Part shown: piece by piece, positions 1 to 64,000 of the stretch | How the letters are laid out: every line of letters begins with the position of its first letter | Numbering within the stretch: the stretch's first letter is position 1 | NCBI GenBank assembly: GCA_963835065.1 | Contig: CAWIEK010000049.1 | Coordinates: 288,001-352,000, forward strand | Length of the DNA: 64,000 bases | Direction: 5' to 3' | DNA from: an uncultured Chthonomonadaceae bacterium | GTDB taxonomy: Bacteria > Armatimonadota > Chthonomonadetes > Chthonomonadales > Chthonomonadaceae | Position numbers and translations under genes: made by a program | The notes under the pieces: generated by a model | What the model saw: only the letters and a program-made list of their open reading frames with translations | Databases searched by the model: none | Told to the model about the DNA's origin: nothing

Positions 1-135
1 GGTCTTCCCAATTTTGATGTTGGCGGTAGTGCTTGAGATATTCTGGCTGAGATTCTCTGGCGTGGCGGAGAGTGGCGTGACCGGAAGGATCAAGGCCAGC
101 ACAGATACGATAATGGCTAAATGACTTTGCTCCAT
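1..135 (-). CDS. Partial (5' part) secreted hypothetical protein with signal peptide
   Basis: ATG at 135 preceded by an AGGGGA RBS; reads MEQSHLAIIVSVLALILPVTPLSATPEN..., open to the window edge. Confidence 0.5.
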   Translation of the reverse strand, partial: MEQSHLAIIVSVLALILPVTPLSATPENLSQNISSTTANIKIGKT

Positions 136-175
136 TGAAATGTCCCCTATTCTCTCGCCGCGCTTTGTAAGGAAT

Positions 176-694
176 TCATTCGTTTTGCGTAGATTCCAGT
201 ACGGATTCTGCCACATAAATGGGCGCTCGATACCGCAGCGCCATTGCGATAGCGTCACTTGGCCGCGCGTCAATGTCAATCACTTCTTCGCCGCGAGCGA
301 GCGTGATTTTCGCGTAGAATGTTTCCTGAAGCAGATCGTCTATGGTCACGCGCTCTACAGACGCTCCCAGGCGGTCCAGCATCGTTCGCATCAGATCGTG
401 CGTAAAGGGTCTGTCCGGGCGGTCTCCCTCAATCGCCATCGATATAGCCACGGCAACATCCCGCATAACGAAAATCTTGAACTCACGCCCATGATTGTCG
501 CGCATCAATACAAACGTCGTATTGTGCAGGGGATTGCCCGTATCCACCTCATATACATTGACGACCTTAACTTCTTTTTCGTTCAAAGCGCGTGAGGACC
601 TTGTCTCAGGCTGCCCGCCGGGCCCTTCGGACGCGCTGAAACTCTCGTCTTCCGGTCGCCAATCCCCAAACAAATCCCTAAAATCGTTGCCCAC
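176..694 (-). CDS. Bifunctional nuclease family protein (DUF151)
   Basis: RPFTHDLM, TFYAKI and IDARPSDAIAMALR motifs typical of DUF151/BFN. Confidence 0.9.
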   Translation of the reverse strand: MGNDFRDLFGDWRPEDESFSASEGPGGQPETRSSRALNEKEVKVVNVYEVDTGNPLHNTTFVLMRDNHGREFKIFVMRDVAVAISMAIEGDRPDRPFTHDLMRTMLDRLGASVERVTIDDLLQETFYAKITLARGEEVIDIDARPSDAIAMALRYRAPIYVAESVLESTQNE

Positions 695-817
695 CGCTTT
701 CCTCCACTTTCAGATTGCAAAGTGAAAATCAACCGTGAAAACACATGAAGTCCAAGGATCCCTTCAGAAACAACCGTTTGCAATCAAAGGAAATCACTGG
801 CAATCACGATATAAACT

Positions 818-2098
818 CTAATCATCGCCGCTTTTGATGGTTCTTTCCACGACGGCAAGGAATTCCTTGTTGGTTTTGGTATGCTGCAGGCGATCCTTGA
901 GCAGTTCGGTGGCTTCCAGAGGATCAAGGCCGTGCAGCAGGCGGCGCAGTTTGACGATCTGCTTGTACGTTTCTTCATCGTACAGCAATTCGTCCTTGCG
1001 CGTACTGGATTTCAGCGCAATGGCGGGAAAGATGCGCTTGTCCGCAAGGCTGCGGTCAAGCTCCACTTCCATGTTTCCCGTGCCTTTGTATTCCTCAAAG
1101 ATGAGGTCGTCCATGCGGCTTCCGGTTTCAACCAGCGCGGTAGCCAGAATGGTCAGGCTGCCGCCTTCCTCTATGTTACGCGCTGCGCCAAAGAAACGTT
1201 TCGGACGGTACAGCGCGGCGGGGTCAAGCCCACCGGCAAGGGTACGTCCGCTCGGCGTCACGGTCAGGTTGGAGGCGCGGGTATAGCGCGTCAGGCTGTC
1301 CATCAGAACAACGACATCCCGCTTGCTTTCCGCCAGTCGCTTGGCCTGTTCCAGAACCATGTCCGCCACGCGCATGTGGTTTTCCGGCGTCTCATCGAAG
1401 GTGGAACTGATCACTTCCCCCTTCACCGAGCGGCGAATGTCCGTCACTTCTTCTGGCCGCTCGTCAATCAGCAGCACGATCAGAATACATTCGGGATGGT
1501 TGACCGTGATAGCGTTGGCGATTGTTTTCAAAATCGTTGTTTTACCGGCTTTGGGTTGCGCCACGATCATGCCGCGCTGCCCCTTGCCGATGGGACAGAT
1601 AATGTCCATGATGCGCCCAACCATTTCCTGCCGCGTGGTTTCCAGCGTCAGGCGGTCATTGGGATAAATGGGCGTCAAGTCGTCAAAATTGACGCGGTTA
1701 CGCGCTACTTCTGGGTCAACGCCATTAACGCCTTCCACGCGCAATAGACCATAGTATTTTTCCGAGTCTTTGGGCGGGCGCACCTGCCCGGATACTTCAT
1801 CGCCGGTTTTCAGGCCGAACCGCTTGATCTGTGTTTGCGACACGTAAATGTCTTCGGCATTGGGCGAGAAATTGCTGCGGCGCAAAAACCCCCACCCGTC
1901 CGGCAAAATCTCCAAAATCCCTTTGGCGTGAATGTAGCCGTTGCGATCCGTTTGTATTTGCAGAATGCGCCCGATCAGCTCATCTTTGCGCGTCGAAGTG
2001 GCGCCCGTTCCCACGCCCAGGTCTCTGGCGAGTTCCTGCAAATCATTCAGGCTCTTGTTTTCCAGATCGGACAAGTTAAAACTGAGGTTGTCTTCCAT
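818..2098 (-). CDS. rho: Transcription termination factor Rho
   Basis: GILEILPDGWGFLR, PIGKGQRG, P-loop QPKAGKT, LLIDERPEEVTD, FFGAARNIEEGGSLT. An alternative in-frame start exists at 2197. Confidence 0.98.
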   Translation of the reverse strand: MEDNLSFNLSDLENKSLNDLQELARDLGVGTGATSTRKDELIGRILQIQTDRNGYIHAKGILEILPDGWGFLRRSNFSPNAEDIYVSQTQIKRFGLKTGDEVSGQVRPPKDSEKYYGLLRVEGVNGVDPEVARNRVNFDDLTPIYPNDRLTLETTRQEMVGRIMDIICPIGKGQRGMIVAQPKAGKTTILKTIANAITVNHPECILIVLLIDERPEEVTDIRRSVKGEVISSTFDETPENHMRVADMVLEQAKRLAESKRDVVVLMDSLTRYTRASNLTVTPSGRTLAGGLDPAALYRPKRFFGAARNIEEGGSLTILATALVETGSRMDDLIFEEYKGTGNMEVELDRSLADKRIFPAIALKSSTRKDELLYDEETYKQIVKLRRLLHGLDPLEATELLKDRLQHTKTNKEFLAVVERTIKSGDD

Positions 2099-2423
2099 TA
2101 TGTTTTTCGTCACCTCACGAGGATGCCCGGAAGCGATGCTTGTCGAACGCAGCCCGCTTCCGGTACAGCGCTGCGCAACGAAGGAGTGATGGTCCATTCT
2201 TCCCCATTGCTAAAGCAAGAGGACGTCAGGACGAGATTGGTAAAAATGCGATACAGATGGCAAAATGGCAAAGATGGTAAAAGCGATAAAGCAGAAGGTA
2301 ATCAGAAGAAGAACTAACGCTCACGCTTCAAGAAGAAATACCGAAAGAAATACACGCGAATCAGCAACCAGAACAAAAACCAACAGCCGTCAGCACAAAG
2401 ATCAACAGCCATTTTCATCAACA

Positions 2424-2996
2424 TCAATCATTGGGGCTGTCAAAGTTTACAACGCCGATGTAGCGCAGATTGCGGTATTGTTCCGCATAGTCCATGCCAT
2501 AGCCCACAACAAACTTGTCTTCGATTTCAAAGCCGCGATAATCCACATCAATTTGTACTTGCCGACGGGCGGGCTTGTCCAGCAAAACGCACACTTTCAC
2601 GCTGCGGGCATGGCGGGCGCGAAGCGTTTCAATCAGATAGCTGAACCGCAAGGTCAGGCCGGTATCCAGTATGTCCTCGACAATCAAGACATGCTTGCCT
2701 GCGACAGCCGCTTCCAAATCCTTCAGGACGCGCACCTCGCCGGATGTTTTGGTGGCGGCTCCGTAAGACGACACAGCCACAAAATCGAATTCTACCGGGC
2801 GCTCAATGCACCGCACGAGATCGGATAGAAATAGCGTTGCGCCTTTAAGGACGCCGACGAGCAGCAGCGGCTCCGCGCGGTCAGGATAATCGCGGGTGAT
2901 GGCCTCACCAATTTCCCTCACCCGCTGCTGTATGACCTCTTCGGACATAAGTTCCGTCAGGAAGTGGTCAGGCAGCGCCCCGGTTTGTTCCTCCAT
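2424..2996 (-). CDS. hpt: Hypoxanthine phosphoribosyltransferase
   Basis: VGVLKGA, PRPP motif VLIVEDILDTGLTL, FVVGYGMDYAEQYRNL. Start 2996 or 3008. Confidence 0.96.
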   Translation of the reverse strand: MEEQTGALPDHFLTELMSEEVIQQRVREIGEAITRDYPDRAEPLLLVGVLKGATLFLSDLVRCIERPVEFDFVAVSSYGAATKTSGEVRVLKDLEAAVAGKHVLIVEDILDTGLTLRFSYLIETLRARHARSVKVCVLLDKPARRQVQIDVDYRGFEIEDKFVVGYGMDYAEQYRNLRYIGVVNFDSPND

Positions 2997-3023
2997 CCCC
3001 TCTCCCATCTGTTCCTGACTATC

Positions 3024-3114
3024 GGTGTTCGGTATTGGGTGTTGGGAAATGCGTACCTGCTTAACACAAGATAACATGCGAGTAAATCGAAAACCAACAC
3101 CCAATACCCAACAT
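3024..3114. repeat. Inverted pair of GGTGTTG/CCAACAC heptamer arrays upstream of hpt
   Basis: ggtgttc-ggtattg-ggtgttg (3024-3044) and ccaacac-ccaatac-ccaacat (3094-3114). Confidence 0.8.
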
Positions 3115-3190
3115 CCACCTACACTATATATTCACACTCCCACTGACTTTTAGAAGGTCGAGCCACCACTATTTTGAAAAATTATGAAAT

Positions 3191-4864
3191 TCATTCCCAT
3201 TCGATAGTGGCGGGAGGTTTGGAACTGATGTCGTAAACAACGCGGTTGATGCCGGGAACTTCATTGACGATGCGGGCGCTGATGCGTTCCAGCACATCGT
3301 AAGGGATACGCGCCCACTTCGCGGTCATAAAATCGTCGGTGGTCACGGCGCGTAAAATGATGGGATGGGCATACGTGCGCTGATCTCCCATGACGCCCAC
3401 GCTGCGGATCGTCGCCAGTACCGCCAGCGCCTGACTGTACTCCCGGTAAAGACTGGCCGCGTGAAGCTCGTTCAGGAAAATTTCATCCGCGCGCTGCAAG
3501 GTGTCCAGGCGTTCGGCGGTAACATCGCCCAGGATGCGGATCGCAAGGCCGGGTCCGGGAAAGGGGTGACGCCAGACAATGCTGTCCGGCAGGCCGAGTT
3601 CAGAGGCGGCGGCGCGGGCCTCGTCCTTGAACAGCAGCCGCAGGGGTTCGATTACCTTTAAAACCATGTCTTCGGGCAGGCCACCGACATTATGGTGTGT
3701 CTTGATGGTCTGCGCGTGCTTGCTGCCGCCCGATTCGATTACATCCGGGTACAGCGTTCCCTGTGCCAGAAACTCCACTCCCTGTAGATTATCGGCATGT
3801 TCTTCAAAAACGCGCACAAACTCATTGCCGATAATTTTACGCTTTTGTTCCGGGTCGGTAATTCCCGCCAATTTCGCCAGAAACCGCTCCCGCGCATCGG
3901 CGTAGATAAGGTTGATACCGAACGCGGCGGCGAAATCGTCTCGCACCTGTTCTGCTTCGCCGCGCCGCAGCAGGCCGTGATCTACAAAAATGCACGTCAA
4001 CTGATCGCCAATCGCCCTGTGCATCAGCGCTGCCACGCAGCAGCTGTCAATGCCGCCGGAAACGCCGCACACAACGCCTGCCGTACCCACTGTTGCGCGA
4101 ATTTGGGAGATAGCTTGTTCTACGAAATTGGCAGGCGTCCAGGTTCCCTGACAGCCGCACGGCCCCAGAACAAACGCCCGCAGCAGTTCGGCTCCAAAAG
4201 GTGTATGCGCCACTTCGGGATGGAATTGAACGCTGTACAAGCGCCGCGCTTCATCAAACATCGCGGCGACGGGCGTACTGGCCGTCGTAGCCGCGACAGT
4301 AAAGCCGGGTGGCGGAGCCAGTACCGTATCGCCGTGACTCATCCAGCAAGGCAGTTTTGCGCCTTCACTGGCGATGTTCTTAAAAAGAGGTTCGGCGCGA
4401 ACTACGGTTATCTCTGCATCCCCATATTCCCGTTCCTGCGCAGGCCGCACTTCCCCACCCAACTGATGCGCCATTAACTGCTGGCCGTAGCAGATACCCA
4501 AAATGGGAACGCCGAGATTATATATGTCCGCGTCGGAATGAGGAGCGCCGTCTTCATACACGCTGGACGGCCCGCCTGAAAATATAATGCCGCGCGGCTT
4601 TCGCGCCGCGAGTTCTGCCGCCGGCGTATTGAAGGGCAAAATTTCGCTGTAAACATGACATTCGCGGACGCGCCGAGCAATTAGCTGCGTATACTGAGCG
4701 CCAAAATCCAGTATCAGCACCAGTTCCTGAGCAGCCTTGACGCTTTCCTGTTCCTGAACCGTTGTCGCAGACGCGCCGGAACCATCATCAACCCTGCTAT
4801 CGAAACGGGAAACAGGGTCGGCATTGAGCGCGAGTTCGCTTATCGGCATGGGTTCTAATTGCAT
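3191..4864 (-). CDS. guaA: GMP synthase (glutamine-hydrolysing)
   Basis: [57 protein letters not shown]. Start uncertain. Confidence 0.98.
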
Positions 4865-5194
4865 AATGCGGGAGTTTCCTGAATTCGCGCCGGTGCAAAA
4901 AGGCACACAGACTGCGCGGGTTTGTTCGGAAATCAGTATTGGAATATCGGGGTCGAACAGGGATTGACAGCGAATGACAGATACTCAAGAATTCGCCTGA
5001 AGTCACCTTCGGCGGGTATCGGGTCACAAGCAAGAACAATGTAAAAAGAGTAACCGGGTTAAAAGGGAAAAGACGCAAATGCCACGTCAGTGCAGAACGA
5101 ACATGCCAGTGCAAAGCCAAAAACACAATTGGGGCAACAATGGCCTGTGGGCAAACGCGGAGGACCAAGCGCGGAAGGGCTTGATTTCTCTTCT

Positions 5195-5223
5195 AGTATA
5201 GCGCATATTCTGCTCTGCGTCAA
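5195..5223 (-). promoter_or_regulatory. Sigma70-type promoter for guaA-hpt-rho
   Basis: Minus strand TTGACG-17 bp-TATACT. Confidence 0.75.
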
Positions 5224-5327
5224 GGCATAGCGCGTAAAAACCGCTAAATAATCTCATTTTTCAGTAAAAAGACGTAACTTCAGCCTTTTCAGCGCCTCAT
5301 TCACGCCTATCATCCTACCAATCATCC

Positions 5328-6152
5328 TCAGTAATTCTCTTCCGGCGCGTCTTCCGCATCGTTTTCCTCATCGCCGCGCTCCAGACGTTCCGCCTGTATC
5401 ACTTCGCGCGGCGTTTCTTCTTCCAATCGGGCTTGGGGCGTATCCAGCCACGCCTCATAACTCTGAAACAGATGTTCGCGGACGGCTTCCACATCCAGGC
5501 CACTGTGAAGCAACTGCTCCCGCTCTCGTTGCCAGTTGTCGTTGGCCTCGCGGTGCAGCGTAGACTCGCGCCAGCCCATCACATCTCCCCACTCCAGGCC
5601 ATCCCCTATCTCGCGGGGCAGCCACAAACTGCGGGTATCCAGATCATCTTCCAGTTCGGCGCACCACTCGCGGAAGCCCATTTCCCAGGCGCGTTCATCT
5701 ACGCTGTTCAGCGCGGCGTACTCCCGGCGCCGTTTGGCATAAAAGGCCGTATCGTCCAGCACGGACTCAACCCATTCCGGGGCAAGTTCAGGATGTTCGC
5801 GGCGCAAGTATCCGAAAAAGCGGTGCAGCGAGTCGGGCAGGCGCTCCTCGATTTCTTCTTCCGCCTGCGCCTTGCGTATGTAATGGCTGAACATGAACCA
5901 GCGCAGTTCAAATTCGTTGATGTCGGCAATGCTTTTCTGATACTGATTGGCAAGGTAATCTACGAGGAACTCGGCATTGAAACTGTCCTGTTCCGCAATG
6001 CGCGACCCCAATTCCAGCCCGGTATCCACCCAGTTGGAAAAGGCGTCCAGTTGCTCATAGCCTAAATCCAGCAGTTCCTGAATATCCGCATTATTGTCTT
6101 CGCTGTCGCGGCTCCATCCCCCTTCGGGAATGTCATCATCAGCACCGTTCAT
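5328..6152 (-). CDS. Acidic hypothetical protein (possible integrase SAM-like helical domain plus C-terminal WLDTP...TP motif)
   Basis: 274-aa ORF with a GAGGGCGG RBS-like site; no clear family recognised. Confidence 0.7.
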   Translation of the reverse strand: MNGADDDIPEGGWSRDSEDNNADIQELLDLGYEQLDAFSNWVDTGLELGSRIAEQDSFNAEFLVDYLANQYQKSIADINEFELRWFMFSHYIRKAQAEEEIEERLPDSLHRFFGYLRREHPELAPEWVESVLDDTAFYAKRRREYAALNSVDERAWEMGFREWCAELEDDLDTRSLWLPREIGDGLEWGDVMGWRESTLHREANDNWQREREQLLHSGLDVEAVREHLFQSYEAWLDTPQARLEEETPREVIQAERLERGDEENDAEDAPEENY

Positions 6153-6331
6153 ACCCGCCCTCTATTTCCCACATCAAGATTATCACTCTTACGACTTCCA
6201 CATCTCGCCACGAAATCTTATACCCCGTTCAACGCAGAACTAAGCCAAACAGTTCCATCAGAAGTGGAGAGTGCTGAGTGAGTGTGAGAGTGAAATGGGC
6301 TTCTACTCCCCATTCCCTACTCCCTACTCCC

Positions 6332-7669
6332 TTATACCGTCGCCTGCACACTTGTCATAAACAGCAGCGCCAGAACGGCGAGAATGGCTAACAAGGCGGC
6401 TCCGGCATGGCCTTTGTACTTGGGAGGGAAGCAAGCCTGCCAGCCCATTGCCAGCAGCAGGCAGATCGGCAGCATCGCCGGGTACAGATACCGTCCTTGC
6501 GCCTGAAAATACTTGCTCAGAAAAAGCGCAAACGACGCGCCGACAAGAATTAACGTTGCCATCAGCAACTGAATGAACTTCTGCTGCGCTTCCGTGAATA
6601 CGGTTTTGCGGACGAAATGCAGGCGTATCAACCCACCCAACGCGCTGATGCAAACCAGCAGGGGCAAAATGTAAATCTGAATGGGCAGAAACAATTGATC
6701 GCCAATCCTGGCTGAATCCTTGTTGCCGTACACAGCCCAAAAACTGAGAAACGAGCGTAACGAAACGGCTTTAACATACTCGAACGTTCCAATATGCGCA
6801 ATAAACGCGCTTGCCTGCGCCGTGCCGCCAAATGCCTGATTAAAGGTTTTCAGCGGCAGCAGTTCCCCGTACAACTGCTGATTGCGAACCAGCCACCACC
6901 CGCTGATAACGAGCATCAGCGTCAGCGCCCACAGCAGATTGCGGGCAAGATTGGCCGCAGGTTCCCCACCCCGCCACAGCAGCGCAAGCGCCAGCAATGT
7001 CACCGGCAGGAGCAGCAGCGCGGTTACTTTCGTCAGCAGGGCAAGGCCGAGGAGGATGCCGAGCCATCCCGCCCGCCACAGGGAAAAACCGCGCAGCAGG
7101 GATTGCGCCAGCAGCCACAAACACGCGCTGAACCACGCTTCCAAAAGAACGTCATTGTTGATCGTCGAGGTAATGGCGATATGGGACGGCAATAAAGCGG
7201 CAACGCCTGCCGCCACAACAGCCAGAATCGGCTCATCGGGGAACATCAGGCGGGCAGTGGAATACACGAGCAGGATACAAACAAGGCCGAGCATAATGGA
7301 CGCGACCCGCATTCCCTGTCCGCCCAACGGCACAAACAGGCGCGTCCACACGTAATACAACGGCGGCTGATGCCATTCATACGCTTGCCCGCTTTTGTCC
7401 AGCGTAGCCGACGCCTGCGTGGGCAGATGCCCCGACACCAAACTTTGTACGTAACGAACATGCGCAGCCTCGTCCGGCGCGTTTTGATAGCCCGTTTGCC
7501 CAACCGGAACCCAACTCGCGTGAAGCCCTGCCAGAACCAGATAAACTAGCAGAAGAAGGGGCAGTACGGCCTTCCACGCTCCGGGCAGGGGTTGCGGCGC
7601 GGGCGGAAGCGGCGACAGGGGCGGGCCGGGATCGCTCAAAAGCGGCTTACGGCGCGGCGGACGGCTCAC
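6332..7669 (-). CDS. GT-C fold glycosyltransferase (family 39/ArnT/DUF2142-like) membrane protein
   Basis: APDEAAHVRY, YEWHQPPLYY, INNDVL, LALLTK, QAQGRYLYP; multiple TM helices. GTG start overlaps the upstream TGA and has a GGAGG RBS. Confidence 0.85.
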   Translation of the reverse strand: MSRPPRRKPLLSDPGPPLSPLPPAPQPLPGAWKAVLPLLLLVYLVLAGLHASWVPVGQTGYQNAPDEAAHVRYVQSLVSGHLPTQASATLDKSGQAYEWHQPPLYYVWTRLFVPLGGQGMRVASIMLGLVCILLVYSTARLMFPDEPILAVVAAGVAALLPSHIAITSTINNDVLLEAWFSACLWLLAQSLLRGFSLWRAGWLGILLGLALLTKVTALLLLPVTLLALALLWRGGEPAANLARNLLWALTLMLVISGWWLVRNQQLYGELLPLKTFNQAFGGTAQASAFIAHIGTFEYVKAVSLRSFLSFWAVYGNKDSARIGDQLFLPIQIYILPLLVCISALGGLIRLHFVRKTVFTEAQQKFIQLLMATLILVGASFALFLSKYFQAQGRYLYPAMLPICLLLAMGWQACFPPKYKGHAGAALLAILAVLALLFMTSVQATV

Positions 7670-9979
7670 GGCTTCCCTCCCTGTGGCGCAATGCTTGACG
7701 GCGCGACATTTTGCGGCGTAACATTCGGCGACATGCCTTGGGGCGCGGCGTTCGGCGCATCGCTCGTACTTTTCATTTGCATCACCACGCAGCCATGTTC
7801 GTTGAAAATCGGCGTCCACAAGCCCCGCTTGATGGCGTCGCCCATCAGTTGATGCCCCCGATCTCCCGCCGCGCCTGTGGTCAGGCCCTCCACATACCAC
7901 TTTTGCAGCGCATCAACTTCCACGCCGTTCGGCCCACCCGGAAAATCAGGGTCACGAGTTCGGCCCGTTGTTTTGCGCCGCCTGATTGAGATTTATCAAG
8001 GCGTATTCAATCCCGTGCCCGCGAAACCACACGGTCAGTTCCGCGCCGTTTTGCAGCGTTTCGTAAGGAATGTAGGACGAGTGCTGCTGATTAGCCCACA
8101 CATACAACCGATCCAGATAAAAGCCCCGCGTTTCATCCACAAGAGCGATACCGGCGCTTGGGGGAGTGTTCTGGTTAATCCATTGTTCGGCATCATAAGC
8201 GTCGAAGTGTCGGCGTAAATCCATGTCCCATGCCTGCGGCTGCGCCAGATTAGCGAACAGGGTCGGAACCGACACGCTGGAAGGCATTTGTCCCAATTGC
8301 GTCAACGCCCTGCGCTCATCCCCATTGGCGTTCATCGGCAGCGTACACACAGACAGCAGCACATAGCCAGCCTGCCCGAAAACAGCGACAATGCCCAATA
8401 CGCCCGGCACTTGGGCGAATGTCAGGCGTGGCAGGCGTTTCGCGCTACTACTGTCAGCATTACCGCTACTCTCCGTAAACACAAACCGACACGCGGCATA
8501 CGCGCCCACAATGGCAAACAAAGGCATTACCTGAATCAGATAACGCCCCACCTGCGACAATATAAACCACGCCAGAACCTGCCCCATGCCAAGCCACAGC
8601 AGACCGCGAACGGCAGGCGATATTCGACGGACAAACGCTAAGGGAAACACAAGCGCGGCGTACAATCCCCCAAACAACGCCGTAAAATTATATTCCCCCG
8701 GATTGCAGTACAGGACGCTCGATTTCACGTTCGGGCGCGTCAGCAAATGCCAGGGAACCTGTAGGATATTCAGCAGCTTGCTGCGAACATCCGGCGACAG
8801 AGGCTTAGTTCCGAACTTGTCCTGCTCCGATTGATAGGAAGCCGCGCGTTCCAGACTCCAATAACGGCTCTGCGGAAACGCTTTCGTCACAAACGGATAC
8901 ACGGGATTGCGCATCACAACGATGTTCTTCACGTACCAGGGCGACCCAATCGCCAGCGCAACACCGACAAACAACGCAGTCTTTCGGATTGGAACCCGCG
9001 TCAACAACAGCATGATCGTCATCAACCCGAACGGCACAAGCGCCAGATACTTCATCCCCAGCGCGAAGCCCATGAGCGCCCCGGAAAGGAGGAGAAGGGA
9101 ACAGGGAACAGGGAACAGGGAACAGGTATCTGCTTGTTTTGATAAAGGCGGTAATTGTACATCTTCTGTCTTCTGTCTTCTGTCTTCTGCGACCTCCCTG
9201 TTCCCTAACCCCGAAACAAGCGCAAAGGCGGCGAGCGTGGTGTACGTGGCGAGGCCGACATCTATGTACGCGACACTGCACTCCCACAGTACCATCGGGG
9301 TCGTGACGAACACGACGGACGCCAGCCAGCCGACAACAGGCCGCAATACCCGGCTGCAAAAGCCGATTATGCCCATCACAAGGAAGCCGGCTAACAGCAA
9401 ATGGAACAGATTGGAAAGCGCGTAGCCATTGTAAAGCAATCCTGCGGCGAAGAGCATTTCCAGGGTAAACGGAAAGTTGCTGTGATGCTCGGTAGGAAGG
9501 TTGGGAATACGATGCTGAAGCAGAAACAGCTTTGGATCGGCAAGATGATAGGAAAGCGCGTCCCATTCCAGCGGTCCCGGCGGACGAAAACAGGCGAGGA
9601 GCGCAATTAAGCCGAAAACAATCAGAAAAATTACGCAGGCGATAATCAGCCCCGTTTCCAAGCCCCACTTTGATGCCGATGCGACAGCAGCGTTACGCTT
9701 GCGCTGTCGCCAAGACTGAAAATCGCTGCCATAACCACGCCAACCACCCCACCCTGCCGCTGCCAGCGCCAGCCACCAACAAGTGACCGGCCAGAAAGAT
9801 AACAGTCCTGCCAGGCCGAGCGCGTACACGCCATAGGCGGCAATGCCCAGGCCAAGCGCCCCGCCATAAGCCAGGCGTTCCAAGGGCGCAAAGATGGGAA
9901 GATCAAGCCGATCCAGCAGCGCGCGTCCAACGGCAGCGGCAATGCAAGCAAATAGTATTATCAGCAACAGTGCAATCAT
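7666..9979 (-). CDS. GT-C-type (ArnT-like) polytopic membrane protein; apparent frameshift near 7957-7975
   Basis: WDALSYHLADPK, AYIDVG, GMKY, PWYVKN...NPVYPF. ORF 7952-9979 continues in another frame (RDPDFPGGPNGVEV...) to a TGA at 7666 that is coupled to the next gene. Confidence 0.75.
9096..9206. repeat. In-frame heptamer-repeat insertion: (AGGGAAC)4 ... (TCTTCTG)4 ... CCCTGTTCCCT
   Basis: Seen directly; translates as GNREVAEDRRQKTED...[10 protein letters not shown] within the membrane protein. Confidence 0.9.
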
Positions 9980-10016
9980 ATTGTAAGGTATGGAACCGTC
10001 GTCACGAAATGTCGGC

Positions 10017-11066
10017 TTATGTTTGGTCTATGATTTGGCGCAATTGCTGTATCTGCGCTTCCATTTCACTCTCTGAGGGCGATTTGGGCAGAGGCAGCAA
10101 TTCAGCGCTCAGTTGCGGCTTGGCATTGCCTGTGTCGGGCAAACCGGCAATAGAATTATTACGCGAAATAGCAATATACCCGACATGATGCCCGAAACAG
10201 CCGGTCTGTACGATAAGCGTATCCCCTACCCTCTCGCCATTTTCTAATCGCGTGTGCGAGTGTCCGCCAATTATCAAGTCAATGCCCGGAACCGCTTCCG
10301 CCAGTTTCCTGTCCTGCGCGTACCCGATATGGGTCAGCGCAATCATAACATCCGGCTGATACTCCGCCTGCAATTGCGGCACGAGACGCTTGGCAGTGAC
10401 AATGGGATTTTCAAACAGATATGCGGAAACATGGCGGGCGGACATACGCTCCGTTACCATCGGAACCGTCAGGCCGAAAACAACAACGCACAGCGTGGTT
10501 CCGTCTGTTGCCTGCAAGGTACGAACAATATAGGAACGCGCGGGAGGATCGGTTTGCTGTTTCTCCTGTGTTTGCCGCGCGTTTGCTGACGTTTGCCCTG
10601 TATCATCGCCGCTTCCAACACAGTCAAGATTCAAATTGTTACTATGTTCGGCTTGTCCAGATGGTCGCACATTCGCGCAAAGGATAGGAAACTGCGCCAG
10701 TCCTACTTTGCAGTGAAAACCGGTACGCGACACATGGAATTCGCGGTTGCCCACTGTCATGGCATCGTAGCAGATCTCATTCATGGTCTTGAGGATCGCT
10801 TCGCCCCAGGGCTTGAACGTGACATTGCCGGAAGCAACGGCATCCCCGGCATCCAGCAACAGCCCCTGTTTGCCGACAGCCTGCCGCAAGCGCCGCAAGC
10901 AATCCGCCTGCATGGAAGTCAGATGATTATGAAAATCGTTGGTATGTAGGAGGATGAACACAATAGTTCCCAGGCGACTGGCGTATGCGATTGGCAGAAG
11001 GGAGGACAAAGCCGCAACTATCAGTGTCCAGTATACCATACGCGCCAACATACAAATTCTGCGCAA
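10017..11066 (-). CDS. Metallophosphoesterase, 5'-nucleotidase-like N-terminal domain
   Basis: LHTNDFH, LDAGD, VGNRE, ALTHIG, IIGGHSH motifs. True start probably near 10961. Confidence 0.88.
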   Translation of the reverse strand: MRRICMLARMVYWTLIVAALSSLLPIAYASRLGTIVFILLHTNDFHNHLTSMQADCLRRLRQAVGKQGLLLDAGDAVASGNVTFKPWGEAILKTMNEICYDAMTVGNREFHVSRTGFHCKVGLAQFPILCANVRPSGQAEHSNNLNLDCVGSGDDTGQTSANARQTQEKQQTDPPARSYIVRTLQATDGTTLCVVVFGLTVPMVTERMSARHVSAYLFENPIVTAKRLVPQLQAEYQPDVMIALTHIGYAQDRKLAEAVPGIDLIIGGHSHTRLENGERVGDTLIVQTGCFGHHVGYIAISRNNSIAGLPDTGNAKPQLSAELLPLPKSPSESEMEAQIQQLRQIIDQT

Positions 11067-11084
11067 GGCACAATTAGCGGATTG

Positions 11085-11651
11085 CTATTGGCCGCTGTGT
11101 TCCCGATTGGCAGGCTCTTTGAGGGATTGCAGATAGGTTCGCAGACACGACTCGCGTTCTCCCCGCGCTTCCAGCAGCTTGTCGCAGACTTCACGAACGG
11201 CTCCCTGCCCGCCCATGTGCAACGTTATTATGTCTGCCCGTTCCTTAACTTCCGGCGCGGCATTGGCAACGGCAATGCGAACTCCAGCCAGAGCAAACGC
11301 AGGAAGGTCGTTCCAATCATCTCCAATATAAGCGACCTCAGCCACCGCAACGCGCAGCGATTCACAACATTGCCGCAAAGCCACGCCTTTATCGCGGACA
11401 CCCTGAACTACCTGCGTTACGCCTAATTCCCGCGCCCGCCGCTCCACAAGCGTACTTGACCGCCCTGTAATCCATGCCACTTCAATGCCTTGCAGACGCA
11501 GCAGCACAAGTCCCAAGCCATCCGCCACATGAAACCGCTTCTGCTCCCCGCCCTGAGTATCGTAGACAATCGTGCCGTCCGTTAAAACGCCATCCACATC
11601 CATCGCCAGCAGGCGCGCATGCGCCAAACGTTCGTTCAACACCGTGTTCAT
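11085..11651 (-). CDS. kdsC: KDO 8-phosphate phosphatase-like HAD hydrolase
   Basis: MDVDGVLTDG, ITGRSS, YIGDDWND, GGQGAVRE. Confidence 0.88.
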   Translation of the reverse strand: MNTVLNERLAHARLLAMDVDGVLTDGTIVYDTQGGEQKRFHVADGLGLVLLRLQGIEVAWITGRSSTLVERRARELGVTQVVQGVRDKGVALRQCCESLRVAVAEVAYIGDDWNDLPAFALAGVRIAVANAAPEVKERADIITLHMGGQGAVREVCDKLLEARGERESCLRTYLQSLKEPANREHSGQ

Positions 11652-11753
11652 ACTCTTTAACTCCTCTGCGCTGTGAATGGGATGCAGGAGAAACGCCGCA
11701 CGAAACGTAATTATCCCGGGAGCCAATACACACATCAATGAGGAATTTACGCC

Positions 11754-13826
11754 TTGCGGAACCATCAACGTTTCACGACAGCTGACTTTACCTTCAGAGG
11801 TAAGAACAATTTAACTTCAAAGCCCATCGGGTTTTGGACACGGCATGCTATCGTTTCCTTATGGCTGCTTGCCATTCTCTGCGTACCCGGTTCGGCTACG
11901 GTATCGCAAACCGTGCGTTCACAGCCCACTCCTGTCGAACAGCCGCTCCATTACGCCGTCAGTATCCACGCGCCCGACCCCAATACCGGCGCAGCAAATG
12001 GCAATCCGCAATTGCGCGTCACCATTACCGTCACGCGAAAAGCGCAAGCGCCCATAGATTTTGCCATTCCTGCGTGGACTCCGGGGTACTACCAGATTTT
12101 GCGCTATGAGAACGACATTCATAACGTAAGCGCACAGGAGTCAACAGGCCGTTTTTTAGCAGTTTCGCATCCTTCCGCACGAATCTGGCGCGTGGAGAAC
12201 ACTGCCCTGTCTTCTTCTCCCTCTTCACCACCAAATGCCGCCGCTCCTGCATTGCCAACCTCTATCACCCTGTCTTACGATGTGAACGCCCATGATGACG
12301 GGCTAGGCTTCTTTGGAACCAGTCTTGATATGCGCAATCAACGCGGGTACATCAACGGAGCTTCCGCGCTGATGTACCCGGTCGGACACACGCAAGCGCC
12401 GTGTACGCTGTCGCTCGACGTGCCGACCGGCTGGCAGATTGCAACACCAATGGAACCTGCCTCGCCAAAATCTATTCAGCCTGACAATACGGAGCGAACT
12501 CCATCGCGCTTTCAAGCCGCCACCTATGACGAAATGATTGACTGCCCCCTGCAATTGGGCAAATTCGACACCCTTGATTTTCAGGAAAGCGGCGTAGACT
12601 TTCAATGCGTCGTGGTCGGCAGGCAAACAGGCGTGAACGAAGGCGTCCGAAATTCGCTTCAGCGTATCACCCATGCCGCCATCGCCGTTTTTGGCAGCGC
12701 GCCGTTTACCCGCTACCGGTTTATCTACCATATCGGCGGCGGTGGCTTCTATGGCGGCCTGGAGCATCACAATTCCACCGTAATTCACCTGGGAACGGGA
12801 CTCGGAAGCGGCACAAATGAGGATTTTCTTTCCGTATCCGCGCATGAATTCTTTCACGCCTGGAACGTCAAGCGCCTGCATCCTGCCGGGCTTGGCCCCT
12901 TTGATTACGCGCAGCCGGTGCGAACATCCGCATTATGGTTTGCTGAGGGCGTGACCGACTACTACGCGCAGCTTTTACTCGTTCGCAGCGGCTTGAAAAC
13001 GCGCGACTGGTTCTGGCGGGACATGCTGCGCCGTATTGAACAACTGGATCACACTCCAGCCCGCGTTCGCGTTCCCCTGCGCGACGCCAGTACCCATGCG
13101 TGGGAAGGCGGCAGCGAAGGCTTTGATGGCCTGAGTTACTATCTTAAAGGCAGTCTCGTTGGCCTGTACGTCGACCTGCGGCTTCGCGCCCTCACCCACA
13201 ATCAAGCCGGATTGGACGATGTTATGCGCCGCTTGGATACCGCGTATGGTTCACGCAACCTCGCCTATCCCGAAGACGCGCTCTTAACGGCCATCAATGC
13301 CGTCGCGCATCAGGATTTGCAGCCGGAATACGCGCGTTTAATAAACAGCGTGGAAGAAATAGACTGGAATCCCGTTCTGCAATCTGTAGGGCTTCAATTG
13401 CAGCGCGATGTGGCTCCGTTTCTGGGCGTTCGGCTGGCTGAAGAGCAAGGCAACGGACAACCCGGAGCGCTCATCGAAACCGTAGAAGCCGGACATGCCG
13501 CCGCGCGCATGGGGCTTCGCGCCGGAGACCGCCTGTTGAGCGTGGAGGGCAAGTCTGTTTCCCTCGCCAACTTCAGCGCCGTCGTCCATTCGCTGACCCC
13601 GCTCGGACCCGTTTCTTTATTGGTTCAGCGCGGAAGCGAAACCTTTCCGCTTAGACGGCAAAGCCGGAACGGTGTATGAGCATCATCGCCTGATGCCGCT
13701 CCCCGTTGGGCAAATGTCACCCGCGCAGCAAGCCGAAGCCAGGGAATTGCAAAATACGTTATTTGCTCCCCCAGCTCCTATACGGCGTTCCGCGCAAGCC
13801 ACAGCCCCGGACCGGGGTGAAAAATG
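11754..13826 (+). CDS. M61 family glycyl aminopeptidase with PDZ domain; apparent frameshift near 13650
   Basis: PAWTPGYY, GGLEH, HEFFHAWN, LWFAEGVTDYY, SYYLKG, then a PDZ domain. The ORF stops at 13679, but another frame continues to a TGA at 13826 overlapping the vanZ ATG. Confidence 0.88.
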
Positions 13827-14363
13827 ATAGACCTGAAAGACAGGGAAACGCTGCCACGCCATAATCATGTACTGAACCGCCTGCGCATTTTCTATTATGC
13901 GCCCGTTGCAGTTTGGATTGTCGTGATTTTTCTCGCGTCCACGCAGTTGGGAGCGGAACAGGTCACGCTTCATGCGCTCATCCGCCTGCTGAAACTGCTC
14001 ACTCCAGATCAGGCCAGCGCCTTGAACGCGGACGCCATCGGCAAAACCAACTTCTTAATTCGCAAATGCGCGCACCTCAGCGAGTACGCCATTCTCGCCC
14101 TGCTCACCGCCCGCGCCGTACAGTTCGGGCACGAACGCTTGAAGTGGCAGGCTGTCGCGGCAGGTTTCGCGTTCAGCGTCGCCTACGCCTGCACGGATGA
14201 ATGGCATCAAAGTTTCGTCGGCGGCAGAACGTCCAGCATCCACGACGTTTTCATAGACGCCTTCGGAGCCGCCTTCGCCCTGACGCTGATGCTGCTCTGG
14301 TTTCGTATCAAGGCGTATGAACGCAGTTTGAGGGAAAAGGAGACAGGAAAAAGGGAAAAGTAA
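13824..14363 (+). CDS. VanZ family membrane protein
   Basis: RKCAHLSEYAIL, YACTDEWHQSFVGGR...DVFID. Confidence 0.9.
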   Translation: MIDLKDRETLPRHNHVLNRLRIFYYAPVAVWIVVIFLASTQLGAEQVTLHALIRLLKLLTPDQASALNADAIGKTNFLIRKCAHLSEYAILALLTARAVQFGHERLKWQAVAAGFAFSVAYACTDEWHQSFVGGRTSSIHDVFIDAFGAAFALTLMLLWFRIKAYERSLREKETGKREK

Positions 14364-14419
14364 CAGCGTTGTTCAATGGGCGCATTGTCCTTTTTCCTTT
14401 TTCCTTTCTCCTTTTCCCT
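14331..14419. repeat. 30-bp inverted repeat built from GGAAAAG-type heptamers
   Basis: 14331-14360 versus 14390-14419, 28/30 complementary; the left arm encodes the VanZ C-terminus. Confidence 0.85.
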
Positions 14420-14434
14420 ACACAGGAGATTTCC

Positions 14435-15187
14435 ATGACAATACCAGATCACGCTAAGTTTACCTATCTCGGTCACAGTACGGTTTTGATTGAAACGCCC
14501 GGCGACAAGCGCCTGCTCATAGATGCGTGGACGACCGGCAACCCGATGTGCCCGCCACAATACAAAACGCCGGAGTCGCTTGGCAAACTCGACGCTATCT
14601 TGATCACCCATATCCACAGCGATCATGTGGGCGATTTGGAAGCCCTTTGCACTGCCAATCCTGGCGCCGCCGTTGTCGGCATCTTTGAAGCCTGTAATTG
14701 GATTGCGGGCAAAAACATCCCCAACATCCAGCAGAACATCAGGCCGATGAGCAAGGGTGGCAGTCAGGAGGTTGCGGGCATTGAAGTGATCATGACACAC
14801 GCCGTTCACTCTTCCAGTTTCACCGAAGCGGACGGCACAGTAGTTTACGGCGGTGAACCGGCGGGTTATATCCTGCGATTGGAAGATGATTTGACGCTGT
14901 ATGCGGCGGGTGATACGGGTTTGTTTGGTGACATGGCCTTGCTGAATCTAATGTACAGTCCAACGCTCGCCCTGCTGCCCATTGGCGATCTGTTTACAAT
15001 GGGACCCAAGCAGGCGTCCCACGCCATTCGATTGCTTGGCGTCACGCATGTCCTGCCCATCCACTACGGCACGTTTCCCGCCCTGACCGGCACCCCCGAA
15101 GCCTTGCGGGAACATACACGGAATAACTCCGGCCTGACCATCCATGCCCTTGCGCCGGGCGAAAGTTTTCATCTTGCGCCTTCCTAA
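14435..15187 (+). CDS. Metal-dependent hydrolase (UPF0173, metallo-beta-lactamase fold)
   Basis: YLGHS, THIHSDHVGD, HAVHSS, AGDTG, LPIGD.FTMGP, PIHYGTF. Confidence 0.9.
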   Translation: MTIPDHAKFTYLGHSTVLIETPGDKRLLIDAWTTGNPMCPPQYKTPESLGKLDAILITHIHSDHVGDLEALCTANPGAAVVGIFEACNWIAGKNIPNIQQNIRPMSKGGSQEVAGIEVIMTHAVHSSSFTEADGTVVYGGEPAGYILRLEDDLTLYAAGDTGLFGDMALLNLMYSPTLALLPIGDLFTMGPKQASHAIRLLGVTHVLPIHYGTFPALTGTPEALREHTRNNSGLTIHALAPGESFHLAPS

Positions 15188-15202
15188 TAGTTGTGCTATA
15201 CT
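15174..15202 (+). promoter_or_regulatory. Sigma70-type promoter (extended -10) for miaA-hfq-dapF
   Basis: TTGCGC-17 bp-TATACT with a TG extended -10. Confidence 0.6.
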
Positions 15203-15277
15203 GTTGTCGCATGATGCGACATTCAGGTTGGCAAATTTAGATGTGAAAGCCTTTCCTGTCCTGAAGAAAAGGTGCGA

Positions 15278-15349
15278 CCAGGAGAGGGCAAGCCATCAAT
15301 AGCCCCTCTCCTAGCGAGGAACGAGCGGCCAGGAGAGGGGTGGGGTGAG
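15278..15349. repeat. CCCCTCTCC...GGAGAGGGG-type palindromic repeat (REP/BoxC-like)
   Basis: cccctctcct (15303-15312) pairs with aggagagggg (15331-15340), followed by tggggtgag; a partial copy lies upstream. Confidence 0.65.
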
Positions 15350-15352
15350 ACG

Positions 15353-16306
15353 TTGTGGACGCGGGAACGGCAGCCGATTGTCCTTGTCGGCCCGACGGCA
15401 ACCGGCAAAACAGATGCGGCCATAGCGCTTGCCGAGCGTATCGGCGGCGAAATCGTCAACGCCGACAGCGTACAGGTATATCGCGGGCTGGACATCGGCT
15501 CTGCCAAGCCCGATCTGGAAGCGCAGCGCCGGGTTCCCTTCCACCTGCTGGATGTGGTAAGCCCGGATCAGAATTACACGGTTTCGGATTGGAAAACCGG
15601 GGCGGAAGCCGCCATTCAGGATATTTTTGAGCGCGGCAAAATGCCGATTGTTTGCGGCGGAACCGGCTTGTATATCCGCGCCCTACTGGAAGATTGGAGC
15701 CTCGCTTCCACGCCCGCCGATGCCGATATACGCCGCGAATTGGAAGCGCAGCAGCGCGCGCAGGGGCTGGAAACGCTGTATGCCCGTTTGCAAGCCGTAG
15801 ATGCCGCCACTGCCGCGCGCCTGCACCCGAATGACGCTTACCGCATTATACGCGCGCTCGAAGTGTATCTTGTCACGCAAACGCCGCTGTCCGTCTATCA
15901 GGCGGAAGATCGTCGCGCCCGCCCGCCGCGCCCTGCCCATCGTTTCGGGCTGACGCTGCCGCGAGAAAATTTGTACGCGCGCATAGATAGGCGCGTAGAA
16001 GCCATGCAGGAAGCAGGATTTGTCGCCGAAGTTCGCCAATTACTGACACAGGGTTACGCGCCCGGCTTGAGCGCCCTGAAAAGCCTGGGATACAAAGAAA
16101 TGGTCGCTCACTTAACAGGCCAAATGGAGATTGAACCGGCCATCGAAGCCATCAAGCAAAACACGCGCCGGTTTGCCAAGCGCCAGCTAACATGGTTTCG
16201 CGCCGACAAACAATTGCAATGGATAGACGTAAACGAACAGTCGCCGATAGAGGTTGCAGCCTCTATTTTGTCGAAACGTCTCCTGTCGAAACTACATTCT
16301 AAATGA
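15353..16306 (+). CDS. miaA: tRNA dimethylallyltransferase
   Basis: GPTATGKT, ADSVQVYRGLDIGSAKP, GGTGLY, RIIRALEV, TRRFAKRQLTWF. Start uncertain. Confidence 0.97.
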   Translation: MWTRERQPIVLVGPTATGKTDAAIALAERIGGEIVNADSVQVYRGLDIGSAKPDLEAQRRVPFHLLDVVSPDQNYTVSDWKTGAEAAIQDIFERGKMPIVCGGTGLYIRALLEDWSLASTPADADIRRELEAQQRAQGLETLYARLQAVDAATAARLHPNDAYRIIRALEVYLVTQTPLSVYQAEDRRARPPRPAHRFGLTLPRENLYARIDRRVEAMQEAGFVAEVRQLLTQGYAPGLSALKSLGYKEMVAHLTGQMEIEPAIEAIKQNTRRFAKRQLTWFRADKQLQWIDVNEQSPIEVAASILSKRLLSKLHSK

Positions 16307-16437
16307 GAGGCGCACTAAATGATAGGCGCGATCACCTACGGCTATGAAGCCAAACCTTGACAGAGTTAAACTTTTTGCGCAAAACTCTGATTTGTTTTTG
16401 TTGTCCCGGAGGCTTTTTACCGGGAAGGAGATGCAGC

Positions 16438-16749
16438 ATGAATAAGCCACAGTTGAACCTACAAGACATATTTCTGAATCAGGTGCGCAAGGAAAACATC
16501 GGCGTCACCATTTATCTGATTGGCGGCGTCCAGTTGCGCGGCATGGTGCGCGGCTTCGATGCCTTTACCATTCTGCTCGACTCCGTTGGCAAGCCTACCC
16601 AACTTGTTTACAAACATGCCGTCACCTCCATTGTGCCCTCGCGCCCCGTCTCCAACTTCTATCAGGAGTCGCACCGCGACACCGTAGGCGAACGCACCGA
16701 ACGCGAACCCCGCGAAGCCCGTACCCCCGTCACTCCCACGCAGGAGTAG
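16438..16749 (+). CDS. hfq: RNA chaperone Hfq
   Basis: [29 protein letters not shown]; downstream of miaA. Confidence 0.96.
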
Positions 16750-16832
16750 CAGAAGTCCGTCTTCGTCGTGTGTATAGTCGGCTATCTGCATCACTCCCAC
16801 GCAGGAGCAACAGAAGCAGCAGGAGTTTCAAG

Positions 16833-17687
16833 GTGAAATTCACGAAAATGCACGGTATCGGCAACGACTTTGTTGTTGTGAATACCTTAGCCGAAGTTTT
16901 AGAAGAAGCGCAGTACGCAGACAGCAGCCGTCGCCTGTGTCACCGGAAGTTCGGCGTGGGCGGGGATGGACTGCTCCTGGTTCTGCCATCCAAAGTCGCC
17001 GATTACAAAATGCGGATGTTCAATCCCGACGGCAGCGAAGCGGAAATGTGCGGCAACGGCATCCGGTGCTTTGCCAAGTATATTTATGACCGCAAAATGG
17101 CTTCGGATACGCAAGTCAAGGTGGAAACGCTTGCCGGCGTCAAGGTGCTGCGCCTGCTGCTCCGCGCCGGCAAAGTGGAAGCCGTCCGCGTAGATATGGG
17201 GCAACCCCTGCTATTGCGCTCAGAAATCCCTATGCGTGGCGACGACAATGGCCGCGTCATCGGCGAAGGCTTGAAAGTGGAAGGGCGCAAGTTCGATATT
17301 ACCGCTGTTTCTATGGGCAATCCGCACGTTATTATTTTTGAGGATCATGTGGAAGAGTTTCCCCTTACCAAATGGGGGCCGCTCATCGAAACGCACAAAG
17401 CCTTTCCCGAACGCGCCAACGTCCATTTCGCGCAGATTTACAATCAGGGAGAGATTCGAATACGGACGTGGGAACGAGGCGCGGGCGAAACTCTTGCCTG
17501 CGGCACGGGAGCCTGCGCCAGCGTGGTAGCCTGCGCGCTCAACAACAAAACCGGGCGCAATGTCCTTGTGCATTTGCCGGGCGGCGACCTGCGTATCGAA
17601 TGGATGGGCGACAACCGCGTCGTCATGACCGGCCCTGCCGAACAAGTCTTCGAAGGCGAGATAAATCTGGATGACCTCCACTTTTAG
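16833..17687 (+). CDS. dapF: Diaminopimelate epimerase
   Basis: KMHGIGNDF, EMCGNGIRC, MGNPH, WERGAGETLACGTG. Confidence 0.97.
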   Translation: MKFTKMHGIGNDFVVVNTLAEVLEEAQYADSSRRLCHRKFGVGGDGLLLVLPSKVADYKMRMFNPDGSEAEMCGNGIRCFAKYIYDRKMASDTQVKVETLAGVKVLRLLLRAGKVEAVRVDMGQPLLLRSEIPMRGDDNGRVIGEGLKVEGRKFDITAVSMGNPHVIIFEDHVEEFPLTKWGPLIETHKAFPERANVHFAQIYNQGEIRIRTWERGAGETLACGTGACASVVACALNNKTGRNVLVHLPGGDLRIEWMGDNRVVMTGPAEQVFEGEINLDDLHF

Positions 17688-17874
17688 ATTTTCGATTTTC
17701 GATTGCCGATTTCCGATTTCTGCTTATTCAAATGGCTATACTCCCTGCCTGAATAATGCAGCCAACCTGTTAGCGTGGAGCATCCAATGACAGAATCTAA
17801 CTCGCCTTCCGCCACGCATCCCCAATCGGCAATCGAAAATCAGCAATCGAAAATCGAAAATCGGCAATCGGCAA
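17682..17874. repeat. Inverted pair of CGATTTT/AATCGAA-type heptamer arrays
   Basis: Left arm 17682-17719 follows dapF; right arm 17823-17874 encodes QSAIENQQSKIENRQSAI at the FGGY kinase N-terminus. Confidence 0.85.
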
Positions 17875-19586
17875 TTCTGATCGGCGTAGATGTCGGCACG
17901 GGCAGCGCGCGAGCGGGGCTGTTCACCGCTGCGGGCGTTCGCTTGGCGTCCGCTGTGGAACCCATACAAACCTGGAAGCCACGCCCTAACTTTGTGGAGC
18001 AGTCTTCGGAAGACATCTGGCGGGCTGTATGTAAAACGGTGCGCTCCTGTCTTGAAGCGGCAGGCATTACGCCCGAAGCCGTTGCCGGCATCAGCTTTGA
18101 CGCCACATGCAGCCTTGTGGTTCTGGATCAGGAGGATAAGCCACTTACCGTTGATTTGGAAGGCGACAACAACCGCAACATCATTGTCTGGATGGATCAC
18201 CGCGCCCTTGAAGAAACGGCTGCCATCAACGCGGGCGGCTATGACGTGCTGCGCTATGTGGGCGGCAAAGTCTCGCCCGAAATGGAAACGCCCAAGCTGA
18301 AGTGGCTCAAAGCGCATTTGCCGCAAACGTGGGCAAACGCGGGCAAGTTCCTTGATCTGGCGGATTACCTGACGTATCGCTCCACCGGCAGCAACGCGCG
18401 CAGCCTGTGTACGGTTGTCTGCAAATGGACGTATTTGGGGCATGAAGGCGGAAGCGGCAGGTGGGATACCGATTATTTCCAGTCTATAGGCATTGCGGAC
18501 GCTCTGGAAGGCGAGAAAATCGGCAACGATGTTCGCCCGATGGGATCGCCACTGGGAAAATTGACCGACAGCGCGGCAGCAGACCTGGGCTTGACGACGC
18601 AATGCAGCGTCGGCGTCGGCATCATTGACGCTCACGCGGGCGGGCTTGGCCTGTTAGGAGCCGTGTTTCAAAACGAAGATCAACAGGAGCCTCAAAACGA
18701 ATTTCAGGACACGCAGGAAAGGCATGTAAACGGAGAGCAGGCAAACAGCACAGCCGAAAGCGATACGTCCCGATTGGAAACCGCGCTTGCGCTCATCGGC
18801 GGAACCAGCAACTGCCACATGGCCGTATCCCCCACCCCGAAGTTTATCAGAGGCATTTGGGGGCCCTACTACGGTGCAATGGTTCCCGGCCTGTGGCTGA
18901 CGGAGGGAGGGCAAAGCGCGGCAGGCAGCGCCATTGACCACGTAATTGCCGACCATGCCAATGCGCCGACCCTGAACGCGCAGGCGCAGGAACAAAATGT
19001 CACCGTCTACCAATTGCTGAATTCCGAATTGGATCGGCTGCAGAAGAACAGTAGCCTGCCTTATCTCGCCCTGCTGACTCGAGATATGCACATTCTCCCC
19101 TACTTTCTCGGCAATCGCTCGCCCAATGCGGACCCGTATGCCCATGCCATTATAGACGGGCTGACACTCGACAAATCCTTATCCTCACAGGCGCTCCGCT
19201 ATTACGCCACCCTGCAGGCGGTTGCTTATGGAACGCGGGACATCGCGCGCGCCATGAACAAATCGGGCTACCGCATTGATACGCTGTATGTCACAGGCGG
19301 CGGAACCAAAAATCCTCTCTGGCTTCAGGAACATGCGGACGCAACGGGTTTAACATTAGTTTTACCGGAAGAACCCGAAGCGGTTCTGCTTGGCAGCGCC
19401 ATTCTCGCGGCAGTCGGAGCCGGCATTTACCCGGACGTGTTGACCGCCATGAAAAACATGAGCCGAACCGCGCAAGTTATCCATCCCAACCCGAAAACCG
19501 CCGCTTACCACTCCGCCAAATTCAACATCTTCCGCAGCCTGTATCACGAGCAGCAGCAAAGACGCGAAATCATGGCAAAATTCTAA
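17787..19586 (+). CDS. FGGY-family pentulose (D-ribulo)kinase
   Basis: GVDVGTGSARAG, FDATCS, VWMDHRA, EGGQSAAG, GNRSP. Confidence 0.92.
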   Translation: MTESNSPSATHPQSAIENQQSKIENRQSAILIGVDVGTGSARAGLFTAAGVRLASAVEPIQTWKPRPNFVEQSSEDIWRAVCKTVRSCLEAAGITPEAVAGISFDATCSLVVLDQEDKPLTVDLEGDNNRNIIVWMDHRALEETAAINAGGYDVLRYVGGKVSPEMETPKLKWLKAHLPQTWANAGKFLDLADYLTYRSTGSNARSLCTVVCKWTYLGHEGGSGRWDTDYFQSIGIADALEGEKIGNDVRPMGSPLGKLTDSAAADLGLTTQCSVGVGIIDAHAGGLGLLGAVFQNEDQQEPQNEFQDTQERHVNGEQANSTAESDTSRLETALALIGGTSNCHMAVSPTPKFIRGIWGPYYGAMVPGLWLTEGGQSAAGSAIDHVIADHANAPTLNAQAQEQNVTVYQLLNSELDRLQKNSSLPYLALLTRDMHILPYFLGNRSPNADPYAHAIIDGLTLDKSLSSQALRYYATLQAVAYGTRDIARAMNKSGYRIDTLYVTGGGTKNPLWLQEHADATGLTLVLPEEPEAVLLGSAILAAVGAGIYPDVLTAMKNMSRTAQVIHPNPKTAAYHSAKFNIFRSLYHEQQQRREIMAKF

Positions 19587-19596
19587 ACTGGAGACA

Positions 19597-20628
19597 ATGA
19601 CCGGTATGAGTATTCAGCCTGTAATGGTAACAACCTGGAAGTTTGGAGTGGCAGCGGGGCGCGTGGGCTGGCAGAAATTGGCAAATGGGGCTTCCGCTCT
19701 TGACGCCATCGAAGCGGCAGCCAACGTTACGGAACTCGATCCTGCCGTGAACTCTGTGGGATACGGCGGGCGCCCCAATGCTGAGGGCGTTGTTGAACTG
19801 GATGCTGTCATTATGGACGGCATAAGCCATTCGGCGGGAGCCGTTGCCGGCTTAACAGGTATCCGAACGCCTATTTCCGTCGCGCGCCGGGTGATGGAAC
19901 AAACGCCCCATGTGATGCTCGTCGGCGAGAATGCAAAAAGATTTGCCGTTCAGCAGGGGTTCGTAGAGGAGGAACTCCTTACGCCTGACAGCCTGCAAAA
20001 ATGGCGCGAATGGCAGCGCAGCGCCAATCACGCCGATGTCGCTCATTTCGAGGTCGGCCCGAAAACAACGTCACCGTATGGAGAACCGCATGGCAGGCCC
20101 AACCCCAACGCAGCCGCAGCCGATCTGACGCCGGACAATCACGATACCATCGGCCTGTGCGCTCTGGACGCGCGTGGAAATCTGGCGGGCGGCTGCACAA
20201 CCAGCGGGATGGCGTGGAAAGTGCCCGGACGTGTCGGAGATTCCCCTATCATCGGCAGCGGGCTGTACGTGGATAACGAAGTAGGCTGCGCGGCAGGCAC
20301 GGGGCACGGCGACGAAATGATGAAAGCCTGCGTCACCTACCGCGTCGTGATGCTGATGGAACAGGGCCGCACCGCGCAGGAAGCTTGTGAGGAAACCCTG
20401 CGCTACCTCCTCCGCAAGCGCGATCCCGGCCAGTACGACAACTATGGCGCAGCCCTCATCGCCATCCGCAAGGACGGGCAAATCGGCAGCGCGGCTACGC
20501 GCTCCGGCTTCGCCGCCCCCGACAGATTATGGCAATGGGTCATAACCGACAGCCCCGAACCCACCTTAGAGGAAGGCCCCTACATCTCACGCAAAGCAAT
20601 AATTCCTACCCTGACCCCTGACTCCTGA
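19597..20628 (+). CDS. N(4)-(beta-N-acetylglucosaminyl)-L-asparaginase / type 2 asparaginase (Ntn hydrolase)
   Basis: SVGYGG.P, HDTIG autocleavage site, GRVGDSPIIGSGLY. Confidence 0.92.
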   Translation: MTGMSIQPVMVTTWKFGVAAGRVGWQKLANGASALDAIEAAANVTELDPAVNSVGYGGRPNAEGVVELDAVIMDGISHSAGAVAGLTGIRTPISVARRVMEQTPHVMLVGENAKRFAVQQGFVEEELLTPDSLQKWREWQRSANHADVAHFEVGPKTTSPYGEPHGRPNPNAAAADLTPDNHDTIGLCALDARGNLAGGCTTSGMAWKVPGRVGDSPIIGSGLYVDNEVGCAAGTGHGDEMMKACVTYRVVMLMEQGRTAQEACEETLRYLLRKRDPGQYDNYGAALIAIRKDGQIGSAATRSGFAAPDRLWQWVITDSPEPTLEEGPYISRKAIIPTLTPDS

Positions 20629-20648
20629 CCACTGGCTCCTACTTAAAC

Positions 20649-22547
20649 ATGAAGCACGTCATTATTGGAACCGCCGGGCACGTAGATCACGGCAAAACCA
20701 CGCTGATTCAAGCGCTGACGGGAACCAATCCCGACCGGCTCAAAGAGGAGCAGGAGCGCGGCATGACCATTGACATTGGTTTCGCCTCGTTGCGCCTGCC
20801 GGACGGCACGATTGCGGGCATTGTGGACGTTCCCGGCCACGAACGGTTCCTCAAAAACATGCTGGCGGGCGCAAGCGGCGTGGACGTGGTACTGCTCGTG
20901 ATTGCCGCAGATGAAGGCGTAATGCCGCAGACTATCGAGCATCTGGACGTGCTGCGCCTGCTGGACGTGAAAAACGGCGTCGTCGCGCTGACTAAAATGG
21001 ACATGGCCGAAAAGGAATGGACGGATGTTGTCGAGGAAGATGTGCGCGAACATCTCAAAGACACCTTTCTGGCGCAGGCCCCGATCATTCGCGTTTCCGC
21101 CAAAACCGGCAAGGGACTGGAAGCCTTGAAAAAAGCGCTGATGGCCGCTGTCAGCCGCGCCGAAGCCCGCAATGCCGGCCTCCCCTTCCGCCTGCCCATT
21201 GACCGCGTGTTTACGCGCCCCGGTTTTGGAACGGTTGTTACCGGGACACTGGCCGCAGGTACAATTCGGACCGGGGATGCCGTTGAAATCGTGCCGCAGC
21301 GACTGAGCGCCCGTGTGCGTGGCCTGCAAGTGCATGGGCAAAAGGTCACGGAAGCGGAAGCGGGATCGCGGGTCGCCATCAATCTTGCGGGCGTGGACAA
21401 TGCCGACCTGGAACGAGGCGCGCAGGTCACGCCACCCCATGCCATTGCCCCTACCACCACATTCGACGCCACGCTGCGCCTGCTCCCCAATGTCGAAAAA
21501 CTGCTGGAGGATCGAGCGCGCGTCCGTCTGCACATGGGAACGGTGGAAGTGTTGGGACGTATCCGCATACTCGATACCAAATCCGAACTTGCGCCCGGAG
21601 AACGCGCTTTTGTGCAATTTCGGGGCGAAACGGAATTTGTCGCGGCGCGTGGAGATCGTTTCGTCGTTCGTTCCTACTCCCCGATGACGGTCATTGGCGG
21701 CGGCGTAGTGCTTGACGCGCACCCCACCCGGCATCGCAAGGCGGAAGCGGATACGTTGACCGCGCTGGAAGCCAAAGAGCGAGGTACGCCCGAAGACCTT
21801 ATAGACACATTACTGCTCAAATCCCCTACAGGCATTTTGCGCTCCGAAATCCCCCCGGCGACGGGACTGACGCCAGGAGAGACAGCCGCAGCTATAGAAG
21901 TTCTGTTAGCCGCAGACAAAGCCGTCCTGCTTCCGCATGAGCGTATCATCAACACCCTTGTACTTGTCGGCCTGACTCAGCGCGCGGAAGAAGCGGTTGA
22001 GCGGTTCCACAACCAGTTTCCGCTGCGTCCGGGAATGCCGCGCGAGGAATTACGCGCCGCTCTTGGACGAAACGTAGACAGCAAAGCCTTTGGTTCGCTG
22101 CTGTCGCGCTGGCACAAAGAGGATCGGTTTACTTCCGAAGGCGCATTTGTGCATCGGGCGGATTTTACCGTTCAGTTGACCGACAAACAGCAGCAGATGC
22201 TGAAGCGCATCGAAGAGGTTTATAAAGCCTGGGGTATTGCCGTTCCTGCCATTGAAGATGTTGCTAAAGAACTAAAAACGCCTGTGGACGCGATCACCTC
22301 CCTGCTGAAAGTCGGACAGGAACAAAAGCGCTTTGAAAAAATCGAAGATGGCATCTATTACCACGTAGATACCATTGCCGGTCTTCAGCAACTGTTACGC
22401 GCTTATCTCGCAGAACACGACAGCATCAGCGTAGGCGAATTCAGAGATTTAACAAGTTCCAACCGGCGCTACTCCCTGATGGCCCTGGAGTTTATGGACA
22501 CAATCCACTTCACCCGGCGGCAAGGCGATCAGCGAACCTTATACTGA
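20649..22547 (+). CDS. selB: Selenocysteine-specific translation elongation factor
   Basis: [39 protein letters not shown], and C-terminal winged helices (FRD...RRY). Confidence 0.96.
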
Positions 22548-22616
22548 TTACTACTGAACAAGTAAAGTATTGAAGTATTGACCTGTTGAATAGTTGACTG
22601 CTTGATTTTGCCTGCT

Positions 22617-22720
22617 TAAAACGTCCGATAATATTAAGCCATCCAGACGGCTTAATATCAAACGATTTTTAGGCGCGACGTACGTCGCGCCTAAAAATCG
22701 GGGCCGCGTCGCGGCCCCGA
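22617..22720. repeat. Composite palindromic element, copy 1
   Basis: TAAAACGTCCGATAAT (22617-22632), perfect 38-bp palindrome (22663-22700), and an 11-bp-arm GC hairpin (22698-22720). Confidence 0.9.
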
Positions 22721-22784
22721 ACCTTGTGCTTTCTTCTGCTTTCCTCTTCCAATCTGAGTTATCAATGCGCCGCTCATCAACCTA

Positions 22785-23117
22785 TTAACGGGTAACTGTC
22801 ACATCCTCTCCACTCACCGATACACTCGCGTTCAAGCCCACCTCGAAAAAATCAATGGGCACGTACAAATGGCTATCCGAGATCATGGGTGGCGCGCTCA
22901 ACACGCCAATCTGACCGTCGTACAGCAAGTTGGTATCTCCCGCTGTCATGCTCAATTTTTTGCCTTCCAACTCAACGATAGCTTCCTTGCTCTCGTTGTT
23001 CCAATACACATACCCGCCCAGCGTTTCCACAATCCCACTGAGCGGCACAAACGTCGTGCTGTCCTGTTCAACAGGAGGCGGAAGTTCCAGAAACGAGCCA
23101 TTGATGTTATAAGCCAT
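22785..23117 (-). CDS. Copper amine oxidase-like N-terminal (stalk) domain protein
   Basis: TFVPL...ETLG..V.W and APPMI...LYVPIDF motifs. Confidence 0.8.
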   Translation of the reverse strand: MAYNINGSFLELPPPVEQDSTTFVPLSGIVETLGGYVYWNNESKEAIVELEGKKLSMTAGDTNLLYDGQIGVLSAPPMISDSHLYVPIDFFEVGLNASVSVSGEDVTVTR

Positions 23118-23321
23118 TGTAGATCCCCTTCTCCGATTTGAGATAATCAAGCTGCGCCCGATGGCAACAATATTCAAGATTATTTCACCAAAAAGAAGCG
23201 GCACATCCACAGTTGTGTTGGATGTGCCGCGTAACGATACTTGTTCTGTGCTGAACGACCAATCAGGGAATGTCGCAGTTCGTGTTTCCACATCAACTAC
23301 AAACTATCCATTATCAACGGC

Positions 23322-24011
23322 TTAGTGCTTGACAACCGTCAACTTGTTATCTATCTTGTAGGACCCACCGGGCGATGCGGCTTTGGCGATTTCCTCGGCA
23401 TGCTTCTTCATCTCGTTGGTCTGCACCGTTCCCTTGAGGATGATGGTTTGTCCGTCGCTGCCGGTATCCACGTTGATGGAGTTCAAACCGGGGTTGGAGT
23501 TGGGATACAGCATGTCATCCTTCAGCAACGCATTCTTCACGGTGGGCGTGACCGTCACCACTTTGCCCGCATGCGTAGCCACCTCGCCCGCCTTTCCGAC
23601 GGCTTTGGCTGTGGCATCGGTAGCGTCCTCCGCGCCTTTTTTGACGGCGGCGCCCGCATTCTCCACTGCCGCGCCCGCATTTGCTACGCCCTTTTCAACG
23701 GTAGCGCCTGCGTTCGCAACGCCTTTTTCAACGGTGGCTCCCGCTTCCGCAGCGCCTTTCTGCACAGCCGCGCCCGCTTCCGCAGCGCCTTTTTCGACAG
23801 TGGCGCCCGCGTTCGCTACGCCCTTCTCAACTGCCGCGCCCGCTGCCTCCGTTCCCTTGACTGTCTTTACGGCGGCAGTGTCCGCCGCGTTTTTCACAGC
23901 GGCGGTGTCGTTAGCAGCATCCGCTTTCATGCCGTCCGACGTATTGGAACAGCCGACAATGCCTGTCCCGAATAATACGGCAGCGCTTGCCAATAGGAAT
24001 AGTCGCTTCAT
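23322..24011 (-). CDS. Lipoprotein with 11-aa tandem repeats and a C-terminal BON domain
   Basis: Lipobox IVGC; AGA(A/T)V(E/Q)KG(VAN/AAE) repeats; INVDT...ILKGTV...A..IA...IDNKL. Confidence 0.85.
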   Translation of the reverse strand: MKRLFLLASAAVLFGTGIVGCSNTSDGMKADAANDTAAVKNAADTAAVKTVKGTEAAGAAVEKGVANAGATVEKGAAEAGAAVQKGAAEAGATVEKGVANAGATVEKGVANAGAAVENAGAAVKKGAEDATDATAKAVGKAGEVATHAGKVVTVTPTVKNALLKDDMLYPNSNPGLNSINVDTGSDGQTIILKGTVQTNEMKKHAEEIAKAASPGGSYKIDNKLTVVKH

Positions 24012-24171
24012 AATCTTCTCCTCACTCGACGCTACATCTTGTGGTATGAACGGGCCGGTATTTGTACCGACCCGGTTTATTTCTGCTGGCAAGACGAGCA
24101 GGCAACGCGCATTGTTCCCTGACTTCCGCAGCCAGGCCGTATAGCCGGACTGGAACGGCTGTTTTGCAGGG

Positions 24172-26256
24172 CTATGGGGTTGGCAGCGCCAAGCGTTCGG
24201 GAGCCATTAGCCGTTTCAGCGTCACCGCATCCACACGATACGGGGTGACGACAGCCCGCGGCATCAGGGTAATTTTCACCCGGTTTTGCAGCCACAAGCG
24301 CGCGCCCGAAGCCATCTCAATTCGAAATTTATGGGTTCGCTTCCCCTGCCTGTGACCATACAGCAATAGCACATCTCGATTCGATTCCAGCAACGGGTCC
24401 AGCAGAAATCCCTGCGTCGTCATCTCAGGGATCACCCGGTAAGTCATTTCCCGGCCATCTTCCAGAGTAACAATAATGTTCAATTGTGGCGGGCGAACCA
24501 GGGCGCTCCTCACTTTCCCAAAAACCGTTGGCTCAACATCAACGCGCAGCAAATGCCCTGCGGCTTGATCCTTGATTTCAACATCGGTATTCAACGGAAC
24601 CACCGTGACCGCCTGACCGGAAGACGTCATACCCGCAGACTCGCCACCAGGCGCAGCATTGGGTGGTATATTGGCAGCCGGGAACGTCTTTGCAGAATTT
24701 CGCGCAAACAAAATGTACGATTTTTCCGTTTCAATCGGATGGTAACGCGACAAAATCTCAAGCAAAGATTGGTTATCGTCCAGCGTAGGGTAGCGATTAT
24801 CCGTTGTTTGCAGTCTGAACAGCACATACGCAGGCGCGTTCTCGCCGCGATAGAAGGCCGCGTTCAGAGCGATCAAGGCAGGAGAAAACGCCACATAGCC
24901 TTGATAAACCGGACGCGGCTGATAGTGGAAATCGTTGAGCAGCAGCGCATACTGATCGTAGGAAAACACATCAATCGGCTTATCCTTGACAATGGCTTTA
25001 ATAGCCGGTAAATCCCACAATTTTCTTTCTAAGGCTCGATCTTCATCCAGCCGCCGCTTGGTTTTCCAGGGCAGGAACGCATAAGATATTCCATGCCGGG
25101 GCCGAACAGCAAGTTCGCGCAATTGCCCGCGCCACCCATCGCTCTTCCAAATTAAGAGATACCCGATCACGCTGGCAATCACGCATACTCCCAAAACCGC
25201 GTGTCCCCATCGTGAGGGTCGCGGTTCCTCCTCTTGAAAACTGACGGGCAAAACCAGCGCGAAAAACAAAACGCTGCCAAAGCAAAAAATGCCGTGCGGA
25301 TCGTTGCGGACAAACCCATGTTTCCACAAAAACAACAGAAACATCCCCATTATGAGCAGGCTGCAAATGTTGGTATGGTTTCGGGGTGGTCGGAACTTAA
25401 GTAACCACGCCCCTATCAGACACAATTCCAGCAAGCCCAGGAATGCGGCGCGCGCATCGCCCTGCACGGCCATTGCCGCCGAGTAACCCGAACTGACAGC
25501 CATTGAGTTTTTGATATACGCGGGGAAATCACCCGGATGCTGCCCCAATGCCAGCCAGATCAACGCAAACGAGGCAAGGAACACAGCCAGGGGAGAAAAC
25601 AGCAACGGCCGCTTACTTGCAAAATACGGCCAGGACATGACAACCGCGATGATTCCGCCATATACGAACAGGGTAAATTTCAAACACGAAATCAGGGACA
25701 GAACCACAACGTTCAGCGCAAGGCGGCGCTGCGAAATGGCGAGCGGCCTGGACAACACTTCGCTGATCGTCAGCAGCAATGCAATATAAAAAACATCATC
25801 CGTTGTGGCAAGCACGAACCCGCAGGCCACAAAAATCAAGGCGCGAATGCGGTAATCAGGATAGCGGGCGCACAATCGCCATAGGTTATAAGCAAAAAAA
25901 CTGCGGGAAGCCATCTGCCATAGCCAATACCACCAGAACAGCGCCTTGATATAAATACCGCCCCAGAAGTAAGCGTAAAAATAGGCCAGCAGGCCGGTGG
26001 GAAACACATAGTCCACGCCTGCCCTCATTCCATGCTGAAGGAAATACCCGTTGCTGTACTGCCACGAGTAATCTAATTGCTCATTCCCGCTCAACGTCAA
26101 ATAAGTGGGACAAATGGGAGGCATCAGCAGCATCAGCCACATAATCGCAAGGCAAAGCAGCGGCAGCCAGCGGGCAGGGTGCTTCCAGTCCTCCCCTTGC
26201 TTCAGGTTCTGCGTTGTTACTGTGGAAGTTGTTACTATGGAATCGGGTTCGTTCAT
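24172..26256 (-). CDS. Large polytopic membrane protein (possible GT-C-type transferase)
   Basis: LDYSW, F.TGLL, KFT, KHGFVR.D.H, PRPVYQGY; many TM segments. Confidence 0.7.
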   Translation of the reverse strand: MNEPDSIVTTSTVTTQNLKQGEDWKHPARWLPLLCLAIMWLMLLMPPICPTYLTLSGNEQLDYSWQYSNGYFLQHGMRAGVDYVFPTGLLAYFYAYFWGGIYIKALFWWYWLWQMASRSFFAYNLWRLCARYPDYRIRALIFVACGFVLATTDDVFYIALLLTISEVLSRPLAISQRRLALNVVVLSLISCLKFTLFVYGGIIAVVMSWPYFASKRPLLFSPLAVFLASFALIWLALGQHPGDFPAYIKNSMAVSSGYSAAMAVQGDARAAFLGLLELCLIGAWLLKFRPPRNHTNICSLLIMGMFLLFLWKHGFVRNDPHGIFCFGSVLFFALVLPVSFQEEEPRPSRWGHAVLGVCVIASVIGYLLIWKSDGWRGQLRELAVRPRHGISYAFLPWKTKRRLDEDRALERKLWDLPAIKAIVKDKPIDVFSYDQYALLLNDFHYQPRPVYQGYVAFSPALIALNAAFYRGENAPAYVLFRLQTTDNRYPTLDDNQSLLEILSRYHPIETEKSYILFARNSAKTFPAANIPPNAAPGGESAGMTSSGQAVTVVPLNTDVEIKDQAAGHLLRVDVEPTVFGKVRSALVRPPQLNIIVTLEDGREMTYRVIPEMTTQGFLLDPLLESNRDVLLLYGHRQGKRTHKFRIEMASGARLWLQNRVKITLMPRAVVTPYRVDAVTLKRLMAPERLALPTP

Positions 26257-26329
26257 ATAGATTGTTCGGAGTAGAGAATTCGGGATGATTCAGAAGGAGA
26301 TTCGAGGCTTCAAGCCGAATTCAAGACGC

Positions 26330-27163
26330 ATGTGGAAATATGCCATTTGCAATGAAACCTTCGGCAATTTGGGATGGGCGGAAACCTGTCACCAGATTGC
26401 CCAACTGGGCTATGAAGGCGTGGAAATCGCGCCATTCACGCTTGCGGAGGATGCGCGCGGCATTTCCTCTCATGCGCGCCATGTTTACGCCCAAACAGCG
26501 CAGCGCGCCGGATTAGAAATTGTCGGGCTGCACTGGCTGCTCGTTTCGCCGCCCGGACTTTCCCTGACGGCTCCCGACGAAATCCTGCGCGCCCGTACCG
26601 CCGCTTATCTGGCCGATCTCGCAGACTTTTGCGCGGATGTGGGAGGACGTGTCCTCGTGCTTGGTTCACCCAAACAGCGCCGTATTCCGTCCGGGGAAAC
26701 GGCGGCGCTCGCCCGCGAACGGCTGCAATCCGCTCTGGAACCCGCCCTGTCGCGCGCTGCCGTTCATAATCTCACGCTCTGCCTTGAGCCCCTGCCCCCG
26801 CCCGAAGCCGACCTTATTCTCACACTTCAGGAAGCGCAGAATGTGATGACGCGCCTACAGCATCCGAACTTAAAAACCATTCTGGACATAAAAAGCGCTT
26901 CCAGCGAGACGGCTTCCATACCGGAACTGATCCGCCTGCACCATACCTCCATTGCGCATGTCCATGCCAATGATGCCAACCGGCGCGGACCGGGCTTCGG
27001 CGAAACAGATTATGTTCCGATTTTCAATGCTCTCAAAGAAATGCAATATACCGGCTTCGTATCCGTAGAAGTATTTGATTATACGCCCGATGCCATCACC
27101 ATCGCCCGCGACAGCCTCGCCTATATGCGTCGTTGCCAACAGCAAACACTTACGGGTCTGTAA
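26330..27163 (+). CDS. Sugar phosphate isomerase/epimerase (xylose isomerase-like TIM barrel)
   Basis: GYEGVEIAP, GSPKQR, LEPL, HVHAND, VSVEVF. Confidence 0.9.
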   Translation: MWKYAICNETFGNLGWAETCHQIAQLGYEGVEIAPFTLAEDARGISSHARHVYAQTAQRAGLEIVGLHWLLVSPPGLSLTAPDEILRARTAAYLADLADFCADVGGRVLVLGSPKQRRIPSGETAALARERLQSALEPALSRAAVHNLTLCLEPLPPPEADLILTLQEAQNVMTRLQHPNLKTILDIKSASSETASIPELIRLHHTSIAHVHANDANRRGPGFGETDYVPIFNALKEMQYTGFVSVEVFDYTPDAITIARDSLAYMRRCQQQTLTGL

Positions 27164-27226
27164 TCTCAATGCCCGAACACCCGAATACCTGAACACCCGC
27201 AGACTGTGACATGAAGGAGAAAAAAC

Positions 27227-27505
27227 TTGAAAGCGCACGTTAAAGTAAACATGCAGAACGTCAACGTAGATGAGACATTCGAAGGCGCGACGGCAGACGA
27301 AATCGTCGGCAAGATGAAATCGCGCATTGCCAAGGAAGTGCCGTTTTTCATGCGTCCCGTCGTCAACGGCTTCAGCAATCTTGGATTCGCGCAGGAAGTC
27401 GTGAAGCGCTACAACGGCAACTCCAAGCAAAACCTGCCCATTCCCAATTCCTGCGACGAGTTTCTCACCCTCGCGCAGGCGCAAGGGTTTGCTACGTTAT
27501 CCTGA
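27227..27505 (+). CDS. Small hypothetical protein
   Basis: AAGGAG RBS before a TTG start; 92-aa protein-like composition. Confidence 0.7.
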   Translation: MKAHVKVNMQNVNVDETFEGATADEIVGKMKSRIAKEVPFFMRPVVNGFSNLGFAQEVVKRYNGNSKQNLPIPNSCDEFLTLAQAQGFATLS

Positions 27506-27531
27506 ACAAGCCCCTGCTTCCTGAACTGCCG

Positions 27532-29001
27532 TCACCCTGTTTTGGAAATGGCGCGGTTTGCTTTTTCCAGAGCCGTACTTAAAAATGTAAGCGCCTGCTG
27601 CAAAGCCGAAGAAGCAGGCTGCTTGCTTTGCGCGTCCCGCACATCTTTCATTCCCGCCTCAATATCGGTGGGAGTGGAGACGGCGACCGCCTGGCGGTAC
27701 TCTTTCAGCGCCTCGCTCCAATTGTTCTGAGTCGCATACGTCAGGCCGAGGTTCAGCCGCACATAAGCCAGCGACGCATCCAGTTCCAGCGCCTTGCGGC
27801 TGTTTTGTATGGCGGCGGCGTACTGGCCCGCCTCATACTGCGACCAGCCCAGATTGCCCCAAATCGTGGCATTGTCCGGCGTAAATTTCAGCGCGGCCTG
27901 ATACGCTTTGATCGCGTCATCCCGGCGCTGCGGCGTATCCAATATCTGCGCCAGCGTTGTTTGCACGCTTGCCTGCTGCGTCGGAATGAGCGCGATTTGC
28001 GCCTGCAATAGCGCCGTTGATCGCGCATCATTGCCTGGCGCGGCAAGTTTCGCGCGCAATTGCGTAGCCGCGATTTCCAATTCGCCGTTCATTTTGCCAA
28101 GCAGGTCTTCCGCTTCGCGCAGTTTCCCCGCGCCGGCCAGCGAAGTGGCGCGTCCAAGTTTGGCCGGCAGATAGTTCCCATTGCTGCGCAGCGCGGCCTC
28201 GTATTCTTCCAGCGCCTCCCGATGCCGGCCTTCCTGTTCGTAGGCGTCTCCCATGCTTGCGTGAGCGGAGGGGCTGTCTGGAGCGCTTCCCAATGCCTGC
28301 AAAAACGCGCCCCGCGCCCGCCGCGTTTCCTTCTGCTGCAAATACACCCCGCCCTGCTGGATATACAGTTCGGGAGAATCGGGTTTCAACTCAATGGCGC
28401 GATCCAACGCGTGCAGCGCCGCCTCGTCCTGATTGGCCTGCAAAAGCGCGTTGGCAAGGAACACATACGACTGCGCGTTTGTCGGCGTCAGGTTCGCCAG
28501 GGTTTGAAACGCCCGCGCTTCTTCGGGGTACTGCTTTTTGGCTTCATACGCGATCCCAAGCCCGTACCATGCCCCTGGACTGGCAGACTTCAACGCGACC
28601 GCTTCCTTAAACGCGGCAATGGCCTCATCGAACTTGCGCGCGGACAGCGCTTCCTGCCCCTTCTTTTCCCATGCTTCCGCCGTCATTTTCGGACCTGCGG
28701 GCACAGCCAACGGCCCAACGCCACCGGGTCGGGTTGCCCCGAACGGTTCCACGCCCGGTTTAAGCGGCATCGTAGGCGCGTCCGTTTTCGACGGCTTCTG
28801 TCCCGGCGACGATTTCCCTGTCGGCACAATTTTAGGGTCTGTCTTACCCGGTTCCGTCTTCGGCTTGGCGGGAGGAGGCTGCTGCGCCTGCGCCCCACAT
28901 AGCGCAGGCAAGCATCCGCCACTCAGCATTACGAGCAGCAAGGCATAACAAGGCGAAAACTGTTTGTCACGATGAATACGTTTGTCACGGTTAAAAAGCA
29001 T
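27532..29001 (-). CDS. Secreted tetratricopeptide repeat protein
   Basis: Signal peptide, Pro/Lys linker and multiple TPR motifs (AWYGLG.AY, WGNLGW, NLGLTY). Confidence 0.88.
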   Translation of the reverse strand: MLFNRDKRIHRDKQFSPCYALLLVMLSGGCLPALCGAQAQQPPPAKPKTEPGKTDPKIVPTGKSSPGQKPSKTDAPTMPLKPGVEPFGATRPGGVGPLAVPAGPKMTAEAWEKKGQEALSARKFDEAIAAFKEAVALKSASPGAWYGLGIAYEAKKQYPEEARAFQTLANLTPTNAQSYVFLANALLQANQDEAALHALDRAIELKPDSPELYIQQGGVYLQQKETRRARGAFLQALGSAPDSPSAHASMGDAYEQEGRHREALEEYEAALRSNGNYLPAKLGRATSLAGAGKLREAEDLLGKMNGELEIAATQLRAKLAAPGNDARSTALLQAQIALIPTQQASVQTTLAQILDTPQRRDDAIKAYQAALKFTPDNATIWGNLGWSQYEAGQYAAAIQNSRKALELDASLAYVRLNLGLTYATQNNWSEALKEYRQAVAVSTPTDIEAGMKDVRDAQSKQPASSALQQALTFLSTALEKANRAISKTG

Positions 29002-29152
29002 GTGATTACCCTGATGCTGAAATGTGCCTGCGCCTGTATGATCCTAAATTAACGGCGCGGGAAAACGACGAAATTCCTACAGGAAAGCAGCCTGTCATTG
29101 TCGAATTGTTGTCACAACTACTCAGCCAACATAACTCCGTACAGGAACCATT

Positions 29153-30262
29153 ATGATACCCGAAACCAGCCGCGCCGCGATTCTCCCCGCGCCCGGCGCA
29201 GAACCCATTGTGCGCCGCTACCCCGTTCCCCCAATGGAACCGGGAGCCATTCTGCTAAAAACATTGGCTTCCGAAGTGTGCGGAACCGACGTGCATTTAT
29301 GGCATGGACGCTTGGCCGGCGTTCCCTACCCTCTTATCCCCGGCCACGTCAGTATCGGCATTGTCGAAACCATTATGGGCGAAGCGCTTGACGTCAACGA
29401 AACGCCCATTCGGGCCGGTGACGTGGTAACGTTTTTGGACGTGCATGGCACCTGCAATCGCTGCTGGTACTGCCTTGTCGCCAAAGCCACTACCCGCTGC
29501 CCCCACCGCCGCGTGTACGGTATCACGATGGGAGCCAATGACTTGCCCGGATTGGCAGGCGGCTGGAGCGAACGCATTTATTTACGTCCCGGAACCAAAA
29601 TCGCGCGCCTTGCCCCCGGCGTTTCGCCCGATGCGTGGATAGGCGGCGGCTGCGGCCTGCCCACCGCCGTTCACGCCATCGAACTCGCTAAAATTCGCCT
29701 GGGAGATCGCGTACTCATTCAAGGCAGCGGTCCGGTCGGTCTCAGCGCCTGCGCCCTCGCGCTGCTCAGTGGCGCAAGTTGGGTCGGCGTAATCGGCGCT
29801 CCCGCCGCCCGTTTGGAAGCCGCCCGTAAAATTGGCGCGGACTGGACGTGCGACATTGAACATGCAAACCGTGACGAACGCCTGCGCCTTGTTCGAGATG
29901 CCACGAGCGGACGCGGCCCCGACATCGTTATCGAAGCCAGCGGCAATCCTCACGCCGTACCCGAAGGCTGCGAACTCGTCCGCGATGCGGGCCGCTACAT
30001 CATTGTCGGCCAGTACACCAACAACGGCGACGTTCCTCTCAACCCACACCTGCACATCAACAAAAAACATCTGGACATACAGGGCTGTTGGGGTTCCGAC
30101 TTTTCCCATGTCTACAACGCAATGGAAATCATGGCCCGCTTCGACGCCCGCATTGGCTGGGCCAATTTAATCTCACATCGTTATACGCTGGAACAGGTTG
30201 GCACTGCCCTGCGCGACGTAGAACAGGGCCGCGTCATCAAAGCCGTCGTCGTGCCGGATTAA
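29153..30262 (+). CDS. Zinc-binding alcohol dehydrogenase (MDR)
   Basis: VCGTDVH, PGH, structural-zinc CNRCWYC...C, GSGPVG. Confidence 0.92.
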   Translation: MIPETSRAAILPAPGAEPIVRRYPVPPMEPGAILLKTLASEVCGTDVHLWHGRLAGVPYPLIPGHVSIGIVETIMGEALDVNETPIRAGDVVTFLDVHGTCNRCWYCLVAKATTRCPHRRVYGITMGANDLPGLAGGWSERIYLRPGTKIARLAPGVSPDAWIGGGCGLPTAVHAIELAKIRLGDRVLIQGSGPVGLSACALALLSGASWVGVIGAPAARLEAARKIGADWTCDIEHANRDERLRLVRDATSGRGPDIVIEASGNPHAVPEGCELVRDAGRYIIVGQYTNNGDVPLNPHLHINKKHLDIQGCWGSDFSHVYNAMEIMARFDARIGWANLISHRYTLEQVGTALRDVEQGRVIKAVVVPD

Positions 30263-30372
30263 AGTTGATAGTTGATAGTTCGTAGTTGATAGAAGATGCA
30301 GAAACTACGAACATTGGGCGCTCCGCCGTTTGAATTACGAACGGCAAGCAACAAGCGATAAGAAAGAGTAAT

Positions 30373-31077
30373 TTGGAACCTGAAAACAATTGCCCGCATC
30401 CCTGCAACTTTCGCCTGACCCGTGTTCTGGATCGGGGATGGGGAGAAATGGCCTTTGAATATCGCTGGAACTCCACGTCCGCTTTATCCCACAACTCTTC
30501 CGACGACGCTCTTGATCTGAACCACTGTTTTCTATACGAACTGACCACGTATGCCGGTAATGTGGGAACTTATCAAGGCGGCTATTTTGTCGCGCCAAAT
30601 CCTCCTTTTGCGGAGTGGTGGTTTCGTGACCCGACAGACGGGCGAACCGCTCCGGTTGCGCTCGGCTGCTTCGACGCATCGGCAGGATGGGCATGGGATC
30701 GGCACAAAATGGGCGGCAAGTTCGTCATGCCTGACCAATCTCCTGACGGCCCCGCCCTATCGCCCAAACCGCCCTATACCATCGTGGCAACGCAACAGTA
30801 CCGCTTTTATTGCGAGCGGTGCGGTATGGACGCGCTCGTTCCCGGCTCTCATTGCGGCCCACATGCCATCACGCGAACCTTTGCGCCCCTCAGCAACAAT
30901 CTTAACAGCAACAATCTTAACGATGTGCCGGCTACCTTTCAAAAAGATTTCCTGCTTCGCTCTTACTATACCCTTTGGCGGTACACGCTGCAAAAACATG
31001 GGCATCAGGCTTTTCTTGACCTCAATGCGCTAGGCAGTTATGTGGATGATAGTACGCATCTTGGCTACGGCCCCTAG
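30373..31077 (+). CDS. Hypothetical protein (Cys/His/Trp-rich)
   Basis: 234-aa ORF filling the gap in the same orientation as its neighbours; no family recognised. Confidence 0.55.
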   Translation: MEPENNCPHPCNFRLTRVLDRGWGEMAFEYRWNSTSALSHNSSDDALDLNHCFLYELTTYAGNVGTYQGGYFVAPNPPFAEWWFRDPTDGRTAPVALGCFDASAGWAWDRHKMGGKFVMPDQSPDGPALSPKPPYTIVATQQYRFYCERCGMDALVPGSHCGPHAITRTFAPLSNNLNSNNLNDVPATFQKDFLLRSYYTLWRYTLQKHGHQAFLDLNALGSYVDDSTHLGYGP

Positions 31078-31250
31078 TGACAAACTCTTCCACTGCGCAA
31101 TAATTTTCTACAAAAAATAAATTCCTGCCGGTAGCCTGCTTCTGAGTTGTCCGTCTTGAACACGTGAACCGCAAGCCCGGCCTTTGCGTCAGCCTCTTGT
31201 TTCTGTATTTTTATTTTTGTATTTTGGCTCCTTTTCAGGAGGTTCGTTCA

Positions 31251-32273
31251 TTGAGTGACAACCTGCAACGCAAATTTGTGGGCGGCGAGGCGCTGTCACA
31301 ATCGCTGGAACGCCTTGTCGAAAGCGTGTCTCCCGCCCTGCGCCGTCGCTTACAGCAAAAAGGTGTCGCGGAAGAAGAACTGGAAGACTTGCACATCGAA
31401 GCCCAGGTACGCCTGTTTGCAGCGCTGAAACGGCGGAGCCGACAGGATGAAAGCAGCCAGATCAACATTGAGGACCCAACGCGCTACGCCCATGCCGTCG
31501 CGGACACTGTTTTTGACGATTATCTGCGCCGAATGTATCCCAACCGCTGTCGGTTAAAGCGCCGCGTCCTCTATCTGCTGGACAATACGCAAACCGAAAA
31601 AAAAGTATTCGCGCGCTGGAAACATCGTACCGCCTGGATCGCCGGGTTTACCCGATGGCAGCAGCACGCTTTCCGGCCAAGCGCCCGCTACCATGCCTTT
31701 TGTAATCGCCCGGATGTGTTTTGCCAACAGGAATTAGACGATCAGGAGCCTGAAAAAATGCCCCTCCACATCCTTATGGCACATCTGTTCCGATGGCTCG
31801 GCACGCCCGTCGAATTGGAAGAACTCATTTCGCATCTTATCAAACTGCAAAAGATTACGGAAACGCGCGCCCTGCCCATTGAAGATATGGTAGAAAAAAC
31901 CGGCATGGACATGGACCATTGGCTTCCGCCCTCGCCCGAAGACGTGTCCGCCCGCGTCCTAGATTCTATAGAAGGGGAAACCTTTCGCGCCCATTTGTGG
32001 CAGTTACTTTGCAGCCTTCCTGTTCGGCAGCGTCACGCGCTCCTGCTCGGCATGAGTTCGGATGAACTGCTGCTTACGGGTACGATGAGCGACATTGCGG
32101 ACTTGCTTGAACTGCCGCTTGCCGCGCTGTCTGACTGCTGGCCCGACTTGCCCTTTTCCGACACGCAGCTCGCGCAGCGCCTGGAACTCACGCCCAAGCA
32201 AGTTTCCAATCTGCGCAAATGCGCCCGCCAAAAAATCGCGCGAAACCTGAAATGCGGAACCGAACAACCATGA
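31251..32273 (+). CDS. Extended ECF-like sigma-70 family factor
   Basis: AGGAGG RBS and TTG start; region 2-like EDLHIEAQVRL...YAHAVADTVFDDYLRR; region 4-like LPVRQRHALLL...DTQLAQRLELTPKQVSNLRKCAR; long central insert. Confidence 0.75.
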   Translation: MSDNLQRKFVGGEALSQSLERLVESVSPALRRRLQQKGVAEEELEDLHIEAQVRLFAALKRRSRQDESSQINIEDPTRYAHAVADTVFDDYLRRMYPNRCRLKRRVLYLLDNTQTEKKVFARWKHRTAWIAGFTRWQQHAFRPSARYHAFCNRPDVFCQQELDDQEPEKMPLHILMAHLFRWLGTPVELEELISHLIKLQKITETRALPIEDMVEKTGMDMDHWLPPSPEDVSARVLDSIEGETFRAHLWQLLCSLPVRQRHALLLGMSSDELLLTGTMSDIADLLELPLAALSDCWPDLPFSDTQLAQRLELTPKQVSNLRKCARQKIARNLKCGTEQP

Positions 32274-33958
32274 ATGCCTGCCCCACGCCGGAAACAATTG
32301 CCCGCTACCGCAGCGGAACCCTCAACGACACAGAGGAGATACGCGCTTTTGACGAGCATCTGCGCGATTGCCCCACCTGCCGTAAATCATTGCGGCAGCA
32401 AACCGCTTACGCCGCCATTCACCTTGCCGACAGCATCACGCCACAGCCCGATGAACCCCTGCATCCCGCAGACGCGCAAATGCTTGCTTATGTGCGCGGC
32501 CAATCGGACGACGTAGAACGTGAAATCATCGCTGCTCACTTATCTTTATGCCGCCAATGCCGGGCCGATGTTGCGGAACTTACCGCTTTCCACGAGAAAA
32601 TGCGTGTTTCCGGCTACGGCCATGTAGAGGAACGGCTCACCCAACCCACCCTGCGCGAACGCTGCGGAACCGCCTTCCATGCCGCTTTCCACGTCCTCAG
32701 CGTACGCAGCCTGCAATCCGCATTTAGTTGGTGGAACCGCTTAACTCTGGGCTTCCGGTTGGCGCTTGGGCTTGTTCTCGGCGTCCTGACAGGCATCTTC
32801 CTGCATGGGCACACAGGCAGCCTGAACGGTGTTGAAAGCGTTTTTCTCTGGCTGTTACAAAATCTTGCCACGCCCTTCATTTTTGTCGCTCTCGTCCGTA
32901 CTCTCATGGATGCCGATGTCAACGGGCGTATGGCCCGCCGCCTTGCCTACCTTGCTTTATCGAACACGATTGTCGCCGTGTGCATCGGCCTGATCGTCGG
33001 CAGGGTCGCGTACCTGCGGCCTGACGAGCATTTATCAAAGCCGGGTTACGATCCCCTACTGAACAACCTGTCTGACCAGGCGCAGCGTGGACTGCTCCAG
33101 CCACTTCTTGACAACGGCATCCTTGTCGGCGTTCTGTTTGCTATCGTCATCGGATTAGCCTTGCGCATGGTACGGCAAGACGCCATAAAAGCGCAGCAGA
33201 AAGATTATCTGGTCATCAGTCTCCTGCTTGCCTCAGTCTATCGCAGCCTGACCATTATATTGGATTGGGTTATTTCTCTTGTTCCCATCGCCGTATTCGC
33301 CGTAGTTGCCCACAAGGTAGGCGAAAGAACCTGGACGGACATCCAAATCCTGGTTAAGTTCAGCGCCTACGTGGTACTTGCGCTGTGTCTGCAAACTTTG
33401 TTCTATCTGCTTCGCCTGTGGTTCCGGGCCGCCATGCCTCCGAAGCAATTTATACGCGGAGCCTGGAAAGCCGTGCTGACGGCGTTTTCCACGGCAAGTT
33501 CCGCCGCCACCTTGCCCATCACCTACACCAGCGCCCTTGAAGGCGTAGGGGTTCGGGAGCGTTCCGCCGGATTAGGCGTACTCGTCGGCACACAGCTCAA
33601 CCGAGACGGTACAGCCCTGTACGAAGCCATCACGCCCGTTTTCATTGCCCGTGCGATTGGCCTTCCTCTTGATCCGATGCAGCAGTTGACCGTATTGGGC
33701 ATGGCGATTATAGCCTCCATTGCCGCGCCCGGCGTTCCCCAGGCCGGCCTGATTACCATGATGATTGTGTTTAAGGCTATCCATCTGGATCCCGTGTACA
33801 TTGTCTGGCTGCTGCCTCTCGATTGGCTGTTGGATCGCTTCCGCACCGCCGTCAACGTCTTAGGGGCCATGACCATGACCTGCCTGCTGGACCGGCGCAA
33901 TATCCCGTATGACAGCGAGGAACATGAGGACACCTTAGAGCCTGAAATCCTCAACTGA
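32270..33958 (+). CDS. Tandem zf-HC2 (ZAS) anti-sigma domains fused to a dicarboxylate/amino acid:cation symporter (DAACS) domain
   Basis: ATGA overlap with the sigma gene; HLRDCPTC and HLSLCRQC; AFSTASSAATLP, NRDGT, GVPQAG, DWLLDRFRTAVNV. Confidence 0.88.
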   Translation: MNACPTPETIARYRSGTLNDTEEIRAFDEHLRDCPTCRKSLRQQTAYAAIHLADSITPQPDEPLHPADAQMLAYVRGQSDDVEREIIAAHLSLCRQCRADVAELTAFHEKMRVSGYGHVEERLTQPTLRERCGTAFHAAFHVLSVRSLQSAFSWWNRLTLGFRLALGLVLGVLTGIFLHGHTGSLNGVESVFLWLLQNLATPFIFVALVRTLMDADVNGRMARRLAYLALSNTIVAVCIGLIVGRVAYLRPDEHLSKPGYDPLLNNLSDQAQRGLLQPLLDNGILVGVLFAIVIGLALRMVRQDAIKAQQKDYLVISLLLASVYRSLTIILDWVISLVPIAVFAVVAHKVGERTWTDIQILVKFSAYVVLALCLQTLFYLLRLWFRAAMPPKQFIRGAWKAVLTAFSTASSAATLPITYTSALEGVGVRERSAGLGVLVGTQLNRDGTALYEAITPVFIARAIGLPLDPMQQLTVLGMAIIASIAAPGVPQAGLITMMIVFKAIHLDPVYIVWLLPLDWLLDRFRTAVNVLGAMTMTCLLDRRNIPYDSEEHEDTLEPEILN

Positions 33959-34058
33959 CCGTCAATGTTGAACCGTGTTCACCGTCGCTTAATGAAAACG
34001 CTGCGTCTCCGAACACCAAACACCTAATACCCAACACCCTTCTTTTAAGGAGTTTATC

Positions 34059-35507
34059 ATGGCGCACACTCCGCACGGCATACTGCCCCTCGAACCCGCA
34101 AACGGTTTTTGGGCGGCCTACAACCGAATTCCCCTCTTTGTCCGCATCCTCGTTGCCATGACGCTAGGCATTATCGCGGGCGAATTGATACCGCCCGCCA
34201 CCATGACGCAGTATGCTCCCTCCTTAAAACTGGTCAGCGACACGATCCTGCAACTGCTGAAACTGCTCGCCACGCCGCTCATCTTTATCGCCGTCGTCCA
34301 CGCCATTTATAAAGCGCAGGCCAGTGGCAAAACCGCAAGCCGTCTTGTGTTCCTGTTGATGCGCAATACAGTTGTCGCCATTTTCATCGGCCTGCTTGTC
34401 GCCAACGTTTTACAGCCGGGAAGGTGGGTACATGCCGCGCCGTCCGGCGACAAAATAGCGACGAAATCTTCCAATTTTCTGCTTGATTTGGTCGGTAAAA
34501 TCCCGGCCAATCTCGTAGACCCGCTTCAGCATAATGAGATTATCTCTATTCTCATCTTAGCGGTCGCGTTCGGCGTCGCCATGCGCCTTGTGCGCGATCA
34601 GCAAGCCCGCGACGGCAAATCCGGCATCAACACCATCGGCGATTTGCTGGATACCGCCTTCAGCATCGTCATGGTCATGTTGCACTGGATTTTCGCCATC
34701 GTGCCTCTTGCTGTCTTCACGGTTGTTACCCGGCAGGTGGGAACCAACGGCGTCAAGCCGCTCATCGGCCTACTGGGGTTTGTCATCGCGGTGGTACTGG
34801 CGCTTGCGTTGCAGGCCGGATGGTATCTCGCAAACGTCCGTTTCCAGTCATGGGTAACGCCCGGACGGTTCCTCCGCGGAGCCTCAGATGCCCTCGTGAT
34901 GGCGTTTTCAACCGCCAGTTCCGCCGCAACCCTACCCGTTACCTATGCGGCTATGAAAGATAAAATCGGGGTACGGGAGGAATCCGCCGGTTTGGGAGTG
35001 ATGGTTGGTGGCACATTCAATCACGACGGCACGGCGCTCTACGAGGCAATGGCCGCCCTGTTCGTCTGTCAGATGCTCGGACAGCATCTAAATTGGGGAG
35101 AACAAATCAAAGTAGTCATCATGTCCGTGTTCGCGTCGGTCGGCGCGGCGGGCATCCCGGAAGCGGGCTTGGTCACGATGCTGGCCGTTTTCTCCGCCGT
35201 CAACCTTCCCACCGAGTACATCGCCCTGTTGCTGCCTCTCGACTGGTTCCTCGACCGCTGCCGCACCGCCATCAACGTCATGGGCGATATGAGCGTCACC
35301 TGCATGATTGACGGCAAAATCGCCCCTCCGAGTGAGGCGACAGCCGGACTCATCTTGCAACACCGGAGATTCACGCCGAAATACTGTCACAGCATTGAAG
35401 CGCATCATCTACTCTTAGTCAATGCGTATGCCGCTGCTCCTCAGGGCTGCTTTGAAACTGAACGATCATACAACCCAATTTGCGCCTGCATGTCGTTGTA
35501 CAATTGA
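34059..35507 (+). CDS. Dicarboxylate/amino acid:cation symporter (DAACS, GltP/GltT-like)
   Basis: AAGGAG RBS; AFSTASSAATLP, NHDGT, GIPEAG, DWFLDRCRTAINVMGD. The C-terminal tail runs into the convergent gene, so the 3' end is uncertain. Confidence 0.92.
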   Translation: MAHTPHGILPLEPANGFWAAYNRIPLFVRILVAMTLGIIAGELIPPATMTQYAPSLKLVSDTILQLLKLLATPLIFIAVVHAIYKAQASGKTASRLVFLLMRNTVVAIFIGLLVANVLQPGRWVHAAPSGDKIATKSSNFLLDLVGKIPANLVDPLQHNEIISILILAVAFGVAMRLVRDQQARDGKSGINTIGDLLDTAFSIVMVMLHWIFAIVPLAVFTVVTRQVGTNGVKPLIGLLGFVIAVVLALALQAGWYLANVRFQSWVTPGRFLRGASDALVMAFSTASSAATLPVTYAAMKDKIGVREESAGLGVMVGGTFNHDGTALYEAMAALFVCQMLGQHLNWGEQIKVVIMSVFASVGAAGIPEAGLVTMLAVFSAVNLPTEYIALLLPLDWFLDRCRTAINVMGDMSVTCMIDGKIAPPSEATAGLILQHRRFTPKYCHSIEAHHLLLVNAYAAAPQGCFETERSYNPICACMSLYN

Positions 35508-36076
35508 TCAAAGGTAACACAAAACACTTTATTAGAGTCAATTAGCACTCTATCAACTCGCCAGCGCAGTCGCTCTGCTTCACCCGGTTCCAGCAGATTG
35601 TGTCGTCCAATCAGCATCAATCCAGAGAATGTTGCATGACGCCCGAACAAGCGTTCAAATTCATTCGTCTGGCGCACATCGCTCACCTTGTAAAACCAGT
35701 CTATGATTTGACTGAAACCATGCTCAAATCGTGGTGACCAATCTCGCGTTGCCTTTTTGCCTGAGCGATCAAAGACACTTCTGGCCGAAGCGTCTTCCAC
35801 TTCAACAAGGCAGTACGCCTTGTTACTCGAATCGCCGATTACCAGGTCACAGCTAAAGTCTCCAGACAAAGACAACTCCGAAGCAACGCAATCCACTTCT
35901 ATGATGCCCGGCACATATAAGTTCGTCAGCGCCGTCAAATGTTTGCAAGCCTTGAAAAGTGGCAGCAGATGTTTGCGTTCCTCCGGTTCTGCTACCGTAT
36001 CCAGAAGCGTCTTCAATGCCTTGACTTCTTGCTGACAAGCCGTAAGATCGAAGGAGTAATGGTCTAAACTTTTCAT
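35441..36076 (-). CDS. Shedu-type anti-phage nuclease (DUF4263, PD-(D/E)XK)
   Basis: EE.....F, EL.L.GDFSCDLVIGD, LVEVEDA, FEHGFSQIIDW, LIGR, TFDQL pattern. Confidence 0.78.
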   Translation of the reverse strand: MKSLDHYSFDLTACQQEVKALKTLLDTVAEPEERKHLLPLFKACKHLTALTNLYVPGIIEVDCVASELSLSGDFSCDLVIGDSSNKAYCLVEVEDASARSVFDRSGKKATRDWSPRFEHGFSQIIDWFYKVSDVRQTNEFERLFGRHATFSGLMLIGRHNLLEPGEAERLRWRVDRVLIDSNKVFCVTFDQLYNDMQAQIGLYDRSVSKQP

Positions 36077-36369
36077 CCGTTTCCACTTGTCTGCGCGGCA
36101 ATTGCTGTCTGAAACGCATCTATTCTGGCTTGAGGAATAATGTCTAACACTTCCAACCCTTCCGACGATTTTTCGAAGAAGACACGCAGACTGGGACCGA
36201 CTGGAATCATATAGATGCCCTCCGGCTTTATCCACACCTGCACATCCGGGATTTTCTCCCATTCTTCCTGCGCCTGATCCACCTTCTTGACAGCCTGCTC
36301 TATTTGTTTGCGTATCCCCGGCTTCAGTGTATTGATCTGGATATAAGCCCGGTTGGTAAAGCTGATCAT
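36073..36369 (-). CDS. RelE/ParE-like small protein
   Basis: GAGGAGG RBS; ISFTNRA..QI..L, IY.I.VG.SLRVFF, I/V.DI pattern; ATGA-coupled to the Shedu-like gene. Confidence 0.6.
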   Translation of the reverse strand: MISFTNRAYIQINTLKPGIRKQIEQAVKKVDQAQEEWEKIPDVQVWIKPEGIYMIPVGPSLRVFFEKSSEGLEVLDIIPQARIDAFQTAIAAQTSGNG

Positions 36370-36413
36370 AATGCCTCCTCTCGCCTCGTTACAAGCAATA
36401 CCTGACAATATAA

Positions 36414-36475
36414 CTCTTTCATAAGTCTGTTTGATGAGATAAGGCTTGCCGCGTTTGTAAGGACTTATGAAAGAG
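36414..36475. mobile_element. MITE-like miniature element (14-bp terminal inverted repeats)
   Basis: CTCTTTCATAAGTC (36414-36427) and GACTTATGAAAGAG (36462-36475) around a 34-bp core. Confidence 0.45.
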
Positions 36476-36534
36476 GTTTAATCAGCGCCTGACAACTTTT
36501 CCATGCTGTCAAGCGCTGCCTTGTATTGTTGACG

Positions 36535-39500
36535 TCAGCGTTCCGGGTCATAGTTCAGGTTGGGCGCGAGCCAGCGTTCTACCGTTGTCACTTCCATGCT
36601 CTTGCGCTTCGCGTAATCTTCCACTTGATCTTTTTCGATCTTGCCGACCGGGAAATACCGCGACGCGGGATGCTGAATGTAAAAGCCGGAGACGCTGCTT
36701 GCCGGGTGCATGGCGAAACTCTCGGTCAGGCAGATACCCGTCTTGTCTTCTACCGTCATCAGGTCGAAGAGCGTCCGTTTTTCCGTATGATCCGGGCAGG
36801 CGGGATAACCGGGCGCGGGACGAACGCCCCGATACCGCTCCTTGATTATGTCTTCCGTACTCAGGTTCTCGTGCCGCCCATATCCCCACTCGTCCCGAAC
36901 GATCTTATGCAGACGCTCCGCAAACGCTTCAGCCAATCTGTCCGCCAGCGCGTCCGCCATGATCGCGTTGTAATCGTCATGCTCCGCCTTGAACTTCGCC
37001 TTCAACTCGTCCACGCCGATTCCCGCCGTCACCGCAAACCCGCCAAAATGATCCGCCAGTCCCGTTTCCTTCGGCGCAATGTAATCAGCCAGGCACAAAT
37101 TTAGGGTGTTGGGTGTTGGGTGTTGGGTGTTGGGAATTGCGCTCTCCTCTTCTCCTTTTCTCCTTTTCTCCTTTTCTTCCTCTGTTCCCTGTTCCCTGTT
37201 CCCTGTTCCCTCTTTATCCATCTGCTGCCGCAGGAAGTGGAAGCGCGTCAGGACTTCGGAACGGGTTTCGTCCGTGTACAATTCCACGTCGTCGCCCACG
37301 CTGTTGGCGGGGAACAGGCCGTACACCGCCCGCGCCGTCAGCAGTTTGCCGGCTACGATCTGCTGAAGCAGCGCTCGCGCTTCCTCGTACAGTTTACGCG
37401 CCGTTTCGCCAACAACCGCGTCGTTCAGAATCGCCGGGAAGCGCCCGTGCAGTTCCCATGTATGGAAAAACGGCGTCCAGTCAATGTAGGGAACCAGTTC
37501 TTCCAGCGGGTAGTTATTCAGGACGCGAACGCCCGTAAATTCCGGCTGCGCCACATCTGCGGGCTTCCAGTCAATCGGCGTTCGGCGCTTCCGCGCTTCC
37601 GCAATCGGCAGCATCTTCTTTTCTTCGCGCCGATTCGCGTACTGCTCCCGCAAAACCTGCTGTTCCAGTTTGTTGCGCTCGATGTAATCCGGCTTCTGTT
37701 CCTCGCTTAACAGGGCGCTGACAACGCCCACCGCCCGCGACGCATCCAGCACATGTACCACTTCATGATTGTAGGAGGGCGCGATTTTGATGGCCGTATG
37801 CGCCCGGCTTGTTGTTGCGCCCCCAATCAGGAGGGGCACTTCAAACCCCCGCCGCTTCATCTCGCTCGCCACATGGATCATTTCATCCAGCGAGGGCGTA
37901 ATCAGGCCGCTCAAGCCGATAATGTCTACGTTCTCGTCCTGCGCCGTTTGCAGAATCTTTTCCGTCGAAACCATCACGCCCAGATCAATCACTTCGTAGT
38001 TGTTGCAGCCCAGCACGACGCCCACGATGTTCTTGCCGATGTCATGCACATCGCCCTTCACCGTCGCCATCAGAACCTTGCCCTGCGCCTTCACCTCGCC
38101 GCCGGACGCCCGCACCGCCGCCTTTTCCGCTTCCATAAAGGGCAGCAGCACGGCTACCGCTTTCTTCATCACCCGCGCCGATTTTACCACTTGCGGCAAA
38201 AACATCTTGCCTGCCCCGAATAAATCGCCCACAATGTTCATGCCGTCCATCAACGGCCCTTCAATCACGCTCAATGGACGGTCGTACTTCTGTCGCGCTT
38301 CCTCTACATCCGCTTCGATGTAATCGGTCACGCCCTTCACAAGCGCATGGGACAGCCGCGCCTCAACCGTTCCCAGCCGCCACTCTTCCTGCTCGGTCTT
38401 GTCCTTCTTTTTCTCGCCCTTCACCGTTTCCGCAAACGCAAGCAGGCGTTCGGTAGACTCGGCGCGGCGATTGAGAAGCACGTCCTCAACCAGTTCAAGC
38501 AAATCTTTCGGTATCTCATCGTAAACCGCCAACTGCCCCGCGTTGACAATACCCATATCCATGCCGGCCTGCACCGCATGGTACAGAAACGCGGCATGCA
38601 TGGCTTCGCGCACGGCATTGTTGCCCCGGAACGAAAACGAAATGTTGCTGACGCCGCCCGACACCTTTGCACCCGGCAAGTTCTGCTTGATCCAGCGCGT
38701 CGCTTCGATGAAGTCAACCGCGTAGTTGTTATGCTCTTCCAATCCCGTCGCAACCGTCAGGATGTTGGGATCGAAGATAATATCTTCTGCGGGAAAGCCA
38801 ATCTCTTCCGTAAGGATTTTGTACAGCCGTTCGCAAACCTCGATTTTGCGGGCGTAACTGTCCGCCTGCCCCTTCTCATCAAACGCCATCACAACCGCCG
38901 CCGCACCGTACTGCCGCACTAGCCGAGCCTGCTGCTTGAACGTTTCCAGATTCTCCTTTAGCGCCAGCGAGTTGACAATGCCCTTGCCCTGAATGCACTT
39001 CAGCCCCGCTTCAATCACGGCAAACTTGGAACTGTCAATCATAATCGGGACGCGCGAAATAGCGTCATCCGGCCCGACAAGATTGAGGAACGTGGTCATG
39101 GCCTGTTCGCCGTCCAGCAATCCCTCGTCCATGTTCACATCAATGATCTGCGCCCCATTTTCGACTTGCTGCCGCGCAACCGCCAGCGCTTCCTCATAAT
39201 TGCCCGCCAGAATCAGTTTGGCGAACTTGGGCGACCCGGTTACGTTCGTGCGCTCCCCAATGTTGACAAAGTTGGCATCCGGGCGCAGCGTTAAGGCTTC
39301 CAAACCGCTCAATCGCGTAAACGCGGGAACTTGAGGCGGAACGCGCGGCGCGTAATCTTTCACGATCTCAGCGACCCCGCGTATATAATCCGGCGTCGTG
39401 CCACAGCAGCCGCCCACGATATTCAGCCAGCCGTTCGCCGCCCAATCCCGAATAAACGGGAACATCTGCTCCGTCGTCAGGCTGAATCCCGATTCGGAAA

Positions 39501-40335
39501 GCGCGTCCGGCAGTCCGGCATTAGGATAGGCACTCAGATAAAACGGCGACAGGCGCGACAATTCTTCAATGTTGGCCCGCATCAAATCCGGCCCCACCGC
39601 GCAGTTCAGGCCGACGGACAGCAGGGGCGCGTGTGAAACGGAATTCAGCGCCGCTTCCAGCGTTTGCCCCGACAACGTGCGCCCGCCGCCCTGCGGAAAC
39701 AGCGAAATGCTGACCATTACGGGAACTTCCCGCGCTCCCTCCGCAAACAGTTTTTGTATGGCAAACAACGCCGCTTTCAAGTTCAGCGTATCAAACGTCG
39801 TTTCCGGCAGCAGCAAGTCCACCCCGCCTGCAATCAGCGCCTTCGCCTGCTCATAATAACTCGTCATCACCTGATCGAACGTAACAGCGCGGAATCCGGG
39901 GTCATTCGTGTTCGGTGATATGGAGAGGGTTCTGTTGAGTGGCCCCATGCTTCCGGCGACAAAGCGCGGACGTGAAGGATCGCGCCGCATCGCCGCTTCC
40001 ACGCATTGTCGGGCAATTTGCGCGGCTGCAGCATTCATTTCCGCCACATAATCGCTCAATTCATGGTCGGCCTGAGAAATAGCCGTTGCCGTGAACGTGT
40101 TCGTTTCGATAATATCCGCGCCCGCATCCAGATAATCATTGTGAATGCCGACGATAATATCCGGGTTCGACAGGTTCAGCACATCCGGGTTGTTTTTCAG
40201 GTCAATAGGATGGTCGGCAAACCGCTTGCCCCGGTAATCCGCTTCTTCCAGCCGCTTGCGAAACAGCAGTGCCCCCATCGAGCCATCCAGCACCAAGATG
40301 CGTTTTTGCAGCAATTCTCTTATATCCGTCACCAT
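36535..40335 (-). CDS. metH: Cobalamin-dependent methionine synthase
   Basis: LDGSMG, GGCCGT, IGERTNV, B12 motif [20 protein letters not shown]; about 35-aa repeat-derived insert. Confidence 0.98.
37104..37210. repeat. Composite in-frame repeat insertion in metH: (GGGTGTT)4, (CTCCTTTT)~4, (CTGTTCC)4
   Basis: Seen directly; encodes [35 protein letters not shown]. Confidence 0.92.
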
Positions 40336-40500
40336 GCGTGTCTCTTCCTTATCGAATGTGGTGGTTGGTGATTGGCGTTCCTTATGTTCCTATGTTTGCG
40401 CGTAGGATACTTGTCATTACGTTTCCGCGAACTGCGCAGGAACCATCTGCCTCTTCAACCGCATCCAACCAATCACCAACCACCAAGCACCTGTCACCAA

Positions 40501-41282
40501 CTAAACGCCCAACTCCGCCCAAAGCAGTTCATCCAGCAACGCAGCCGGCATTTCCCTGTCCGGCAGTTCCGTCACCTGCTCACCCACGCGCAGAAGTTCG
40601 CCGTCAATAAAGCCGTCCAGCAACGTATCATGCGCTTCCGTTCCCAACTCCACCGCCTGCTTTTTGCGTTCCATGAGTTCATCCAGCCGCGTTCGCACAT
40701 CGGAACGGAAGCGCAATGCTTGCCAGCGCGTCGTGTATGGATGTTGGCGGCGGTGTCTGATGCTGCTCCATCCAGCGTATGCAGCACAAAGGCCGCAGCA
40801 CGTACAAATATTTTTTCAGCGAAACTTCCGCCTTGTTCTCAATCGAAAGCCGGTAGTTCGACTTCGCCATGCTGATGTAATGGTACGTCATGCGGCGCGG
40901 CGAAAAATGTTCCTGCGCCAGCATACGCAGCCGCGAAGCAAAGTCGCCATTCTCTCGATAGACTATGGGCGAGTGCAGCCATTCCAGCAGGGACGGGTTC
41001 GACTTGCGAAACTGCGTCAGCGCCTTCACCATATCCCACCCGTTGATGTCCAAATCCCCTTCAATGGGCAATTCGATCACATCCCGGCGTTCCTGCAAGC
41101 GGACATAATCCCGAACGCCCCGCTTGATAAACAAAGCGAACATCATAATCACTGTCCGGTGACGCAAAGCCCCACGCCCGACTGCCCAACTCCACCGCAA
41201 ACAACAGCCGCGCATCCTGTTCGCGCTCCAACCGGTCAAGTTCACCCTGTATTCTGCTGCCAACACTGTCCACTTCGCTCAT
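40501..41282 (-). pseudogene. Nucleotidyltransferase (YcgL/RlaP-like), two frameshifts
   Basis: GSRAWGFASPDSDYDVRFVY, then KSNPSLLEWLHSPIVY and KKYLYVLRP in a second frame, then the C-terminus in ORF 40501-40716 after another shift. May be assembly error. Confidence 0.75.
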
Positions 41283-41627
41283 TCTCACACCTTCAACGCC
41301 GACATTGTCCGCTAACAACTTACCAATTGCTTCTCCCCTCACTTCGGCAATGCCCGTCCCTTTCATTATACCAGATGCCATTTCTGGCTCTGTAATCAGG
41401 CAAGACAAGCCGTAAATCAGAAAAGTTGCACTCCCATTCACGCACCGAAATGCGGTGTAGTCCGCGCAGGCGGACTTCGTTAGCACAGCCGCGCAATTTA
41501 TTGCTACTGGCACGGGCTTTTGCGCGAACTCTGCTTACATGGCTCCATGCTTGCACGGATGCTTACATATTTACGGCGCAACTTCGCGCACATAAAAGTA
41601 CATCAGGGAACCCCCGCAGGCGCGTTT

Positions 41628-42731
41628 TCAAAATGAGGACTTACCACGCGCCGGGAACCGCCGCCGGAAATCATCGGCGACACCGAGCAGGTAATTGCCA
41701 TCCGTCCGCAAATACGTCAATTGGGCAATGTCGCCGCCGTCGCTGTTGATAGCGCCCCAAACTCCCTTCGCCAGCCAGAACCTCTGCAAATCCGCCAGGG
41801 ACCAGCCACCTACCATCGCCAGTCCGTGCCGGAACTGAATGGCGCTGCTTGCTTCCGTATCCGGGTCTTGCACGAACAGCAGGTACAAATGCCGATTGTC
41901 ACGGCTCCATCCCAGTGACACCCGCGAAGTCTTGATATGGTCTACGATTGGGATATGCCCCGCTTCTTCCGGCGTGGAAGGCACTGGCCCTTTTAACGGC
42001 AATTGTCCCGGCAATGGAAACGACTGAACGCGGAGCGGCTTGCCCTCGCGTATCAGGCATTGCGCCCCGCCCGAAGCCCAATCAAACTCCCGCGCCAGAT
42101 CATTCTTATTCGGCAAATGTTCCGTTTTGAAGATGATGCGCCCGTTTACCGACTTGACGCCGAATGTCCAGCGATGCGATCCCGCCAGATAATGCGCCTT
42201 GCCGTTCAGCACAACGGGCGCGACGTGTTCGGCTGTCGCGCCCGCTCCATACCGCTCCGGCCCAAAAAACAAGCCATTCCACGCCGCCAGAACGCGCCCC
42301 TGCTTTTCCAGTCCAAAAGCCGCGTTCAACTGCCGCGTAATCTGCCCAACGCCCCGCTCCCAAAATCGCGCATGGTTATCGAAAGGCTTCTCATCGTCCT
42401 GATCCTGATCGAATATCTCCAATCGCAGCCGACGATTCCGCCCAAAATCAAAGTCGAACAAATCCAGTTTTGTGCCATCCGGCGACGAAGTATCCTGCCA
42501 ATGCGTTACCCCGCCCGCAAGCCCCTCTTTTAGAGAGCGCGGCCAGGGCCATGTTGTCAATACGCTCGGCACATCCTGATGAACAACCACACCGGCGCTT
42601 TGCGTAACAGGCGCTGACGTTCTCCGCATTCGCAGTTTGCCAACCAGGAACGCGCTCGCCGCCATCATGCACAATGCTGCGACAATCCACAAATGTTGCC
42701 GATGTTTCCGCAGTACCATGCCAGTCACCAT
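41628..42731 (-). CDS. Phosphodiester glycosidase-like hypothetical protein (3' end possibly frameshifted)
   Basis: N-terminal TM; WNGLFF, GGAQCL, RVSLG, AINSDGG motifs. Confidence 0.55.
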   Translation of the reverse strand: MVTGMVLRKHRQHLWIVAALCMMAASAFLVGKLRMRRTSAPVTQSAGVVVHQDVPSVLTTWPWPRSLKEGLAGGVTHWQDTSSPDGTKLDLFDFDFGRNRRLRLEIFDQDQDDEKPFDNHARFWERGVGQITRQLNAAFGLEKQGRVLAAWNGLFFGPERYGAGATAEHVAPVVLNGKAHYLAGSHRWTFGVKSVNGRIIFKTEHLPNKNDLAREFDWASGGAQCLIREGKPLRVQSFPLPGQLPLKGPVPSTPEEAGHIPIVDHIKTSRVSLGWSRDNRHLYLLFVQDPDTEASSAIQFRHGLAMVGGWSLADLQRFWLAKGVWGAINSDGGDIAQLTYLRTDGNYLLGVADDFRRRFPARGKSSF

Positions 42732-42845
42732 ACCCCGGTACGTCCTATCGCATGAAGATAAACAGCCTATGTGCGTTCATGCGCGTTCATTCGCGGCTAC
42801 TTCCGATTCATGGAACAAGGTTGTGGGCTGCTCTCATATAGCCGC

Positions 42846-43601
42846 TCACATTCCCACCTGCGTGATGCGCCCGCCCGTCACCGGCAGATACGCGCCCGTC
42901 ACATACCCGGCCAGATCGCTCAGGAAGAACGCGCAGGCATTGCCGATCTCGTCCGCGCTGCCATGCCGCCGCAGGGGAATGGTTTTGGCGAAATTCTTAG
43001 ACCCTTCGCTTTCCGTATCCACCTTTTCATCCGCCATCCAGCCCGGCGCGACCATATTCACCGTGATATTGTCCGGCCCCAATTCACACGCGAGCGAACG
43101 CGACATACCGACCATCGCGCCCTTGCCCGCCATGTACACCGACCATTCCTGCGGAGCCATGTTCCACAACTCCGTCACGATGTTGACAATCCGCCCGCCG
43201 CCCTGCTCCTTGAAAACGGGCCGAACCGCCTGCGTCATGTGTACAATTGCTTTGCACCCAAAGTCGAAAGCCGTTCCGTAATCTTCCAGCGTAGCCTGCG
43301 CAAACGCGCCATGCTGCCGCCCCGCAATCGCATTGTTGACTACGCCATCCAGTCGTCCAAACCGCTCCCGGACCTCCTGCACCATCTGCGTCACTGCCTG
43401 CGCGTCCCGTACATCCGCGCCAAACGCCTGCGCCGTTCCGCCCGCCGCCCCGATTTCTTCCACCACCGCCTCAGCCTTGTCTCGGCTGCTCCCATAGTTC
43501 ACCGCCACACTTGCGCCCTCACGCGCCAACACCCGCGCAATCGCCGCCCCAATCCCACGCCCGCCGCCCGTCACCAACGCCACCCTGCCCTGCAACAACA
43601 T
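42846..43601 (-). CDS. SDR family oxidoreductase (FabG-like)
   Basis: TGGGRGIG, VNNA, YMAGK, VNMVAPG. Confidence 0.92.
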   Translation of the reverse strand: MLLQGRVALVTGGGRGIGAAIARVLAREGASVAVNYGSSRDKAEAVVEEIGAAGGTAQAFGADVRDAQAVTQMVQEVRERFGRLDGVVNNAIAGRQHGAFAQATLEDYGTAFDFGCKAIVHMTQAVRPVFKEQGGGRIVNIVTELWNMAPQEWSVYMAGKGAMVGMSRSLACELGPDNITVNMVAPGWMADEKVDTESEGSKNFAKTIPLRRHGSADEIGNACAFFLSDLAGYVTGAYLPVTGGRITQVGM

Positions 43602-43654
43602 GATCTCTCCTCCTTATTCTTAACCTAACCAACCGGACTTCTCCAACCATCCCC

Positions 43655-43690
43655 TAATATCTAATGCCTAATACCTAATGCCTAATGCCT
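43655..43690. repeat. CCTAAT(G/A) heptamer array
   Basis: cctaatatctaatgcctaatacctaatgcctaatgcct immediately after the mutL stop. Confidence 0.8.
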
Positions 43691-43694
43691 CCCC

Positions 43695-45794
43695 TCACGC
43701 CCGCTTAAACTGCTTATCCAGTTCGTGAAACGGGATCGTCACCACAATTGGCCGGCCATGTGGACACAGGTACGGATTTTCCGTTTCCGCGAGTTGCTCC
43801 AGCAGTCCCTCCATCTCCGCCATCTCCATCGGATCGCCCGCTTTCACCGCCAGTTTACAGGCATTGGTAATCGTCACATGCTCCTGTTGCACCAGCAAAC
43901 GCCGTGACACGGTTTGATTTACCAGTTCATCAATCATATCTCGCAGGATTTTCTCATAAGGCTTGTGCGCCAGCATCGCCGGAACCGAGCGCACCACAAA
44001 ACTATCCTTGCCGAACGCGGAAATCTCCCACCCTGCCCGCGTGAAACTATCGCAATGTTCCGCCAGCAATAGCGCTTCTCGCCGCCCCAAATTGATGGTA
44101 ATCGGAACTGCCAGATGCTGCACCGGGATACCGTTCGCAAAACGCTTCACCGTCAGCCGCTCATACAAAACCCGTTCATGGGCAACATGCTGATCAATCA
44201 CGGCAATACCATTGGGCGTCAGCGCGATAATGTACGTATTCCGCGCCTGCCCAAGTACGCGAAACTCTCGCAACTGTTCCGCAAAAGGCTTTGGAACGGG
44301 CGGCGCTTGCAAAGGCTCCTCATCGGAAGAAACGGTACATGGGGTCAGCACATTGGCAACAGCAATGAAGTCACGAGACTCCGTAGAAATCACTGACTCA
44401 GAGGACGCAGAAGATAATCCGGCATTGGTATCATTATCCTCGCTCCCTGCCGCGCCTGCAATCGTTTGCGTCGATTCGGCTTGCGCCTCTTCATTCCTTG
44501 CGCCTTCCGGCATAGACGACGGCAACGGCTGCGGTTCTCTGTCTGATGCAGCAGTATCTATATCGGCAGCGTTCGGAGGATAGGTTTCTGGCGCGGCATG
44601 GGAGGTTTCCAAAGGCGCGAACGCGCCAATAGCGGCGGCAAACGCGCTTGCCGCGTCATGGAAGGGCGAGGCCGTTGTCGCATTCGGCATTGTGGAAGCG
44701 GAACTGCCCGCAGCAGAAGCGCCTCCAAACCCAAAATTGGTCTGCGAGGAAACCGGCGCAACGGGATTCGTCACCGTAATCCGCGCCTGTGGCACGATGC
44801 CGTATGCCAGCAACGCCCCCTTCACTGCCTGACTCGCCGCATGATGCACTTCGCCGTCCCGCGTAAACTTTACTTCCGTTTTTGTCGGATGCACGTTGAC
44901 ATCCACCAGGTCGGGATGTATTTCCACAAACAACGCACCGATAGGATACCGGCTGTCAGGCGTCAGGGACCGAAATGCCTCTTCCATCGCGTGGCCGATA
45001 AGCCGACTTTTGATAGGCCGCCTATTCACAAAGAACAACTCATGGGAACGTCCGGGACGCGAAATATCCGGCGTGGCAACAAAGCCCGACACGTTCAATC
45101 CCGGCGACTTGTGCGCAATAGGAATTAACTTACGCGCCACTTCCCGCCCCCACACCGCCGCCAGCGCCGCCAACGGCTCCCCTGTTCCCGGCGTGGCAAA
45201 TATCTCCTGCGTCCCATGCCGCAGGCGAAACGCGATTCCCGGATACGCAATCGCAAGTTGCCCCACAATCTCCATTGTACGGGCTACTTCCGTTGGCGTA
45301 CTCTTCAAGAACTTCATACGTGCCGGCGTGTTGAAGAACAGTTCGCTGACTTCAATCGTTGTGCCGTTCCGCGCCGCTACGTCTTCCACGCTTTGTATGT
45401 CGCCTGCCTGCACAATCAAGCGCGTACCGCTTTCGTCCTCCGGCGGTTTGGTAGTGATCGTCAGACGTGATACCGAAGCAATGGAAGGCATCGCTTCGCC
45501 GCGAAAACCCAATGTTTTAATCGCAAACAGATCGTCTGCCGTTCGGATTTTACTCGTAGCATGGCGCTGTAAGGCAAGAATGGCATCCGAGCGCGTCATG
45601 CCGAAGCCGTTATCCGCCACGATCAAACTCTGCTTGCCCCCCTCTTCCAGCGCAATGACGATCTGCGTTGCCCCCGCGTCTATCGCATTCTCTACCAATT
45701 CCTTCACGGCGGAAGCAGGCCGTTCCACAACTTCGCCCGCCGCAATCTGATTAGCCGTATTTTCATCCAGCAGCACCACGCGATCTATTGCCAT
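43695..45794 (-). CDS. mutL: DNA mismatch repair endonuclease MutL
   Basis: NQIAAGEVVERP, GFRGEA, DVNVHPTK, DQHVAHER, ACK, CPHGRP. Confidence 0.98.
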   Translation of the reverse strand: MAIDRVVLLDENTANQIAAGEVVERPASAVKELVENAIDAGATQIVIALEEGGKQSLIVADNGFGMTRSDAILALQRHATSKIRTADDLFAIKTLGFRGEAMPSIASVSRLTITTKPPEDESGTRLIVQAGDIQSVEDVAARNGTTIEVSELFFNTPARMKFLKSTPTEVARTMEIVGQLAIAYPGIAFRLRHGTQEIFATPGTGEPLAALAAVWGREVARKLIPIAHKSPGLNVSGFVATPDISRPGRSHELFFVNRRPIKSRLIGHAMEEAFRSLTPDSRYPIGALFVEIHPDLVDVNVHPTKTEVKFTRDGEVHHAASQAVKGALLAYGIVPQARITVTNPVAPVSSQTNFGFGGASAAGSSASTMPNATTASPFHDAASAFAAAIGAFAPLETSHAAPETYPPNAADIDTAASDREPQPLPSSMPEGARNEEAQAESTQTIAGAAGSEDNDTNAGLSSASSESVISTESRDFIAVANVLTPCTVSSDEEPLQAPPVPKPFAEQLREFRVLGQARNTYIIALTPNGIAVIDQHVAHERVLYERLTVKRFANGIPVQHLAVPITINLGRREALLLAEHCDSFTRAGWEISAFGKDSFVVRSVPAMLAHKPYEKILRDMIDELVNQTVSRRLLVQQEHVTITNACKLAVKAGDPMEMAEMEGLLEQLAETENPYLCPHGRPIVVTIPFHELDKQFKRA

Positions 45795-46033
45795 AGCAAA
45801 CCCCATTCTTACCCATTGGCCGTAACTGGCAGAGTAATGCAGCCTAATTACAAGAACCGGCCTCTCAACACCCAACACCTAATACCCAACACCCACAAAC
45901 GAATAACGTAGACAGAAACTAACTACACCCTACAATAACCATACCCTAAATCCGCACATTTCGCATAGACCAACAGGAGAGTTGCTTAAGAACCTCTTCC
46001 TATCCTTACAGGAAAAGCCCAATTTTCACCGCA

Positions 46034-46141
46034 TAAAACGTCCGATAATGTAGTCGGCTCAGATCAGAAGAACAACATACCAATTTTTTGTGGAGCGCGT
46101 ACGCGCTCCACAAAAAATTGCGGGCCGCGACGCGGCCCGCA
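46034..46141. repeat. Composite palindromic element, copy 2
   Basis: TAAAACGTCCGATAAT (46034-46049), perfect 40-bp palindrome (46081-46120), and an 11-bp-arm GC hairpin (46119-46141). Confidence 0.9.
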
Positions 46142-46167
46142 CATTCACACTCGGCTAACAGAATACA

Positions 46168-46539
46168 TCACAACAACGATTCGCACAGAATGGTATCCTC
46201 ATCCGTGTACGCGGGAACACAGCAGCACAGAAATACTAGGGGTTCCTGCCCCGTATTCCGTATCTGATGCCGCTTTCCCGCAGGAATACAGATGCCATCC
46301 CCTACAGTCACCGAACGCTGTTCCGCTTCAATTGCCATCACGCCACTTCCATGCAGGATGTAATACAGCTCCTCCGTATTAGGGTGCGAATGTGCCTGCG
46401 TAGTCGCGCCGGCCTCTATTGTCGCTTCGGCAAGACTCTGGCGCTGCGTTTCTGAATTACGCGGCGCCAGTATCTCCCGAATAATCGAGGTATCTTTGGT
46501 CGTAAACGCATGTACTTCATTGCGATTTACAACATCCAT
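46168..46539 (-). CDS. Cupin domain protein
   Basis: HSHPNTEELYYIL and IPAGKRHQIRN motifs. Confidence 0.9.
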   Translation of the reverse strand: MDVVNRNEVHAFTTKDTSIIREILAPRNSETQRQSLAEATIEAGATTQAHSHPNTEELYYILHGSGVMAIEAEQRSVTVGDGICIPAGKRHQIRNTGQEPLVFLCCCVPAYTDEDTILCESLL

Positions 46540-46564
46540 GCGTGTTCTTCCTATCGCTTCTTCT

Positions 46565-47854
46565 CTATCGCTTCTTCTGCAACGCGGCTTCTATTTCCTG
46601 CTGCAGCCCCTGCCCGCGCAGTGAGTTGCCCATCGCCAGAATCTTGCCCGTATTCCCATCAACCAGAAACGCATGGGGAATGGAATTCACGTTGAACAAC
46701 TGCGCGATTTCCGCCTTCCAGAACCCGCCATCATAGACCTCCGGCCAAGCCATTCCCTTTTGGAATACGAATTGGCCCAGCGCCTGTTTTTTGTTCGCTT
46801 GATCCAGGCTGATGCCCAGAATGTCAAAACCGGCGGTATGATACTGGTTGTAGGCCGCAACGATGTTCGGAATCTCTTCCAGGCAGGGCGGGCACCACAT
46901 CGCCCAGAAATCCAGCAATACCACTTTCCCCTTGTAGTCATCCGGGAAACTGACGGGCTTGCCATCCACTGTCACCGTCTCGAAGTCCAGAATCTCCACG
47001 CCCACTTTCATATCGGCGGCGGTCAGGGTGCTTCCGGCGCTCTTGCCCGACTTCTTCAGTGTTACCAGCGTACCCCGCGCGTCAATCTGCGCCACTTCGT
47101 AGGTCGCGCCGCTCAATCGGAACGGCTTGCCGGCGTCGAAGGTTTCTTTCTCATCGAACCTGCCGTCGCCATTGCGGTCTATAAACAGCGTTACTCGCGC
47201 AGATTCGCCTTCCTCATGCTGAAATTCGTTGAACTTGCCGTTCACGCCCTGATCCACCAGCGCCATCTTGTACGCCCGGCTGCCGATAGTCAGCGTTCCG
47301 ACCCGCGCATACTCCCGATTGTAGGTTACGTCCGTCCCGCTGACCCCAAACGACAGCGTACTCGGCACAGACCCCGCTCGTCCCGGAATGTCATAATGCG
47401 CGACAACCGGCACTGTGGCAGCCCAGCCATTTGTATCTGCAGACGCGCTGGCAACGCTCACCGTTTTCGCTCCGGCTTTGAGCGCGGGCTTTGCCACGAT
47501 CAAGGTTACAGGCGCATCATCCGTCAGATCGCCGTTGCCGTTGGCATCCACGTACAGGCTTGGGCGCGAAGTCTGCCCGTCCGTGTCAAGAACAACAATG
47601 ATTTTGTTGTTCTTGGCATTGCCCAATGTCACCGTGCCATACTTAGGCTGGTACTTGTAGCGCGGCTCTTTGACCAATCCGGCAGGCTTTTCCGCGCTGA
47701 GTGTCAGTTTTTGCGCCGCCATTGCGTGCAGGCCACCCGTCGCATAGGGTTCCAGAGTGCCCACAACCACATCTTTCGCCAGTGCCTGTGTTGTGAGGGA
47801 GGCCAAACCCAATCCCACAACGGCGCACAACCCTTTAAGGGATGATTTCAACAT
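46565..47854 (-). CDS. Secreted protein with a C-terminal TlpA-like thioredoxin domain
   Basis: Signal peptide; DxNGxG Ca-binding-like loops; LLDFWAMWCPPC, SIPHAFLVD. Confidence 0.88.
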   Translation of the reverse strand: MLKSSLKGLCAVVGLGLASLTTQALAKDVVVGTLEPYATGGLHAMAAQKLTLSAEKPAGLVKEPRYKYQPKYGTVTLGNAKNNKIIVVLDTDGQTSRPSLYVDANGNGDLTDDAPVTLIVAKPALKAGAKTVSVASASADTNGWAATVPVVAHYDIPGRAGSVPSTLSFGVSGTDVTYNREYARVGTLTIGSRAYKMALVDQGVNGKFNEFQHEEGESARVTLFIDRNGDGRFDEKETFDAGKPFRLSGATYEVAQIDARGTLVTLKKSGKSAGSTLTAADMKVGVEILDFETVTVDGKPVSFPDDYKGKVVLLDFWAMWCPPCLEEIPNIVAAYNQYHTAGFDILGISLDQANKKQALGQFVFQKGMAWPEVYDGGFWKAEIAQLFNVNSIPHAFLVDGNTGKILAMGNSLRGQGLQQEIEAALQKKR

Positions 47855-47949
47855 CAGAATAGTCCTCCACGAAACGATTACAGGAGATAATGAGTGTATG
47901 CCTTTCGGCGCTTACCGACATAATGGCACATTAGAACCCGAAAAATCAA

Positions 47950-49275
47950 CTAATGCGCGCGAATGATAGCAGGTTTATTTTTCTCCTGCACCCGCTCCGG
48001 CAGCATTTTAATCAAAATCTCCTGCGCCTGCGCCATCTGCGCGTCTTGGCTTGTGTACGGAAACTTCGCCGTTACAAGCACATCCGGCATCACGCCATTT
48101 TGCTCCAGACGCTTCCCATCCACTTTCAAGCCCACTTCAGCCAGTTCCAGCAAGCCGTCCTCTCCAATTTTCACAAACCCCGCGCCCAGAAACGCCCCTG
48201 CGGTTTGCGTTCCCACAAGCGTAGCCCGATGGGATGTTTTCATCTGGTACGACAGAAACTCTTTTGCGCTGCGCGTTCCCTCATTAATCAGCGCCACTAT
48301 CGGCTTTCCATACCCCGTATGCTGAACCGTGCTTGGGCGATTGGAATACTGTGTTTCCCAATCCACATCAGGCCGGCTGAATACATCCATATAACCAAAC
48401 GGATGTCCGCCATAGCCGTCACGCAAATCTAAAATCAGCCCGTCCGTGTCATGCAGTTTCGTCAGCATCAAATTATCAAGCAGATTCTTGAACTCGTCAT
48501 TTGCCATCGTCCACAAATGCACGTACCCGATCCGCCTGTTCCCCACTTCAATAATCCGTGCGCTTGCCCGCGTAGCCGCAAGGTACGAACGCACCACATT
48601 CTCTTTCACGGGAACGATGCTGACCGTCCGATCTTTGTCTTCCCCGTCCCGCCGGAACTTCACCTGAACGCCTACGTTTTCTTTGCCGCGAAACGGGCCT
48701 GCCGACCGAAACGGTTTTCCATCTGCCGTAAGCAAGCGATCCCCAGCCAGCAGTCCCGCTTTAGCAGCCGGGCCACCATCCAAAACCGCATGAACGATGT
48801 ATTCCTTGTCCTTCTGCTCACCCATAACGCCGATATGCGCCACGTGATAGTGTTCCATATCCTGCTCGCCAACAGCGTTCATCATATAAAACTCGGCTTC
48901 ATCGTTAGTCACATACGCCGTGTGCGAAGCATGCAGTTCTTCCAGCATCTTGTTCATCAACGCCGCAAACTGCGATCTATCCTTCACAAACGCCAACTCC
49001 CGATGATACCGTGCTGTCACCTTGTTCCAATCCACGCCGTTCAGTTTCGGATCGTAAAATCCCCTTTGAACAGCAGCCTTTATCTTTAAAAACTCTTGCT
49101 CGTAAGCAGAGTTTCCAACAGGCGTACTCCCATCCCCATCGCCATTCCGCCGAACCCGATGGACAGGCATTTGCGTTCTTTGTGCTTGTGCCGGTGCCGG
49201 CACTGACACAAAACTGCCTGTCACCGCTCCAACCAGCAACAGAAGTATTCCCTTTATGTTCCATATCTTCATCAA
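47950..49275 (-). CDS. S41 family peptidase with PDZ domain
   Basis: LHASHT, PDZ (GPAAKAGL.GD), LILDLRDGYGG, SAKE, GVMPDV. Confidence 0.9.
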   Translation of the reverse strand: MMKIWNIKGILLLLVGAVTGSFVSVPAPAQAQRTQMPVHRVRRNGDGDGSTPVGNSAYEQEFLKIKAAVQRGFYDPKLNGVDWNKVTARYHRELAFVKDRSQFAALMNKMLEELHASHTAYVTNDEAEFYMMNAVGEQDMEHYHVAHIGVMGEQKDKEYIVHAVLDGGPAAKAGLLAGDRLLTADGKPFRSAGPFRGKENVGVQVKFRRDGEDKDRTVSIVPVKENVVRSYLAATRASARIIEVGNRRIGYVHLWTMANDEFKNLLDNLMLTKLHDTDGLILDLRDGYGGHPFGYMDVFSRPDVDWETQYSNRPSTVQHTGYGKPIVALINEGTRSAKEFLSYQMKTSHRATLVGTQTAGAFLGAGFVKIGEDGLLELAEVGLKVDGKRLEQNGVMPDVLVTAKFPYTSQDAQMAQAQEILIKMLPERVQEKNKPAIIRAH

Positions 49276-49418
49276 TTTGGATTCGTAGCTCCTTCATCAT
49301 CTGCGTACACAATACTTTTAGACCGTTCACTACAGAAAACGTTTTGGTATTTTCACTATTGGTATTTTCGCTTCCAAACTAACCATGTAAGCGAACAGAG
49401 CCGTTCCAACGCAGTTCC

Positions 49419-49465
49419 AAACAGAACAAAGGCTTGCACCGCATCTTTGCGATCCAAGCCTTTGT
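49419..49465 (-). terminator. Intrinsic terminator downstream of 5S rRNA
   Basis: ACAAAGGCTTG/CAAGCCTTTGT stem followed by TCTGTTT on the minus strand. Confidence 0.6.
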
Positions 49466-49473
49466 CATCTATA

Positions 49474-49591
49474 TTCTGGCGGCGACCTATTTTCCCAGGA
49501 AGTTCCCCCCCAAGTATCGTCGGCGCAACTGGCTTTCACGACCGTGTTCGGGATGGGAACGGGTGGGACACCAACGCTATGACCACCAGAA
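49474..49591 (-). rRNA. rrf: 5S ribosomal RNA
   Basis: Minus strand CTGGTGGTCATAGC...CCCGTTCCCATCCCGAACACGG...AATAGGTCGCCGCCAG. Confidence 0.95.
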
Positions 49592-50078
49592 ACCGGTGCG
49601 CTCTCCCCAATTACCTGCACGAGAGAGCGAAAGTTTCTGCACCTGCGTTTACAGGTGAGCGCCTGCTGGCAAGAACATTGCTGCTCTGCACACAGGCAAA
49701 ATCTGTTTACAACGGAACGTTCTTCCCGCCAAGACAACCTGCGTTGTCCTGCCGGGAAGAACCGAAGTGTGTGTCGGATGCGAGTAGTCTGCGTTTGTAC
49801 CGCCATGTACGGTTTGTACGGTGCGGACACAACATTGTCTGTTCTACTGAACCTAGTCTGTTGTGTCGTTGCTGCACATGAACCTTACAGTTGCGCGGTG
49901 TTGTCTTTCTTTCTTTCAGCGCGGCTTTGTCCGTGCTTGCTTCCTCATCGCACACGCTTGTTTGTCGCTTCGTGTCTGCGTTTCCTGCCGTTGCTCTTCC
50001 TCTCTCTTTTACAGAGGGGATGAACGCCGGGAGGACGGCAACTTCCTCACGCCTTACAACCGCGTTTCTTGAGAACAC

Positions 50079-53306
<3,228 letters not shown>

Positions 53307-53922
53307 CCCTGTACTCGCAACAAACGCGCTTGCAACACAACGCAGAACCACAACCACCTCAGATACTTGCGTACCAAAAGCAGAGCAACCCTGCACCGCC
53401 CATGAAGACGCTGCCGCCCACCCCGCGTCCCGACCCACAACACACGCCGCGCCTCTGCCCACAAGGAACAGAAGAAACGAACACGCATTAGTGGAAGAAC
53501 ACAGAAAGAAGAGGCAACACCTACACACGCCACAAACACACCTGCCTGAGAACAGAAGCACTACACGCACAAACCTGCGCTTCTCACAACAACCGTCTAA
53601 CTGTATCTTCATGCACAGTGCTGCGCCAAAAGGCACAACCCTGCGCACTTCCGTTCAAGCGCGCGCACCTACAAACTCGTTACATACGCTTCTACAAACA
53701 CACACTAACTCGCTCTTACCACCTACGGCTGCTTCCTGCTGCTCCCAACACGCCAAGACCATAAGCCAACTCACACTCGCAAGCCAACTTACTTTCGTAA
53801 GCGAACCTACCCCGGCAAGAAAACTCACAACCCCGACCTGCCAAAAACAACAAGCGGAAATCATCACGCAAGCGCAAGATGCGGCATTTACCCCTGCATC
53901 TCTCTACACACTTCATTATTCC

Positions 53923-53936
53923 GTTGTAAAAGAGCA
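53923..53936 (-). promoter_or_regulatory. boxA antitermination element of the rRNA leader
   Basis: Minus strand TGCTCTTTTACAAC versus E. coli rrn boxA TGCTCTTTAACA. Confidence 0.75.
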
Positions 53937-53988
53937 ACAGACTGCATCAATAGCTCGATGTTTGTCTGTATATCACGATGTCCTTAGT

Positions 53989-54017
53989 AGTATACACCAT
54001 GATTTTCTCGCTGTCAA
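53989..54017 (-). promoter_or_regulatory. rRNA promoter P2
   Basis: TTGACA-17 bp-TATACT. Confidence 0.85.
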
Positions 54018-54109
54018 GACCGGCTTTCAAACTTTAGTTTTGCAGCCTTCAACACCCTGCATGACGCTTTATGTCAGTGGAATGTTGTCTCTTCAAGCGG
54101 AAGTGTAAT

Positions 54110-54138
54110 AATATACTTCAGCCCCTTCCATTTGTCAA
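54110..54138 (-). promoter_or_regulatory. rRNA promoter P1
   Basis: TTGACA-17 bp-TATATT, 121 bp upstream of P2. Confidence 0.8.
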
Positions 54139-54263
54139 GGGCAGTGTGCAAAAAAACTACTCTGGCCTGCAACTTTACCGTCGAACATACTGTCCAAGCG
54201 TTGAAAATTATCCTCTGCCTCCGCGCGTAACAGGCCAGTATAGACGGCTCGTTCACGACTCGG

Positions 54264-55247
54264 CTATTCAAAAGGCGTATAGGGGACATCAGGTTGCCCC
54301 GACAGCCCGCCCCGTTTCTTTTTCTTCACCGGCGGCAGTTCCACCGATGGCTTCTGGCATTGTGGACAAAAGTAGATGATCCGCTCCTTTTCCTCGCCAT
54401 CCTCGGATTCGTCCTGTTGCCGCGTCACCTGCCGCTTCTGCCGTATGGTTGTGCCGCAGATAAGGCACGGCAGATTGGTGCGCCGAAACACGTAATGCCG
54501 CGTTCCGTAATCTCGTCCCGGCACGTAAACCAGCGTTTCATCCTCGCGCATTCGGTCACGCAGTTCGTCCGGCACGGTTGCCCCGCCCTCCACATACGCC
54601 CGCCGCGCCATTTTCACGATGCTGTCGCACAGGCACTGCAGTTCGTCGGCATCCAGTTCATTCACTATCCGCCAGGGGTCCATGCGGCAGTCAAATAGAA
54701 TTTCCGCCCGCAGGTAATTGCCGATGCCTGCCAAAACCTGCTGATTGAGCAGCACGGCTCCAATCGCATGTTGCGCATGTTCGGGAGAGCGCAGACGATA
54801 CAAAAATTCGGCAGAATCAAACTCGCCGTCCTCCGGGTACGGCAGCGTGTCCGGTCCCAAAGCGGCTAAATACGGATTCACTTCACGCGCATCACCCTGC
54901 CCCACCTCAAACACCGGCGCGGAAAACAAAATCGCCGCCGCATCCGCAACCGTAATCCGCGCCCGTTCCCGCCGATTTGTTTCCAAAATCGGCAATTCCG
55001 TCACGATCTGCCAACGCCCCCACATCATCAAATGCGAGTAAAAGAAATATCCGCCCTCGATCTCGCCAACAAGGTTCTTGCCGTGCGCCCAAATACGCCC
55101 TATTCGCCGCCCCTCCAATACGCCTTCATGCGCCAACACCCACGCCTTTGCCGCTTTCGTCCGCGCCGTCAGACAAACCAATGGCTTACCCGTCAACGCC
55201 GCGCCCAGCATATCCGCATACCGTCTCACTTCCGGTCCTTCCGGCAT
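54264..55247 (-). CDS. Fpg/Nei family DNA glycosylase (endonuclease VIII-like)
   Basis: MPEGPEV N-terminus, HGKNL, H2TH LAGIGNYLRAE, zinc finger CLIC...CPQCQ. Confidence 0.93.
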   Translation of the reverse strand: MPEGPEVRRYADMLGAALTGKPLVCLTARTKAAKAWVLAHEGVLEGRRIGRIWAHGKNLVGEIEGGYFFYSHLMMWGRWQIVTELPILETNRRERARITVADAAAILFSAPVFEVGQGDAREVNPYLAALGPDTLPYPEDGEFDSAEFLYRLRSPEHAQHAIGAVLLNQQVLAGIGNYLRAEILFDCRMDPWRIVNELDADELQCLCDSIVKMARRAYVEGGATVPDELRDRMREDETLVYVPGRDYGTRHYVFRRTNLPCLICGTTIRQKRQVTRQQDESEDGEEKERIIYFCPQCQKPSVELPPVKKKKRGGLSGQPDVPYTPFE

Positions 55248-55308
55248 CTACCAATTCTCCATTCCGCGCTCCCGCTATCCAACTCGGTTTCCTGACAAAC
55301 CACAAATT

Positions 55309-55356
55309 CCCATCAATCCTGTTAATCCTAATAATCCTCTTAATCCTGTCTATTCT
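55309..55356. repeat. AATCCTnnn nonamer array
   Basis: aatcctgtt-aatcctaat-aatcctctt-aatcctgtc, intergenic. Confidence 0.75.
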
Positions 55357-55424
55357 TCTCTATTCTGGATTGCCTTATCTTCATCTGTCACCATAAGCAG
55401 ACAGACATTTCTACTATCTACTGT

Positions 55425-56205
55425 CTACTTCCTTCGGCTTTGTCCGAACGGGCAAATATCCAGTACCACGCAGCGCCCGCAATCCGGGTTAAAATGATAG
55501 CAGCAGCGCTGTCCGTGCAGCATCAGGGACTCATGGTTGTCGTACACCGTTTGCGCATCCCAATCCGTTTGGCAACTGCGCTTCCAAAATAGCGTGGGCG
55601 GGGCCAACATCCACGCTTGCCGGCAGCAACCCCAACCGTACCGCCACCCGATGATGGTGACTGTCAACCGGCAGCGCAGGACGGCGCAGGCGGCTGAACA
55701 GCAGCACCGCCGCGCTTGTTTTCGGCCCCACGCCCGGCAGCAATTCGAGCCAAGCCCGCGCTTCGGGAACCGGCAAGTCGGCCAGAAAATCCAGTGATAA
55801 CTCTCCATCGCGCTTTTCTCCAATCAAGCGCAAAATCTGCTGCAAGCGCGGCGCTTTCTGCTCCGGCCAGGTACACGCAACTATAGCGTTTTCAACTTCT
55901 GCAATTGGCGCGTCCCGCACCATTGCCCAATCCGCAAACCGGGCGCGAAGTTGCCGAAACGCCTTACCAGAATCCGCATTCTTCGTCCGGTGTGACAGCA
56001 GCGAGGAAACCAATTCGCTCATCGGATCCAATTCGTGAAAGTAGGGTATCGGGCAGCCATACTCGCAGCACAGCCGCTCATGTACCAGCAATGCCTTTGC
56101 TTTTACTTCCGGCGAAAGTGGATCGAACGCCAACGTTTGCGCCTTTGCCGTTCGAGTCTTGGCGGACTGTGTTTTACTTTTTGGTTCTGCAGTTGTTTCT
56201 TCCAC
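55425..56205 (-). CDS. Endonuclease III (HhH-GPD, Fe-S) with a frameshift near 55568
   Basis: LLSHRT, LPGVGPKT, PVDSH; the Fe-S motif CCYHFNPDCGRCVVLDIC lies in a second frame after CCAAAC. Confidence 0.85.
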
Positions 56206-56250
56206 GCTGTTTTCCCAACCAGAGCGCGGCGTAAATTGCTTTACCCCGCC

Positions 56251-56295
56251 AAAAATAAACGCTCCGTTTTTCCTCTTCTACGGAAAAACGGAGCG
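56251..56295 (-). terminator. Intrinsic terminator
   Basis: 14-bp stem CGCTCCGTTTTTCC/GGAAAAACGGAGCG followed by TTTATTTTT on the minus strand. Confidence 0.7.
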
Positions 56296-56346
56296 GACAT
56301 TCGCAACAGCCCACTTTATATTATCGAACACTGATAAAAGATTACG

Positions 56347-57216
56347 TCAAACATCATCCCGCAGCCCGGACTTCTGGCCTGCCTTCAAGTTATGGTCGTA
56401 AATCACTTCGCTCAACTTCAAATCTTTTAATTTTGGGTTCAAAGCCGTCAGGTCGTCCTGTGGGTCATATCCTACCAATTCACGCGCATCGGAAATATCC
56501 AGGCGGTTGAAACGGTTGTTGCTCAGGCCATGAAACACAGCAAATTGCAGGTTTTCCACATCAATGCACCGGTGAATCAATTGGTTCAGGTCCCGATTTG
56601 AAACAAAAGCATCCATCATGCCAATCGAATGTTCCCGTTCCGCCGCTTCAACCGGCTGAAACGCGCCGATGCGCAGCGCAATCACGGACAAGCCTTCCTG
56701 TTCCGCCATGTACCGCCCCAACGCCTCGCCGAACGCTTTCGTTACGCCATACACGTCACCGGGATTTACAGGCTCCGACGTTTTCACCTGCACATCGCCC
56801 CGTCCGCCCGACACCGCGTGAATGGAAGACGCGAAAATCAACTTCCGACAGCCCGCCGACTTTGCCGCCGCCATGATGTTGTACACGCCCACCACGTTCG
56901 GTTCCAGCAACTCCTGCCACGTCGCGCTTGCGTTGGGATTGCCCGCCATGTGAACAACCGTGTCTATTCCCTGACAAAACTGCTTCAGCTTATCCAGTTC
57001 CGCCAATTCCCCGACAACAATCTCCCCCAAGCCTTCAATATCCTTCTCATCCCCGGCCTTCTGCACCATCAGGCGCAAATCATACTTGCCCTGCGCATGA
57101 CGGGCAAAATACGAGCCGATACGTCCCGCCGCGCCCGTCACCAGTACGCGCCGCTTTACACCCTCGTCCGTTTTCGCCAACGCCCCCACGCCCGTACTCA
57201 AAAATGATCGCGTCAT
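56347..57216 (-). CDS. NAD-dependent epimerase/dehydratase (uronate dehydrogenase-like)
   Basis: TGAAGRIG, FASSIH, YGVTK, LRIG. Confidence 0.9.
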   Translation of the reverse strand: MTRSFLSTGVGALAKTDEGVKRRVLVTGAAGRIGSYFARHAQGKYDLRLMVQKAGDEKDIEGLGEIVVGELAELDKLKQFCQGIDTVVHMAGNPNASATWQELLEPNVVGVYNIMAAAKSAGCRKLIFASSIHAVSGGRGDVQVKTSEPVNPGDVYGVTKAFGEALGRYMAEQEGLSVIALRIGAFQPVEAAEREHSIGMMDAFVSNRDLNQLIHRCIDVENLQFAVFHGLSNNRFNRLDISDARELVGYDPQDDLTALNPKLKDLKLSEVIYDHNLKAGQKSGLRDDV

Positions 57217-57340
57217 ATTCAGTCCTCAAAGAGAATTTAGCCGCGAATACACGCGGCTAAACGCAAATAGCCCCAAACCTATATCAGACAAGTGGCTGCT
57301 TTATTTCCAGCAGAGACTATTCTGCCACCAAGCCTGCGAA

Positions 57341-58273
57341 TTATTCCAATCGGCCACTACTGGCTTCGAGCCATGGGTACTCTGCGACGGCCTTCATTTT
57401 TTCTAAACCTGTGCGGGCCACAAGGCGCGGGTCTTGCGCGTAATAGTTCGCGTTGAACAGTTCCAACGACAACACGCCGTCAAAACCGATATGCTGCAAG
57501 ATGGGTATGATTTCCGCCCAGGGCGCAATGCCATCGCCGGGATAGATGCGGTCGGCATCGGTAATGGCAATGGGCGCAATGTCGGGAAAATCGTTGACGT
57601 GGAAGACGGGAATAGCGGACGGGCGCAGCAGGTTCAGCCCCGCATAGCCCGACCCGCCCTTGTACAGATGGTACACATCCGGCAGAATACACGCTTCGGG
57701 ATGCCCTGACTCGATGGCGACAAAGGCCGCTTCGCCCAACTTCTGCAAGGTTTGCGAAAAGCCCCACACTTCCACCTGCGGCACAACTCCAAACTCCGAA
57801 CCTATGTCCAACAAAGCGCGGTACCGTTCCGCCGCCAGCCACAAATCAATGTCGTTGCGCTCCGTCGCCTTGAACGCGGGCGCAGCCAGGCGCTTGCCGC
57901 CAATTGCCGCCAACAACTCCATGTTGCGCCGCGCTTCTTCCAGCGCCGCCTTGCGCTCCTCGGCGTCATCCACAATCCACGCAAAAAAGCCAATCGCGCC
58001 TTCCACGCTCAGGCCGCTGTCTTCCAGCCGCCTGCGCAAATCCGGCAGCGAACCGCCCTCCGCCACATAGCGGTCAATCTCATCAATCCACGGCTCAATC
58101 GCCTGATACCCCGCCTGCGCCGTAATATCGATCACTTCGGTCAGCGGCAGTTTATGCCCCCGCAGCGTACTGGTATTCAAACCATAGCGAAATGTAGAGG
58201 TCCTTGAAACCAATGGCTTTATCCTTATCAAAAGAGAATAGAACACCCGCTCTACGCAAACCACACGCCTCAC
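57341..58273 (-). CDS. Sugar phosphate isomerase/epimerase family protein
   Basis: LNTSTL, AGYQAIEPW, DVYHLYKG, FHVND, RIYPGDG, LSLELFN. Start probably near 58213. Confidence 0.9.
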   Translation of the reverse strand: MRRVVCVERVFYSLLIRIKPLVSRTSTFRYGLNTSTLRGHKLPLTEVIDITAQAGYQAIEPWIDEIDRYVAEGGSLPDLRRRLEDSGLSVEGAIGFFAWIVDDAEERKAALEEARRNMELLAAIGGKRLAAPAFKATERNDIDLWLAAERYRALLDIGSEFGVVPQVEVWGFSQTLQKLGEAAFVAIESGHPEACILPDVYHLYKGGSGYAGLNLLRPSAIPVFHVNDFPDIAPIAITDADRIYPGDGIAPWAEIIPILQHIGFDGVLSLELFNANYYAQDPRLVARTGLEKMKAVAEYPWLEASSGRLE

Positions 58274-58770
58274 CTATCGCCGGTATCCTGCCTCAAACGC
58301 TCCGCTAATTCGCGTAATTCTCTTACGGACACATTCACATCATCAAGCATTTGCTCAAGATGCTGAATACGCTCCTGCCATAGCCGTTCTTCCTGATGCG
58401 TCAATCTGTGTTCCACGAGTTGAGACCGATTCAAGCGCAGCTTGCGGATATGAAACAAGCCGGTGACGTTCAAAGCCTGAAGGCGTCCATAATCGTCCTC
58501 CCGGAAATGCAGGTTCACATCATCCAAAAGCGGATGCAGTAAACGGTGTTCTGGCGCGGAAGTGGACAAGTCAGGAAAGAAATCACTCTTGAACTGATTG
58601 CATCGGTTACAGGCATAGACGAGATTATCGTCGCTGTCGTCACCATTTCTGGACACAGGGCGAAAATGGTCAATCGTTAATTCACCCCCGCTACTGGTTT
58701 CGGATACGCCGCAATAGCCGCAGCGAAAGTCGTAGCGTTGCCGTACTTGATCTTGTTTCGGGTGTGCCAT
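58270..58770 (-). CDS. HNH endonuclease
   Basis: RCGYCG, TIDHFRP, NLVYACNRCNQFK, LLHP, LRLNR. Confidence 0.92.
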   Translation of the reverse strand: MAHPKQDQVRQRYDFRCGYCGVSETSSGGELTIDHFRPVSRNGDDSDDNLVYACNRCNQFKSDFFPDLSTSAPEHRLLHPLLDDVNLHFREDDYGRLQALNVTGLFHIRKLRLNRSQLVEHRLTHQEERLWQERIQHLEQMLDDVNVSVRELRELAERLRQDTGDR

Positions 58771-59066
58771 CAGCTGGTAGCAAGGCCAAGCCGGCGGCGG
58801 GTCGGTTCACTCAGACGGGCTTCCGTTTCCGCGATCTGTGCCCGCAGCGCGGCGGATTCTGACTGCGCGCGGGCAATCTGCGCGTCCAGTTCCTTCGCTT
58901 TGGCATGAATAGCCTGTAGAGTATTCAGGCTTCCCGGCAAAATCTCTTCGGCGTCCAGTTCGGCACAGCCCGCCTCATACATTCCCTGCTCTTCCGACGT
59001 CAGCGTTTCGCCTAGCGCCCATCGGTCATGCAGTGCCTGCCATTGTTGATACGCTGTCTCGTTCAT
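58770..59066 (-). CDS. Small hypothetical protein coupled to the HNH gene (possible antitoxin)
   Basis: TGATG overlap with the HNH gene; helical/coiled-coil 98 aa. Confidence 0.7.
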   Translation of the reverse strand: MNETAYQQWQALHDRWALGETLTSEEQGMYEAGCAELDAEEILPGSLNTLQAIHAKAKELDAQIARAQSESAALRAQIAETEARLSEPTRRRLGLATS

Positions 59067-59109
59067 CGTTTGCGCCTTCTAAATATTTGTGGCTGACGCT
59101 TGACGCTTT

Positions 59110-59664
59110 TCAGTCACCGCCTTTGATATTGGCTCTGATACGGCTTAAGTCTAATCTATCAAAGTATTTTGCAGGATCATTGATACCTTGCAATGCCATC
59201 ATTATCCATTCTGCCTTTACCTCGCCGTCGCTCAGTAAATACTCTTCCACGATGATAGCATCAGGAATTTGCAGTATTTTCAACAATGCAGCAATCACAA
59301 CTCCTGTTCTGTCCTTTCCTGAAGTGCAATGCACAAGAACCGGATAAGCCAGGTAGATATCTTCAAAAACGCTTATTACATTCCTTAACCACTGCCTGAC
59401 TTGCCGGTTCGTGGTTTCGTATTTTTCATAGTCATTTGAGATAGGAAAATGGAGCATACGAGCGTCAAATGTCTTTGCATCCTCACCTTTTCGTAAATTT
59501 ATGATTGTTTTGGGCAAACCAATTTGTTCGGCACTATCAACAAATTCCAGTTTGCCGCCTCGATACAGTTTTCCTGATGGCAGTAAGGTTTGGGAGGAGA
59601 GAAGGTTGACAAACTCCCCAACATCACGAAAATTGACACATCCTTGTGAGTAATCGAGCGACAT
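59110..59664 (-). CDS. Tyrosine-protein phosphatase (IphP-like)
   Basis: NFRDVG, LYRG, VHCTSGKDRTG, EYLLS; AT-richer than the flanks. Confidence 0.9.
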   Translation of the reverse strand: MSLDYSQGCVNFRDVGEFVNLLSSQTLLPSGKLYRGGKLEFVDSAEQIGLPKTIINLRKGEDAKTFDARMLHFPISNDYEKYETTNRQVRQWLRNVISVFEDIYLAYPVLVHCTSGKDRTGVVIAALLKILQIPDAIIVEEYLLSDGEVKAEWIMMALQGINDPAKYFDRLDLSRIRANIKGGD

Positions 59665-59692
59665 AAGTTGACTTTAGCTTCAGTCCCTTTTT

Positions 59693-59821
59693 CTATTCAT
59701 TCGCGTGTTTCACAGAAACGCTATCCGCAAGAAAAACACAGGCTTCATTGATGTCCCGCGTGGCATGTTCATAAACGCAAATGGCATAGCGGCGTGGCTC
59801 GTCCGCTTCTTGTGAGTTCAC
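59693..59821 (-). pseudogene. Truncated ParE/RelE-type toxin remnant
   Basis: GTGA-coupled 42-aa ORF ...RYAICVYEHATRDINEACVFLADSVSVKHANE*, with TAG where Trp is typical; the remainder is missing. Confidence 0.45.
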
Positions 59822-59994
59822 CGACTTGCCGCCTTAAGACCTTCGGCTTGCAAGGCGTCGAGGCACTCCCACACTTCATCGAGACTGTAGGTTTTGCCTC
59901 CCGCTTCAATATCGTCTAGTCGGGTATTGATAATTTCGATCCACTCCGCTTTGTCTTGCTGTTCCGCCTCAATGGTGTCCACAATCTTAAACAT
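59818..59994 (-). CDS. Putative addiction-module antitoxin component
   Basis: 58 aa, read manually: MFKIVD...EWIEIINTRLDDIEAGGKTYSLDEVWE; AAGGGA RBS. Confidence 0.6.
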   Translation of the reverse strand: MFKIVDTIEAEQQDKAEWIEIINTRLDDIEAGGKTYSLDEVWECLDALQAEGLKAASR

Positions 59995-60030
59995 GGTTCT
60001 TTCCCTTGTTTGACAAACCAGTATGTAAAA

Positions 60031-60285
60031 TCAAGGCTTATTCCGGCGCGGCAACGTTTTAATCTCGCCCAACGCAATCACATTCCCCGACGCAGACGTT
60101 CCGACCACCTTGCCGCCCGTCTTCTTTCCCGCATTGCCCTGTTCCGCAAACGCGCACTTGCTGCACCCGCCGCCACAGCCACTCTTGCTGGCAAAAAACG
60201 ACTTTGCCGACGCGACAAACTGCCGCCCAAGATAAATCAGGGCGGTCCCTACAATCGCCAATGCTATGAGTTTCTGAACGTCCAT
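60031..60285 (-). CDS. FeoB-associated Cys-rich small membrane protein
   Basis: TM helix then GCGGGCSKC, directly downstream of feoB. Confidence 0.85.
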   Translation of the reverse strand: MDVQKLIALAIVGTALIYLGRQFVASAKSFFASKSGCGGGCSKCAFAEQGNAGKKTGGKVVGTSASGNVIALGEIKTLPRRNKP

Positions 60286-60290
60286 AATCA

Positions 60291-60330
60291 TCAATCCAAA
60301 ATCGGAAATCGCCAATCGGAAATCGTCAAT
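60291..60330. repeat. AATCG(G/C)(A/C) heptamer array
   Basis: aatccaa-aatcgga-aatcgcc-aatcgga-aatcgtc directly after the feoB stop. Confidence 0.75.
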
Positions 60331-62475
60331 TTAAAATCCCAACGCCCGTCCCGCATGGTAAACGAAAAACGTCACCAGCCAGGCCAGCAGCGACATATAG
60401 CCTATCTGGAACAGCGGCCACTTCCAGCCGTTTGTTTCCCGGCGCACAACCGCCACCGTTGACATACACTGCATCGCCAGCACGTAGTACACCATCAGGC
60501 ACACGGCTACAAGCGGTGAAAACAGCAGTTGTCCCGTCCGCTCGTCCCGGTCTTCCGCCATTTTCTTGCCCAATTCCGCCTGCCCCTGCTCTTCCGCGTC
60601 ACTTACATTATAAACCGTGCCCATCGTGGACACGAACACCTCGCGGGCAATAAACGACGACGCGATGCCCACGCCCATTTTCCAGTCAAAACCGAGCGGA
60701 CGAATGGCCGGTTCGATCACATGCCCGATCTGCCCGATATACGATTTCGCCAGCGCCTGATCGTCGCTCATGCCCGGATGTTTCGGGTACGTGGACAAAA
60801 ACCAGACCACAACCGAAACCGCCAGAATGATCGTCCACGCGCGTTTCACGAACAGACTCGCCCGTTCCGCCATTTGCAGCACGGCTGTGCGTACGGACGG
60901 CAAGCGATATGGCGGCAGTTCCATTAAAAACGTCGGCGCGACGCCTTTGAGCAGGGTGCGATGAAACAGCCACGCCATGCAAAAGGCGGCAATCATGCCT
61001 AAAAAGTACATCGCCACAAACGTCACGCCCGGCAGCGTCAGCAATGTGAGATGCCCGATCCGCAATACGGGACGATTGGGAATAAACGCGCTGGTCATCA
61101 GCAAATAAACGGGCAGACGGGCGGAACACGACATCAGGGGCGCAACCAGAATGGTAATCAAACGCGCTTTGCGGTCGCCAATCGTGCGCGTCGCCATAAT
61201 GCCCGGTATCGCGCAGGCAAAGGACGACAGCAGGGGGATAAAACTCTTGCCGTGCAGTCCCACCTTGCTCATCAGCCGATCCATCAGAAACGCGGCGCGA
61301 GCCATGTACCCGGTATCTTCCAGCAGGCTGATGAAAAAGAACAGAAGTAGAATTTGCGGCAGAAACGCAAGGGTCGTACCCACGCCGCCCAAAATGCCCG
61401 CGTCAATCAGGCCGCGCAAATCGCCGGGGGGCATGTGCTTGGTGAGCAGCCCGCCCAGTTTGCCGATGCCGTCTTTAATCCAACTCGCCGGCCCTTGCCC
61501 AATCGAAAAAATCGCTTGAAATACAACGGTCATCACGATCACGAACAGCGCGTAGCCCCAAAACGGGTGCATCACCACTTTGTCAACGCGCTGATTGGTC
61601 GAAATCGGACGGCGCTGCGCGGGAGCAGTTTCCTGCGTTACGCCTTTACAAACGCGATTGATCCACGCATACCGCGCATCAATGGCCTGCGCCGCGAAAT
61701 CTATGCCGTCCGCAAGCATTTGCCGGTGCGTGGCTTTTACCAATTCCTGCGTTGTCGGCGCGAGATGATCTGTCGGCTGCAATTCGCTTTCCTGCATCAG
61801 CAGCGTCACGGCTTCGGCAAACGCGGCGCGGGGCGATTGGTGGTGTTCCCGCTCCAATTCGCTTTGCAGCGCGGCAATTTCTTCAACAATGTCTTTGGGA
61901 ACGTCCCATGCGGGCGGAGGCGGAGGCATGTCGGCGCTTGTGCGCAGGGTTGCCAGCAGCGCGTCCAACCCCTGCTTGCGCGAAGCAATGACACTGCAAA
62001 CCGGAACGCCAAGATTACGCGCCAACACGTCTGCATTTACGGTTGTGCCCGCTTTGTCCAGCGTGTCCGTCATGGTCAGCGCGACCACAACCGGCAGCCC
62101 TATGTCCAACAATTGACTGGAAATATACAGATTGCGTTCGAGGTTGGAGGCATCTACGACGTTGAGGATCACGTCGGGGCGGGGCGTATCATCGCGCAAG
62201 CCCATCAGCACTTCGCGGGCGATCACTTCATCGGGAGAATGGGGAGTCAGGGAATACAGGCCGGGGAGGTCCAGCAGACGAGCGACGCTCCCATCGGGCA
62301 GGGTTACACGCCCTTCTTTCTTCTCAACGGTCACGCCTGGATAATTGCCGACCTTCTGGCGCAGGCCGGTCAGCGCGTTAAACAGCGTGGTTTTGCCGCA
62401 GTTCGGATTGCCGACCAGCGCCACCGTCAGCATGGACGCAGCCACCGCGCTGTCCCGTTCTACCGCGCTCGTCAT
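60331..62475 (-). CDS. feoB: Ferrous iron transport protein B
   Basis: GNPNCGKT, NYPGVTVE, DLPGLYSL, EDTGYMAR, MSCSARLP, FLMELP. Confidence 0.97.
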   Translation of the reverse strand: MTSAVERDSAVAASMLTVALVGNPNCGKTTLFNALTGLRQKVGNYPGVTVEKKEGRVTLPDGSVARLLDLPGLYSLTPHSPDEVIAREVLMGLRDDTPRPDVILNVVDASNLERNLYISSQLLDIGLPVVVALTMTDTLDKAGTTVNADVLARNLGVPVCSVIASRKQGLDALLATLRTSADMPPPPPAWDVPKDIVEEIAALQSELEREHHQSPRAAFAEAVTLLMQESELQPTDHLAPTTQELVKATHRQMLADGIDFAAQAIDARYAWINRVCKGVTQETAPAQRRPISTNQRVDKVVMHPFWGYALFVIVMTVVFQAIFSIGQGPASWIKDGIGKLGGLLTKHMPPGDLRGLIDAGILGGVGTTLAFLPQILLLFFFISLLEDTGYMARAAFLMDRLMSKVGLHGKSFIPLLSSFACAIPGIMATRTIGDRKARLITILVAPLMSCSARLPVYLLMTSAFIPNRPVLRIGHLTLLTLPGVTFVAMYFLGMIAAFCMAWLFHRTLLKGVAPTFLMELPPYRLPSVRTAVLQMAERASLFVKRAWTIILAVSVVVWFLSTYPKHPGMSDDQALAKSYIGQIGHVIEPAIRPLGFDWKMGVGIASSFIAREVFVSTMGTVYNVSDAEEQGQAELGKKMAEDRDERTGQLLFSPLVAVCLMVYYVLAMQCMSTVAVVRRETNGWKWPLFQIGYMSLLAWLVTFFVYHAGRALGF

Positions 62476-62996
62476 TACCGTTCGTCCTGCTTCACGCTTG
62501 CATTCTTCACGTGTTCAATGCTTACATCTTTGATGAGCGCGGTTTCGCTTGCGGCGAATTTGGAAAAATCAAAATCCGCGTCTTCCGCTTCCTCAAACGC
62601 TGTCGGCGCATCACCAAGCCACACAAGCGCCGCTTCCTCGCGCCGCAGCGACAACTGGTAATTGCGCACTTCCACGTCCAATGGCCCGCCGAACGCCGCC
62701 GCGCGCACCACCTGCACATGCGTACCCGGCGTCATGCCCATTTCCAGCAGGCGCAAGCGTCCCTGCGCGCTGCCGCACAAACGGCTGATATACCCGCACT
62801 CGCCCGGCTGCAAATCGGCCAGCGTCAGGCCGTCGCGTGTCAAGGAACCACGCCGGGGCGCAGCTTCGGTATCCAATGCCGATTGCGCGTTCGCGCCGAA
62901 CTGCCCGGCCAGGCTCAAATCCTGCTTCCGCTTGCGTTCCAGCAGGGTCGCAAACCAGCAGCCCAGCGTTTTTTTAGATGAAGGTTGCATAAGCAA
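62475..62996 (-). CDS. feoA: Ferrous iron transport protein A (extended N- and C-termini)
   Basis: LADLQPGE, RLLEMGMTPG, GGPL, LSLRREEA. Start uncertain. Confidence 0.9.
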   Translation of the reverse strand: MLMQPSSKKTLGCWFATLLERKRKQDLSLAGQFGANAQSALDTEAAPRRGSLTRDGLTLADLQPGECGYISRLCGSAQGRLRLLEMGMTPGTHVQVVRAAAFGGPLDVEVRNYQLSLRREEAALVWLGDAPTAFEEAEDADFDFSKFAASETALIKDVSIEHVKNASVKQDER

Positions 62997-63116
62997 ACAG
63001 TGTCCTCAATCGCGCATTCTTCGCGCGTTTCCTACTGCTGCATCTTGTGACGTAACTATCTGCGGAAAGTTTCAATCTCAACTTACCGGTTTCACCAACT
63101 ACCAGCCACCAACCAC

Positions 63117-63860
63117 TTACCCTCGCGCAAAAACCCAGATGCTGTTGGCGACATCCCGCCCGATAGCAATCGGCGCAGCCTGCCCGAAAACATCCAGCGT
63201 CATCACATCGCCAAATGGCGTTCGCGCTTTTAGAATAAGGGGCGTACCGGGCATCAGGCCAATATCCATTACATAACTCAGAAATTCCAGTCGCTCATCG
63301 GAGATTTTCGCAACCGTCAACTCACTGCCCACTTCACACTCCGCCAATCGCCGCGAACCATCCTTGAAAGTAGCGTCAATCGGGTTTCCGTGTGGGCAGG
63401 TCGTCGGGTAATTCATGGCATGGGCAATACGGTCTGCCACGGATTCGCTGATAAAATGTTCCAGTTTGCAGGCCAGTTCGTGAACGTCTTCCCACGGCAG
63501 TTCCAGAAAATCTACCAGCATGCGCTCCACAAGCCGATGCTTGCGCAGCAATCCAATGGAAAGCGTTTCGCCCTTCGGCGTCAGGCGCACACCCTTGTAC
63601 GGCGTGTGTTCCACCAGCGCCAATTCCGACAATTTTTTCAGCATCGTGGTCACGGAAGCGGGCGCGACATTCATATACTTGGCAATATCACCCGTGCCCA
63701 CCACTTCGAGTTCTTCCTGCAGGCGATAAATGCCTTCGGTGTACTCTTCGACGGTTTCTTTTTCTTCCTGCCGCTCCCGGTCGCACGTCGCAGGCCGACA
63801 ACTCGCCGGAACCCGCAACAGCACTTCTCTGGCTTCTTTTTTCGCTTCCTTAACAGGCAC
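63117..63860 (-). CDS. DtxR/MntR family metal-dependent transcriptional regulator
   Basis: EEYTEGIYRL, SVTTMLKKL, RKHRLVE, CKLEH, CPHGNPI, C-terminal FeoA-like domain. Confidence 0.93.
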   Translation of the reverse strand: MPVKEAKKEAREVLLRVPASCRPATCDRERQEEKETVEEYTEGIYRLQEELEVVGTGDIAKYMNVAPASVTTMLKKLSELALVEHTPYKGVRLTPKGETLSIGLLRKHRLVERMLVDFLELPWEDVHELACKLEHFISESVADRIAHAMNYPTTCPHGNPIDATFKDGSRRLAECEVGSELTVAKISDERLEFLSYVMDIGLMPGTPLILKARTPFGDVMTLDVFGQAAPIAIGRDVANSIWVFARG

Positions 63861-64000
63861 GGCGTTCTTCCTTATACAAAATACAATCGGTTTCAGCCTC
63901 GATTGCGAAATCCTTCGCCGGACACTTTAGCGGCTTCCTCTATTGTATCATTAAATTACGCCTGGCGTCCATGTTTTTGCGCCTACAACCAAAAATAAAT

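Follow-up and report, generated by a model that had tools for sequence, protein, structure and literature searches.

Short tandem arrays of a Chthonomonadaceae-like genome as probable arms of small hairpin elements associated with four-helix-bundle and GxxExxY genes

Introduction

The stretch of 64,000 nucleotides analysed here (the window) carries short tandem arrays at gene boundaries, in coding regions and in 23S rRNA, and raises the question of what these arrays are and what deposits them in a genome that is not cyanobacterial, as the sequence-only reading had supposed, and that proves to be Chthonomonadaceae-like. Heptamer repeats are known as GGGAATC in Xanthomonas and GGGGA(C/T)T in Nostoc (Rehm et al. 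2015, PMC4692102) and as TAACTGA (MacGregor 2015, PMC4679880); the available portions of the reports on cyanobacteria, Xanthomonas and Beggiatoaceae describe them without a mechanism of spread. Structures of PF05635 proteins have been solved with no function assigned. The present genome joins heptamer repeats to PF05635 proteins and supplies protein-word pairs to assay, so that both the spread of the repeats and the function of PF05635 become directly testable. The process also adds peptide stretches to enzymes and hairpins to 23S rRNA.

Array census

TRF called 17 of the 18 arrays listed in the sequence-only reading; the one without a call, at 40358, is a degenerate G-rich run discernible in the sequence. 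TRF also called coding arrays at 9096/9162 and 37104-37211, and rRNA arrays at 51091/51170, 51816/51905 and 52958. The arrays are arms of about 30 nt with fixed ends, and those in protein-coding and intergenic regions of the window are as follows, with TRF support except where omitted.

3024..3117, plus strand: matched pair, G-rich arm GGTGTTG (3024-3046) and, after a spacer, C-rich arm (3094-3117); TRF, hairpin z -5.3
6303..6332, minus strand: arm, G-rich on this strand, starting at the PMT_2 gene stop codon; TRF; a different matched pair in the sister species
9096..9189, minus strand: in-frame unmatched arm pair within ORF 7952-9979; TRF; other units at this position in the sister species
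14331..14419, plus strand: matched pair separating vanZ-like and metallo-beta-lactamase-fold genes; TRF, hairpin folding; absent from G002
17682..17875, plus strand: pair at the dapF stop, whose C-rich arm (17823-17875) is predicted to be translated as part of the FGGY kinase N-terminus; TRF; absent from G002
20609..20640, plus strand: solo C-rich arm immediately upstream of the selB start; TRF
27172..27199, plus strand: solo C-rich 8-mer arm; TRF
30263..30292, plus strand: solo G-rich arm immediately downstream of a TAA stop; TRF; absent from G002
34012..34039, plus strand: solo C-rich arm ahead of a ribosome-binding site; TRF
37104..37211, minus strand: three stacked in-frame arms with differing units within metH, 63 nt longer than in G001; TRF
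40358..40491, plus strand: upstream of metH, a C-rich arm (40468-40491; TRF) preceded by the degenerate G-rich run (40358)
43653..43690, minus strand: arm, G-rich on this strand, directly past the mutL stop; TRF
45866..45895, plus strand: solo arm upstream of mutL; TRF
55315..55429, plus strand: short 7-mer arm together with a 9-mer arm (AATCCTGTT) of the type found on the flanks of some GxxExxY genes; TRF
60293..60330, minus strand: arm past the feoB stop; TRF
63093..63116, minus strand: arm, G-rich on this strand, at the stop of an Fe-dependent repressor gene; TRF

A genome-wide census (score at least 40, at least 2.8 copies, one locally shuffled genome as control) gave 2,370 arrays of period 7 against 0 in the control, 627 against 2 of period 8 and 223 against 2 of period 9. 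The density of about 45 per 100 kb, obtained at a slightly lower score cut-off than that used for relatives, compares with 0-2.5 per 100 kb in samples of three related genomes, and thus exceeds both shuffled sequence and kin. Among 3,624 non-redundant arrays with units of 7-10 bases, 3,197 have 3-5 copies, bearing out the earlier "nearly always", and the inverted pairing seen in the window holds throughout, same-unit pairs within 150 nt being inverted in 614 cases and direct in 16. There are 103 distinct heptamers, and the four commonest recur 150-281 times each, so units are shared between loci.

Like the published repeats, as far as the accessible text of PMC4692102 and PMC4679880 describes them, the arrays have about four units, form inverted pairs, lie G-rich after stops on the coding strand and C-rich ahead of starts, and have a spread left unexplained; polarity and pairing were already published for Xanthomonas (PMC4692102). 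They differ in having more than 100 words where those reports describe one per genome, and most words here are without G3 tracts; the commonest units AGTTGAT, AGGCATT and AGTAGTC contain no quadruplex-capable tract.

Arm anatomy

In the AGTAGTC family, 74 arms start in the top phase and 8 in the next, and 82 end in the top phase and 4 in the next. Clusters place the G-rich arm first (LR) in 778 cases and second (RL) in 7. G-rich first arms begin at stop codons; since 44 of 48 arms of the stop-free AGGTTTC unit also start within -3 to +10 nt of a stop, stops supplied by the unit are rejected as the sole cause, and the insertion bias could be due in part to selection.

The spacers between arms form homologous, collinear families, which argues against a spacer of older target DNA bracketed by new arms; a length test of that idea on 14 pairs was uninformative because several "empty" sites held degenerate arrays. 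In one family with a 55-nt core, both arms consist of CAGTAGT units in 51 of 67 copies. A near-identical copy, 117 nt with one mismatch, lies at an unrelated locus, and in this one pair, which comes without an empty allele of the site, no target-site duplication is seen. As in MITEs, terminal inverted repeats go together with copying to new loci. Arm variants are mirrored and inherited in 119 of 385 cases (49.7 when shuffled), and arms are therefore often copied rather than written afresh. The active repeat-depositing process proposed earlier, here as a sequence-specific one, gains support from the fixed arm ends, the 117-nt copy and the turnover between sister species: of 213 sites, 130 are common to sister species (17 of 211 in the comparison set), and at 93 of the 130 the word has been replaced. 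Pair polarity, homologous spacer families and single-arm change were absent from the sequence-only reading.

Cassette genes

That reading saw no responsible enzyme in the window and named four-helix-bundle and GxxExxY genes among the candidates, a choice that proves right: the six such genes found in the genome (PF05635 and PF13366) all lie outside the 64-kb window and all between arms, matched in five, and the three PF05635 genes are located in operons. The cassette proteins score above the curated cut-offs of PF05635/TIGR02436 and PF13366/TIGR04256. Across 54 four-helix loci, 43 are bracketed by arms, which holds for 2 of 400 randomly chosen genes; for GxxExxY loci the figure is 23 of 30, and the direct-orientation control gives 5 of 30. 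Between one GxxExxY cassette (L105) and its G002 orthologue (L101) the left arm differs and the right arm is kept. The Atlas showed clusters for PF05635 only. Long inverted pairs were also scanned for a transposase gene with matching ends; the scan brought up 16 candidate ORFs, assessed by eye rather than by Pfam, and missed four of the six known cassettes. The four-helix bundle is not known to have a catalytic site. Its closest solved fold is XCC0516, directly upstream of which a published table lists a four-unit GGGAATC array (Rehm et al. 2015, PMC4692102 supplement); no link to the gene is drawn in the available text of PMC4692102 or PMC4679880. In a literature search covering few subscription journals, no publication connected genome-wide arrays with PF05635 or GxxExxY genes.

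Other candidate partners were rejected. Reverse transcriptase (RT) and DUF559 genes are not bracketed by matched arms, both full-length PF01797 (RAYT-type) genes are flanked by other palindromes, and the window's HNH nuclease (58270-58770) and SduA-like nuclease (35441-36262) have no flanking arrays.

Repeat words and protein clades

Arms are 8-mers at 11 of 12 loci of protein clade A and 7-mers at 34 of 36 loci of other clades, and the within-clade similarity of words was reached by 0 of 2,000 permutations. Among 80 new loci from many phyla, 52 had matched arms, 51 of them 7-mers; a word pattern fixed beforehand fitted 31 of the 52, against 4 of 37 in other clades. At least five word matches were found in 10 of 13 genomes that carry the clade gene and in 13 of 188 that lack it. 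The genomes compared include kin, which do not count as independent, and four that had been used in defining the pattern; with those four set aside, the first figure becomes 6 of 9. Three genomes have the clade gene and 0-2 word matches (G088, G150, G191), 13 have word matches without it, and G005 has a cassette and 0 arrays in 140 kb. The homologous 55-nt core has 7-mer arms here and 8-mer arms, GGTAGAT(A/G) in 3 of 3 copies, in the sister species G002, each being its own genome's cassette word. No cassette for the two commonest words, AACTATC (281) and AATGCCT (245), was found in the 92% complete assembly. The matching of word and clade could reflect co-inheritance rather than recognition.

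23S rRNA inserts

50082..53304, minus strand: 23S rRNA gene of 3,223 nt (model: 2,925 positions), containing three inserts that carry repeats
51083..51209, minus strand: hairpin insert whose arms form a matched GGGAACA pair, in place of a tetraloop near model position 1895; z -13.1
51816..51937, minus strand: hairpin insert whose arms form a matched CAGTAGT pair, within the loop at model position 1218; z -10.5; other units in G001 and G002
52958..52990, minus strand: solo arm in a 5' insert, G-rich in the rRNA sense; absent from G002

No sequencing run contained as much as half of the rRNA stretch; contigs of other organisms covering these sites have empty sites or different inserts, which is not a sign of RNA excision. 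Coxiella 23S intervening sequences (IVS) bear an S23p/PF05635 ORF, and the portion of that report available (PMC4990558) permits a comparison. Both window hairpins occupy the loop of a 23S helix and have a long terminal stem, as there (28 bp), and heptamer repeats lie upstream of a four-helix-bundle ORF in both systems. The window inserts, of about 125-135 nt, carry no ORF, S23p included; unlike that system, the cassettes stand in ordinary operons and there are hundreds of gene-less copies.

Origin of the arrays

On balance the evidence favors the view that the arrays are the approximately 30-base arms of short hairpin elements copied around the genome, with words that are likely recognised by the cassette proteins. 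We infer REPIN-like selfish hairpins spread by templated repair of breaks; that the proteins are the depositors is suggested by their association with arms. A four-helix-bundle pentamer (for 7-8-mers) or a PD-(D/E)XK-like GxxExxY protein (for 8-10-mers) would bind the unit and direct a break in the DNA next to a stop codon or older arm, and each free 3' end would copy G-rich units from another element, aligned on a shared AG. A long copy would produce the whole 116-nt element, a short copy a solo arm, and two different donors mismatched and stacked arms. The stacking order that this predicts, with new arms always inner, was looked for and not found (shared arm outer in 11, inner in 8, some rows spurious). 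Cassette genes would be gained and lost horizontally while their words stay behind.

More tentatively, the cassettes may belong to an undescribed repeat-writing system in which each subunit of a small pentamer would read one 7-8-base word and the pentamer, together with a partner nuclease or polymerase, would extend free 3' DNA ends by 4-5 in-register copies of that word, in the manner of telomerase. Each clade would in this way stamp its word genome-wide, genes and rRNA included. Bacterial heptamer repeats and ORF-bearing rRNA intervening sequences would then share a common source.

It is unlikely that only whole elements transpose, as a strict REPIN or MITE model holds, and that solo, mismatched and stacked arms reflect later decay, deletion and ordinary recombination between elements. 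Homologous, collinear spacers, the precise 117-nt copy and the REPIN pattern of conserved arms around a variable spacer agree with this model, as does the decayed partner kept by 23% of 725 solo arms, against 0.3% on the wrong side. The other 77% have no partner, and RL junctions, expected from adjacent whole insertions, number 7 against 778 LR. Single arms are gained or swapped by themselves: the inner arms of LLRR clusters are matched in 0 of 24, and coding-region clusters are unmatched in 121 cases and matched in 29; in-frame sites such as metH would presumably require a disruptive intermediate. Another repeat, for which an Rfam search gave no match, acts as host: in 33 of its 69 copies one and the same site is occupied by arms, drawn from six families, with no partner arm found for any of the 33 tracts (13 are mixed), and copies that group as sisters with strong support differ in arm family. 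Compared with REPIN-RAYT as described in the accessible part of Bertels and Rainey (bioRxiv 10.1101/2021.07.10.451892), the elements are likewise extragenic doublets of about 100 nt in hundreds of copies, with conserved inverted arms, a variable spacer and a cognate gene. They differ in that the arms are direct tandem arrays and not short palindromes, the partner is patchy across phyla and not an HUH transposase (neither full-length PF01797 gene is a Y1 HUH RAYT with these repeats on its flanks), the elements also enter ORFs and rRNA, and arms change singly.

Still less likely is RNA templating, in which an Avd-like pentamer would hand arm-bearing RNA to a host RT for the extension of 3' ends at the target, solo and hybrid arms resulting from aborted or twin priming. 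The nearest solved fold outside the four-helix-bundle protein's own family is Avd (TM 0.83), a pentamer required by the DGR reverse transcriptase; both share the four-helix fold and a pentameric nucleic-acid-binding barrel (bioRxiv 10.1101/2023.10.23.563531, available text), arms follow stop codons and the coding strand, and the genome has two RT genes. Neither adjoins a cassette, however, and the Avd score is 27 against an 80-bit cut-off, so the DGR arrangement of an above-cut-off Avd beside an RT is not found. A-specific spacer mutagenesis, as in DGRs, was rejected (conservation is A 0.60, C 0.67, G 0.64 and T 0.74, the changes being mainly transitions); spacer orientation is random relative to transcription, and spacer folding has no sense bias (p 0.21, n=223).

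Least probable is that no mobile element exists and that replication slippage makes arrays which the host keeps at gene ends as hairpins in mRNA or as sites for protein binding: the close placement at stops and ahead of ribosome-binding sites, stable hairpins, the sites common to sister species and host-repeat units mostly one or two changes apart would fit, but slippage cannot copy a 55-nt spacer to 67 loci or give fixed arm ends, would neither reuse a few words hundreds of times nor swap the word at 93 of 130 shared sites, and three relatives are almost without arrays. The homologous spacers already largely refute it, and host selection may still filter the sites at which elements survive.

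Array census

The sequence-only reading had proposed that short tandem 7- to 9-mer arrays pervade the window as the mark of an active repeat-depositing process. TRF recovered 17 of its 18 listed arrays together with the coding and rRNA cases, the one at 40358, a degenerate run, being the sole listed array without a call. A census of the 8.0-Mb host genome (G000) bears out the excess, with 2,370 period-7, 627 period-8 and 223 period-9 arrays against 0, 2 and 2, respectively, in one local shuffle. Rho homologues sharing 89% identity bear the name Chthonomonadaceae, which makes Armatimonadota the most likely phylum of the host. For a set of 3,624 arrays, median lengths at periods 7-10 range from 27 to 34 nt. 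In samples of other genomes, density per 100 kb is 11 in G001 and 17.5 in G023, and 0-2.5 in G005, G013 and G014 (120-140 kb each). Two further window repeats, one of 18 nt (53762-53810) 5′ of the 23S gene and a pyrimidine-rich one of 14 nt (46545-46578) between two minus-strand genes, were noted, and within a BON-domain gene a tandem repeat of 33 nt (23670-23843; 11-residue unit) bears no relation to the heptamer arms.

Anatomy and placement of arms

Each array of about 30 nt is treated here as an arm, G-rich or C-rich, built from one unit, its word. Of 706 inverted pairs no more than 800 nt apart, 639 have a G-rich and 33 a C-rich left arm, and clusters run G-rich then C-rich in 778 instances versus 7 in reverse. 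The same word occupies both arms (matched) in 544 of the 778; such pairs span a median of 116 nt, with a spacer of 55-59 nt in 137 of 537. Each family prefers one start phase and one end phase, and ends fall mostly on AG. By our own gene calls, in which some starts are wrongly extended, G-rich arms start at stop codons even where the unit is stop-free (44 of 48 arms of the stop-free AGGTTTC begin -3 to +10 nt from a stop codon), and C-rich arms mostly end 5-35 nt upstream of a start codon. Solo arms obey the same rule, with 304 G-rich versus 37 C-rich after stops and 130 C-rich versus 31 G-rich before starts. The available part of Rehm et al. (PMC4692102) describes, for a single Xanthomonas word, the same polarity, a preference for four units, and inverted pairing. 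Window genes stand to the arms as follows:

20649-22547, selB; a solo arm ends 9 nt upstream of its start
35441-36262, gene with a Shedu SduA C-terminal domain; no flanking arrays
58270-58770, HNH endonuclease gene; no flanking arrays

Since selB is present, the genome probably uses selenocysteine.

Cassette genes and their words

The window contains no four-helix-bundle (PF05635) or GxxExxY (PF13366) genes; a genome search found three of each in G000, all six of which have a G-rich arm on one side and a C-rich arm on the other, with matched words in five. Matched arms flank 43 of 54 four-helix-bundle loci (the best match of 30 genomes plus 24 additional matches) versus 2 of 400 random genes, and inverted flanks occur at 23 of 30 GxxExxY loci versus 5 of 30 when, as a control, the flanks were compared in direct orientation. 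A D-x8-E-x-K motif, which we take from the Pfam name to be PD-(D/E)XK, is conserved in all three G000 GxxExxY proteins.

The word follows the protein clade. With six rows lacking a clade or an array excluded, one starred four-helix-bundle clade carries 8-mers at 11 of 12 loci, and the others 7-mers at 34 of 36; word similarity across genomes was 0.62 within clades versus 0.57, equalled in 0 of 2,000 permutations. The clade with CAGTAGT-type words was sampled at 80 further loci, spread over Acidobacteria, Cyanobacteria, Verrucomicrobia, Nitrospirota, Bacteroidota, Planctomycetota, Clostridia and others. Matched arms occur at 52 of these, in 51 cases as 7-mers, and their consensus is CAG-[A/G/T]-A-[G/T/C]-N; 31 of the 52 agree with a pattern set on the training clade, versus 4 of 37 in other clades. 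At four cassettes (L022, L030, L038, L045) both flanks are very long or internally inverted arrays. Nine acidobacterial four-helix-bundle genes (L203, L213, L216, L217, L225, L232, L244, L246, L257) lack an upstream array and share a downstream hairpin motif, which in our estimation resembles an IS200/IS605 end; they may be passengers in another element.

The predicted four-helix-bundle model lies nearest XCC0516 (TM 0.95), then BT_0352, then Avd (TM 0.83), and both family structures (XCC0516, BT_0352) contain five chains; judging by this pentameric state and the length of an arm, our guess would be that five subunits read four to five units. In the Rehm et al. supplement an array of four GGGAATC units is placed between bccP and XCC0516, and the accessible part of PMC4990558 describes heptamer repeats preceding the S23p ORF of the Coxiella IVS, together with a 28-bp stem that RNase III cleaves.

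Proposed action in trans

Of the phylum's genomes 201 were scanned, and a CAGTAGT-clade gene (threshold 140 bits) is present in 13, of which 10 show five or more matches to a three-unit pattern, versus 13 of the 188 without the gene. If the four genomes used to shape the pattern are left out, the count is 6 of 9, and kin among the genomes are not independent. G088, G150 and G191 have the gene with only 0-2 matches. In G023 the most frequent word is that of its own cassette, and G005 has a cassette with 0 arrays in its sample. The two most frequent words of G000 have no cassette in the assembly, which counts against action in trans.

A CAGTAGT spacer profile, searched without arms, found 67 copies at E<1 and one such match in a shuffled genome. 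All 67 are armed on both sides: CAGTAGT occupies both arms in 51, AGGCATT occurs in one, and the others mostly have related words; since the profile was built from CAGTAGT-armed copies, that majority arises partly by construction. In the sister species G002 all three copies found bear 8-mer GGTAGAT(A/G) arms, the word around its own same-clade gene; G001 and G023 each gave one weak pattern match and no arm pair of that type.

Copying and turnover

CAGTAGT-family spacers are collinear with mean identity 53%, occur in both orientations, and show changes that are mostly transitions without A bias. Between nearest relatives spacers differ by 0.38 (gap-penalised score) versus 0.04 for arms, whose variants concentrate at a handful of positions in the unit; in 119 of 385 cases the partner arm has the mirror-image variant, versus 49.7 when shuffled. 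One 117-nt element has a second copy 3.9 kb away with one mismatch and unrelated flanks; no target duplication is visible at this one pair compared. Alike copies are commoner within 10 kb (3 of 48 versus about 15 of 7,113). In other families, spacers have mostly diverged too far for clustering, 385 of 504 being singletons.

In a comparison with 1.70 Mb of the 7.5-Mb G002, whose frameshifts may be assembly errors, G002 carries an array of its own at 130 of 213 anchored array sites versus 17 of 211 array-free junctions, with the same word at only 37 of the 130. In the window ORF at 7952-9979 words differ between the species at one in-frame position, the window's metH has three stacked arms, and one orthologous GxxExxY cassette retains its right arm with a left arm from a different family. 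Among 725 solo arms, 77% show no trace of a partner. Doubled clusters (two G-rich, then two C-rich arms) have matched inner arms in 0 of 24; unmatched clusters form 121 of 150 deep inside ORFs versus 215 of 770 elsewhere. The shared arm is outer in 11 stacks and inner in 8, counts that do not fix the order.

In a separate dispersed repeat (69 copies), 33 copies carry at least two units of one of six families at one common position; families are mixed in register in 13, and no partner arm lies within 130 nt of any of the 33. Starred sister copies, for which the bootstrap had not settled, differ in arm family. Beyond this repeat, five of the six words form families across the genome (6-295 arrays); the sixth does not. 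The repeat (L312 and L313, for example) spans about 250 nt and has no Rfam match; read by eye, its arm tract sits just 5′ of the Shine-Dalgarno sequence of an opposite-strand 9-codon micro-ORF.

The 23S gene has three inserts, and those in the loops near model positions 1895 and 1218 are hairpins with matched arms (z -13.1 and -10.5). Near 1895 G002 has a tetraloop, empty likewise in contigs of related organisms; near 1218 G001 and G002 carry other words. A second 23S copy (G000:C51:114802-118025) has the same three inserts nearly unchanged.

Proposed mechanism

Any process behind these data has to copy whole elements, set down single arms in register as well, put the G-rich arm first and take its word from the resident protein clade. 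An account in which both 3′ ends of a break would be extended by copying another element satisfies all four requirements, and we infer this step with a confidence slightly above even. Transposition of whole elements with later decay agrees with the spacers and is at odds with the partnerless tracts; it is an unlikely source. An RT-based form of the process, still less probable, agrees with the Avd fold (bioRxiv 10.1101/2023.10.23.563531, in the part available), but all RNA-stage tests came out non-positive. Slippage with host selection is very doubtful, being unable to copy spacers.

In its workings the system resembles REPIN-RAYT, according to the accessible part of bioRxiv 10.1101/2021.07.10.451892, and ORF-bearing IVSs have its full form in common, yet it fails some defining tests of each. 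The literature searched contained no printed link of genome-wide arrays to PF05635 or GxxExxY genes, and G000 adds an out-of-sample clade-word match, a between-species arm swap on one core, and single-arm gains. Two reverse transcriptase genes are present (G000:C49:681456-683817 and C50:52482-53912), the first followed by what we presume to be a Cas1-like gene. On both sides of each of two IS200/RAYT-like genes (PF01797) and one DUF559 gene (G000:C42:76532, C51:103107, C49:487382) stands a long palindrome particular to that gene, so G000 houses other repeat-gene systems as well.

Follow-up and report, generated by a model that had tools for sequence, protein, structure and literature searches.

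The window, a stretch of 64,000 nucleotides on contig C49 of an uncultured Chthonomonadaceae genome (G000, 8.0 Mb), carries two copies of a composite intergenic element. Copy 1 opens with a 16-mer (22617-22632) that includes, on the plus strand, the sequence ACGTCCGATAA (22621..22631), the XerC-arm half of dif, which agrees in every base with the left arm of canonical dif sites in sister families. This arm points away from dif and the XerD arm is absent downstream of it. The spacer-like hexamer that follows, TATTAA (22632..22637, +), begins with three bases that fit the T-R-T of the satellite sites, the half-sites scattered around dif; dif has T-A-C at this position. A 30-nt gap (22633-22662) leads to a perfect loopless palindrome of 38 bp (22663..22700, axis 22681/22682), built in the order T-tract, G/C-rich arm, CGTACG centre and A-tract. 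Sequence and fold also reveal, in the linker of this copy alone, a 10-bp inverted repeat with an 8-nt loop (22631..22658), which is missing from copy 2. The outer end of the element is a GC hairpin (22698-22720) which, read on the minus strand, runs into a T-tract (22693-22697); this terminator-like match (22693..22720, -) is predicted to be an intrinsic terminator for transcription towards dif.

Copy 2 (16-mer 46034-46049, element end 46141) has the same design. Its XerC arm (46038..46048, +) also points away from dif, the spacer-like hexamer TGTAGT (46049..46054, +) equals that of an opposite-arm copy at C49:270006, and the perfect loopless palindrome, of 40 bp (46081..46120), is again centred on CGTACG. 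The GC hairpin (46119-46141) and its minus-strand T-tract (together 46111..46141, -) form a predicted inward-facing intrinsic terminator. Folding z-scores of the elements range from -7.7 to -8.6, and none of 200 shuffles folded equally well. The arrangement of 16-mer, gap, palindrome and hairpin reported in an initial annotation of this DNA, the coordinates of both copies and the lack of a XerD arm after either of them were all reproduced.

The inner neighbours of copies 1 and 2 are selB (20649..22547, +) and mutL (43695..45878, -), respectively. The outer neighbours, a gene for a copper-amine-oxidase N-terminal domain (22785..23291, -) and a cupin gene (46168..46539, -), both read towards the hairpin. 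The junction between selB and the core is preserved in two related genomes, G001 and G002. Between the two copies lie a Shedu SduA-type defence domain (35441-36262, -) and a nucleotidyltransferase of the RlaP family (40679-41266, -). The window also holds 23S and 5S rRNA genes (49474-53304, -), at most about 55 kb from dif, an unusual site for an rRNA operon. At the gathering threshold, Rfam matched only these rRNAs in the window and left the element unmatched.

The 12-mer ACGTCCGATAAT occurs seven times in the 8.0 Mb of G000, against 0.64 occurrences expected from base composition: at 259754(-), 270006(-), 287325(+), 310621(+, copy 1) and 334038(+, copy 2) of C49, and at 130480(-) and 132825(+) of C16, a contig of a second replicon. 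A perfect palindrome of 38-46 bp follows six of them, the exception being 287325, which is dif; base composition predicts 0.00017 perfect palindromes of at least 36 bp for the whole genome. The initial annotation was thus correct about a second copy in the window but not about a total of two, since six palindrome copies exist genome-wide and more in related genera, which also disposes of its reservation that no further copies might be found. Its "invariant 16-mer" likewise needs trimming: the conserved part is 11-12 nt (ACGTCCGATAA, with a final T in the longer form), and the full 16-mer occurs three times in the genome, the third exact match being dif itself. An assembly artefact can be ruled out by conservation in 10 genera and by the independent sequencing run X1, which has a different symmetric palindrome at the copy 1 locus, with three mirrored changes in the arm. 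In one contig of another run, X3, the core is retained but 22633-22766 is missing, and with it palindrome and hairpin; this case is weak, with 29 letters on its short side.

Comparison with relatives assigns the core to one arm of dif. It was present in 27 of the 31 genomes of a first search of relatives. Twelve sister-family genomes were searched for it, and in all ten with a match the canonical XerD arm, TTATGT, comes six bases after it. The same core is followed by N6-TTATGT in many Planctomycetota and Bacillota matches. Within the Chthonomonadaceae, one copy per chromosome retains a degenerate XerD arm, mostly GTATG. The dif of G000, with GTATG, is found at C49:287325, which is 676 bp ahead of the window start. 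G001 has one site that combines a XerD arm with a palindrome. The cumulative GC-skew maximum lies 423 bp from dif in G000, 398 bp in G001 and 32 bp in G002. The resemblance to a XerC-side dif half-site, described as loose in the initial annotation, is therefore genuine: the core is the XerC arm, as the sister-family dif sites show.

The genome encodes both xerC and xerD (best NCBIfam matches, both under the curated cut-offs). All of the 30 family members compared have the same recognition-helix stretch in XerC, LSDRGIRR, while the matching stretch of XerD varies; XerC is also nearer than XerD to the G000 sequence in 23 of 23 genomes. In parallel, the left arm of the family dif is invariant and the right arm drifts. 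In Proteobacteria the opposite pattern is described in passages of one study, the XerC arm not being the invariant one (PMC2731167). Since the core is identical to the left arm of dif and the invariant XerC helix mirrors the invariant left arm, we strongly infer that XerC binds the core.

Across the family, XerD (L161:2237-3220 in G000) bears in its catalytic domain a basic insertion that varies and is AT-hook-like in some members, and its recognition helix drifts. The insertion was rejected as a correlate of the palindrome, being present too in palindrome-free genera, and a XerD tree of 30 rows did not resolve the monophyly of palindrome-bearing genera. The DNA directly downstream of dif has features of its own. 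An inverted repeat with a 24-bp stem and the motif GAACCYRGG is found in G000 at about C49:287456-287506, some 500 bp before the window; it resembles an SOS box of the form GAAC-N4-GTTC. Similar dif-adjacent repeats occur in G002, G010, G039, G042, G048 and G049, and the motifs GGGGGAC and CRTTG-N4/5-CAAYG recur directly downstream of dif.

In G000, dif is flanked by four palindrome-bearing half-sites, two of them in the window, all outward-facing. This mirrored layout around dif is the main feature of the system, and it was out of sight for the initial annotation. This polarity is general: satellites point outward from dif in 41 of 41 cases in 13 genomes (eight in G013, six in G035, five in G002, four each in G000 and G049, three in G001, two each in G039, G048, G038 and G017, and one each in G041, G042 and G005). 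The tally, counted by hand, comprises exact sites no more than 60 kb from dif on dif-bearing contigs; six of the genome lists come from the 12-mer search, and many of the sites are orthologous and so not independent. On contig C139 of G017, which does not contain dif, the orientations are -, +, -. The satellites are multiple and lie 10-50 kb from the GC-skew switch. Taken together, the elements very probably constitute a polar array of XerC half-sites at the terminus. No clustered polar set was found in other families among 121 sampled genomes of the phylum; a wide polar set in G095, of another family, was rejected because neither a XerD arm nor a hairpin follows its sites, and it looks like chance. 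The chromosome of G000 also has an array of 16 tRNA genes beside a tyrosine integrase gene (C49:430274-432286).

The contig C16, on which parAB and a probable rep gene are found, is homologous to a 326-kb replicon of G001. Both secondary replicons have a single inverted pair of elements, with the skew switch between or at the pair. A symmetric resolution-like site, composed of two ACTTCCGATA arms and a 7-bp spacer, is located 1-4 kb outside the pair in both (G000 C16:126437-126465; G001 C3 at 38707) and is possibly the resolution site of the replicon. A tyrosine recombinase of Cre-like size is encoded near parAB (C16:76925-77914).

A composite pattern for the module matched 18 of 42 Chthonomonadaceae genomes, of which 17, in 10 of 23 genera, were kept, G005 having no palindrome. 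A GTDB-wide scan of one genome per species with a pattern that makes no demand of symmetry yielded 78 loci. The 38 loci of the family or order comprise 36 perfect palindromes of at least 28 bp, one with a single mismatch and one degenerate; a palindrome was found at none of the remaining 40. Among 84 distinct family cores, 53 have a strong inverted repeat nearby, which is loopless in 47 (46 perfect, one with a mismatch) and looped in six, four of these beside dif. The palindrome arms are 14-24 bp long, the 5' arm being G-rich. From core to axis the distance is 51-76 bp, except for a C16 copy with 171 bp, and the T-tract stops 8-14 bp short of the axis. Eight variants of the central four bases occur, each of them self-complementary; the central pair is A/T in 46 of 47 palindromes. 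As the initial annotation had remarked from two copies, the arms drift while symmetry is kept; across the family the centres vary too. The combination of variable spacing, free sequence and strict symmetry suggests that the symmetry reflects folding or copying rather than a fixed site for a dimeric protein.

There are traces of such copying. Near-identical paralogues in G049 and in G050 differ by one base, mirrored in both arms. The same centre is shared by 30 of 56 same-genome pairs (permutation mean 10, maximum 26), a test inflated by within-genus kinship, and in several genomes paralogues are alike from the core outward through the linker and not upstream of it. Shared centres and shared linkers indicate that the module is exchanged between sites. 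The loopless palindrome is also dispensable, as judged from palindrome-free and looped genera: G013 has only half-sites (eight exact satellites), and G041 and G042 have a looped hairpin at the same distance in its place. It could be asked whether the palindrome is a mere by-product with no function itself, a fold-back copy of the DNA beyond an ordinary terminator hairpin, which template switching made perfect and conversion carried from one element with a functional half-site to another. The copying of modules among paralogues, the use of the palindrome A-tract as the U-tract of the terminator, and the lack of a palindrome in several genera and in one X3 contig fit this idea. We nevertheless consider it improbable, because the palindrome is kept in 10 genera with a narrow range of arm length, a G-rich 5' arm, an A/T central pair and a set range of distances from the core, and because the other terminators of the genome are without such palindromes.

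Telomere resolvases need perfect symmetry through the central six bases. Symmetry is perfect through the axis in 46 of 47 loopless palindromes and the arms change in mirror image, so that hairpin-telomere resolution sites of the protelomerase type, cut at the axis and sealed at the ends, come to mind. This is a very remote prospect: no member of the ResT/TelK family (PF16684) was found in the 6 genomes searched, long contigs pass the sites without interruption, rho, guaA, selB and metH would be separated from the rest if several sites were cleaved, and the spacing from T-tract to axis varies from 8 to 14 bp.

The statement in the initial annotation that long loopless palindromes are usually unstable in bacteria is unconfirmed for lengths of 38-40 bp, the passages of the literature at hand concerning 246-480 bp. 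The palindrome elements co-occur with SbcD. Loss of SbcD (present in 41 of 42 genomes), of Smc (37 of 42) or of Topo IV (a single GyrA-type gene in 42 of 42) was rejected as a cause of the palindrome, since none of them tracks with it. KOPS inside the palindrome arms were also rejected: some arms are G-rich look-alikes, but the chromosomal arms of G000 are not.

The outer hairpin has a stem of at least seven pairs in 32 of 42 elements. At least five T are present in the 9 nt past the stem in 30 of these 32 when read towards dif and in 4 of 32 when read outward, and the outer gene points inward to the hairpin in 30 of 34 cases, by crude gene calls. The hairpin is best read as a probable terminator of inward transcription, its T-tract being supplied by the palindrome. 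Like an intrinsic terminator, it has a GC stem that runs into a T-tract, and it lies 3' of a gene that points inward. However, that likeness covers the outer hairpin only: the large palindrome, with T-tract, stem and A-tract on both strands, is the reverse of a bidirectional terminator.

Elements occupy orthologous gaps in G000, G001 and G002, and partly in G035 and G013; as read, the neighbours of these gaps are proS, an MTAP-like gene, selB and mutL. Such positions argue against mobility. The initial annotation had offered a REP-like or mobile element on the one hand and a recombinase target on the other, and of these the second is plausible. In favour of a REP- or MITE-like mobile or selfish element, the module is short, palindromic, intergenic and copied between sites. 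The reading is nonetheless largely refuted, and we give it hardly any credence: there are only 3-6 copies per genome, restricted to the terminus and strictly polar, they occupy orthologous intergenic sites in different genera, shared by up to five genomes, and they have neither a linked transposase nor a match in Rfam. The HUH/RAYT transposase that the initial annotation proposed to look for is not linked to the element, the four Y1 matches (PF01797) being on other contigs or about 190 kb away.

Gaps with elements are also where the terminus region has mostly been rearranged. The 40-kb segment between the inner pair of G000 has the opposite orientation in G002, and each of its ends lies in an element gap; copy 1 joins the inner flank of one G002 element to the outer flank of another. 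Four further breakpoints separate G001 from G002, three of them at elements or dif. Altogether, an arm is present in 5 of 60 gaps, and these few gaps hold five of the six distinct breakpoints on the chromosome (P = 0.002, weighted by gap length). On the secondary replicon, the DNA enclosed by the pair is likewise inverted, its ends being less sharply placed.

These inversions between inverted pairs on both replicons are among the observations that would suit auxiliary Xer sites facing FtsK, at which XerC recruits a XerD of relaxed specificity onto non-consensus DNA. The sites would be a back-up for dif on both arms, for dimer resolution or for stepwise decatenation in the absence of Topo IV. 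Their empty XerD side would face FtsK coming from either arm. FtsK is present in 5 of 5 genomes and the KOPS-type motif GGGNAGGG is polar here (106 vs 27). T-R-T is conserved where XerC exchanges strands (spacer consensus in palindrome-bearing sites: T 41/42, R 42/42, T 41/42), the sequence shared by paralogues runs from the core outward and not upstream, and both the XerD helix and the XerD arm of dif are degenerate. Moreover, parC is lacking, with one GyrA/ParC-type gene per genome in 42 of 42 by match positions, and passages of PMC3325230 indicate that XerCD-FtsK can replace Topo IV in E. coli. We still regard this as unlikely. The XerD position of the satellites is nearly unconserved (at most 0.65 bit), and identical spacers are found in three copies in G050 and in G053 and in a same-arm pair in G039, which would lead to DNA deletion if the sites were fully active. 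In addition, the resolution-like site of the secondary replicon lies outside the pair and the palindrome goes unexplained.

Two gene structures touch on these proteins. The ftsK gene of G000 is seemingly in two frames (C71:37251-37818), possibly through a sequencing error, and gyrA (C44:198328-200271) has an in-frame insertion, probably an intein, with similar ones in G001, G002, G011, G039, G040 and G053.

GC skew bears on where replication ends. In G001 its magnitude is below 0.06 in 12 of 12 distant 20-kb samples (C2), rises to about 0.13 just beyond the array and is zero at dif. The profile of G001 C2 and G000 C49 is unusual, with near-zero skew across most of the chromosome and peaks of about 0.13 flanking the terminus. 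Third-position skew is 0.10-0.13 within the inner pair vs 0.24-0.31 outside. On the scale of a smooth curve, the skew drops to zero across only about 10-31 kb, and a step model placed at the innermost elements fits no better than that curve (SSE 196 vs 195, 177 vs 193 and 165 vs 148), so that a hard trap is unsupported. The skew shows a narrow termination zone but is no demonstration of arrest at the elements; its outer decay could also stem from scrambling of the remaining chromosome.

Three machines that travel from origin to terminus could read the polarity of the array: the replisome, Smc-ScpAB and FtsK. Smc and FtsK are both found in the family. The models built on forks, on SMC and on auxiliary Xer sites are not mutually exclusive.

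For SMC, the closest precedent for half-sites is found in Bacillus. In B. subtilis, XerD unloads Smc-ScpAB at dif-like sites (XDS) in the terminus region, several of which are thought necessary, according to passages that cite the original work (Karaboja 2021, in PMC11840125, PMC11894783, PMC10945525 and PMC13220808); A-tracts are described, also in passing, as correlating with Smc stalling in archaea. By analogy, XerC at several half-sites could remove or block origin-derived Smc-ScpAB, with the palindrome on the arrival side, the A-tracts and the hairpin slowing SMC for capture. Smc occurs in 37 of 42 family genomes, both congeners included, ParB occurs in 5 of 5, and the palindrome-free G013 has more satellites (eight) than the palindrome-bearing G000-G002 (three to five). 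However, as far as those passages go, XDS bind XerD and not XerC, and Smc was not found in the G000 assembly (92% complete). SMC also travels on duplex DNA, from which a GC-rich 38-bp palindrome would be unlikely to extrude, so that its perfect central symmetry is left unexplained. The palindrome sits between mostly convergent or inward-pointing genes. A sample of 121 small genomes of the class of G163, examined for the polarity of Bacillus XDS, had no usable clusters. Canonical parS was not found in G000, G001 or G035. We hold an XDS-like function to be a serious possibility, nearly as likely as the fork brake discussed next, although on balance a doubtful one.

The reading that we tentatively favour is that XerC and the hairpins form a direction-specific brake or trap for replication forks. 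XerC would bind the half-site arm on its own, and the outer hairpin with its T-tract would halt inward transcripts, keeping RNA polymerase off the site. The helicase would slow at bound XerC, and the freshly unwound loopless palindrome could then fold on both template strands. Folding would prolong the pause, so that forks would fuse only in a zone of a few tens of kb that surrounds dif. Paused forks would switch templates, whereby one arm would be rewritten from the other and two elements would sometimes be joined; this would explain mirrored mutations, sharing of modules and inversions. The fork brake is favoured because it explains the layout, the lone pair of the secondary replicon, the loopless symmetry and the breakpoints together. 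That pair brackets the skew switch and not the resolution-like site, and is counted in favour of forks. Passages of published work provide parallels: opposed groups of Ter sites are the layout of the Tus and RTP traps (PMC13220808), two-site fork traps exist (PMC8707476), and in E. coli a 460-bp palindrome folds on both templates during replication when perfect and not when interrupted (PMC4245961).

Several observations weigh on the other side. The placement of the palindrome on the origin side would suit the pausing of a normal fork better than the stopping of one that has overshot, and the E. coli folding data concern palindromes ten times longer. Palindrome-free genera, looped hairpins and the X3 contig without a palindrome also speak against it. 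In addition, the position of parB departs from the exact antipode of dif by no more than 8 kb in G001, a near-complete genome, by about 22 kb in G013 and by about 48 kb in G005; asymmetry of origin and terminus was therefore rejected as an argument for a trap, and with origin and dif nearly antipodal a trap would be barely needed. To our knowledge, there is no report of XerC blocking forks.

If the fork brake is the correct reading, it would be an undescribed control of where replication finishes. A bolder and more doubtful version of it is that this is a third independently evolved fork trap, in which the housekeeping recombinase XerC works with a loopless palindrome that corrects itself and is shielded by a transcription terminator, so that a dedicated terminator protein is dispensed with. 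The trap would serve the chromosome as well as the secondary replicon, and inversions of the terminus would be its by-product. According to passages of PMC13220808 and PMC3317982, only a small group of bacteria is known to have fork traps, and the confinement of termination elsewhere is open.

The arrays share with Tus/Ter and RTP/Ter two opposed, nested polar groups around dif, with a two-site version on the second replicon. Unlike these, they combine a recombinase half-site with fold-prone DNA and show no skew step; searches with positive controls detected neither Tus (0 of 5 genomes) nor RTP (0 of 5). In bacteria with MukBEF, MatP binds matS, a palindrome that is short and has no polarity. 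Here too multiple sites mark a terminus domain, but the satellites are polar and the host family has Smc. With dif and XerCD, the satellites share the 11-bp XerC arm and an intergenic position, the dif of the family being at the skew switch; they differ in lacking a XerD arm, in being several mirrored copies 10-50 kb from dif, and in their palindrome and hairpin. XDS are similar as far as the citing passages describe them, in that several dif-like Xer sites lie within the terminus region, in an organism that has both ParB and Smc-ScpAB. In contrast, the satellites correspond by homology and helix conservation to the XerC arm and not the XerD arm, possess a perfect palindrome and a terminator-like hairpin and occur on a secondary replicon as well. 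The satellites themselves are strictly polar. Finally, in attP sites of the CTXphi type, XerC performs the only exchange on folded single-stranded DNA (PMC5357621). As described there, they too have a XerC arm without a matching XerD side beside foldable DNA; in the satellites, however, the XerC arm is outside the hairpin, and these are fixed chromosomal landmarks without phage genes.

The dif arm, the array of Xer half-sites and the terminator are thus of known kinds, whereas the literature searches turned up no polar form built on XerC and a self-mirroring palindrome. No description of the element was among the papers listed, and "armatimonad" or "chthonomonad" is nowhere mentioned in the matches checked; subscription papers fell mostly outside the scope of the searches, so that an earlier description is possible. 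In Bacillus, XerD is known to have a second role at half-sites. The module, of about 100 bp, has natural variants (loopless palindrome, looped hairpin or none) and can be cloned with its xerC, which allows a direct test of whether a recombinase half-site with fold-prone DNA pauses forks, unloads SMC or stops FtsK. The natural series of palindromes with mirror-image arm changes is unusually clean and would be useful in studies of correction by template switching.

The genome of G000 also has a second, unrelated kind of palindrome. There are 87 perfect palindromes centred on ACATGT, nearly all of them the 20-mer GGRCAYAACATGTTRTGYCC, often paired 30-150 bp apart; examples are found at C49:48269, 95641 and 95701, and they are REP-like.

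What the first reader, a model, noticed from the sequence alone, without database searches (positions are those of the whole stretch)
31251..35340. Candidate new signalling module: ECF-like sigma + double-ZAS anti-sigma fused to a DAACS transporter + intact DAACS paralogue
Seen: the sigma gene's TGA overlaps the ATG of a 562-aa ORF. That ORF starts with two tandem zinc anti-sigma motifs (HLRDCPTC, HLSLCRQC) and continues without a stop into a full glutamate-transporter-family domain. A second, unfused and clearly paralogous DAACS follows about 100 bp later with its own RBS. Established: ZAS domains bind and inhibit their cognate ECF sigma, usually through a single TM helix and an extracytoplasmic sensor. 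I do not know of a whole secondary transporter serving as that sensor. Inference: a duplicated transporter was captured as a membrane 'transceptor'; substrate binding would release the sigma, which would induce the true transporter downstream.
Basis: partly seen in the sequence, partly recalled or inferred. Interest (0 to 1): 0.88.

Follow-up and report, generated by a model that had tools for sequence, protein, structure and literature searches.

The report
Anti-sigma factor built from glutamate transporter
In a group of soil bacteria, two zinc-binding domains of the kind that hold sigma factors inactive are fused to a whole glutamate-transporter-family protein that keeps its substrate pocket but has lost a key sodium-coupling residue, so it likely works as an amino-acid receptor that controls the neighbouring sigma factor, a sensor design my paper searches did not find.

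Summary
Observation confirmed. A 340-aa atypical ECF-type sigma overlaps (ATGA) a 562-aa gene: two complete zinc anti-sigma motifs plus a full DAACS/SLC1 domain. An unfused DAACS follows. The fusion is real: an independent contig spans the join, and it occurs in 8 of 42 family genomes, always behind the same sigma clade, under purifying selection. New evidence: all 22 fused domains keep 12 of 12 substrate-pocket positions, yet all have lost the Na1 aspartate (GltPh D405; kept in 122 of 122 unfused relatives) and all have Arg at M311 (0 of 122). In GltPh, D405N allows aspartate binding without sodium. This points to an ion-uncoupled receptor. A candidate ECF promoter (GGTAGC-N16-CGTC) precedes the module and, in all 8 module genomes, a flotillin locus. 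This scan noted other anti-sigma-transporter fusions (CopCD, MFS) on other DNA, not this one.

The parts
31130..31155 (+). Candidate ECF-type promoter GGTAGC-N16-CGTC, predicted to be read by the adjacent sigma (autoregulation)
   Evidence: Same ends and 16-nt spacing, with unrelated spacers, upstream of the sigma in G000, G001, G002; also 16-17 nt before the fused gene in 8 of 8 loci of the other genus type; function untested
31237..31242 (+). Ribosome-binding site AGGAGG before TTG 31251
   Evidence: sequence
31251..32273 (+). Atypical ECF-type sigma factor, 340 aa: sigma2 (about residues 6-95), inserted domain of about 140 aa, sigma4 (about 237-340)
   Evidence: TIGR02937 E 7e-10, 38.8 bits, below cut-off 42.9; model pLDDT 81.3; SigR sigma2 Z 9.8, rmsd 1.9, 78 aligned; sigmaE region 4 Z 8.5, rmsd 1.8, 69 aligned
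32270..33958 (+). Fusion gene, 562 aa: two zinc anti-sigma domains, linker, complete DAACS/SLC1 domain
   Evidence: conserved in relatives
32279..32380 (+). Zinc anti-sigma motif 1 (C4, H30, C34, C37)
   Evidence: HxxxCxxC in 19 of 20 fused N-termini aligned, the other one is truncated
32462..32560 (+). Zinc anti-sigma motif 2 (H65, H90, C94, C97)
   Evidence: all four ligands present in 20 of 20; Pfam zf-HC2
32561..32749 (+). Helical linker into the first transmembrane helix; contains the domain join
   Evidence: spanned without gaps by an independent contig; helical in a low-confidence model
32750..33895 (+). DAACS/SLC1 (glutamate transporter family) domain with intact substrate pocket
   Evidence: Pfam SDF 254.6 bits; 45 solved SLC1 sequences match, best E 4e-40; 12 of 12 pocket columns invariant in 22 fused copies
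33602..33604 (+). Arg445: N-R-DGT in place of the NMDGT methionine (GltPh M311)
   Evidence: R in 22 of 22 fused, 0 of 122 unfused (H 79, N 43)
33866..33868 (+). Ala533: position of the Na1 aspartate (GltPh D405), lost
   Evidence: D in 0 of 22 fused (H7, T7, G5, S2, A1) and in 122 of 122 unfused
34059..35507 (+). Unfused DAACS transporter (482 aa; NHDGT; Na1 aspartate kept), likely co-transcribed with the module
   Evidence: Pfam SDF 322 bits; RBS at 34047-34052; no terminator-like site in the 100-nt gap

Best explanation
The 562-aa protein is a real fusion of two zinc anti-sigma domains to a complete glutamate-transporter-family domain that has lost its Na1 aspartate, and it likely acts as a membrane receptor that binds an acidic amino acid without normal ion coupling and would hold, then release, the atypical ECF sigma encoded just upstream. 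Shown: architecture, conservation, co-inheritance with one sigma clade, intact pocket, loss of D405, gain of Arg at M311. Inferred: the N-terminus is cytoplasmic (recalled SLC1 topology), so the zinc domains would tether the sigma at the membrane. Inferred: aspartate or glutamate is the ligand, because the D394/R397/T398/N401 equivalents are kept. Inferred: pocket occupancy shifts the transport domain or exposes the linker and frees the sigma; whether ligand or its absence activates cannot be told. Inferred: the free sigma reads GGTAGC-N16-CGTC, transcribing its own operon (and the true transporter by read-through where it is adjacent) and a membrane-protein/flotillin operon. Origin (inferred): the single transmembrane helix and outside domain of an anti-sigma of a wider family, several of whose members lie beside TPR-CHAT genes, were replaced by a DAACS gene.
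For: Fusion in 8 of 42 family genomes, 2 of 23 genera, and 13 fused proteins among the 120 best database hits. 22 fused domains (17 clusters at 90%, down to 39% identity) keep 12 of 12 pocket columns against an 18% background. They differ from all 122 unfused relatives at D405 and M311. D405N-GltPh binds Asp without Na+ (Kd 11 uM), and D405 is the only Na1 side chain (10.1101/2021.11.29.470416, passages). The fused residues match neither the Na+ signature nor the H+ signature (L311, N405) of PMC12668577 (passages). dN is well below dS in both halves, e.g. G032/G065 ZAS 0.10/0.82 and DAACS 0.09/1.01. The fused domain diverges faster than its partner: G000 vs G001 52% against 77% identity. DAACS-linked sigmas form one clade. 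A matrix trained only on module loci scores 13.2-22 at the membrane-protein/flotillin locus in 8 of 8 module genomes and at most 9.5 in 22 genomes without the module.
Against: No binding, transport or expression data. Ion-uncoupled SLC1 clades that may still transport exist (PMC12668577), so loss of D405 does not prove loss of transport. The Na3 residues N232/T233/D446 are almost fully kept; N444 becomes S in only 4 of 22. In G063, G064 and G065 (73-86% complete) the fused gene was the only DAACS found, which would fit a working transporter. The conserved predicted targets are membrane/envelope genes, not amino-acid metabolism genes. The genome-wide motif scan shows no excess over shifted-spacer controls (19 against 20, 10, 22). 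6 of 9 training sites also read as a TAGnnT housekeeping -10 box. With a distant outgroup the fused sequences are not one clade.
Confidence: 0.55

Rival explanations
1. It is a true transceptor: an ion-uncoupled (facilitating or exchanging) transporter whose cycling, or whose state in a stressed or de-energised membrane, controls the sigma. The signal is flux or membrane state rather than simple occupancy.
For: All gating and pocket motifs are kept. Uncoupled SLC1 transporters are described. It is the only DAACS found in three incomplete genomes. The predicted flotillin, dacB and SigW-like targets are membrane/envelope genes.
Against: A long charged Arg at M311, a position that wedges the HP2 gate, is fixed in 22 of 22. 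A conventional transporter is kept alongside in G000, G001, G002, G020 and G032. In the CbrA chimera study, transport was not needed for signalling (PMC5715377, passages).
Confidence: 0.2
2. The DAACS domain is only a multi-pass membrane anchor or a misfolding/proteolysis reporter. Envelope stress cleaves the linker and frees the sigma, as with RsiW-type anti-sigmas; no amino acid is sensed.
For: Related anti-sigmas carry a single TM helix after the same zinc pair. The predicted targets resemble an envelope-stress set. Scaffold helices TM4-5 are the most relaxed regions (55-62% against 81% in partners).
Against: An anchor would not need 12 of 12 pocket positions invariant at 39% overall identity, nor a fixed Arg in TM7.
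Confidence: 0.14
3. The zinc domains regulate the transporter (a zinc/redox-sensing head), and the sigma lies next to it only by history.
For: No direct test of sigma binding exists. The sigma scores below family cut-offs.
Against: The sigma is intact and under purifying selection beside the fusion in every locus with upstream DNA, apart from one frameshift-rich assembly. The same sigma family is followed by the same zinc motifs with other C-terminal domains in 12 of 18 other loci; no motif was detected in 6.
Confidence: 0.07
4. An assembly chimera, or a recent chance fusion or pseudogene.
For: The G002 copy is frameshifted.
Against: An independent contig spans the join. There are 17 sequence clusters of full or partial fused copies. 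dN is far below dS. G002 also has frameshifts in the sigma, the unfused transporter and flotillin, and intact proteins share a 90% cluster with its fragment.
Confidence: 0.01

Closest known systems
Class I zinc-binding anti-sigma (ZAS) / ECF pairs: RsiW-SigW, RslA-SigL, RsrA-SigR
   Same: Hx3Cx2C signature (PMC7406223, passages); anti-sigma gene directly behind the sigma; N-terminal zinc domain tethered to the membrane; candidate autoregulated -35/-10 promoter ending in CGTC.
   Different: Two zinc domains in tandem. A complete secondary-transporter domain replaces the usual single TM helix and outside sensor (one helix in 82 ECF groups, at most six listed; PMC7826278). The sigma carries an insert of about 140 aa and is below ECF model cut-offs.
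GltPh / GltTk / EAAT (SLC1, DAACS) aspartate-glutamate transporters
   Same: Whole domain aligns; HP1 serine motif, DGT, HP2 G-x-P-x-x-G, and TM8 D-x-x-R-T-x-x-N are all kept.
   Different: Na1 aspartate absent in all fused copies; Arg at M311; Pro at A353; N-terminal anti-sigma domains.
DctA-DcuS (E. coli) and DctA-DctS (B. subtilis) co-sensor units
   Same: A DAACS transporter takes part in transcriptional signalling, and its own transport activity seems not to be required (PMC6978683, passages).
   Different: There DctA is a separate, working transporter partnered with a histidine kinase. Here the domain is fused, altered at its coupling sites, and wired to a sigma factor.
CbrA / CrbS (SLC5-STAC-histidine kinase)
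   Same: A whole secondary-transporter domain and a signalling domain lie in one polypeptide (PMC5715377, passages).
   Different: Different transporter fold (SLC5 against SLC1), kinase output rather than anti-sigma, no STAC domain, and the signalling part is C-terminal.
Long-sigma / double-zinc anti-sigma loci beside TPR-CHAT genes (seen here); DdvS/DdvA as the nearest studied CHAT-linked pair
   Same: Same sigma family and zinc pair; four such loci have Pfam-confirmed TPR-CHAT neighbours.
   Different: Most of those examined have one predicted TM helix and an outside domain (weak DUF928 in 1 of 7 scanned). No CHAT gene was seen in the fusion loci. DdvA (PMC11506125) was seen as a search listing only.

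Membership tests
Class I zinc anti-sigma (ZAS) | Hx3Cx2C with an upstream His/Cys ligand | tested here: met
   Motif 2: all four ligands in 20 of 20; motif 1: HxxxCxxC in 19 of 20, first ligand in 18 of 20, the rest truncated; Pfam zf-HC2 above cut-off
Class I zinc anti-sigma (ZAS) | Encoded directly downstream of a sigma factor and co-inherited with it | tested here: met
Class I zinc anti-sigma (ZAS) | Binds and inhibits its sigma | not tested
ECF (group 4) sigma factor | sigma2 and sigma4 domains | tested here: met
   Model matches SigR sigma2 (Z 9.8) and sigmaE region 4 (Z 8.5); the first 27 rows are all sigma factors. Z values are modest for helical folds, and Foldseek gave no E<=0.001
ECF (group 4) sigma factor | Short sigma2-sigma4 linker, and a score above curated family cut-offs | tested here: not met
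   About 140 aa between the domains; TIGR02937 38.8 against 42.9 bits; no Pfam Sigma70_r2 or r4 hit. It looks like an ECF but is atypical, and I assign no ECF group
ECF (group 4) sigma factor | Autoregulated bipartite promoter | tested here: inconclusive
   Conserved motif at the module and at the flotillin locus; no genome-wide excess; the reader of the motif is not shown
DAACS/SLC1 family | Complete SDF domain with HP1, TM7 and HP2, TM8 motifs | tested here: met
Na+-coupled SLC1 transporter | [S/T]92-93, N310, [M/S]311, [D/E]312, [D/E]405 (PMC12668577) | tested here: not met
   R at 311 in 22 of 22 and no D/E at 405 in 22 of 22. The unfused relatives keep D405 but have H/N at 311 and N at 92, so they do not match this signature fully either
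H+-coupled SLC1 transporter | Hydrophobic 92, L311, N405 (PMC12668577) | tested here: not met
   N, R and H/T/G/S/A at these positions
Transceptor / transporter-derived sensor | Ligand binding or transport changes the signalling output | not testable with these tools
   Needs binding, uptake and reporter assays

The most novel reading that the evidence does not exclude
A glutamate-transporter (SLC1) elevator has been turned into a ligand-gated receptor that directly controls a sigma factor. Evolution removed the Na1 aspartate and fixed an arginine in the NMDGT loop, perhaps as a built-in cation, so that substrate occupancy alone moves the transport domain and releases the sigma from a tandem zinc anti-sigma head. 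This would be a new class of anti-sigma sensor and a natural experiment separating ligand binding from ion coupling in the EAAT fold.
Probability: 0.45. Interest if true: 0.9.

Novelty: new variant of a known kind. Interest (0 to 1): 0.8.

Why it matters
Membrane anti-sigma factors usually sense through one helix and an outside domain. Here the sensing end is an entire secondary transporter, and the sequence shows how it changed: pocket kept, sodium site lost, one fixed arginine. If confirmed, it extends transporter-based sensing (DctA-DcuS, CbrA/CrbS) to sigma-factor control and gives SLC1 biophysicists natural uncoupled variants at the two residues most studied in GltPh. It also gives a first handle, a predicted promoter and a ligand class, on a long-linker sigma family whose look-alike clusters carry only the automatic name 'hypothetical protein'. 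The system is narrow: found in two genera plus one unplaced lineage.

Tried and rejected
The unfiltered HMMER search of representatives never ran, so distant fusions outside the word-indexed searches are not excluded. The model of the fusion from a 5-row alignment was poor (pLDDT 51.8) and was not searched or used for site geometry. Foldseek on the sigma model gave no E<=0.001. No RNA holder was listed. A search for longer fused forms found none (weak evidence). ESM Atlas: only plain SDF clusters at 0.80 for the fusion. The idea that the motif is the autoregulatory promoter of the family-wide SigW-like ECF was rejected: present in 2 of 30 loci, both in the window's genus. A genome-wide regulon scan was not enriched over controls. 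Raw family-wide pattern counts did not separate module from non-module genomes. DcuC and TIGR04222 genes carry the motif in G000 but not in G002, so they are not counted as conserved targets. 8 of 15 GTDB pattern hits were Ser codons in unfused transporters of other phyla, a pattern artefact. Recent duplication of the neighbouring transporter was rejected by AU test. Rooting with a distant outgroup put the root inside the fused group, probably long-branch attraction, so the donor lineage is unresolved.
Full report
Observation. The three genes are there as described. A 340-aa ORF starts at TTG 31251 behind AGGAGG; its TGA overlaps the ATG of a 562-aa ORF (32270-33958); a 482-aa ORF starts at 34059 behind AAGGAG. 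Pfam finds two zf-HC2 stretches and a complete SDF domain (residues 161-542) in the 562-aa protein, and SDF alone in the third. The two transporter domains are 38% identical, and no other DAACS was found in this genome. The third ORF runs to 35507, not 35340.

The fusion is real. A contig from another run covers 32588-32959 with 42 substitutions and no gap; another covers 31842-32737 (contigs of relatives, not the window's own reads). Full-length matches occur in G001, G020 and G032, and a frameshifted one in the error-rich G002. Across the family the fusion is in 8 of 42 genomes: 3 of 3 in the window's genus and 5 of 5 in genus g19, one of them split over two contigs. In 301 genomes drawn from the phylum it was found only in those two genera. 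Of the 120 best database hits, 13 are fused, two of them (P0014, P0016) from an unplaced third lineage. A back-translated pattern scan of GTDB gave 15 hits. Seven have the arginine codon, all in records titled Chthonomonadales or Chthonomonadaceae: 5 with both zinc motifs in frame, 1 frameshifted, 1 cut by a contig end. The other eight are Ser-codon transporters without zinc motifs. All 4 metagenome hits are the fusion, one of them cut. dN is well below dS in the zinc part, the transporter part and the sigma in the close pairs. The module sits behind an alcohol dehydrogenase gene that is also present, next to dacB, in genomes without it.

The sigma. It scores below the sigma-70 cut-off, but its model (pLDDT 81.3) has a sigma2 domain matching SigR (Z 9.8, rmsd 1.9) and a sigma4 matching sigmaE region 4 (Z 8.5, rmsd 1.8), about 140 residues apart. 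Foldseek gave only weak hits, nearly all to sigma factors. The family is wider: 15 of 42 family genomes match, and look-alike unnamed clusters are commonest in Acidobacteriota. Other members are followed by the same zinc pair, mostly with one TM helix and an outside domain; four checked loci have TPR-CHAT neighbours. The 10 DAACS-linked sigmas form one side of a branch among 28 (99/98). I infer that the transporter replaced the usual outside domain once.

What changed in the transporter. I aligned 22 fused domains (17 clusters at 90% identity, down to 39%) with 122 unfused relatives, after dropping duplicates and one fragment. Positions were mapped to GltPh by motif, supported by the alignment to a solved homologue; numbers other than 92, 93, 279, 310-312, 397, 401 and 405 are recalled. 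All 12 pocket columns tested are invariant in the fused set, against 52 of 284 columns overall. Two coupling positions differ completely. The Na1 aspartate (D405) is kept in 122 of 122 unfused and 0 of 22 fused (H, T, G, S, A). M311 is Arg in 22 of 22 fused and His or Asn in all unfused. A353 is Pro in 22 of 22 against 4 of 122; N310 is Ser in 4 of 22. In GltPh, D405 is the only Na1 side chain, D405N binds aspartate without Na+ (Kd 11 uM), and M311 wedges the HP2 gate (10.1101/2021.11.29.470416, passages). The fused pattern fits neither the Na+ nor the H+ signature of PMC12668577, which also describes uncoupled clades (passages). The fused domains diverge faster than their partners in 8 of 9 regions (five of the seven partner pairs were inferred from equal contig lengths). 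A kept pocket with dismantled coupling is what a receptor would look like. It does not exclude uncoupled transport, and the Na3 site is largely kept.

Relation to the downstream transporter. It is adjacent in G000, G001, G002 and G020, and absent from the flank in G032, G064, G065, L063, L064 and L065 (4 of 10 with enough downstream DNA; the last three are close kin). G032 has one elsewhere. In G063, G064 and G065 (73-86% complete) none was found. Without an outgroup the fused domains are one side of a branch; with a distant outgroup they are not. AU tests on 32 of the 144 rows reject a clade with either neighbour type. So they are old paralogues or xenologues, not a recent tandem copy.

Predicted output. 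GGTAGC-N16-CGT(C/T) lies upstream of the sigma in G000 (31130-31155), G001 and G002. It then turned up 16-17 nt before the fused gene in 8 of 8 g19-type loci (6 with at most one mismatch; 2 with AGTAGA, read by eye), and before dacB in 3 of 3 (two of these three score low on the matrix). A matrix built from nine module sites scores 13.2-22 before a membrane-protein gene (NfeD-like by my recall; no family hit) in 7 of 8 module genomes and at most 7.3 in 22 others (30 of 37 loci examined). The eighth, G001, has the site before the adjacent flotillin-like gene. The locus was chosen after hits in G000, G001 and G032, so five genomes are real tests. Against: no genome-wide excess; no site before any of 6 unfused transporters; G002's DcuC-DAACS-TIGR04222 run lacks it although two of those genes carry it in G000; 6 of 9 sites could be housekeeping -10 boxes; and the two genera are kin. 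No terminator-like site lies between the fusion and the transporter, so read-through induction is possible where they are adjacent.

Mechanism. Most likely (0.55) the zinc pair holds the sigma at the membrane, the uncoupled SLC1 domain binds Asp/Glu or a similar acid, and occupancy frees (or locks) the sigma, which drives its own operon and a flotillin operon. Rivals: a still-transporting transceptor or membrane-state sensor (0.2), an anchor cleaved under stress (0.14), zinc control of a transporter (0.07), artefact (0.01).

Known systems and novelty. It works like a class I ZAS anti-sigma joined to a transporter-based sensor. DctA-DcuS uses a DAACS as a separate co-sensor (PMC6978683, passages), and CbrA/CrbS fuse SLC5 to a kinase (PMC5715377, passages). 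Searches for the combination found nothing relevant: 0 papers; 1 unrelated listing each; listings only. The ECF reclassification (PMC7826278) has no such group in the passages seen, or in its one held supplement, which was cut when stored. PMC7406223 and PMC8103513 (passages) add nothing on transporter fusions. Subscription journals, other supplements and the uncut tables were not seen. Earlier notes of this scan report zinc anti-sigma heads on CopC-CopD, an MFS transporter and a pilus ATPase in other genomes (unchecked) and nothing on this sequence. Verdict: a real, undescribed variant of ECF control with a specific and testable molecular signature; interest 0.8.

Noticed in passing
window 35441-36262 (-): Shedu SduA-like nuclease gene (Pfam SduA_C 85 bits; PADLOC SduA E 6e-74), convergent with the unfused transporter and overlapping its last 67 nt. 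The transporter's 482-aa length (five of six partner proteins are 436-451 aa, one 475) and indels at 35338-35353 in two other runs suggest a variable tail.
   Followed up: partly
window 36073-36408 (-): 111-aa ORF with a weak ParE/RelE-type hit below cut-off, upstream of the Shedu-like gene; possibly a small defence island between the transporter and metH.
   Followed up: partly
window 30373-31077 (+): 234-aa ORF with no family hit between the alcohol dehydrogenase and the sigma. Similar DNA is in G002 and covered by another run, but not in G001.
   Followed up: no
L068:3236-8839 (G000 C49, outside the window): Paralogous long sigma with a double-zinc anti-sigma, apparently split by a frameshift before its outside domain, downstream of a TPR-CHAT gene.
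   Followed up: partly
L029-L033, L036-L038, L107-L130: The long-linker sigma plus zinc-pair module carries varied C-terminal domains and neighbours (TPR-CHAT in four loci, a NACHT protein in one); the family itself seems undescribed.
   Followed up: partly
L026:10495-15354 (G002): DcuC-like transporter, a second unfused DAACS, a TIGR04222 protein and a following gene lie in one run. In G000 the DcuC and TIGR04222 genes are on separate contigs, and each has the GGTAGC-N16-CGTY motif.
   Followed up: yes
L172, L174 (G029, G008), upstream of the membrane-protein/flotillin locus: These genomes lack the module and show GAAAC..CGTC with similar spacing instead, resembling a SigW-type promoter (recalled consensus; read by eye).
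   Followed up: no
L066:2844-3464 (G000 C45): A SigW-like ECF present in 42 of 42 family genomes has the candidate promoter upstream only in the window's genus, suggesting a sigma cascade there.
   Followed up: partly
L021:5039-7302 (G001): Two genes convergent with the unfused transporter look like a dipeptide epimerase and a DUF1611 protein (labels recalled, not scanned).
   Followed up: no
L048-L050, L052, L053, L059-L061: Unfused DAACS proteins with N-S-DGT in Myxococcota, Deltaproteobacteria and Methylococcaceae; the two Methylococcaceae copies lie behind sensor-like genes.
   Followed up: no

Follow-up and report, generated by a model that had tools for sequence, protein, structure and literature searches.

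An open reading frame in a stretch of 64,000 nucleotides from an uncultured Chthonomonadaceae bacterium (the whole stretch analyzed, referred to here as the window) joins an anti-sigma factor to a DAACS transporter domain. This raises the question of whether the transporter part still carries a solute or has become the sensing part of the anti-sigma factor. The first-pass annotation had noted that substrate-binding residues were kept while a cation-coupling Asp was lost, and had proposed that the protein binds its substrate but may not transport it, as expected for a sensor. After comparison with fused and unfused homologues, our reading is that the protein is probably an ion-uncoupled amino-acid receptor, which would keep the sigma factor encoded next to it silent until ligand binding changes its shape.

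The fusion protein (P0001, 562 aa) is encoded at 32270..33958 on the forward strand. Pfam gave a match to zf-HC2 (E 8e-7) and a match to SDF (PF00375, E 2e-75) covering positions 2-386 of the 387-position model; no STAC domain or kinase was found by this search. The AlphaFold2 model, built with a 138-row alignment, had a mean pLDDT of 86.7 and was predicted to contain the complete fold with both hairpins. It was in an inward-facing state, to which no weight was given. GltPh structures were its top matches in Foldseek (TMt about 0.8). The full-model PF00375 match and the GltPh-like fold with HP1, HP2 and a broken TM7 place P0001 in the DAACS/SLC1 fold. Its helical N-terminal domain has two HxxxCxxC motifs of the ZAS anti-sigma type, H30-x3-C34-x2-C37 (32357..32380, forward strand) and H90-x3-C94-x2-C97 (32537..32560, forward strand), the second of which was invariant in 13/13 aligned fusions. 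No strongly hydrophobic 19-residue window was seen before residue 150 when sampled every 10 residues, and the N-terminus of DAACS proteins is cytoplasmic; thus, the ZAS pair should be cytoplasmic. One fused subgroup has a conserved acidic C-terminal motif after TM8 (EPE in 10/11), a candidate contact for relaying a signal to the ZAS pair.

Directly upstream is the gene of an ECF-like sigma factor of 340 aa (31251..32273, forward strand), in which a long insertion separates regions 2 and 4; its match to TIGR02937 (E 1e-9) was below the cut-off. The gene has a TTG start 8 nt after AGGAGG, and its stop overlaps the start of the fusion gene (ATGA). Among 32 homologues of the sigma factor, some were named sigma-70 or sigma24 by their sources. 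The long insertion of the family (alignment A3, profile positions 164-209) was weakly like the N-terminal domain of RNA polymerase delta (E 0.02). A complex of the sigma factor with residues 1-135 of the fusion was predicted with a score of 0.87 in three runs, compared to 0.00 for the best of three controls, and likeness to solved sigma/ZAS pairs may contribute to this score. The mark applied to such complexes was reached by 116/157 solved pairs and 2/215 mismatched pairs. Contacts agreed by at least 96% between the runs, the partner pLDDT was at least 86, and the interface included the C-terminal residues 313-331 of the sigma factor. The cytoplasmic ZAS pair is therefore predicted to bind the adjacent sigma factor.

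The sigma gene was found directly upstream of the fusion gene at 10/10 loci with upstream DNA. An unfused DAACS paralogue followed the fusion gene directly at four of the 10 loci with downstream DNA and was missing from this place at the other six. In the window, this paralogue (P0002; 34059..35507, forward strand) is 38% identical to the fusion and has His311 and Asp405 in GltPh numbering; apart from these two proteins, the genome gave no PF00375 match. The reading frame of P0002 extends about 60 residues beyond the end of the family and overlaps a gene for a Shedu SduA C-terminal nuclease domain (35441-36262, reverse strand; PF14082, E 7e-24). This gene and a weak ParE-like ORF (36073-36408, reverse strand) sit between P0002 and metH, whereas metH directly follows the DAACS gene at locus L004. 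At the same locus, P0014 looked like a split form of the fusion but was rejected as an assembly artefact, with frameshifts in many genes of the locus, including metH. On the other side, positions 26285-30262 of the window encode a TIM-barrel sugar isomerase, a TPR protein and a zinc-binding dehydrogenase. Their synteny with the system is conserved in several genomes, and the dehydrogenase gene abuts the sigma gene in one genus. In one genome only, a DUF1611 gene and an enolase-superfamily gene, which we take to be dipeptide-epimerase-like, converge on the transporter pair (L003:9431-11694, reverse strand).

Seven of the 26 loci examined for the sigma family had a DAACS fusion. Of the remaining 19, 12 encode ZAS proteins for which either no or one TM helix was predicted, and no DAACS gene lay within 1.5 kb at any of these 19. 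Therefore, the transporter domain occupies the place of the sensing part in an existing sigma/anti-sigma module. This genome has one paralogous sigma/ZAS pair, behind a TPR-rich gene. At that locus (L105, G000:C49:477000-486000), the sigma paralogue lies between the TPR-rich gene and the gene of a tandem-ZAS, single-helix anti-sigma factor; the outer part of this factor is divided between two reading frames. A search of 401 genomes of the phylum gave 67 weaker matches beyond those listed. Among the matches listed, those containing a ZAS domain came from six genomes, all of the same soil-type family as the window, and two loci with the system are named Chthonomonadaceae (Armatimonadota). The fusion-bearing genomes belong to two genera only, and the counts given here are not independent.

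The residues on which the sensor proposal had been based were examined in the fusion and its neighbor. TM7 of the fusion contains NRDGT (N444-R-D-G-T448; 33599..33613, forward strand) and TM8 reads DWLLDRFRTAVNVLGA (D518-A533; 33821..33868, forward strand), while P0002 has NHDGT at 35019-35033 and DWFLDRCRTAINVMGD at 35241-35288, which confirms the motifs noted in the first-pass annotation. Counting along the HMMER alignment of P0001 with GltPh chains gave D522=D394, R525=R397, T526=T398, N529=N401, R445=M311 and A533=D405, in agreement with the equivalences first proposed. TM8 thus keeps D518, D522, R525, T526 and N529 and has A533 in place of the Na1 residue Asp405. The Ser-rich HP1 motif (STASSA; 33488..33505, forward strand), in which S410/S411 correspond to S277/S278, is also retained. 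In the HP2 gate (33716..33748, forward strand), G493 corresponds to G359 and P487 to A353. P487 is invariant in the fusions, but Pro at 353 was rejected as a fusion marker because it also occurs in some unfused proteins; changes at position 308 were rejected because this position also varies among unfused proteins. P0001 has all the residues of an acidic amino acid binder, namely D394, R397, T398, N401, T314, S277/S278 and G359.

The retention of the pocket extended across 23 fused homologues (16 database proteins and seven translated loci, several of them near-identical pairs), whose membrane parts were 37-99% identical (median 45%). D394, R397, T314, S277, S278, G359, D390 and D312 were present in 23/23, and T398 and N401 in 22/23. 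In total, 55 of 383 columns were invariant. Arg311 was also present in all 23 fused proteins, and Asp405 in none; the residue at 405 was Ala in one, Gly in three, Ser in two, Thr in six and His in 11. Of the Na3 residues, D312 was found in 23/23 and N310 in 19/23. Glu occupied the Q318 position in 16/23, and HP2 and Glu318 of the fusion resemble the EAAT pattern. Arg311 together with the loss of Asp405 is neither chance nor a private mutation. These counts support the view that, in the fused family, selection acts on the substrate pocket and leaves the Na1 Asp free to change. Arg311 is not universal in the fused clade, since P0140, a fragment inside it, has His311 with His405.

Unfused relatives were compared next to the fusions. 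From 385 distinct proteins, 17 fused, 16 fragmentary and four frameshifted ones were removed, as well as eight that could not be aligned at both sites. The remaining 340 full-length proteins are centered on the nearest relatives, with the DctA/GltP clades outside. Within this set, Arg311 and Ala405 were each found in 0/340 proteins, so neither is common among these unfused transporters; it is a common occurrence that would have spoken against the sensor proposal. Asp405 was present in 329, Glu405 in one and a non-acidic residue in 10. The nearest unfused relatives have His or Asn, and not Met, at 311. The first description is corrected in so far as the change from the lineage of the neighbor is thus from His to Arg.

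Lys311 was found in 12 unfused proteins, namely a cyanobacterial group of 10 (P0142, P0143, P0152, P0154, P0157, P0303-P0306 and P0308) and P0136 and P0163. The 10 had no Asp405, whereas position 405 was acidic in every one of the 328 unfused proteins with a non-basic residue at 311. In at least two lineages, a basic 311 is thus paired with the absence of Asp405, and the pattern is not exclusive to the fusions. The named sources of the Lys311 proteins are cyanobacterial. The cyanobacterial proteins keep a full-length SDF match but have lost R397 and often D394 or N401, and most Lys311 proteins without Asp405 have also lost pocket residues. They are possibly pseudo-transporters or carriers of another solute. 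Two pairs of them have a longest contig of equal length, which suggests tandem genes, and no Lys311 paralogue adjoining an ordinary DAACS gene was found in 53 loci.

A quick tree of 76 rows with a midpoint root placed seven of the Lys311 proteins in two lineages, both apart from the fusions. The fused proteins formed one clade (SH-aLRT 98), sister to the His311 subfamily that holds P0002, and fused subgroups had long stem branches and faster change. Among 16 long or fused matches, Pfam found no DAACS signalling fusion other than that with zf-HC2. Six DAACS proteins of 590-878 aa (P0204, P0213, P0214, P0219, P0221 and P0225) have long C-terminal extensions without a Pfam match, and their ion sites are canonical (Met311, Asp405). 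A large unfused subfamily (L065-L077 and many others) has the HP1 motif NSSL, the motif NNDGILLYE and the TM8 motif ARxRS, with Asp394 replaced by Ala, Gly or Ser; it likely binds a non-amino-acid substrate.

The consequence of these changes for transport was considered with the help of published work. In GltPh, the side chain of M311 projects between substrate, Na1 and Na2, coupling the three (PMC4051121). With D405N, HP2 opens and Asp binds without Na+, and D405A gave a similar result in the HP2 assay (bioRxiv 2021.11.29.470416). Two coupling signatures have been described: [S/T]92-93, N310, [M/S]311, [D/E]312 and [D/E]405 for Na+-coupled members, and a hydrophobic residue at 92, L311 and N405 for H+-coupled members of the GltP/DctA type (PMC12668577). 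P0001 follows neither of them, with N92, R311 and A405, and L311 or N405 was found in 0/23 fused proteins. The replacement of T92 by Asn is common to the subfamily of the neighbor, and P0002 likewise fits neither signature (N92, H311).

A loss of Asp405 would mean a loss of Na1 coupling and not necessarily of translocation, and an absence of transport does not follow from the missing Asp. The sensor reading itself is well supported by the architecture, the selection pattern, the predicted sigma binding and the co-occurring promoter-like motif described below. Some evidence favors a working carrier, uncoupled, exchanging or proton-coupled, whose ZAS pair would report flux as in CbrA-type transceptors. 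Proton-coupled DAACS members with D405N and M311L still transport, and uncoupled DAACS transport exists, including that of an uncoupled ancestor (PMC12668577). EAAC1 D454N keeps homoexchange and loses net transport through a defect in K+ relocation (PMC7537348, PMC2151618), a step without a sure bacterial counterpart. The SLC5 transceptor CbrA both senses and transports histidine (PMC7096432); in a transceptor, a transporter fold serves as a receptor and ligand binding changes the signalling output (PMC11109136). The full predicted fold with both hairpins and the frequent Glu at the Q318 position would also suit a carrier, and in one genome (G374, 86% complete) the fusion was the sole match at E<=1e-20. 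We nevertheless consider a working carrier rather unlikely, as the family combines neither M/S311 with D/E405 nor L311 with N405, position 405 tolerates Ala, Gly, Ser, Thr and His, and 4/10 loci keep an unfused Asp405 paralogue beside the fusion. From the residues, concentrative uptake by the fusion is unlikely, and exchange or facilitated movement may remain.

Alternatively, what the DAACS domain senses might be a membrane property, such as potential, pH, thickness or damage, and no solute, with the pocket kept for structure. The conserved motif targets are envelope genes, namely the flotillin-like, DacB (PF02113), TIGR04222 and SigW-like ECF genes, which would suit such a sensor. This explanation is improbable, however, since the cyanobacterial Lys311 proteins lose R397 and often D394 or N401 despite a full-length SDF match, whereas the fusions keep these residues in 22-23/23. 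It is very improbable that the fusion is a regulatory subunit in mixed trimers with the neighboring transporter, as in DctA-DcuS co-sensing. DAACS proteins are trimers, the two genes of the window are adjacent with products 38% identical, and the paralogue comes directly after the fusion at 4/10 loci, but the other six have no unfused gene there, and GltPh-family protomers are independent units, which makes reporting across subunits less natural. The long stem branches, faster change and variable position 405 could point to a decaying duplicate that merely anchors the anti-sigma factor in the membrane. This is hardly credible, given that the fold, the pocket and Arg311 are conserved down to 37% identity and that related anti-sigma factors need only 0-1 predicted TM helices.

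A promoter-like motif, GGTAGC-N16-CGTC, was seen at 31130..31155 on the forward strand, and from its position it is likely the autoregulatory promoter of the sigma gene. The general form GGTAGC-N16-CGTY, exact or as a GGTAGA variant, was present at the system locus in 9/10 cases. In the window and at two further loci of the same genus, it preceded the sigma gene. In the second genus, it lay upstream of a gene run of DacB (PF02113), dehydrogenase and sigma factor in 3/3 genomes scanned, and two of these had it 42-43 nt before the fusion gene as well. Three metagenome loci had the GGTAGA variant. The motif was not enriched genome-wide (22 sites vs 13-36 at other spacings), and conservation of position was therefore taken as the evidence for it. 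Inspection of the window by eye suggested a promoter common to the sigma gene and the gene of P0002, but it was not conserved at four other loci and was rejected. In G199, an unlinked unfused transporter gene had no GGTAGC-N16-CGTY upstream.

The motif was also found away from the system. Upstream of a flotillin-like gene, it occurred at a distance of up to 1450 nt in 5/6 genomes with the fusion (four exact) compared to 1/24 genomes without it. The single site among the latter had one mismatch and a distance of 1397 nt; upstream DNA was missing for one of the 24, and absence of the fusion in them rests on searches of partly incomplete genomes. This comparison covered 30 of the 38 genomes with a match, and the flotillin-like gene matched FloT below the cut-off (E 1.6e-11). 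GGTAGC-N16-CGTY also precedes the gene of a SigW-like ECF in three genomes of one genus and a DcuC gene in this genome only. A secreted-protein gene had a site in 2/4 fusion-bearing genomes whose upstream DNA was present, and a TIGR04222 gene had one in one of two. That the motif is the one read by the SigW-like ECF was rejected: this ECF occurs family-wide, and its gene has a different promoter-like motif, GAAAC-N17-CGTA, upstream in 30/30 genomes (L115-L144), with an exact GGTAGC in 2/30. Because of this, GGTAGC-N16-CGTY should belong to another sigma factor, most simply the one adjacent to the fusion; another lineage-specific ECF is possible. The predicted targets are cell-envelope genes rather than genes of amino-acid metabolism, which, like the lack of the motif at the transporter gene of G199, counts against an amino-acid receptor.

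In the receptor reading that we favor, the retention of Arg397 and Asp394 would point to an acidic amino acid, for instance Asp or Glu, as the ligand. Arg311 would act as a built-in cation, and the loss of Asp405 would mimic the Na1-bound state; together they would give the charge of the state loaded at Na1 and Na2 without ions, with a pre-formed pocket. In ApcT and CaiT, the place of Na2 is taken by basic residues, and both still transport (PMC6925253). Ligand binding by the fusion would then need little of the Na+ gradient, and its concentrative uptake would be lost or weak. Some dependence on Na+ may remain, as the Na3 residues D312 and N310 are kept. Closure of the gate or elevator movement would be relayed to the ZAS pair, by release or proteolysis, and the freed sigma factor would read GGTAGC-N16-CGTY before its own operon and envelope genes: the flotillin-like gene with a partner gene and those for DacB, the TIGR04222 protein and the SigW-like ECF.

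The fusion shares its fold, the HP1 serines, D394, R397, T398, N401, T314 and D312 with GltPh, GltTk and the EAATs, and it differs from them in Arg311, Asn92, the missing Asp405, the tandem ZAS and the coupling to a sigma gene. With class I zinc-binding anti-sigma factors (RsrA, RsiW and ChrR type; PF13490), it shares a cytoplasmic N-terminal HxxxCxxC and predicted sigma binding, and its gene likewise follows the sigma gene immediately, with an overlap. Unlike these, it has two tandem motifs and a multi-helix elevator domain in place of a single helix with an outside domain, and its sigma factor has a long insertion. The Bacillus SigW-RsiW envelope stress regulon has a ZAS anti-sigma factor and flotillin/NfeD-type genes. 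The fusion system is similar in its ZAS anti-sigma factor and in having flotillin/NfeD-type genes among its predicted targets, but its sigma family and promoter are different, and a SigW-like ECF is itself a predicted target in one genus. CbrA/CrbS kinases also have a secondary-transporter domain fused to a signalling output, but theirs is an SLC5 domain with STAC and a kinase, and CbrA has been shown to transport (PMC7096432), whereas the fusion joins SLC1 to an anti-sigma factor and has no STAC by Pfam. It would thus work like a transceptor of the CbrA kind, yet it is not an SLC5-STAC member. In DctA-DcuS, a DAACS protein likewise takes part in signal transduction; DctA, however, is active, unfused and paired with a separate kinase (PMC4280142, PMC5703999), while the fusion joins DAACS to the regulator and has altered ion sites.

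No description of a DAACS-anti-sigma fusion was found in the literature searched. The terms 'symporter', 'zf-HC2', 'ZAS' and 'Armatimonadetes' were absent from the main text of the ECF reclassification (PMC7826278), the supplements of which may list the sigma group. Bacterial receptors derived from transporters are rare, and our searches turned up no described case that links the glutamate-transporter fold to a sigma output. The locus offers a natural two-residue experiment on the Na1/Na2/M311 coupling that is central for GltPh and the human EAATs, with the unfused paralogue as a control. The sigma factor and its predicted promoter would provide a genetic reporter of the conformation that an elevator transporter adopts, and the fusion is a possible scaffold for amino-acid biosensors. 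The separate occurrence of a basic 311 without Asp405 in cyanobacterial paralogues would suggest a general route for uncoupling SLC1 proteins. It is plausible, though we hold this tentatively, that the fusion is a natural receptor of the SLC1 fold, in which a single gene fusion put a glutamate transporter in place of the sensing part of an anti-sigma factor, the ion sites were rewired and amino-acid binding, independent of the Na+ gradient, may be read out as sigma release and an envelope response.

Follow-up and report, generated by a model that had tools for sequence, protein, structure and literature searches.

The locus raises the question of how three different arrays of 7- and 8-nt repeats came to lie side by side, in frame, inside a gene for B12-dependent methionine synthase (MetH), and how such a chain relates to the many similar arrays of the same genome, including those in the 23S rRNA gene of the same window, i.e. 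of the whole 64,000-nucleotide stretch of DNA from an uncultured Chthonomonadaceae bacterium that was analysed here.

The repeat block in metH

The metH gene (36535-40335, minus strand) is a single open frame of 1266 aa that contains all five Pfam domains of its class, i.e. the homocysteine, pterin, cap, B12 and activation domains, with the profile match to the activation domain (PF02965) being broken into two stretches by the arrays. In coding direction, the three-arm block (37104-37211, minus strand; 108 nt or 36 codons) starts with a G-rich arm of four AGGGAAC units plus AG (37182-37211; 11 residues, aa 1042-1052) and continues with a G-rich 8-nt arm of four AGAAAAGG units plus AGA, one unit being a variant (37143-37177; 13 residues). 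After an 8-nt centre, at which polarity switches from G-rich to C-rich (37135-37142), it ends with a C-rich arm of four CCCAACA units plus CCC (37104-37134; 11 residues), which is complementary to neither G-rich arm. On the window, TRF reports GGGTGTT x4.4 at 37104-37134, TCTCCTTT x4.4 at 37143-37177 and TTCCCTG x4.9 at 37177-37211, which together with the open 1266-aa frame confirms that, as a first-pass annotation had claimed, three different arrays are concatenated in frame within MetH.

The same annotation put the addition at about 35 aa. This agrees with the block of 36 codons, but the net gain over homologues is 32-33 aa, since the LRQQ-xLAD loop has 42 residues here, whereas the E. coli protein has 9 (TEKTGFANY in 1MSK) and 84 of the 116 parsed homologues, out of 120 fetched, have 10. 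At the nucleotide level, a short form of this loop with 42 nt is found at 16 of 28 parsed metH loci of related genomes. In E. coli MetH, the lysine after LRQQxx may contact flavodoxin, a point on which nothing here depends. All three arms recur in the genome as exact copies, the AGGGAAC 30-mer 152 times (overlapping hits included), the octamer 35-mer with its variant unit five times and the C-rich 31-mer 17 times. The AGGGAAC family is shared with a 23S rRNA hairpin insert and with the flank of a four-helix-bundle gene on contig C25, and the octamer family matches the arms around another such gene on C33. That each unit type would resemble repeats elsewhere in the window was right for two of the three: the 8-nt family has 59 further arrays in the genome, none of them among the 14 arrays listed in the window.

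In an AlphaFold model, the activation domain has a mean pLDDT of 82.6 and the insert appears as a low-confidence loop between strands. The insert is thus predicted to form a surface loop. It is likely to be tolerated and translated, and its effect on MetH itself is probably neutral. At the RNA level, it folds no better than shuffled versions of itself (z -0.54) and has neither the complementary termini nor the long stem of an rRNA intervening sequence (IVS), so an RNA hairpin or self-excision was rejected for want of a fold signal. Cutting by RNase III does not re-join RNA, and the preserved frame, stop avoidance and hydrophilic reading of such inserts make sense only if they are translated. 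That the insert is removed from RNA or protein in the manner of an intron, IVS or intein, with MetH being made without it, is thus very improbable, even though the 23S rRNA hairpins built from the same arms look excisable and RNase III is described as cutting out the Coxiella IVS (PMC4990558).

It seems extremely improbable that an assembler mis-joined repeat nodes into metH. Contigs from four public runs do not span the whole insert, but those of run X1 cover both gene-to-array junctions without gaps; this run represents a relative, not the strain itself (12 of 454 and 50 of 857 letters differ), and contigs of other relatives join the metH flanks with 30, 42 and 63 bases less. Moreover, a MetH from another assembly (P0001, 89% identical) retains traces of each of the three arms in unchanged order, a homologous arm is present in the sister genome G002, and mis-joins would not preserve frame and hydrophilicity.

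The surroundings of metH include, just downstream, an ORF with a match to the C-terminal domain of SduA, the nuclease of Shedu defence (35441-36073, minus strand). At 40679-41513 (minus strand), a match to an RlaP-family nucleotidyltransferase is split over two overlapping ORFs (profile positions 3-48 and 50-182), which suggests a frameshift. Elsewhere in the genome a MetE-like gene is present.

Length, order and reading of arms across the genome

Arrays with a unit of 7 or 8 nt number about 2,600 in the genome; they typically comprise four units and the start of a fifth and belong to more than 30 unit families. Arrays with at least three exact copies number 1,330 for heptamers and 123 for octamers versus 31, 32 and 6 for periods of 5, 6 and 9, and 2,593 fuzzy 7/8-nt arrays were detected, where order-3 Markov simulations of 2 Mb yielded 0 and 1. 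Three copies are found in 621 exact heptamer arrays, four in 678 and five in 28, and a length of at least 35 nt is reached by only 31 of the 1,330. In the large families, the module consists of four units plus 2-5 bases in a fixed phase and lacks conserved flanks, in line with the earlier suggestion of cassettes of roughly four units. The commonest arm length is 30-33 nt for heptamers and 35 nt for octamers. With either period the leading bases thus occur five times, which suggests that it is units that are counted, not bases. A separate observation in the window is a 33-nt tandem repeat with 5.3 copies (23659-23844), which is unrelated to the heptamer arms.

Could such arms have grown in place by slippage from chance seeds, with selection, e.g. 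for G-quadruplexes or RNA binding, holding their length near four units and no copying between loci? One-unit length differences between near-identical paralogues, three-unit steps between the MetH loop and that of P0001, and C arms that end in register with ancestral T-[ILV]-N codons would all fit, and Rehm et al. tie four units to quadruplexes (PMC4692102). Yet copy number is sharply capped, as the 678 four-copy and 28 five-copy arrays show, instead of decaying geometrically, the phase is fixed within each family, heptamer arrays outnumber hexamer arrays by 1,330 to 32, and junctions between canonical families are abrupt. Four tracts of at least three G are present in AGGGAAC and GGGTGTT arms, but absent from the octamer arm and from the large GATAGTT, AGGCATT and CAGTAGT families, which follow the same length rule. 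Finally, the 1,054 arms with internal variants represent 860 strings, the commonest of which occur 15, 12 and 9 times (the MetH octamer variant five times), and identical internal variants at many loci favour copying between loci over independent growth. Slippage as the sole origin of the arms is therefore unlikely. The claim of insertion rather than slippage is supported for the origin of the chain at an insertion hotspot, but not in full, as slippage seems to act as well, by trimming.

The arms follow a strict order. For 419 neighbours at a distance of 40-80 nt, the G-rich arm precedes the C-rich one in 408 cases, of which 337 are complementary or nearly so, and follows it in three; the order holds on either strand and is broken in only 9 of 791 multi-array clusters. 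G arms on the sense strand follow stop codons in 639 cases versus 56, and C arms precede starts in 353 versus 36. Abutting arms of the same side share a family in only 2 of 88 GG pairs. MetH itself carries a G-G-C chain, and 21 of 29 such GGC chains combine three different families. The 274 complementary pairs have a spacer mode of 57-58 nt. Their spacers were also considered as captured foreign or guide sequences, an idea that was rejected after a search of this genome, in which 51 of 274 have another match, mostly to duplicates or spacers of the same family.

Within reading frames, the composition differs. Arrays lie in frame with coding-like flanks in 208 of 1,639 clusters, distributed over 184 ORFs, coding status being assigned by a codon-usage score and compared with relatives at 23 site comparisons. 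Complementary G-C pairs account for 13 of 120 pairs in these coding clusters versus 434 of 572 elsewhere, which have the terminal inverted repeats of MITEs, whereas the three non-complementary arms of MetH do not; at least three families are combined in 44 of the 208 coding clusters versus 54 of the other 1,431. Coding arms are nearly always oriented such that their reading is hydrophilic and free of stops: for the AGGGAAC family, 104 readings as NREQGTG compare with 15 as PCSLFPV, for the GGGTGTT family, 24 as NTQHPTP compare with none as GCWVLGV, and two families with stops in both directions are coding in 1 of 227 and 0 of 143 cases. This stop avoidance and the choice of hydrophilic readings suggest that the in-frame inserts are translated. 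A search for the peptides that the first-pass annotation had picked out of the MetH loop finds GNREQG in 82, PNTQHP in 19, CSLFP in 13 and SKIENR in 10 of 183 ORFs. A second in-frame chain in the window combines two families (9096-9189, minus strand) within an open frame without Pfam match (7955-10027, minus strand); at this site G002 carries three other families. About 180 ORFs, including MetH, with repeat-derived peptide modules compare with the 44 insertions of Rickettsia palindromic elements first reported for Rickettsia conorii (PMC10969869), and make this genome a strong case of repeat DNA as a source of new protein sequence.

Turnover of arm families at fixed sites

Comparison with 778 kb of G002 and 400 kb of a second sister genome, G001, with array densities of 130 and 15 per Mb, respectively, versus 333 on the contig analysed here, indicates that sites stay while families change. 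At 17 matched coding sites, G002 carries arms at 15, and at 13 sites a family absent from the corresponding site of the source genome; of 61 matched non-coding sites, 27 have a different family, four the same and 30 are empty. In G001, arms are found at 8 of 31 sites, each of a different family, and loop lengths differ by multiples of three at 6 of 6 sites. The site matches in both genomes include paralogues. No single replacement was seen between near-identical strains, and with G002 only about 78% identical to the source genome, what looks like overwriting may also result from separate insertions into a preferred site.

The metH loop is one of these sites. Arm-type peptides of several families occupy it in 5 of the 116 parsed homologues, as the alignment with relatives shows (other arm peptides are found in P0002, P0004, P0005 and the distant P0096 with 67% identity), and in G002 it contains a homologous purine arm next to a different C-rich arm, so the loop is indeed an insertion hotspot, as had been proposed. 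The G002 gene is frameshifted within the loop, which is probably an assembly error, as many G002 frameshifts lie outside arrays; those on its contig C14 affect otherwise conserved genes and are consistent with an unpolished assembly. In a protein-level comparison, the P0001 loop is shorter by 8 plus 7 aa, corresponding to three octamers plus three heptamers, and three units is the only slippage step that keeps the frame. P0026, a homologue that its source assigns to an armatimonad, shares its loop with two genomes of the same family, which makes an armatimonad origin of the DNA probable.

Besides metH, one arm is shared and the other swapped relative to G002 at C11:142570. Within the genome, the paralogues C8:72956 and C23:34744 differ in both arms while retaining a related spacer. 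A dispersed repeat of about 300 nt with an optional arm slot (e.g. at C60:88055) has 113 motif-matched copies, in about half of which the slot is empty and in most others filled by a GATAGTT arm; in some copies, flanks that have not changed enclose another family or a TAGGGTTT-GATAGTT chimera. As to which arm arrived first, outer and inner arms do not clearly differ in perfection (68 versus 91 of 223), and a tree of the 113 copies, in which two GAGGGTT copies were mislabelled as chimeras, is poorly resolved. The series provides ready-made material for studying arm replacement. A CCTTC-like target-site duplication was seen at one repeat slot only, and arm flanks are not conserved.

Two mechanisms might produce such mixed chains. 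Whole MITE-like elements, consisting of a G arm, a spacer of about 57 nt and a complementary C arm, or gene-bearing cassettes could insert into the centres of older ones, with deletions then removing spacers and frame-harmful arms. The complementary pairs with their regular spacers resemble such unit elements, G-then-C order would follow directly, and polarity and spacers would be explained equally well. Furthermore, comparison of the paralogues C63:2346 and C32:18149 shows a new pair enclosed by what is left of older arms, in-frame complementary pairs number 13 (one of them at C37:121035), a 23S rRNA site that is filled here is empty in G002, and a broken metH intermediate may be survivable with the MetE-like gene present. 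Against this stands the rarity of the symmetry that nesting predicts, with GGCC clusters being of an 'abca' type in 1 of 13 and 'abba' in none, and with the GGC chains mostly of three different families. Several gene-breaking intermediates would be needed per coding chain at about 200 sites, single arms swap between species, and C8:72956 and C23:34744 keep their related spacer while both arms change. We therefore regard nested insertion as conceivable but rather improbable.

The reading that we consider probable, if by no means certain, is that loops such as that of MetH are persistent slots which are overwritten arm by arm with short-patch copies of arms from dispersed donors. It is preferred since single-arm swaps, chimeric junctions, polarity and the mixed chains in genes all follow from it without gene-breaking intermediates, and it modifies the proposal of successive insertions, since the comparisons suggest that arms are overwritten singly and not only added. 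The MetH insert would then be an in-frame chain of arms like those found around 23S_rRNA_IVP genes and in rRNA intervening sequences. A single arm would be copied by short patch from elsewhere in the genome into a slot that already holds an arm, with the new arm landing on or beside the old one via a few shared bases. Template switching is known to correct imperfect hairpins, and between genes such correction may make the opposite arm complementary again. Inside genes, this step would be selected against, since the mirror arm encodes stops or hydrophobic runs, and mixed chains would pile up, with slippage trimming arms in three-unit steps that keep the frame.

Four-helix-bundle genes, rRNA intervening sequences and related systems

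All three PF05635 genes of the genome and both in G002 have an arm on either side, the upstream one G-rich and the downstream one C-rich, with AGAAAAGG arms on C33 and AGGGAAC arms on C25. The GGGTGTT arm is found at none of the three, but upstream of one such gene in genome G092 (L165). Arrays occur within 200 nt of PF05635-type loci in 60 of 78 cases for named loci of many phyla, in 23 of 30 for loci of this phylum and in 64 of 71 for metagenome loci, i.e. overall at 147 of 179 four-helix-bundle loci (11 of 190 having been dropped as too short) versus 10 of 205 control windows. In G001, no PF05635 gene was found, though arms occur there.

The 23S rRNA gene of the window (50082-53304, minus strand; 3,223 nt) carries arms as well, in two hairpin inserts with the long stem of an IVS and a third arm-bearing insert near 52880-53010. 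The insert at 51070-51220 (minus strand) has complementary AGGGAAC arms (-113.9 kcal/mol) and an empty counterpart in G002, and that at 51800-51950 (minus strand) has AGTAGTC arms (-82.9 kcal/mol), with a hairpin of another unit family at the G002 site. A second copy of the rRNA operon, on C51, shares 99.8% identity as well as the 23S inserts.

The period of the arms appears to follow the PF05635 protein subfamily. For relatives of the octamer-flanked gene, 8-mers make up 42 of the 54 arrays upstream and 44 of the 54 downstream, as predicted beforehand, and matches to a profile of three genes have 7-mers in 48 of 50 upstream and 33 of 35 downstream arrays, both samples being centred on the query genes. 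On a tree of 145 of the 179 proteins, the period needs 14 changes versus 53 for shuffled labels, which shows co-inheritance, as kin share labels, and not binding; a period that follows the subfamily is expected from mere co-inheritance.

The four-helix-bundle protein matches a Xanthomonas structure with five chains (2GSC). Given the shape of the module and this solved oligomer, one may guess that arm length is set by a pentameric protein that recognises five repeat cores, although arm lengths of 16-135 nt near four-helix-bundle genes elsewhere mean that five cores are not a universal rule. Extending this guess, we tentatively envisage a selfish system in which pentameric Avd-like rings, with subfamilies tuned to 7- or 8-base spacing, would count five cores and guide short-patch writing of arms onto existing arms, so that hundreds of loop slots swap peptides combinatorially between sister species; this seems doubtful as a whole. 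The tie between arms and four-helix-bundle genes in this genome leads to sharp predictions: each arm should have five cores, spacing should match the protein subfamily, G-then-C polarity should be strict and families should turn over at fixed sites. Against a simple link, only three four-helix-bundle genes are present versus more than 30 unit families, G001 has a few arms without such a gene having been found, and GxxExxY genes are bracketed by other arms. Where a G and a C arm are separated by 100-1600 nt, inspection by eye showed four-helix-bundle genes on C8 and C33, the remaining intervals having ordinary genes or none; one candidate cargo proved to be a rod-binding protein.

Several known systems share features with these arms. 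In ORF-bearing 23S IVSs (S23p or 23S_rRNA_IVP, PF05635), a four-helix-bundle gene likewise lies between inverted arms, and published work describes a homopentameric protein of this kind in Xanthomonas and, in Coxiella burnetii, tandem heptamers (GACAGAT) in the 5' arm with strain-variable copy number (Warrier et al. 2016, PMC4990558). Here, in contrast, arms occupy about 2,600 places, mostly without a gene and in more than 30 unit families, and those of MetH are non-complementary, hairpin-free and appear to be translated. The heptamers of Xanthomonas and Nostoc (Rehm et al. 2015, PMC4692102) and the TAACTGA repeats of Beggiatoaceae (MacGregor 2015, PMC4679880) are likewise preferentially of four units, form inverted pairs, are depleted in coding regions and place the G-rich strand after stops and the C-rich strand before starts, a pattern that concerns one family in Xanthomonas. 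As described in these two reports, they comprise one unit family per genome with proposed quadruplex or translational roles and with intragenic copies mainly at protein ends, whereas here many families, many without G-tracts, are chained in mid-domain and replace each other at fixed sites. Rickettsia palindromic elements are also dispersed families translated in frame within unrelated metabolic proteins, but are described as palindromes of about 150 bp with one conserved peptide (PMC10969869), neither of which applies to the MetH chain. The arms here are periodic modules of 30-37 nt, variable in order, mostly non-palindromic in genes and tied to a gene family. REPIN/BIME mosaics likewise comprise inverted pairs with a spacer, occupy sites repeatedly and include a gene that has the repeats on either side; these repeats are short palindromes, and the flanked RAYT gene encodes an HUH transposase. 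The gene flanked here encodes a non-catalytic four-helix bundle, the units are tandem 7- or 8-mers, and the genome's four Y1 matches have no arms. In-frame heptamers may also occur in cyanobacterial nifJ, which we mention without relying on it. Judged from sequence, the outcome resembles that of Rickettsia palindromic elements and the origin that of IVS arms, and the MetH chain appears to be neither a palindrome nor an excisable hairpin. What appears to be new at this locus are polar multi-family chains and the link between period and subfamily: a literature search conducted largely outside subscription journals retrieved no paper on polar multi-family in-frame arm chains or on an arm period following the PF05635 family. 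Four-unit heptamer repeats and the 23S_rRNA_IVP family have long been described but left unexplained, and this genome ties both together quantitatively.

Other candidate partners were considered. Arms bracket none of the four Y1 transposase matches and neither of the two reverse transcriptase matches, so an autonomous partner of either kind was rejected. As typed by context, one RVT_1 match lies beside Cas1/Cas2/Cas6-like ORFs and a repeat-spacer array (L059, 3430-4614 and 5900-8000) and the other in an unrelated locus. The four-helix-bundle proteins match bAvd only below the cut-off and their genes are not near the RVT_1 matches; neither these loci nor the bAvd comparison indicate a diversity-generating retroelement. 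Three GxxExxY (PF13366) genes (L054, L055 and L056, at C19:8329, C39:76631 and C3:174084) are bracketed by degenerate arms of about three units with an 8-9-nt period, a second arm system to which the CACAGAGA family may belong.
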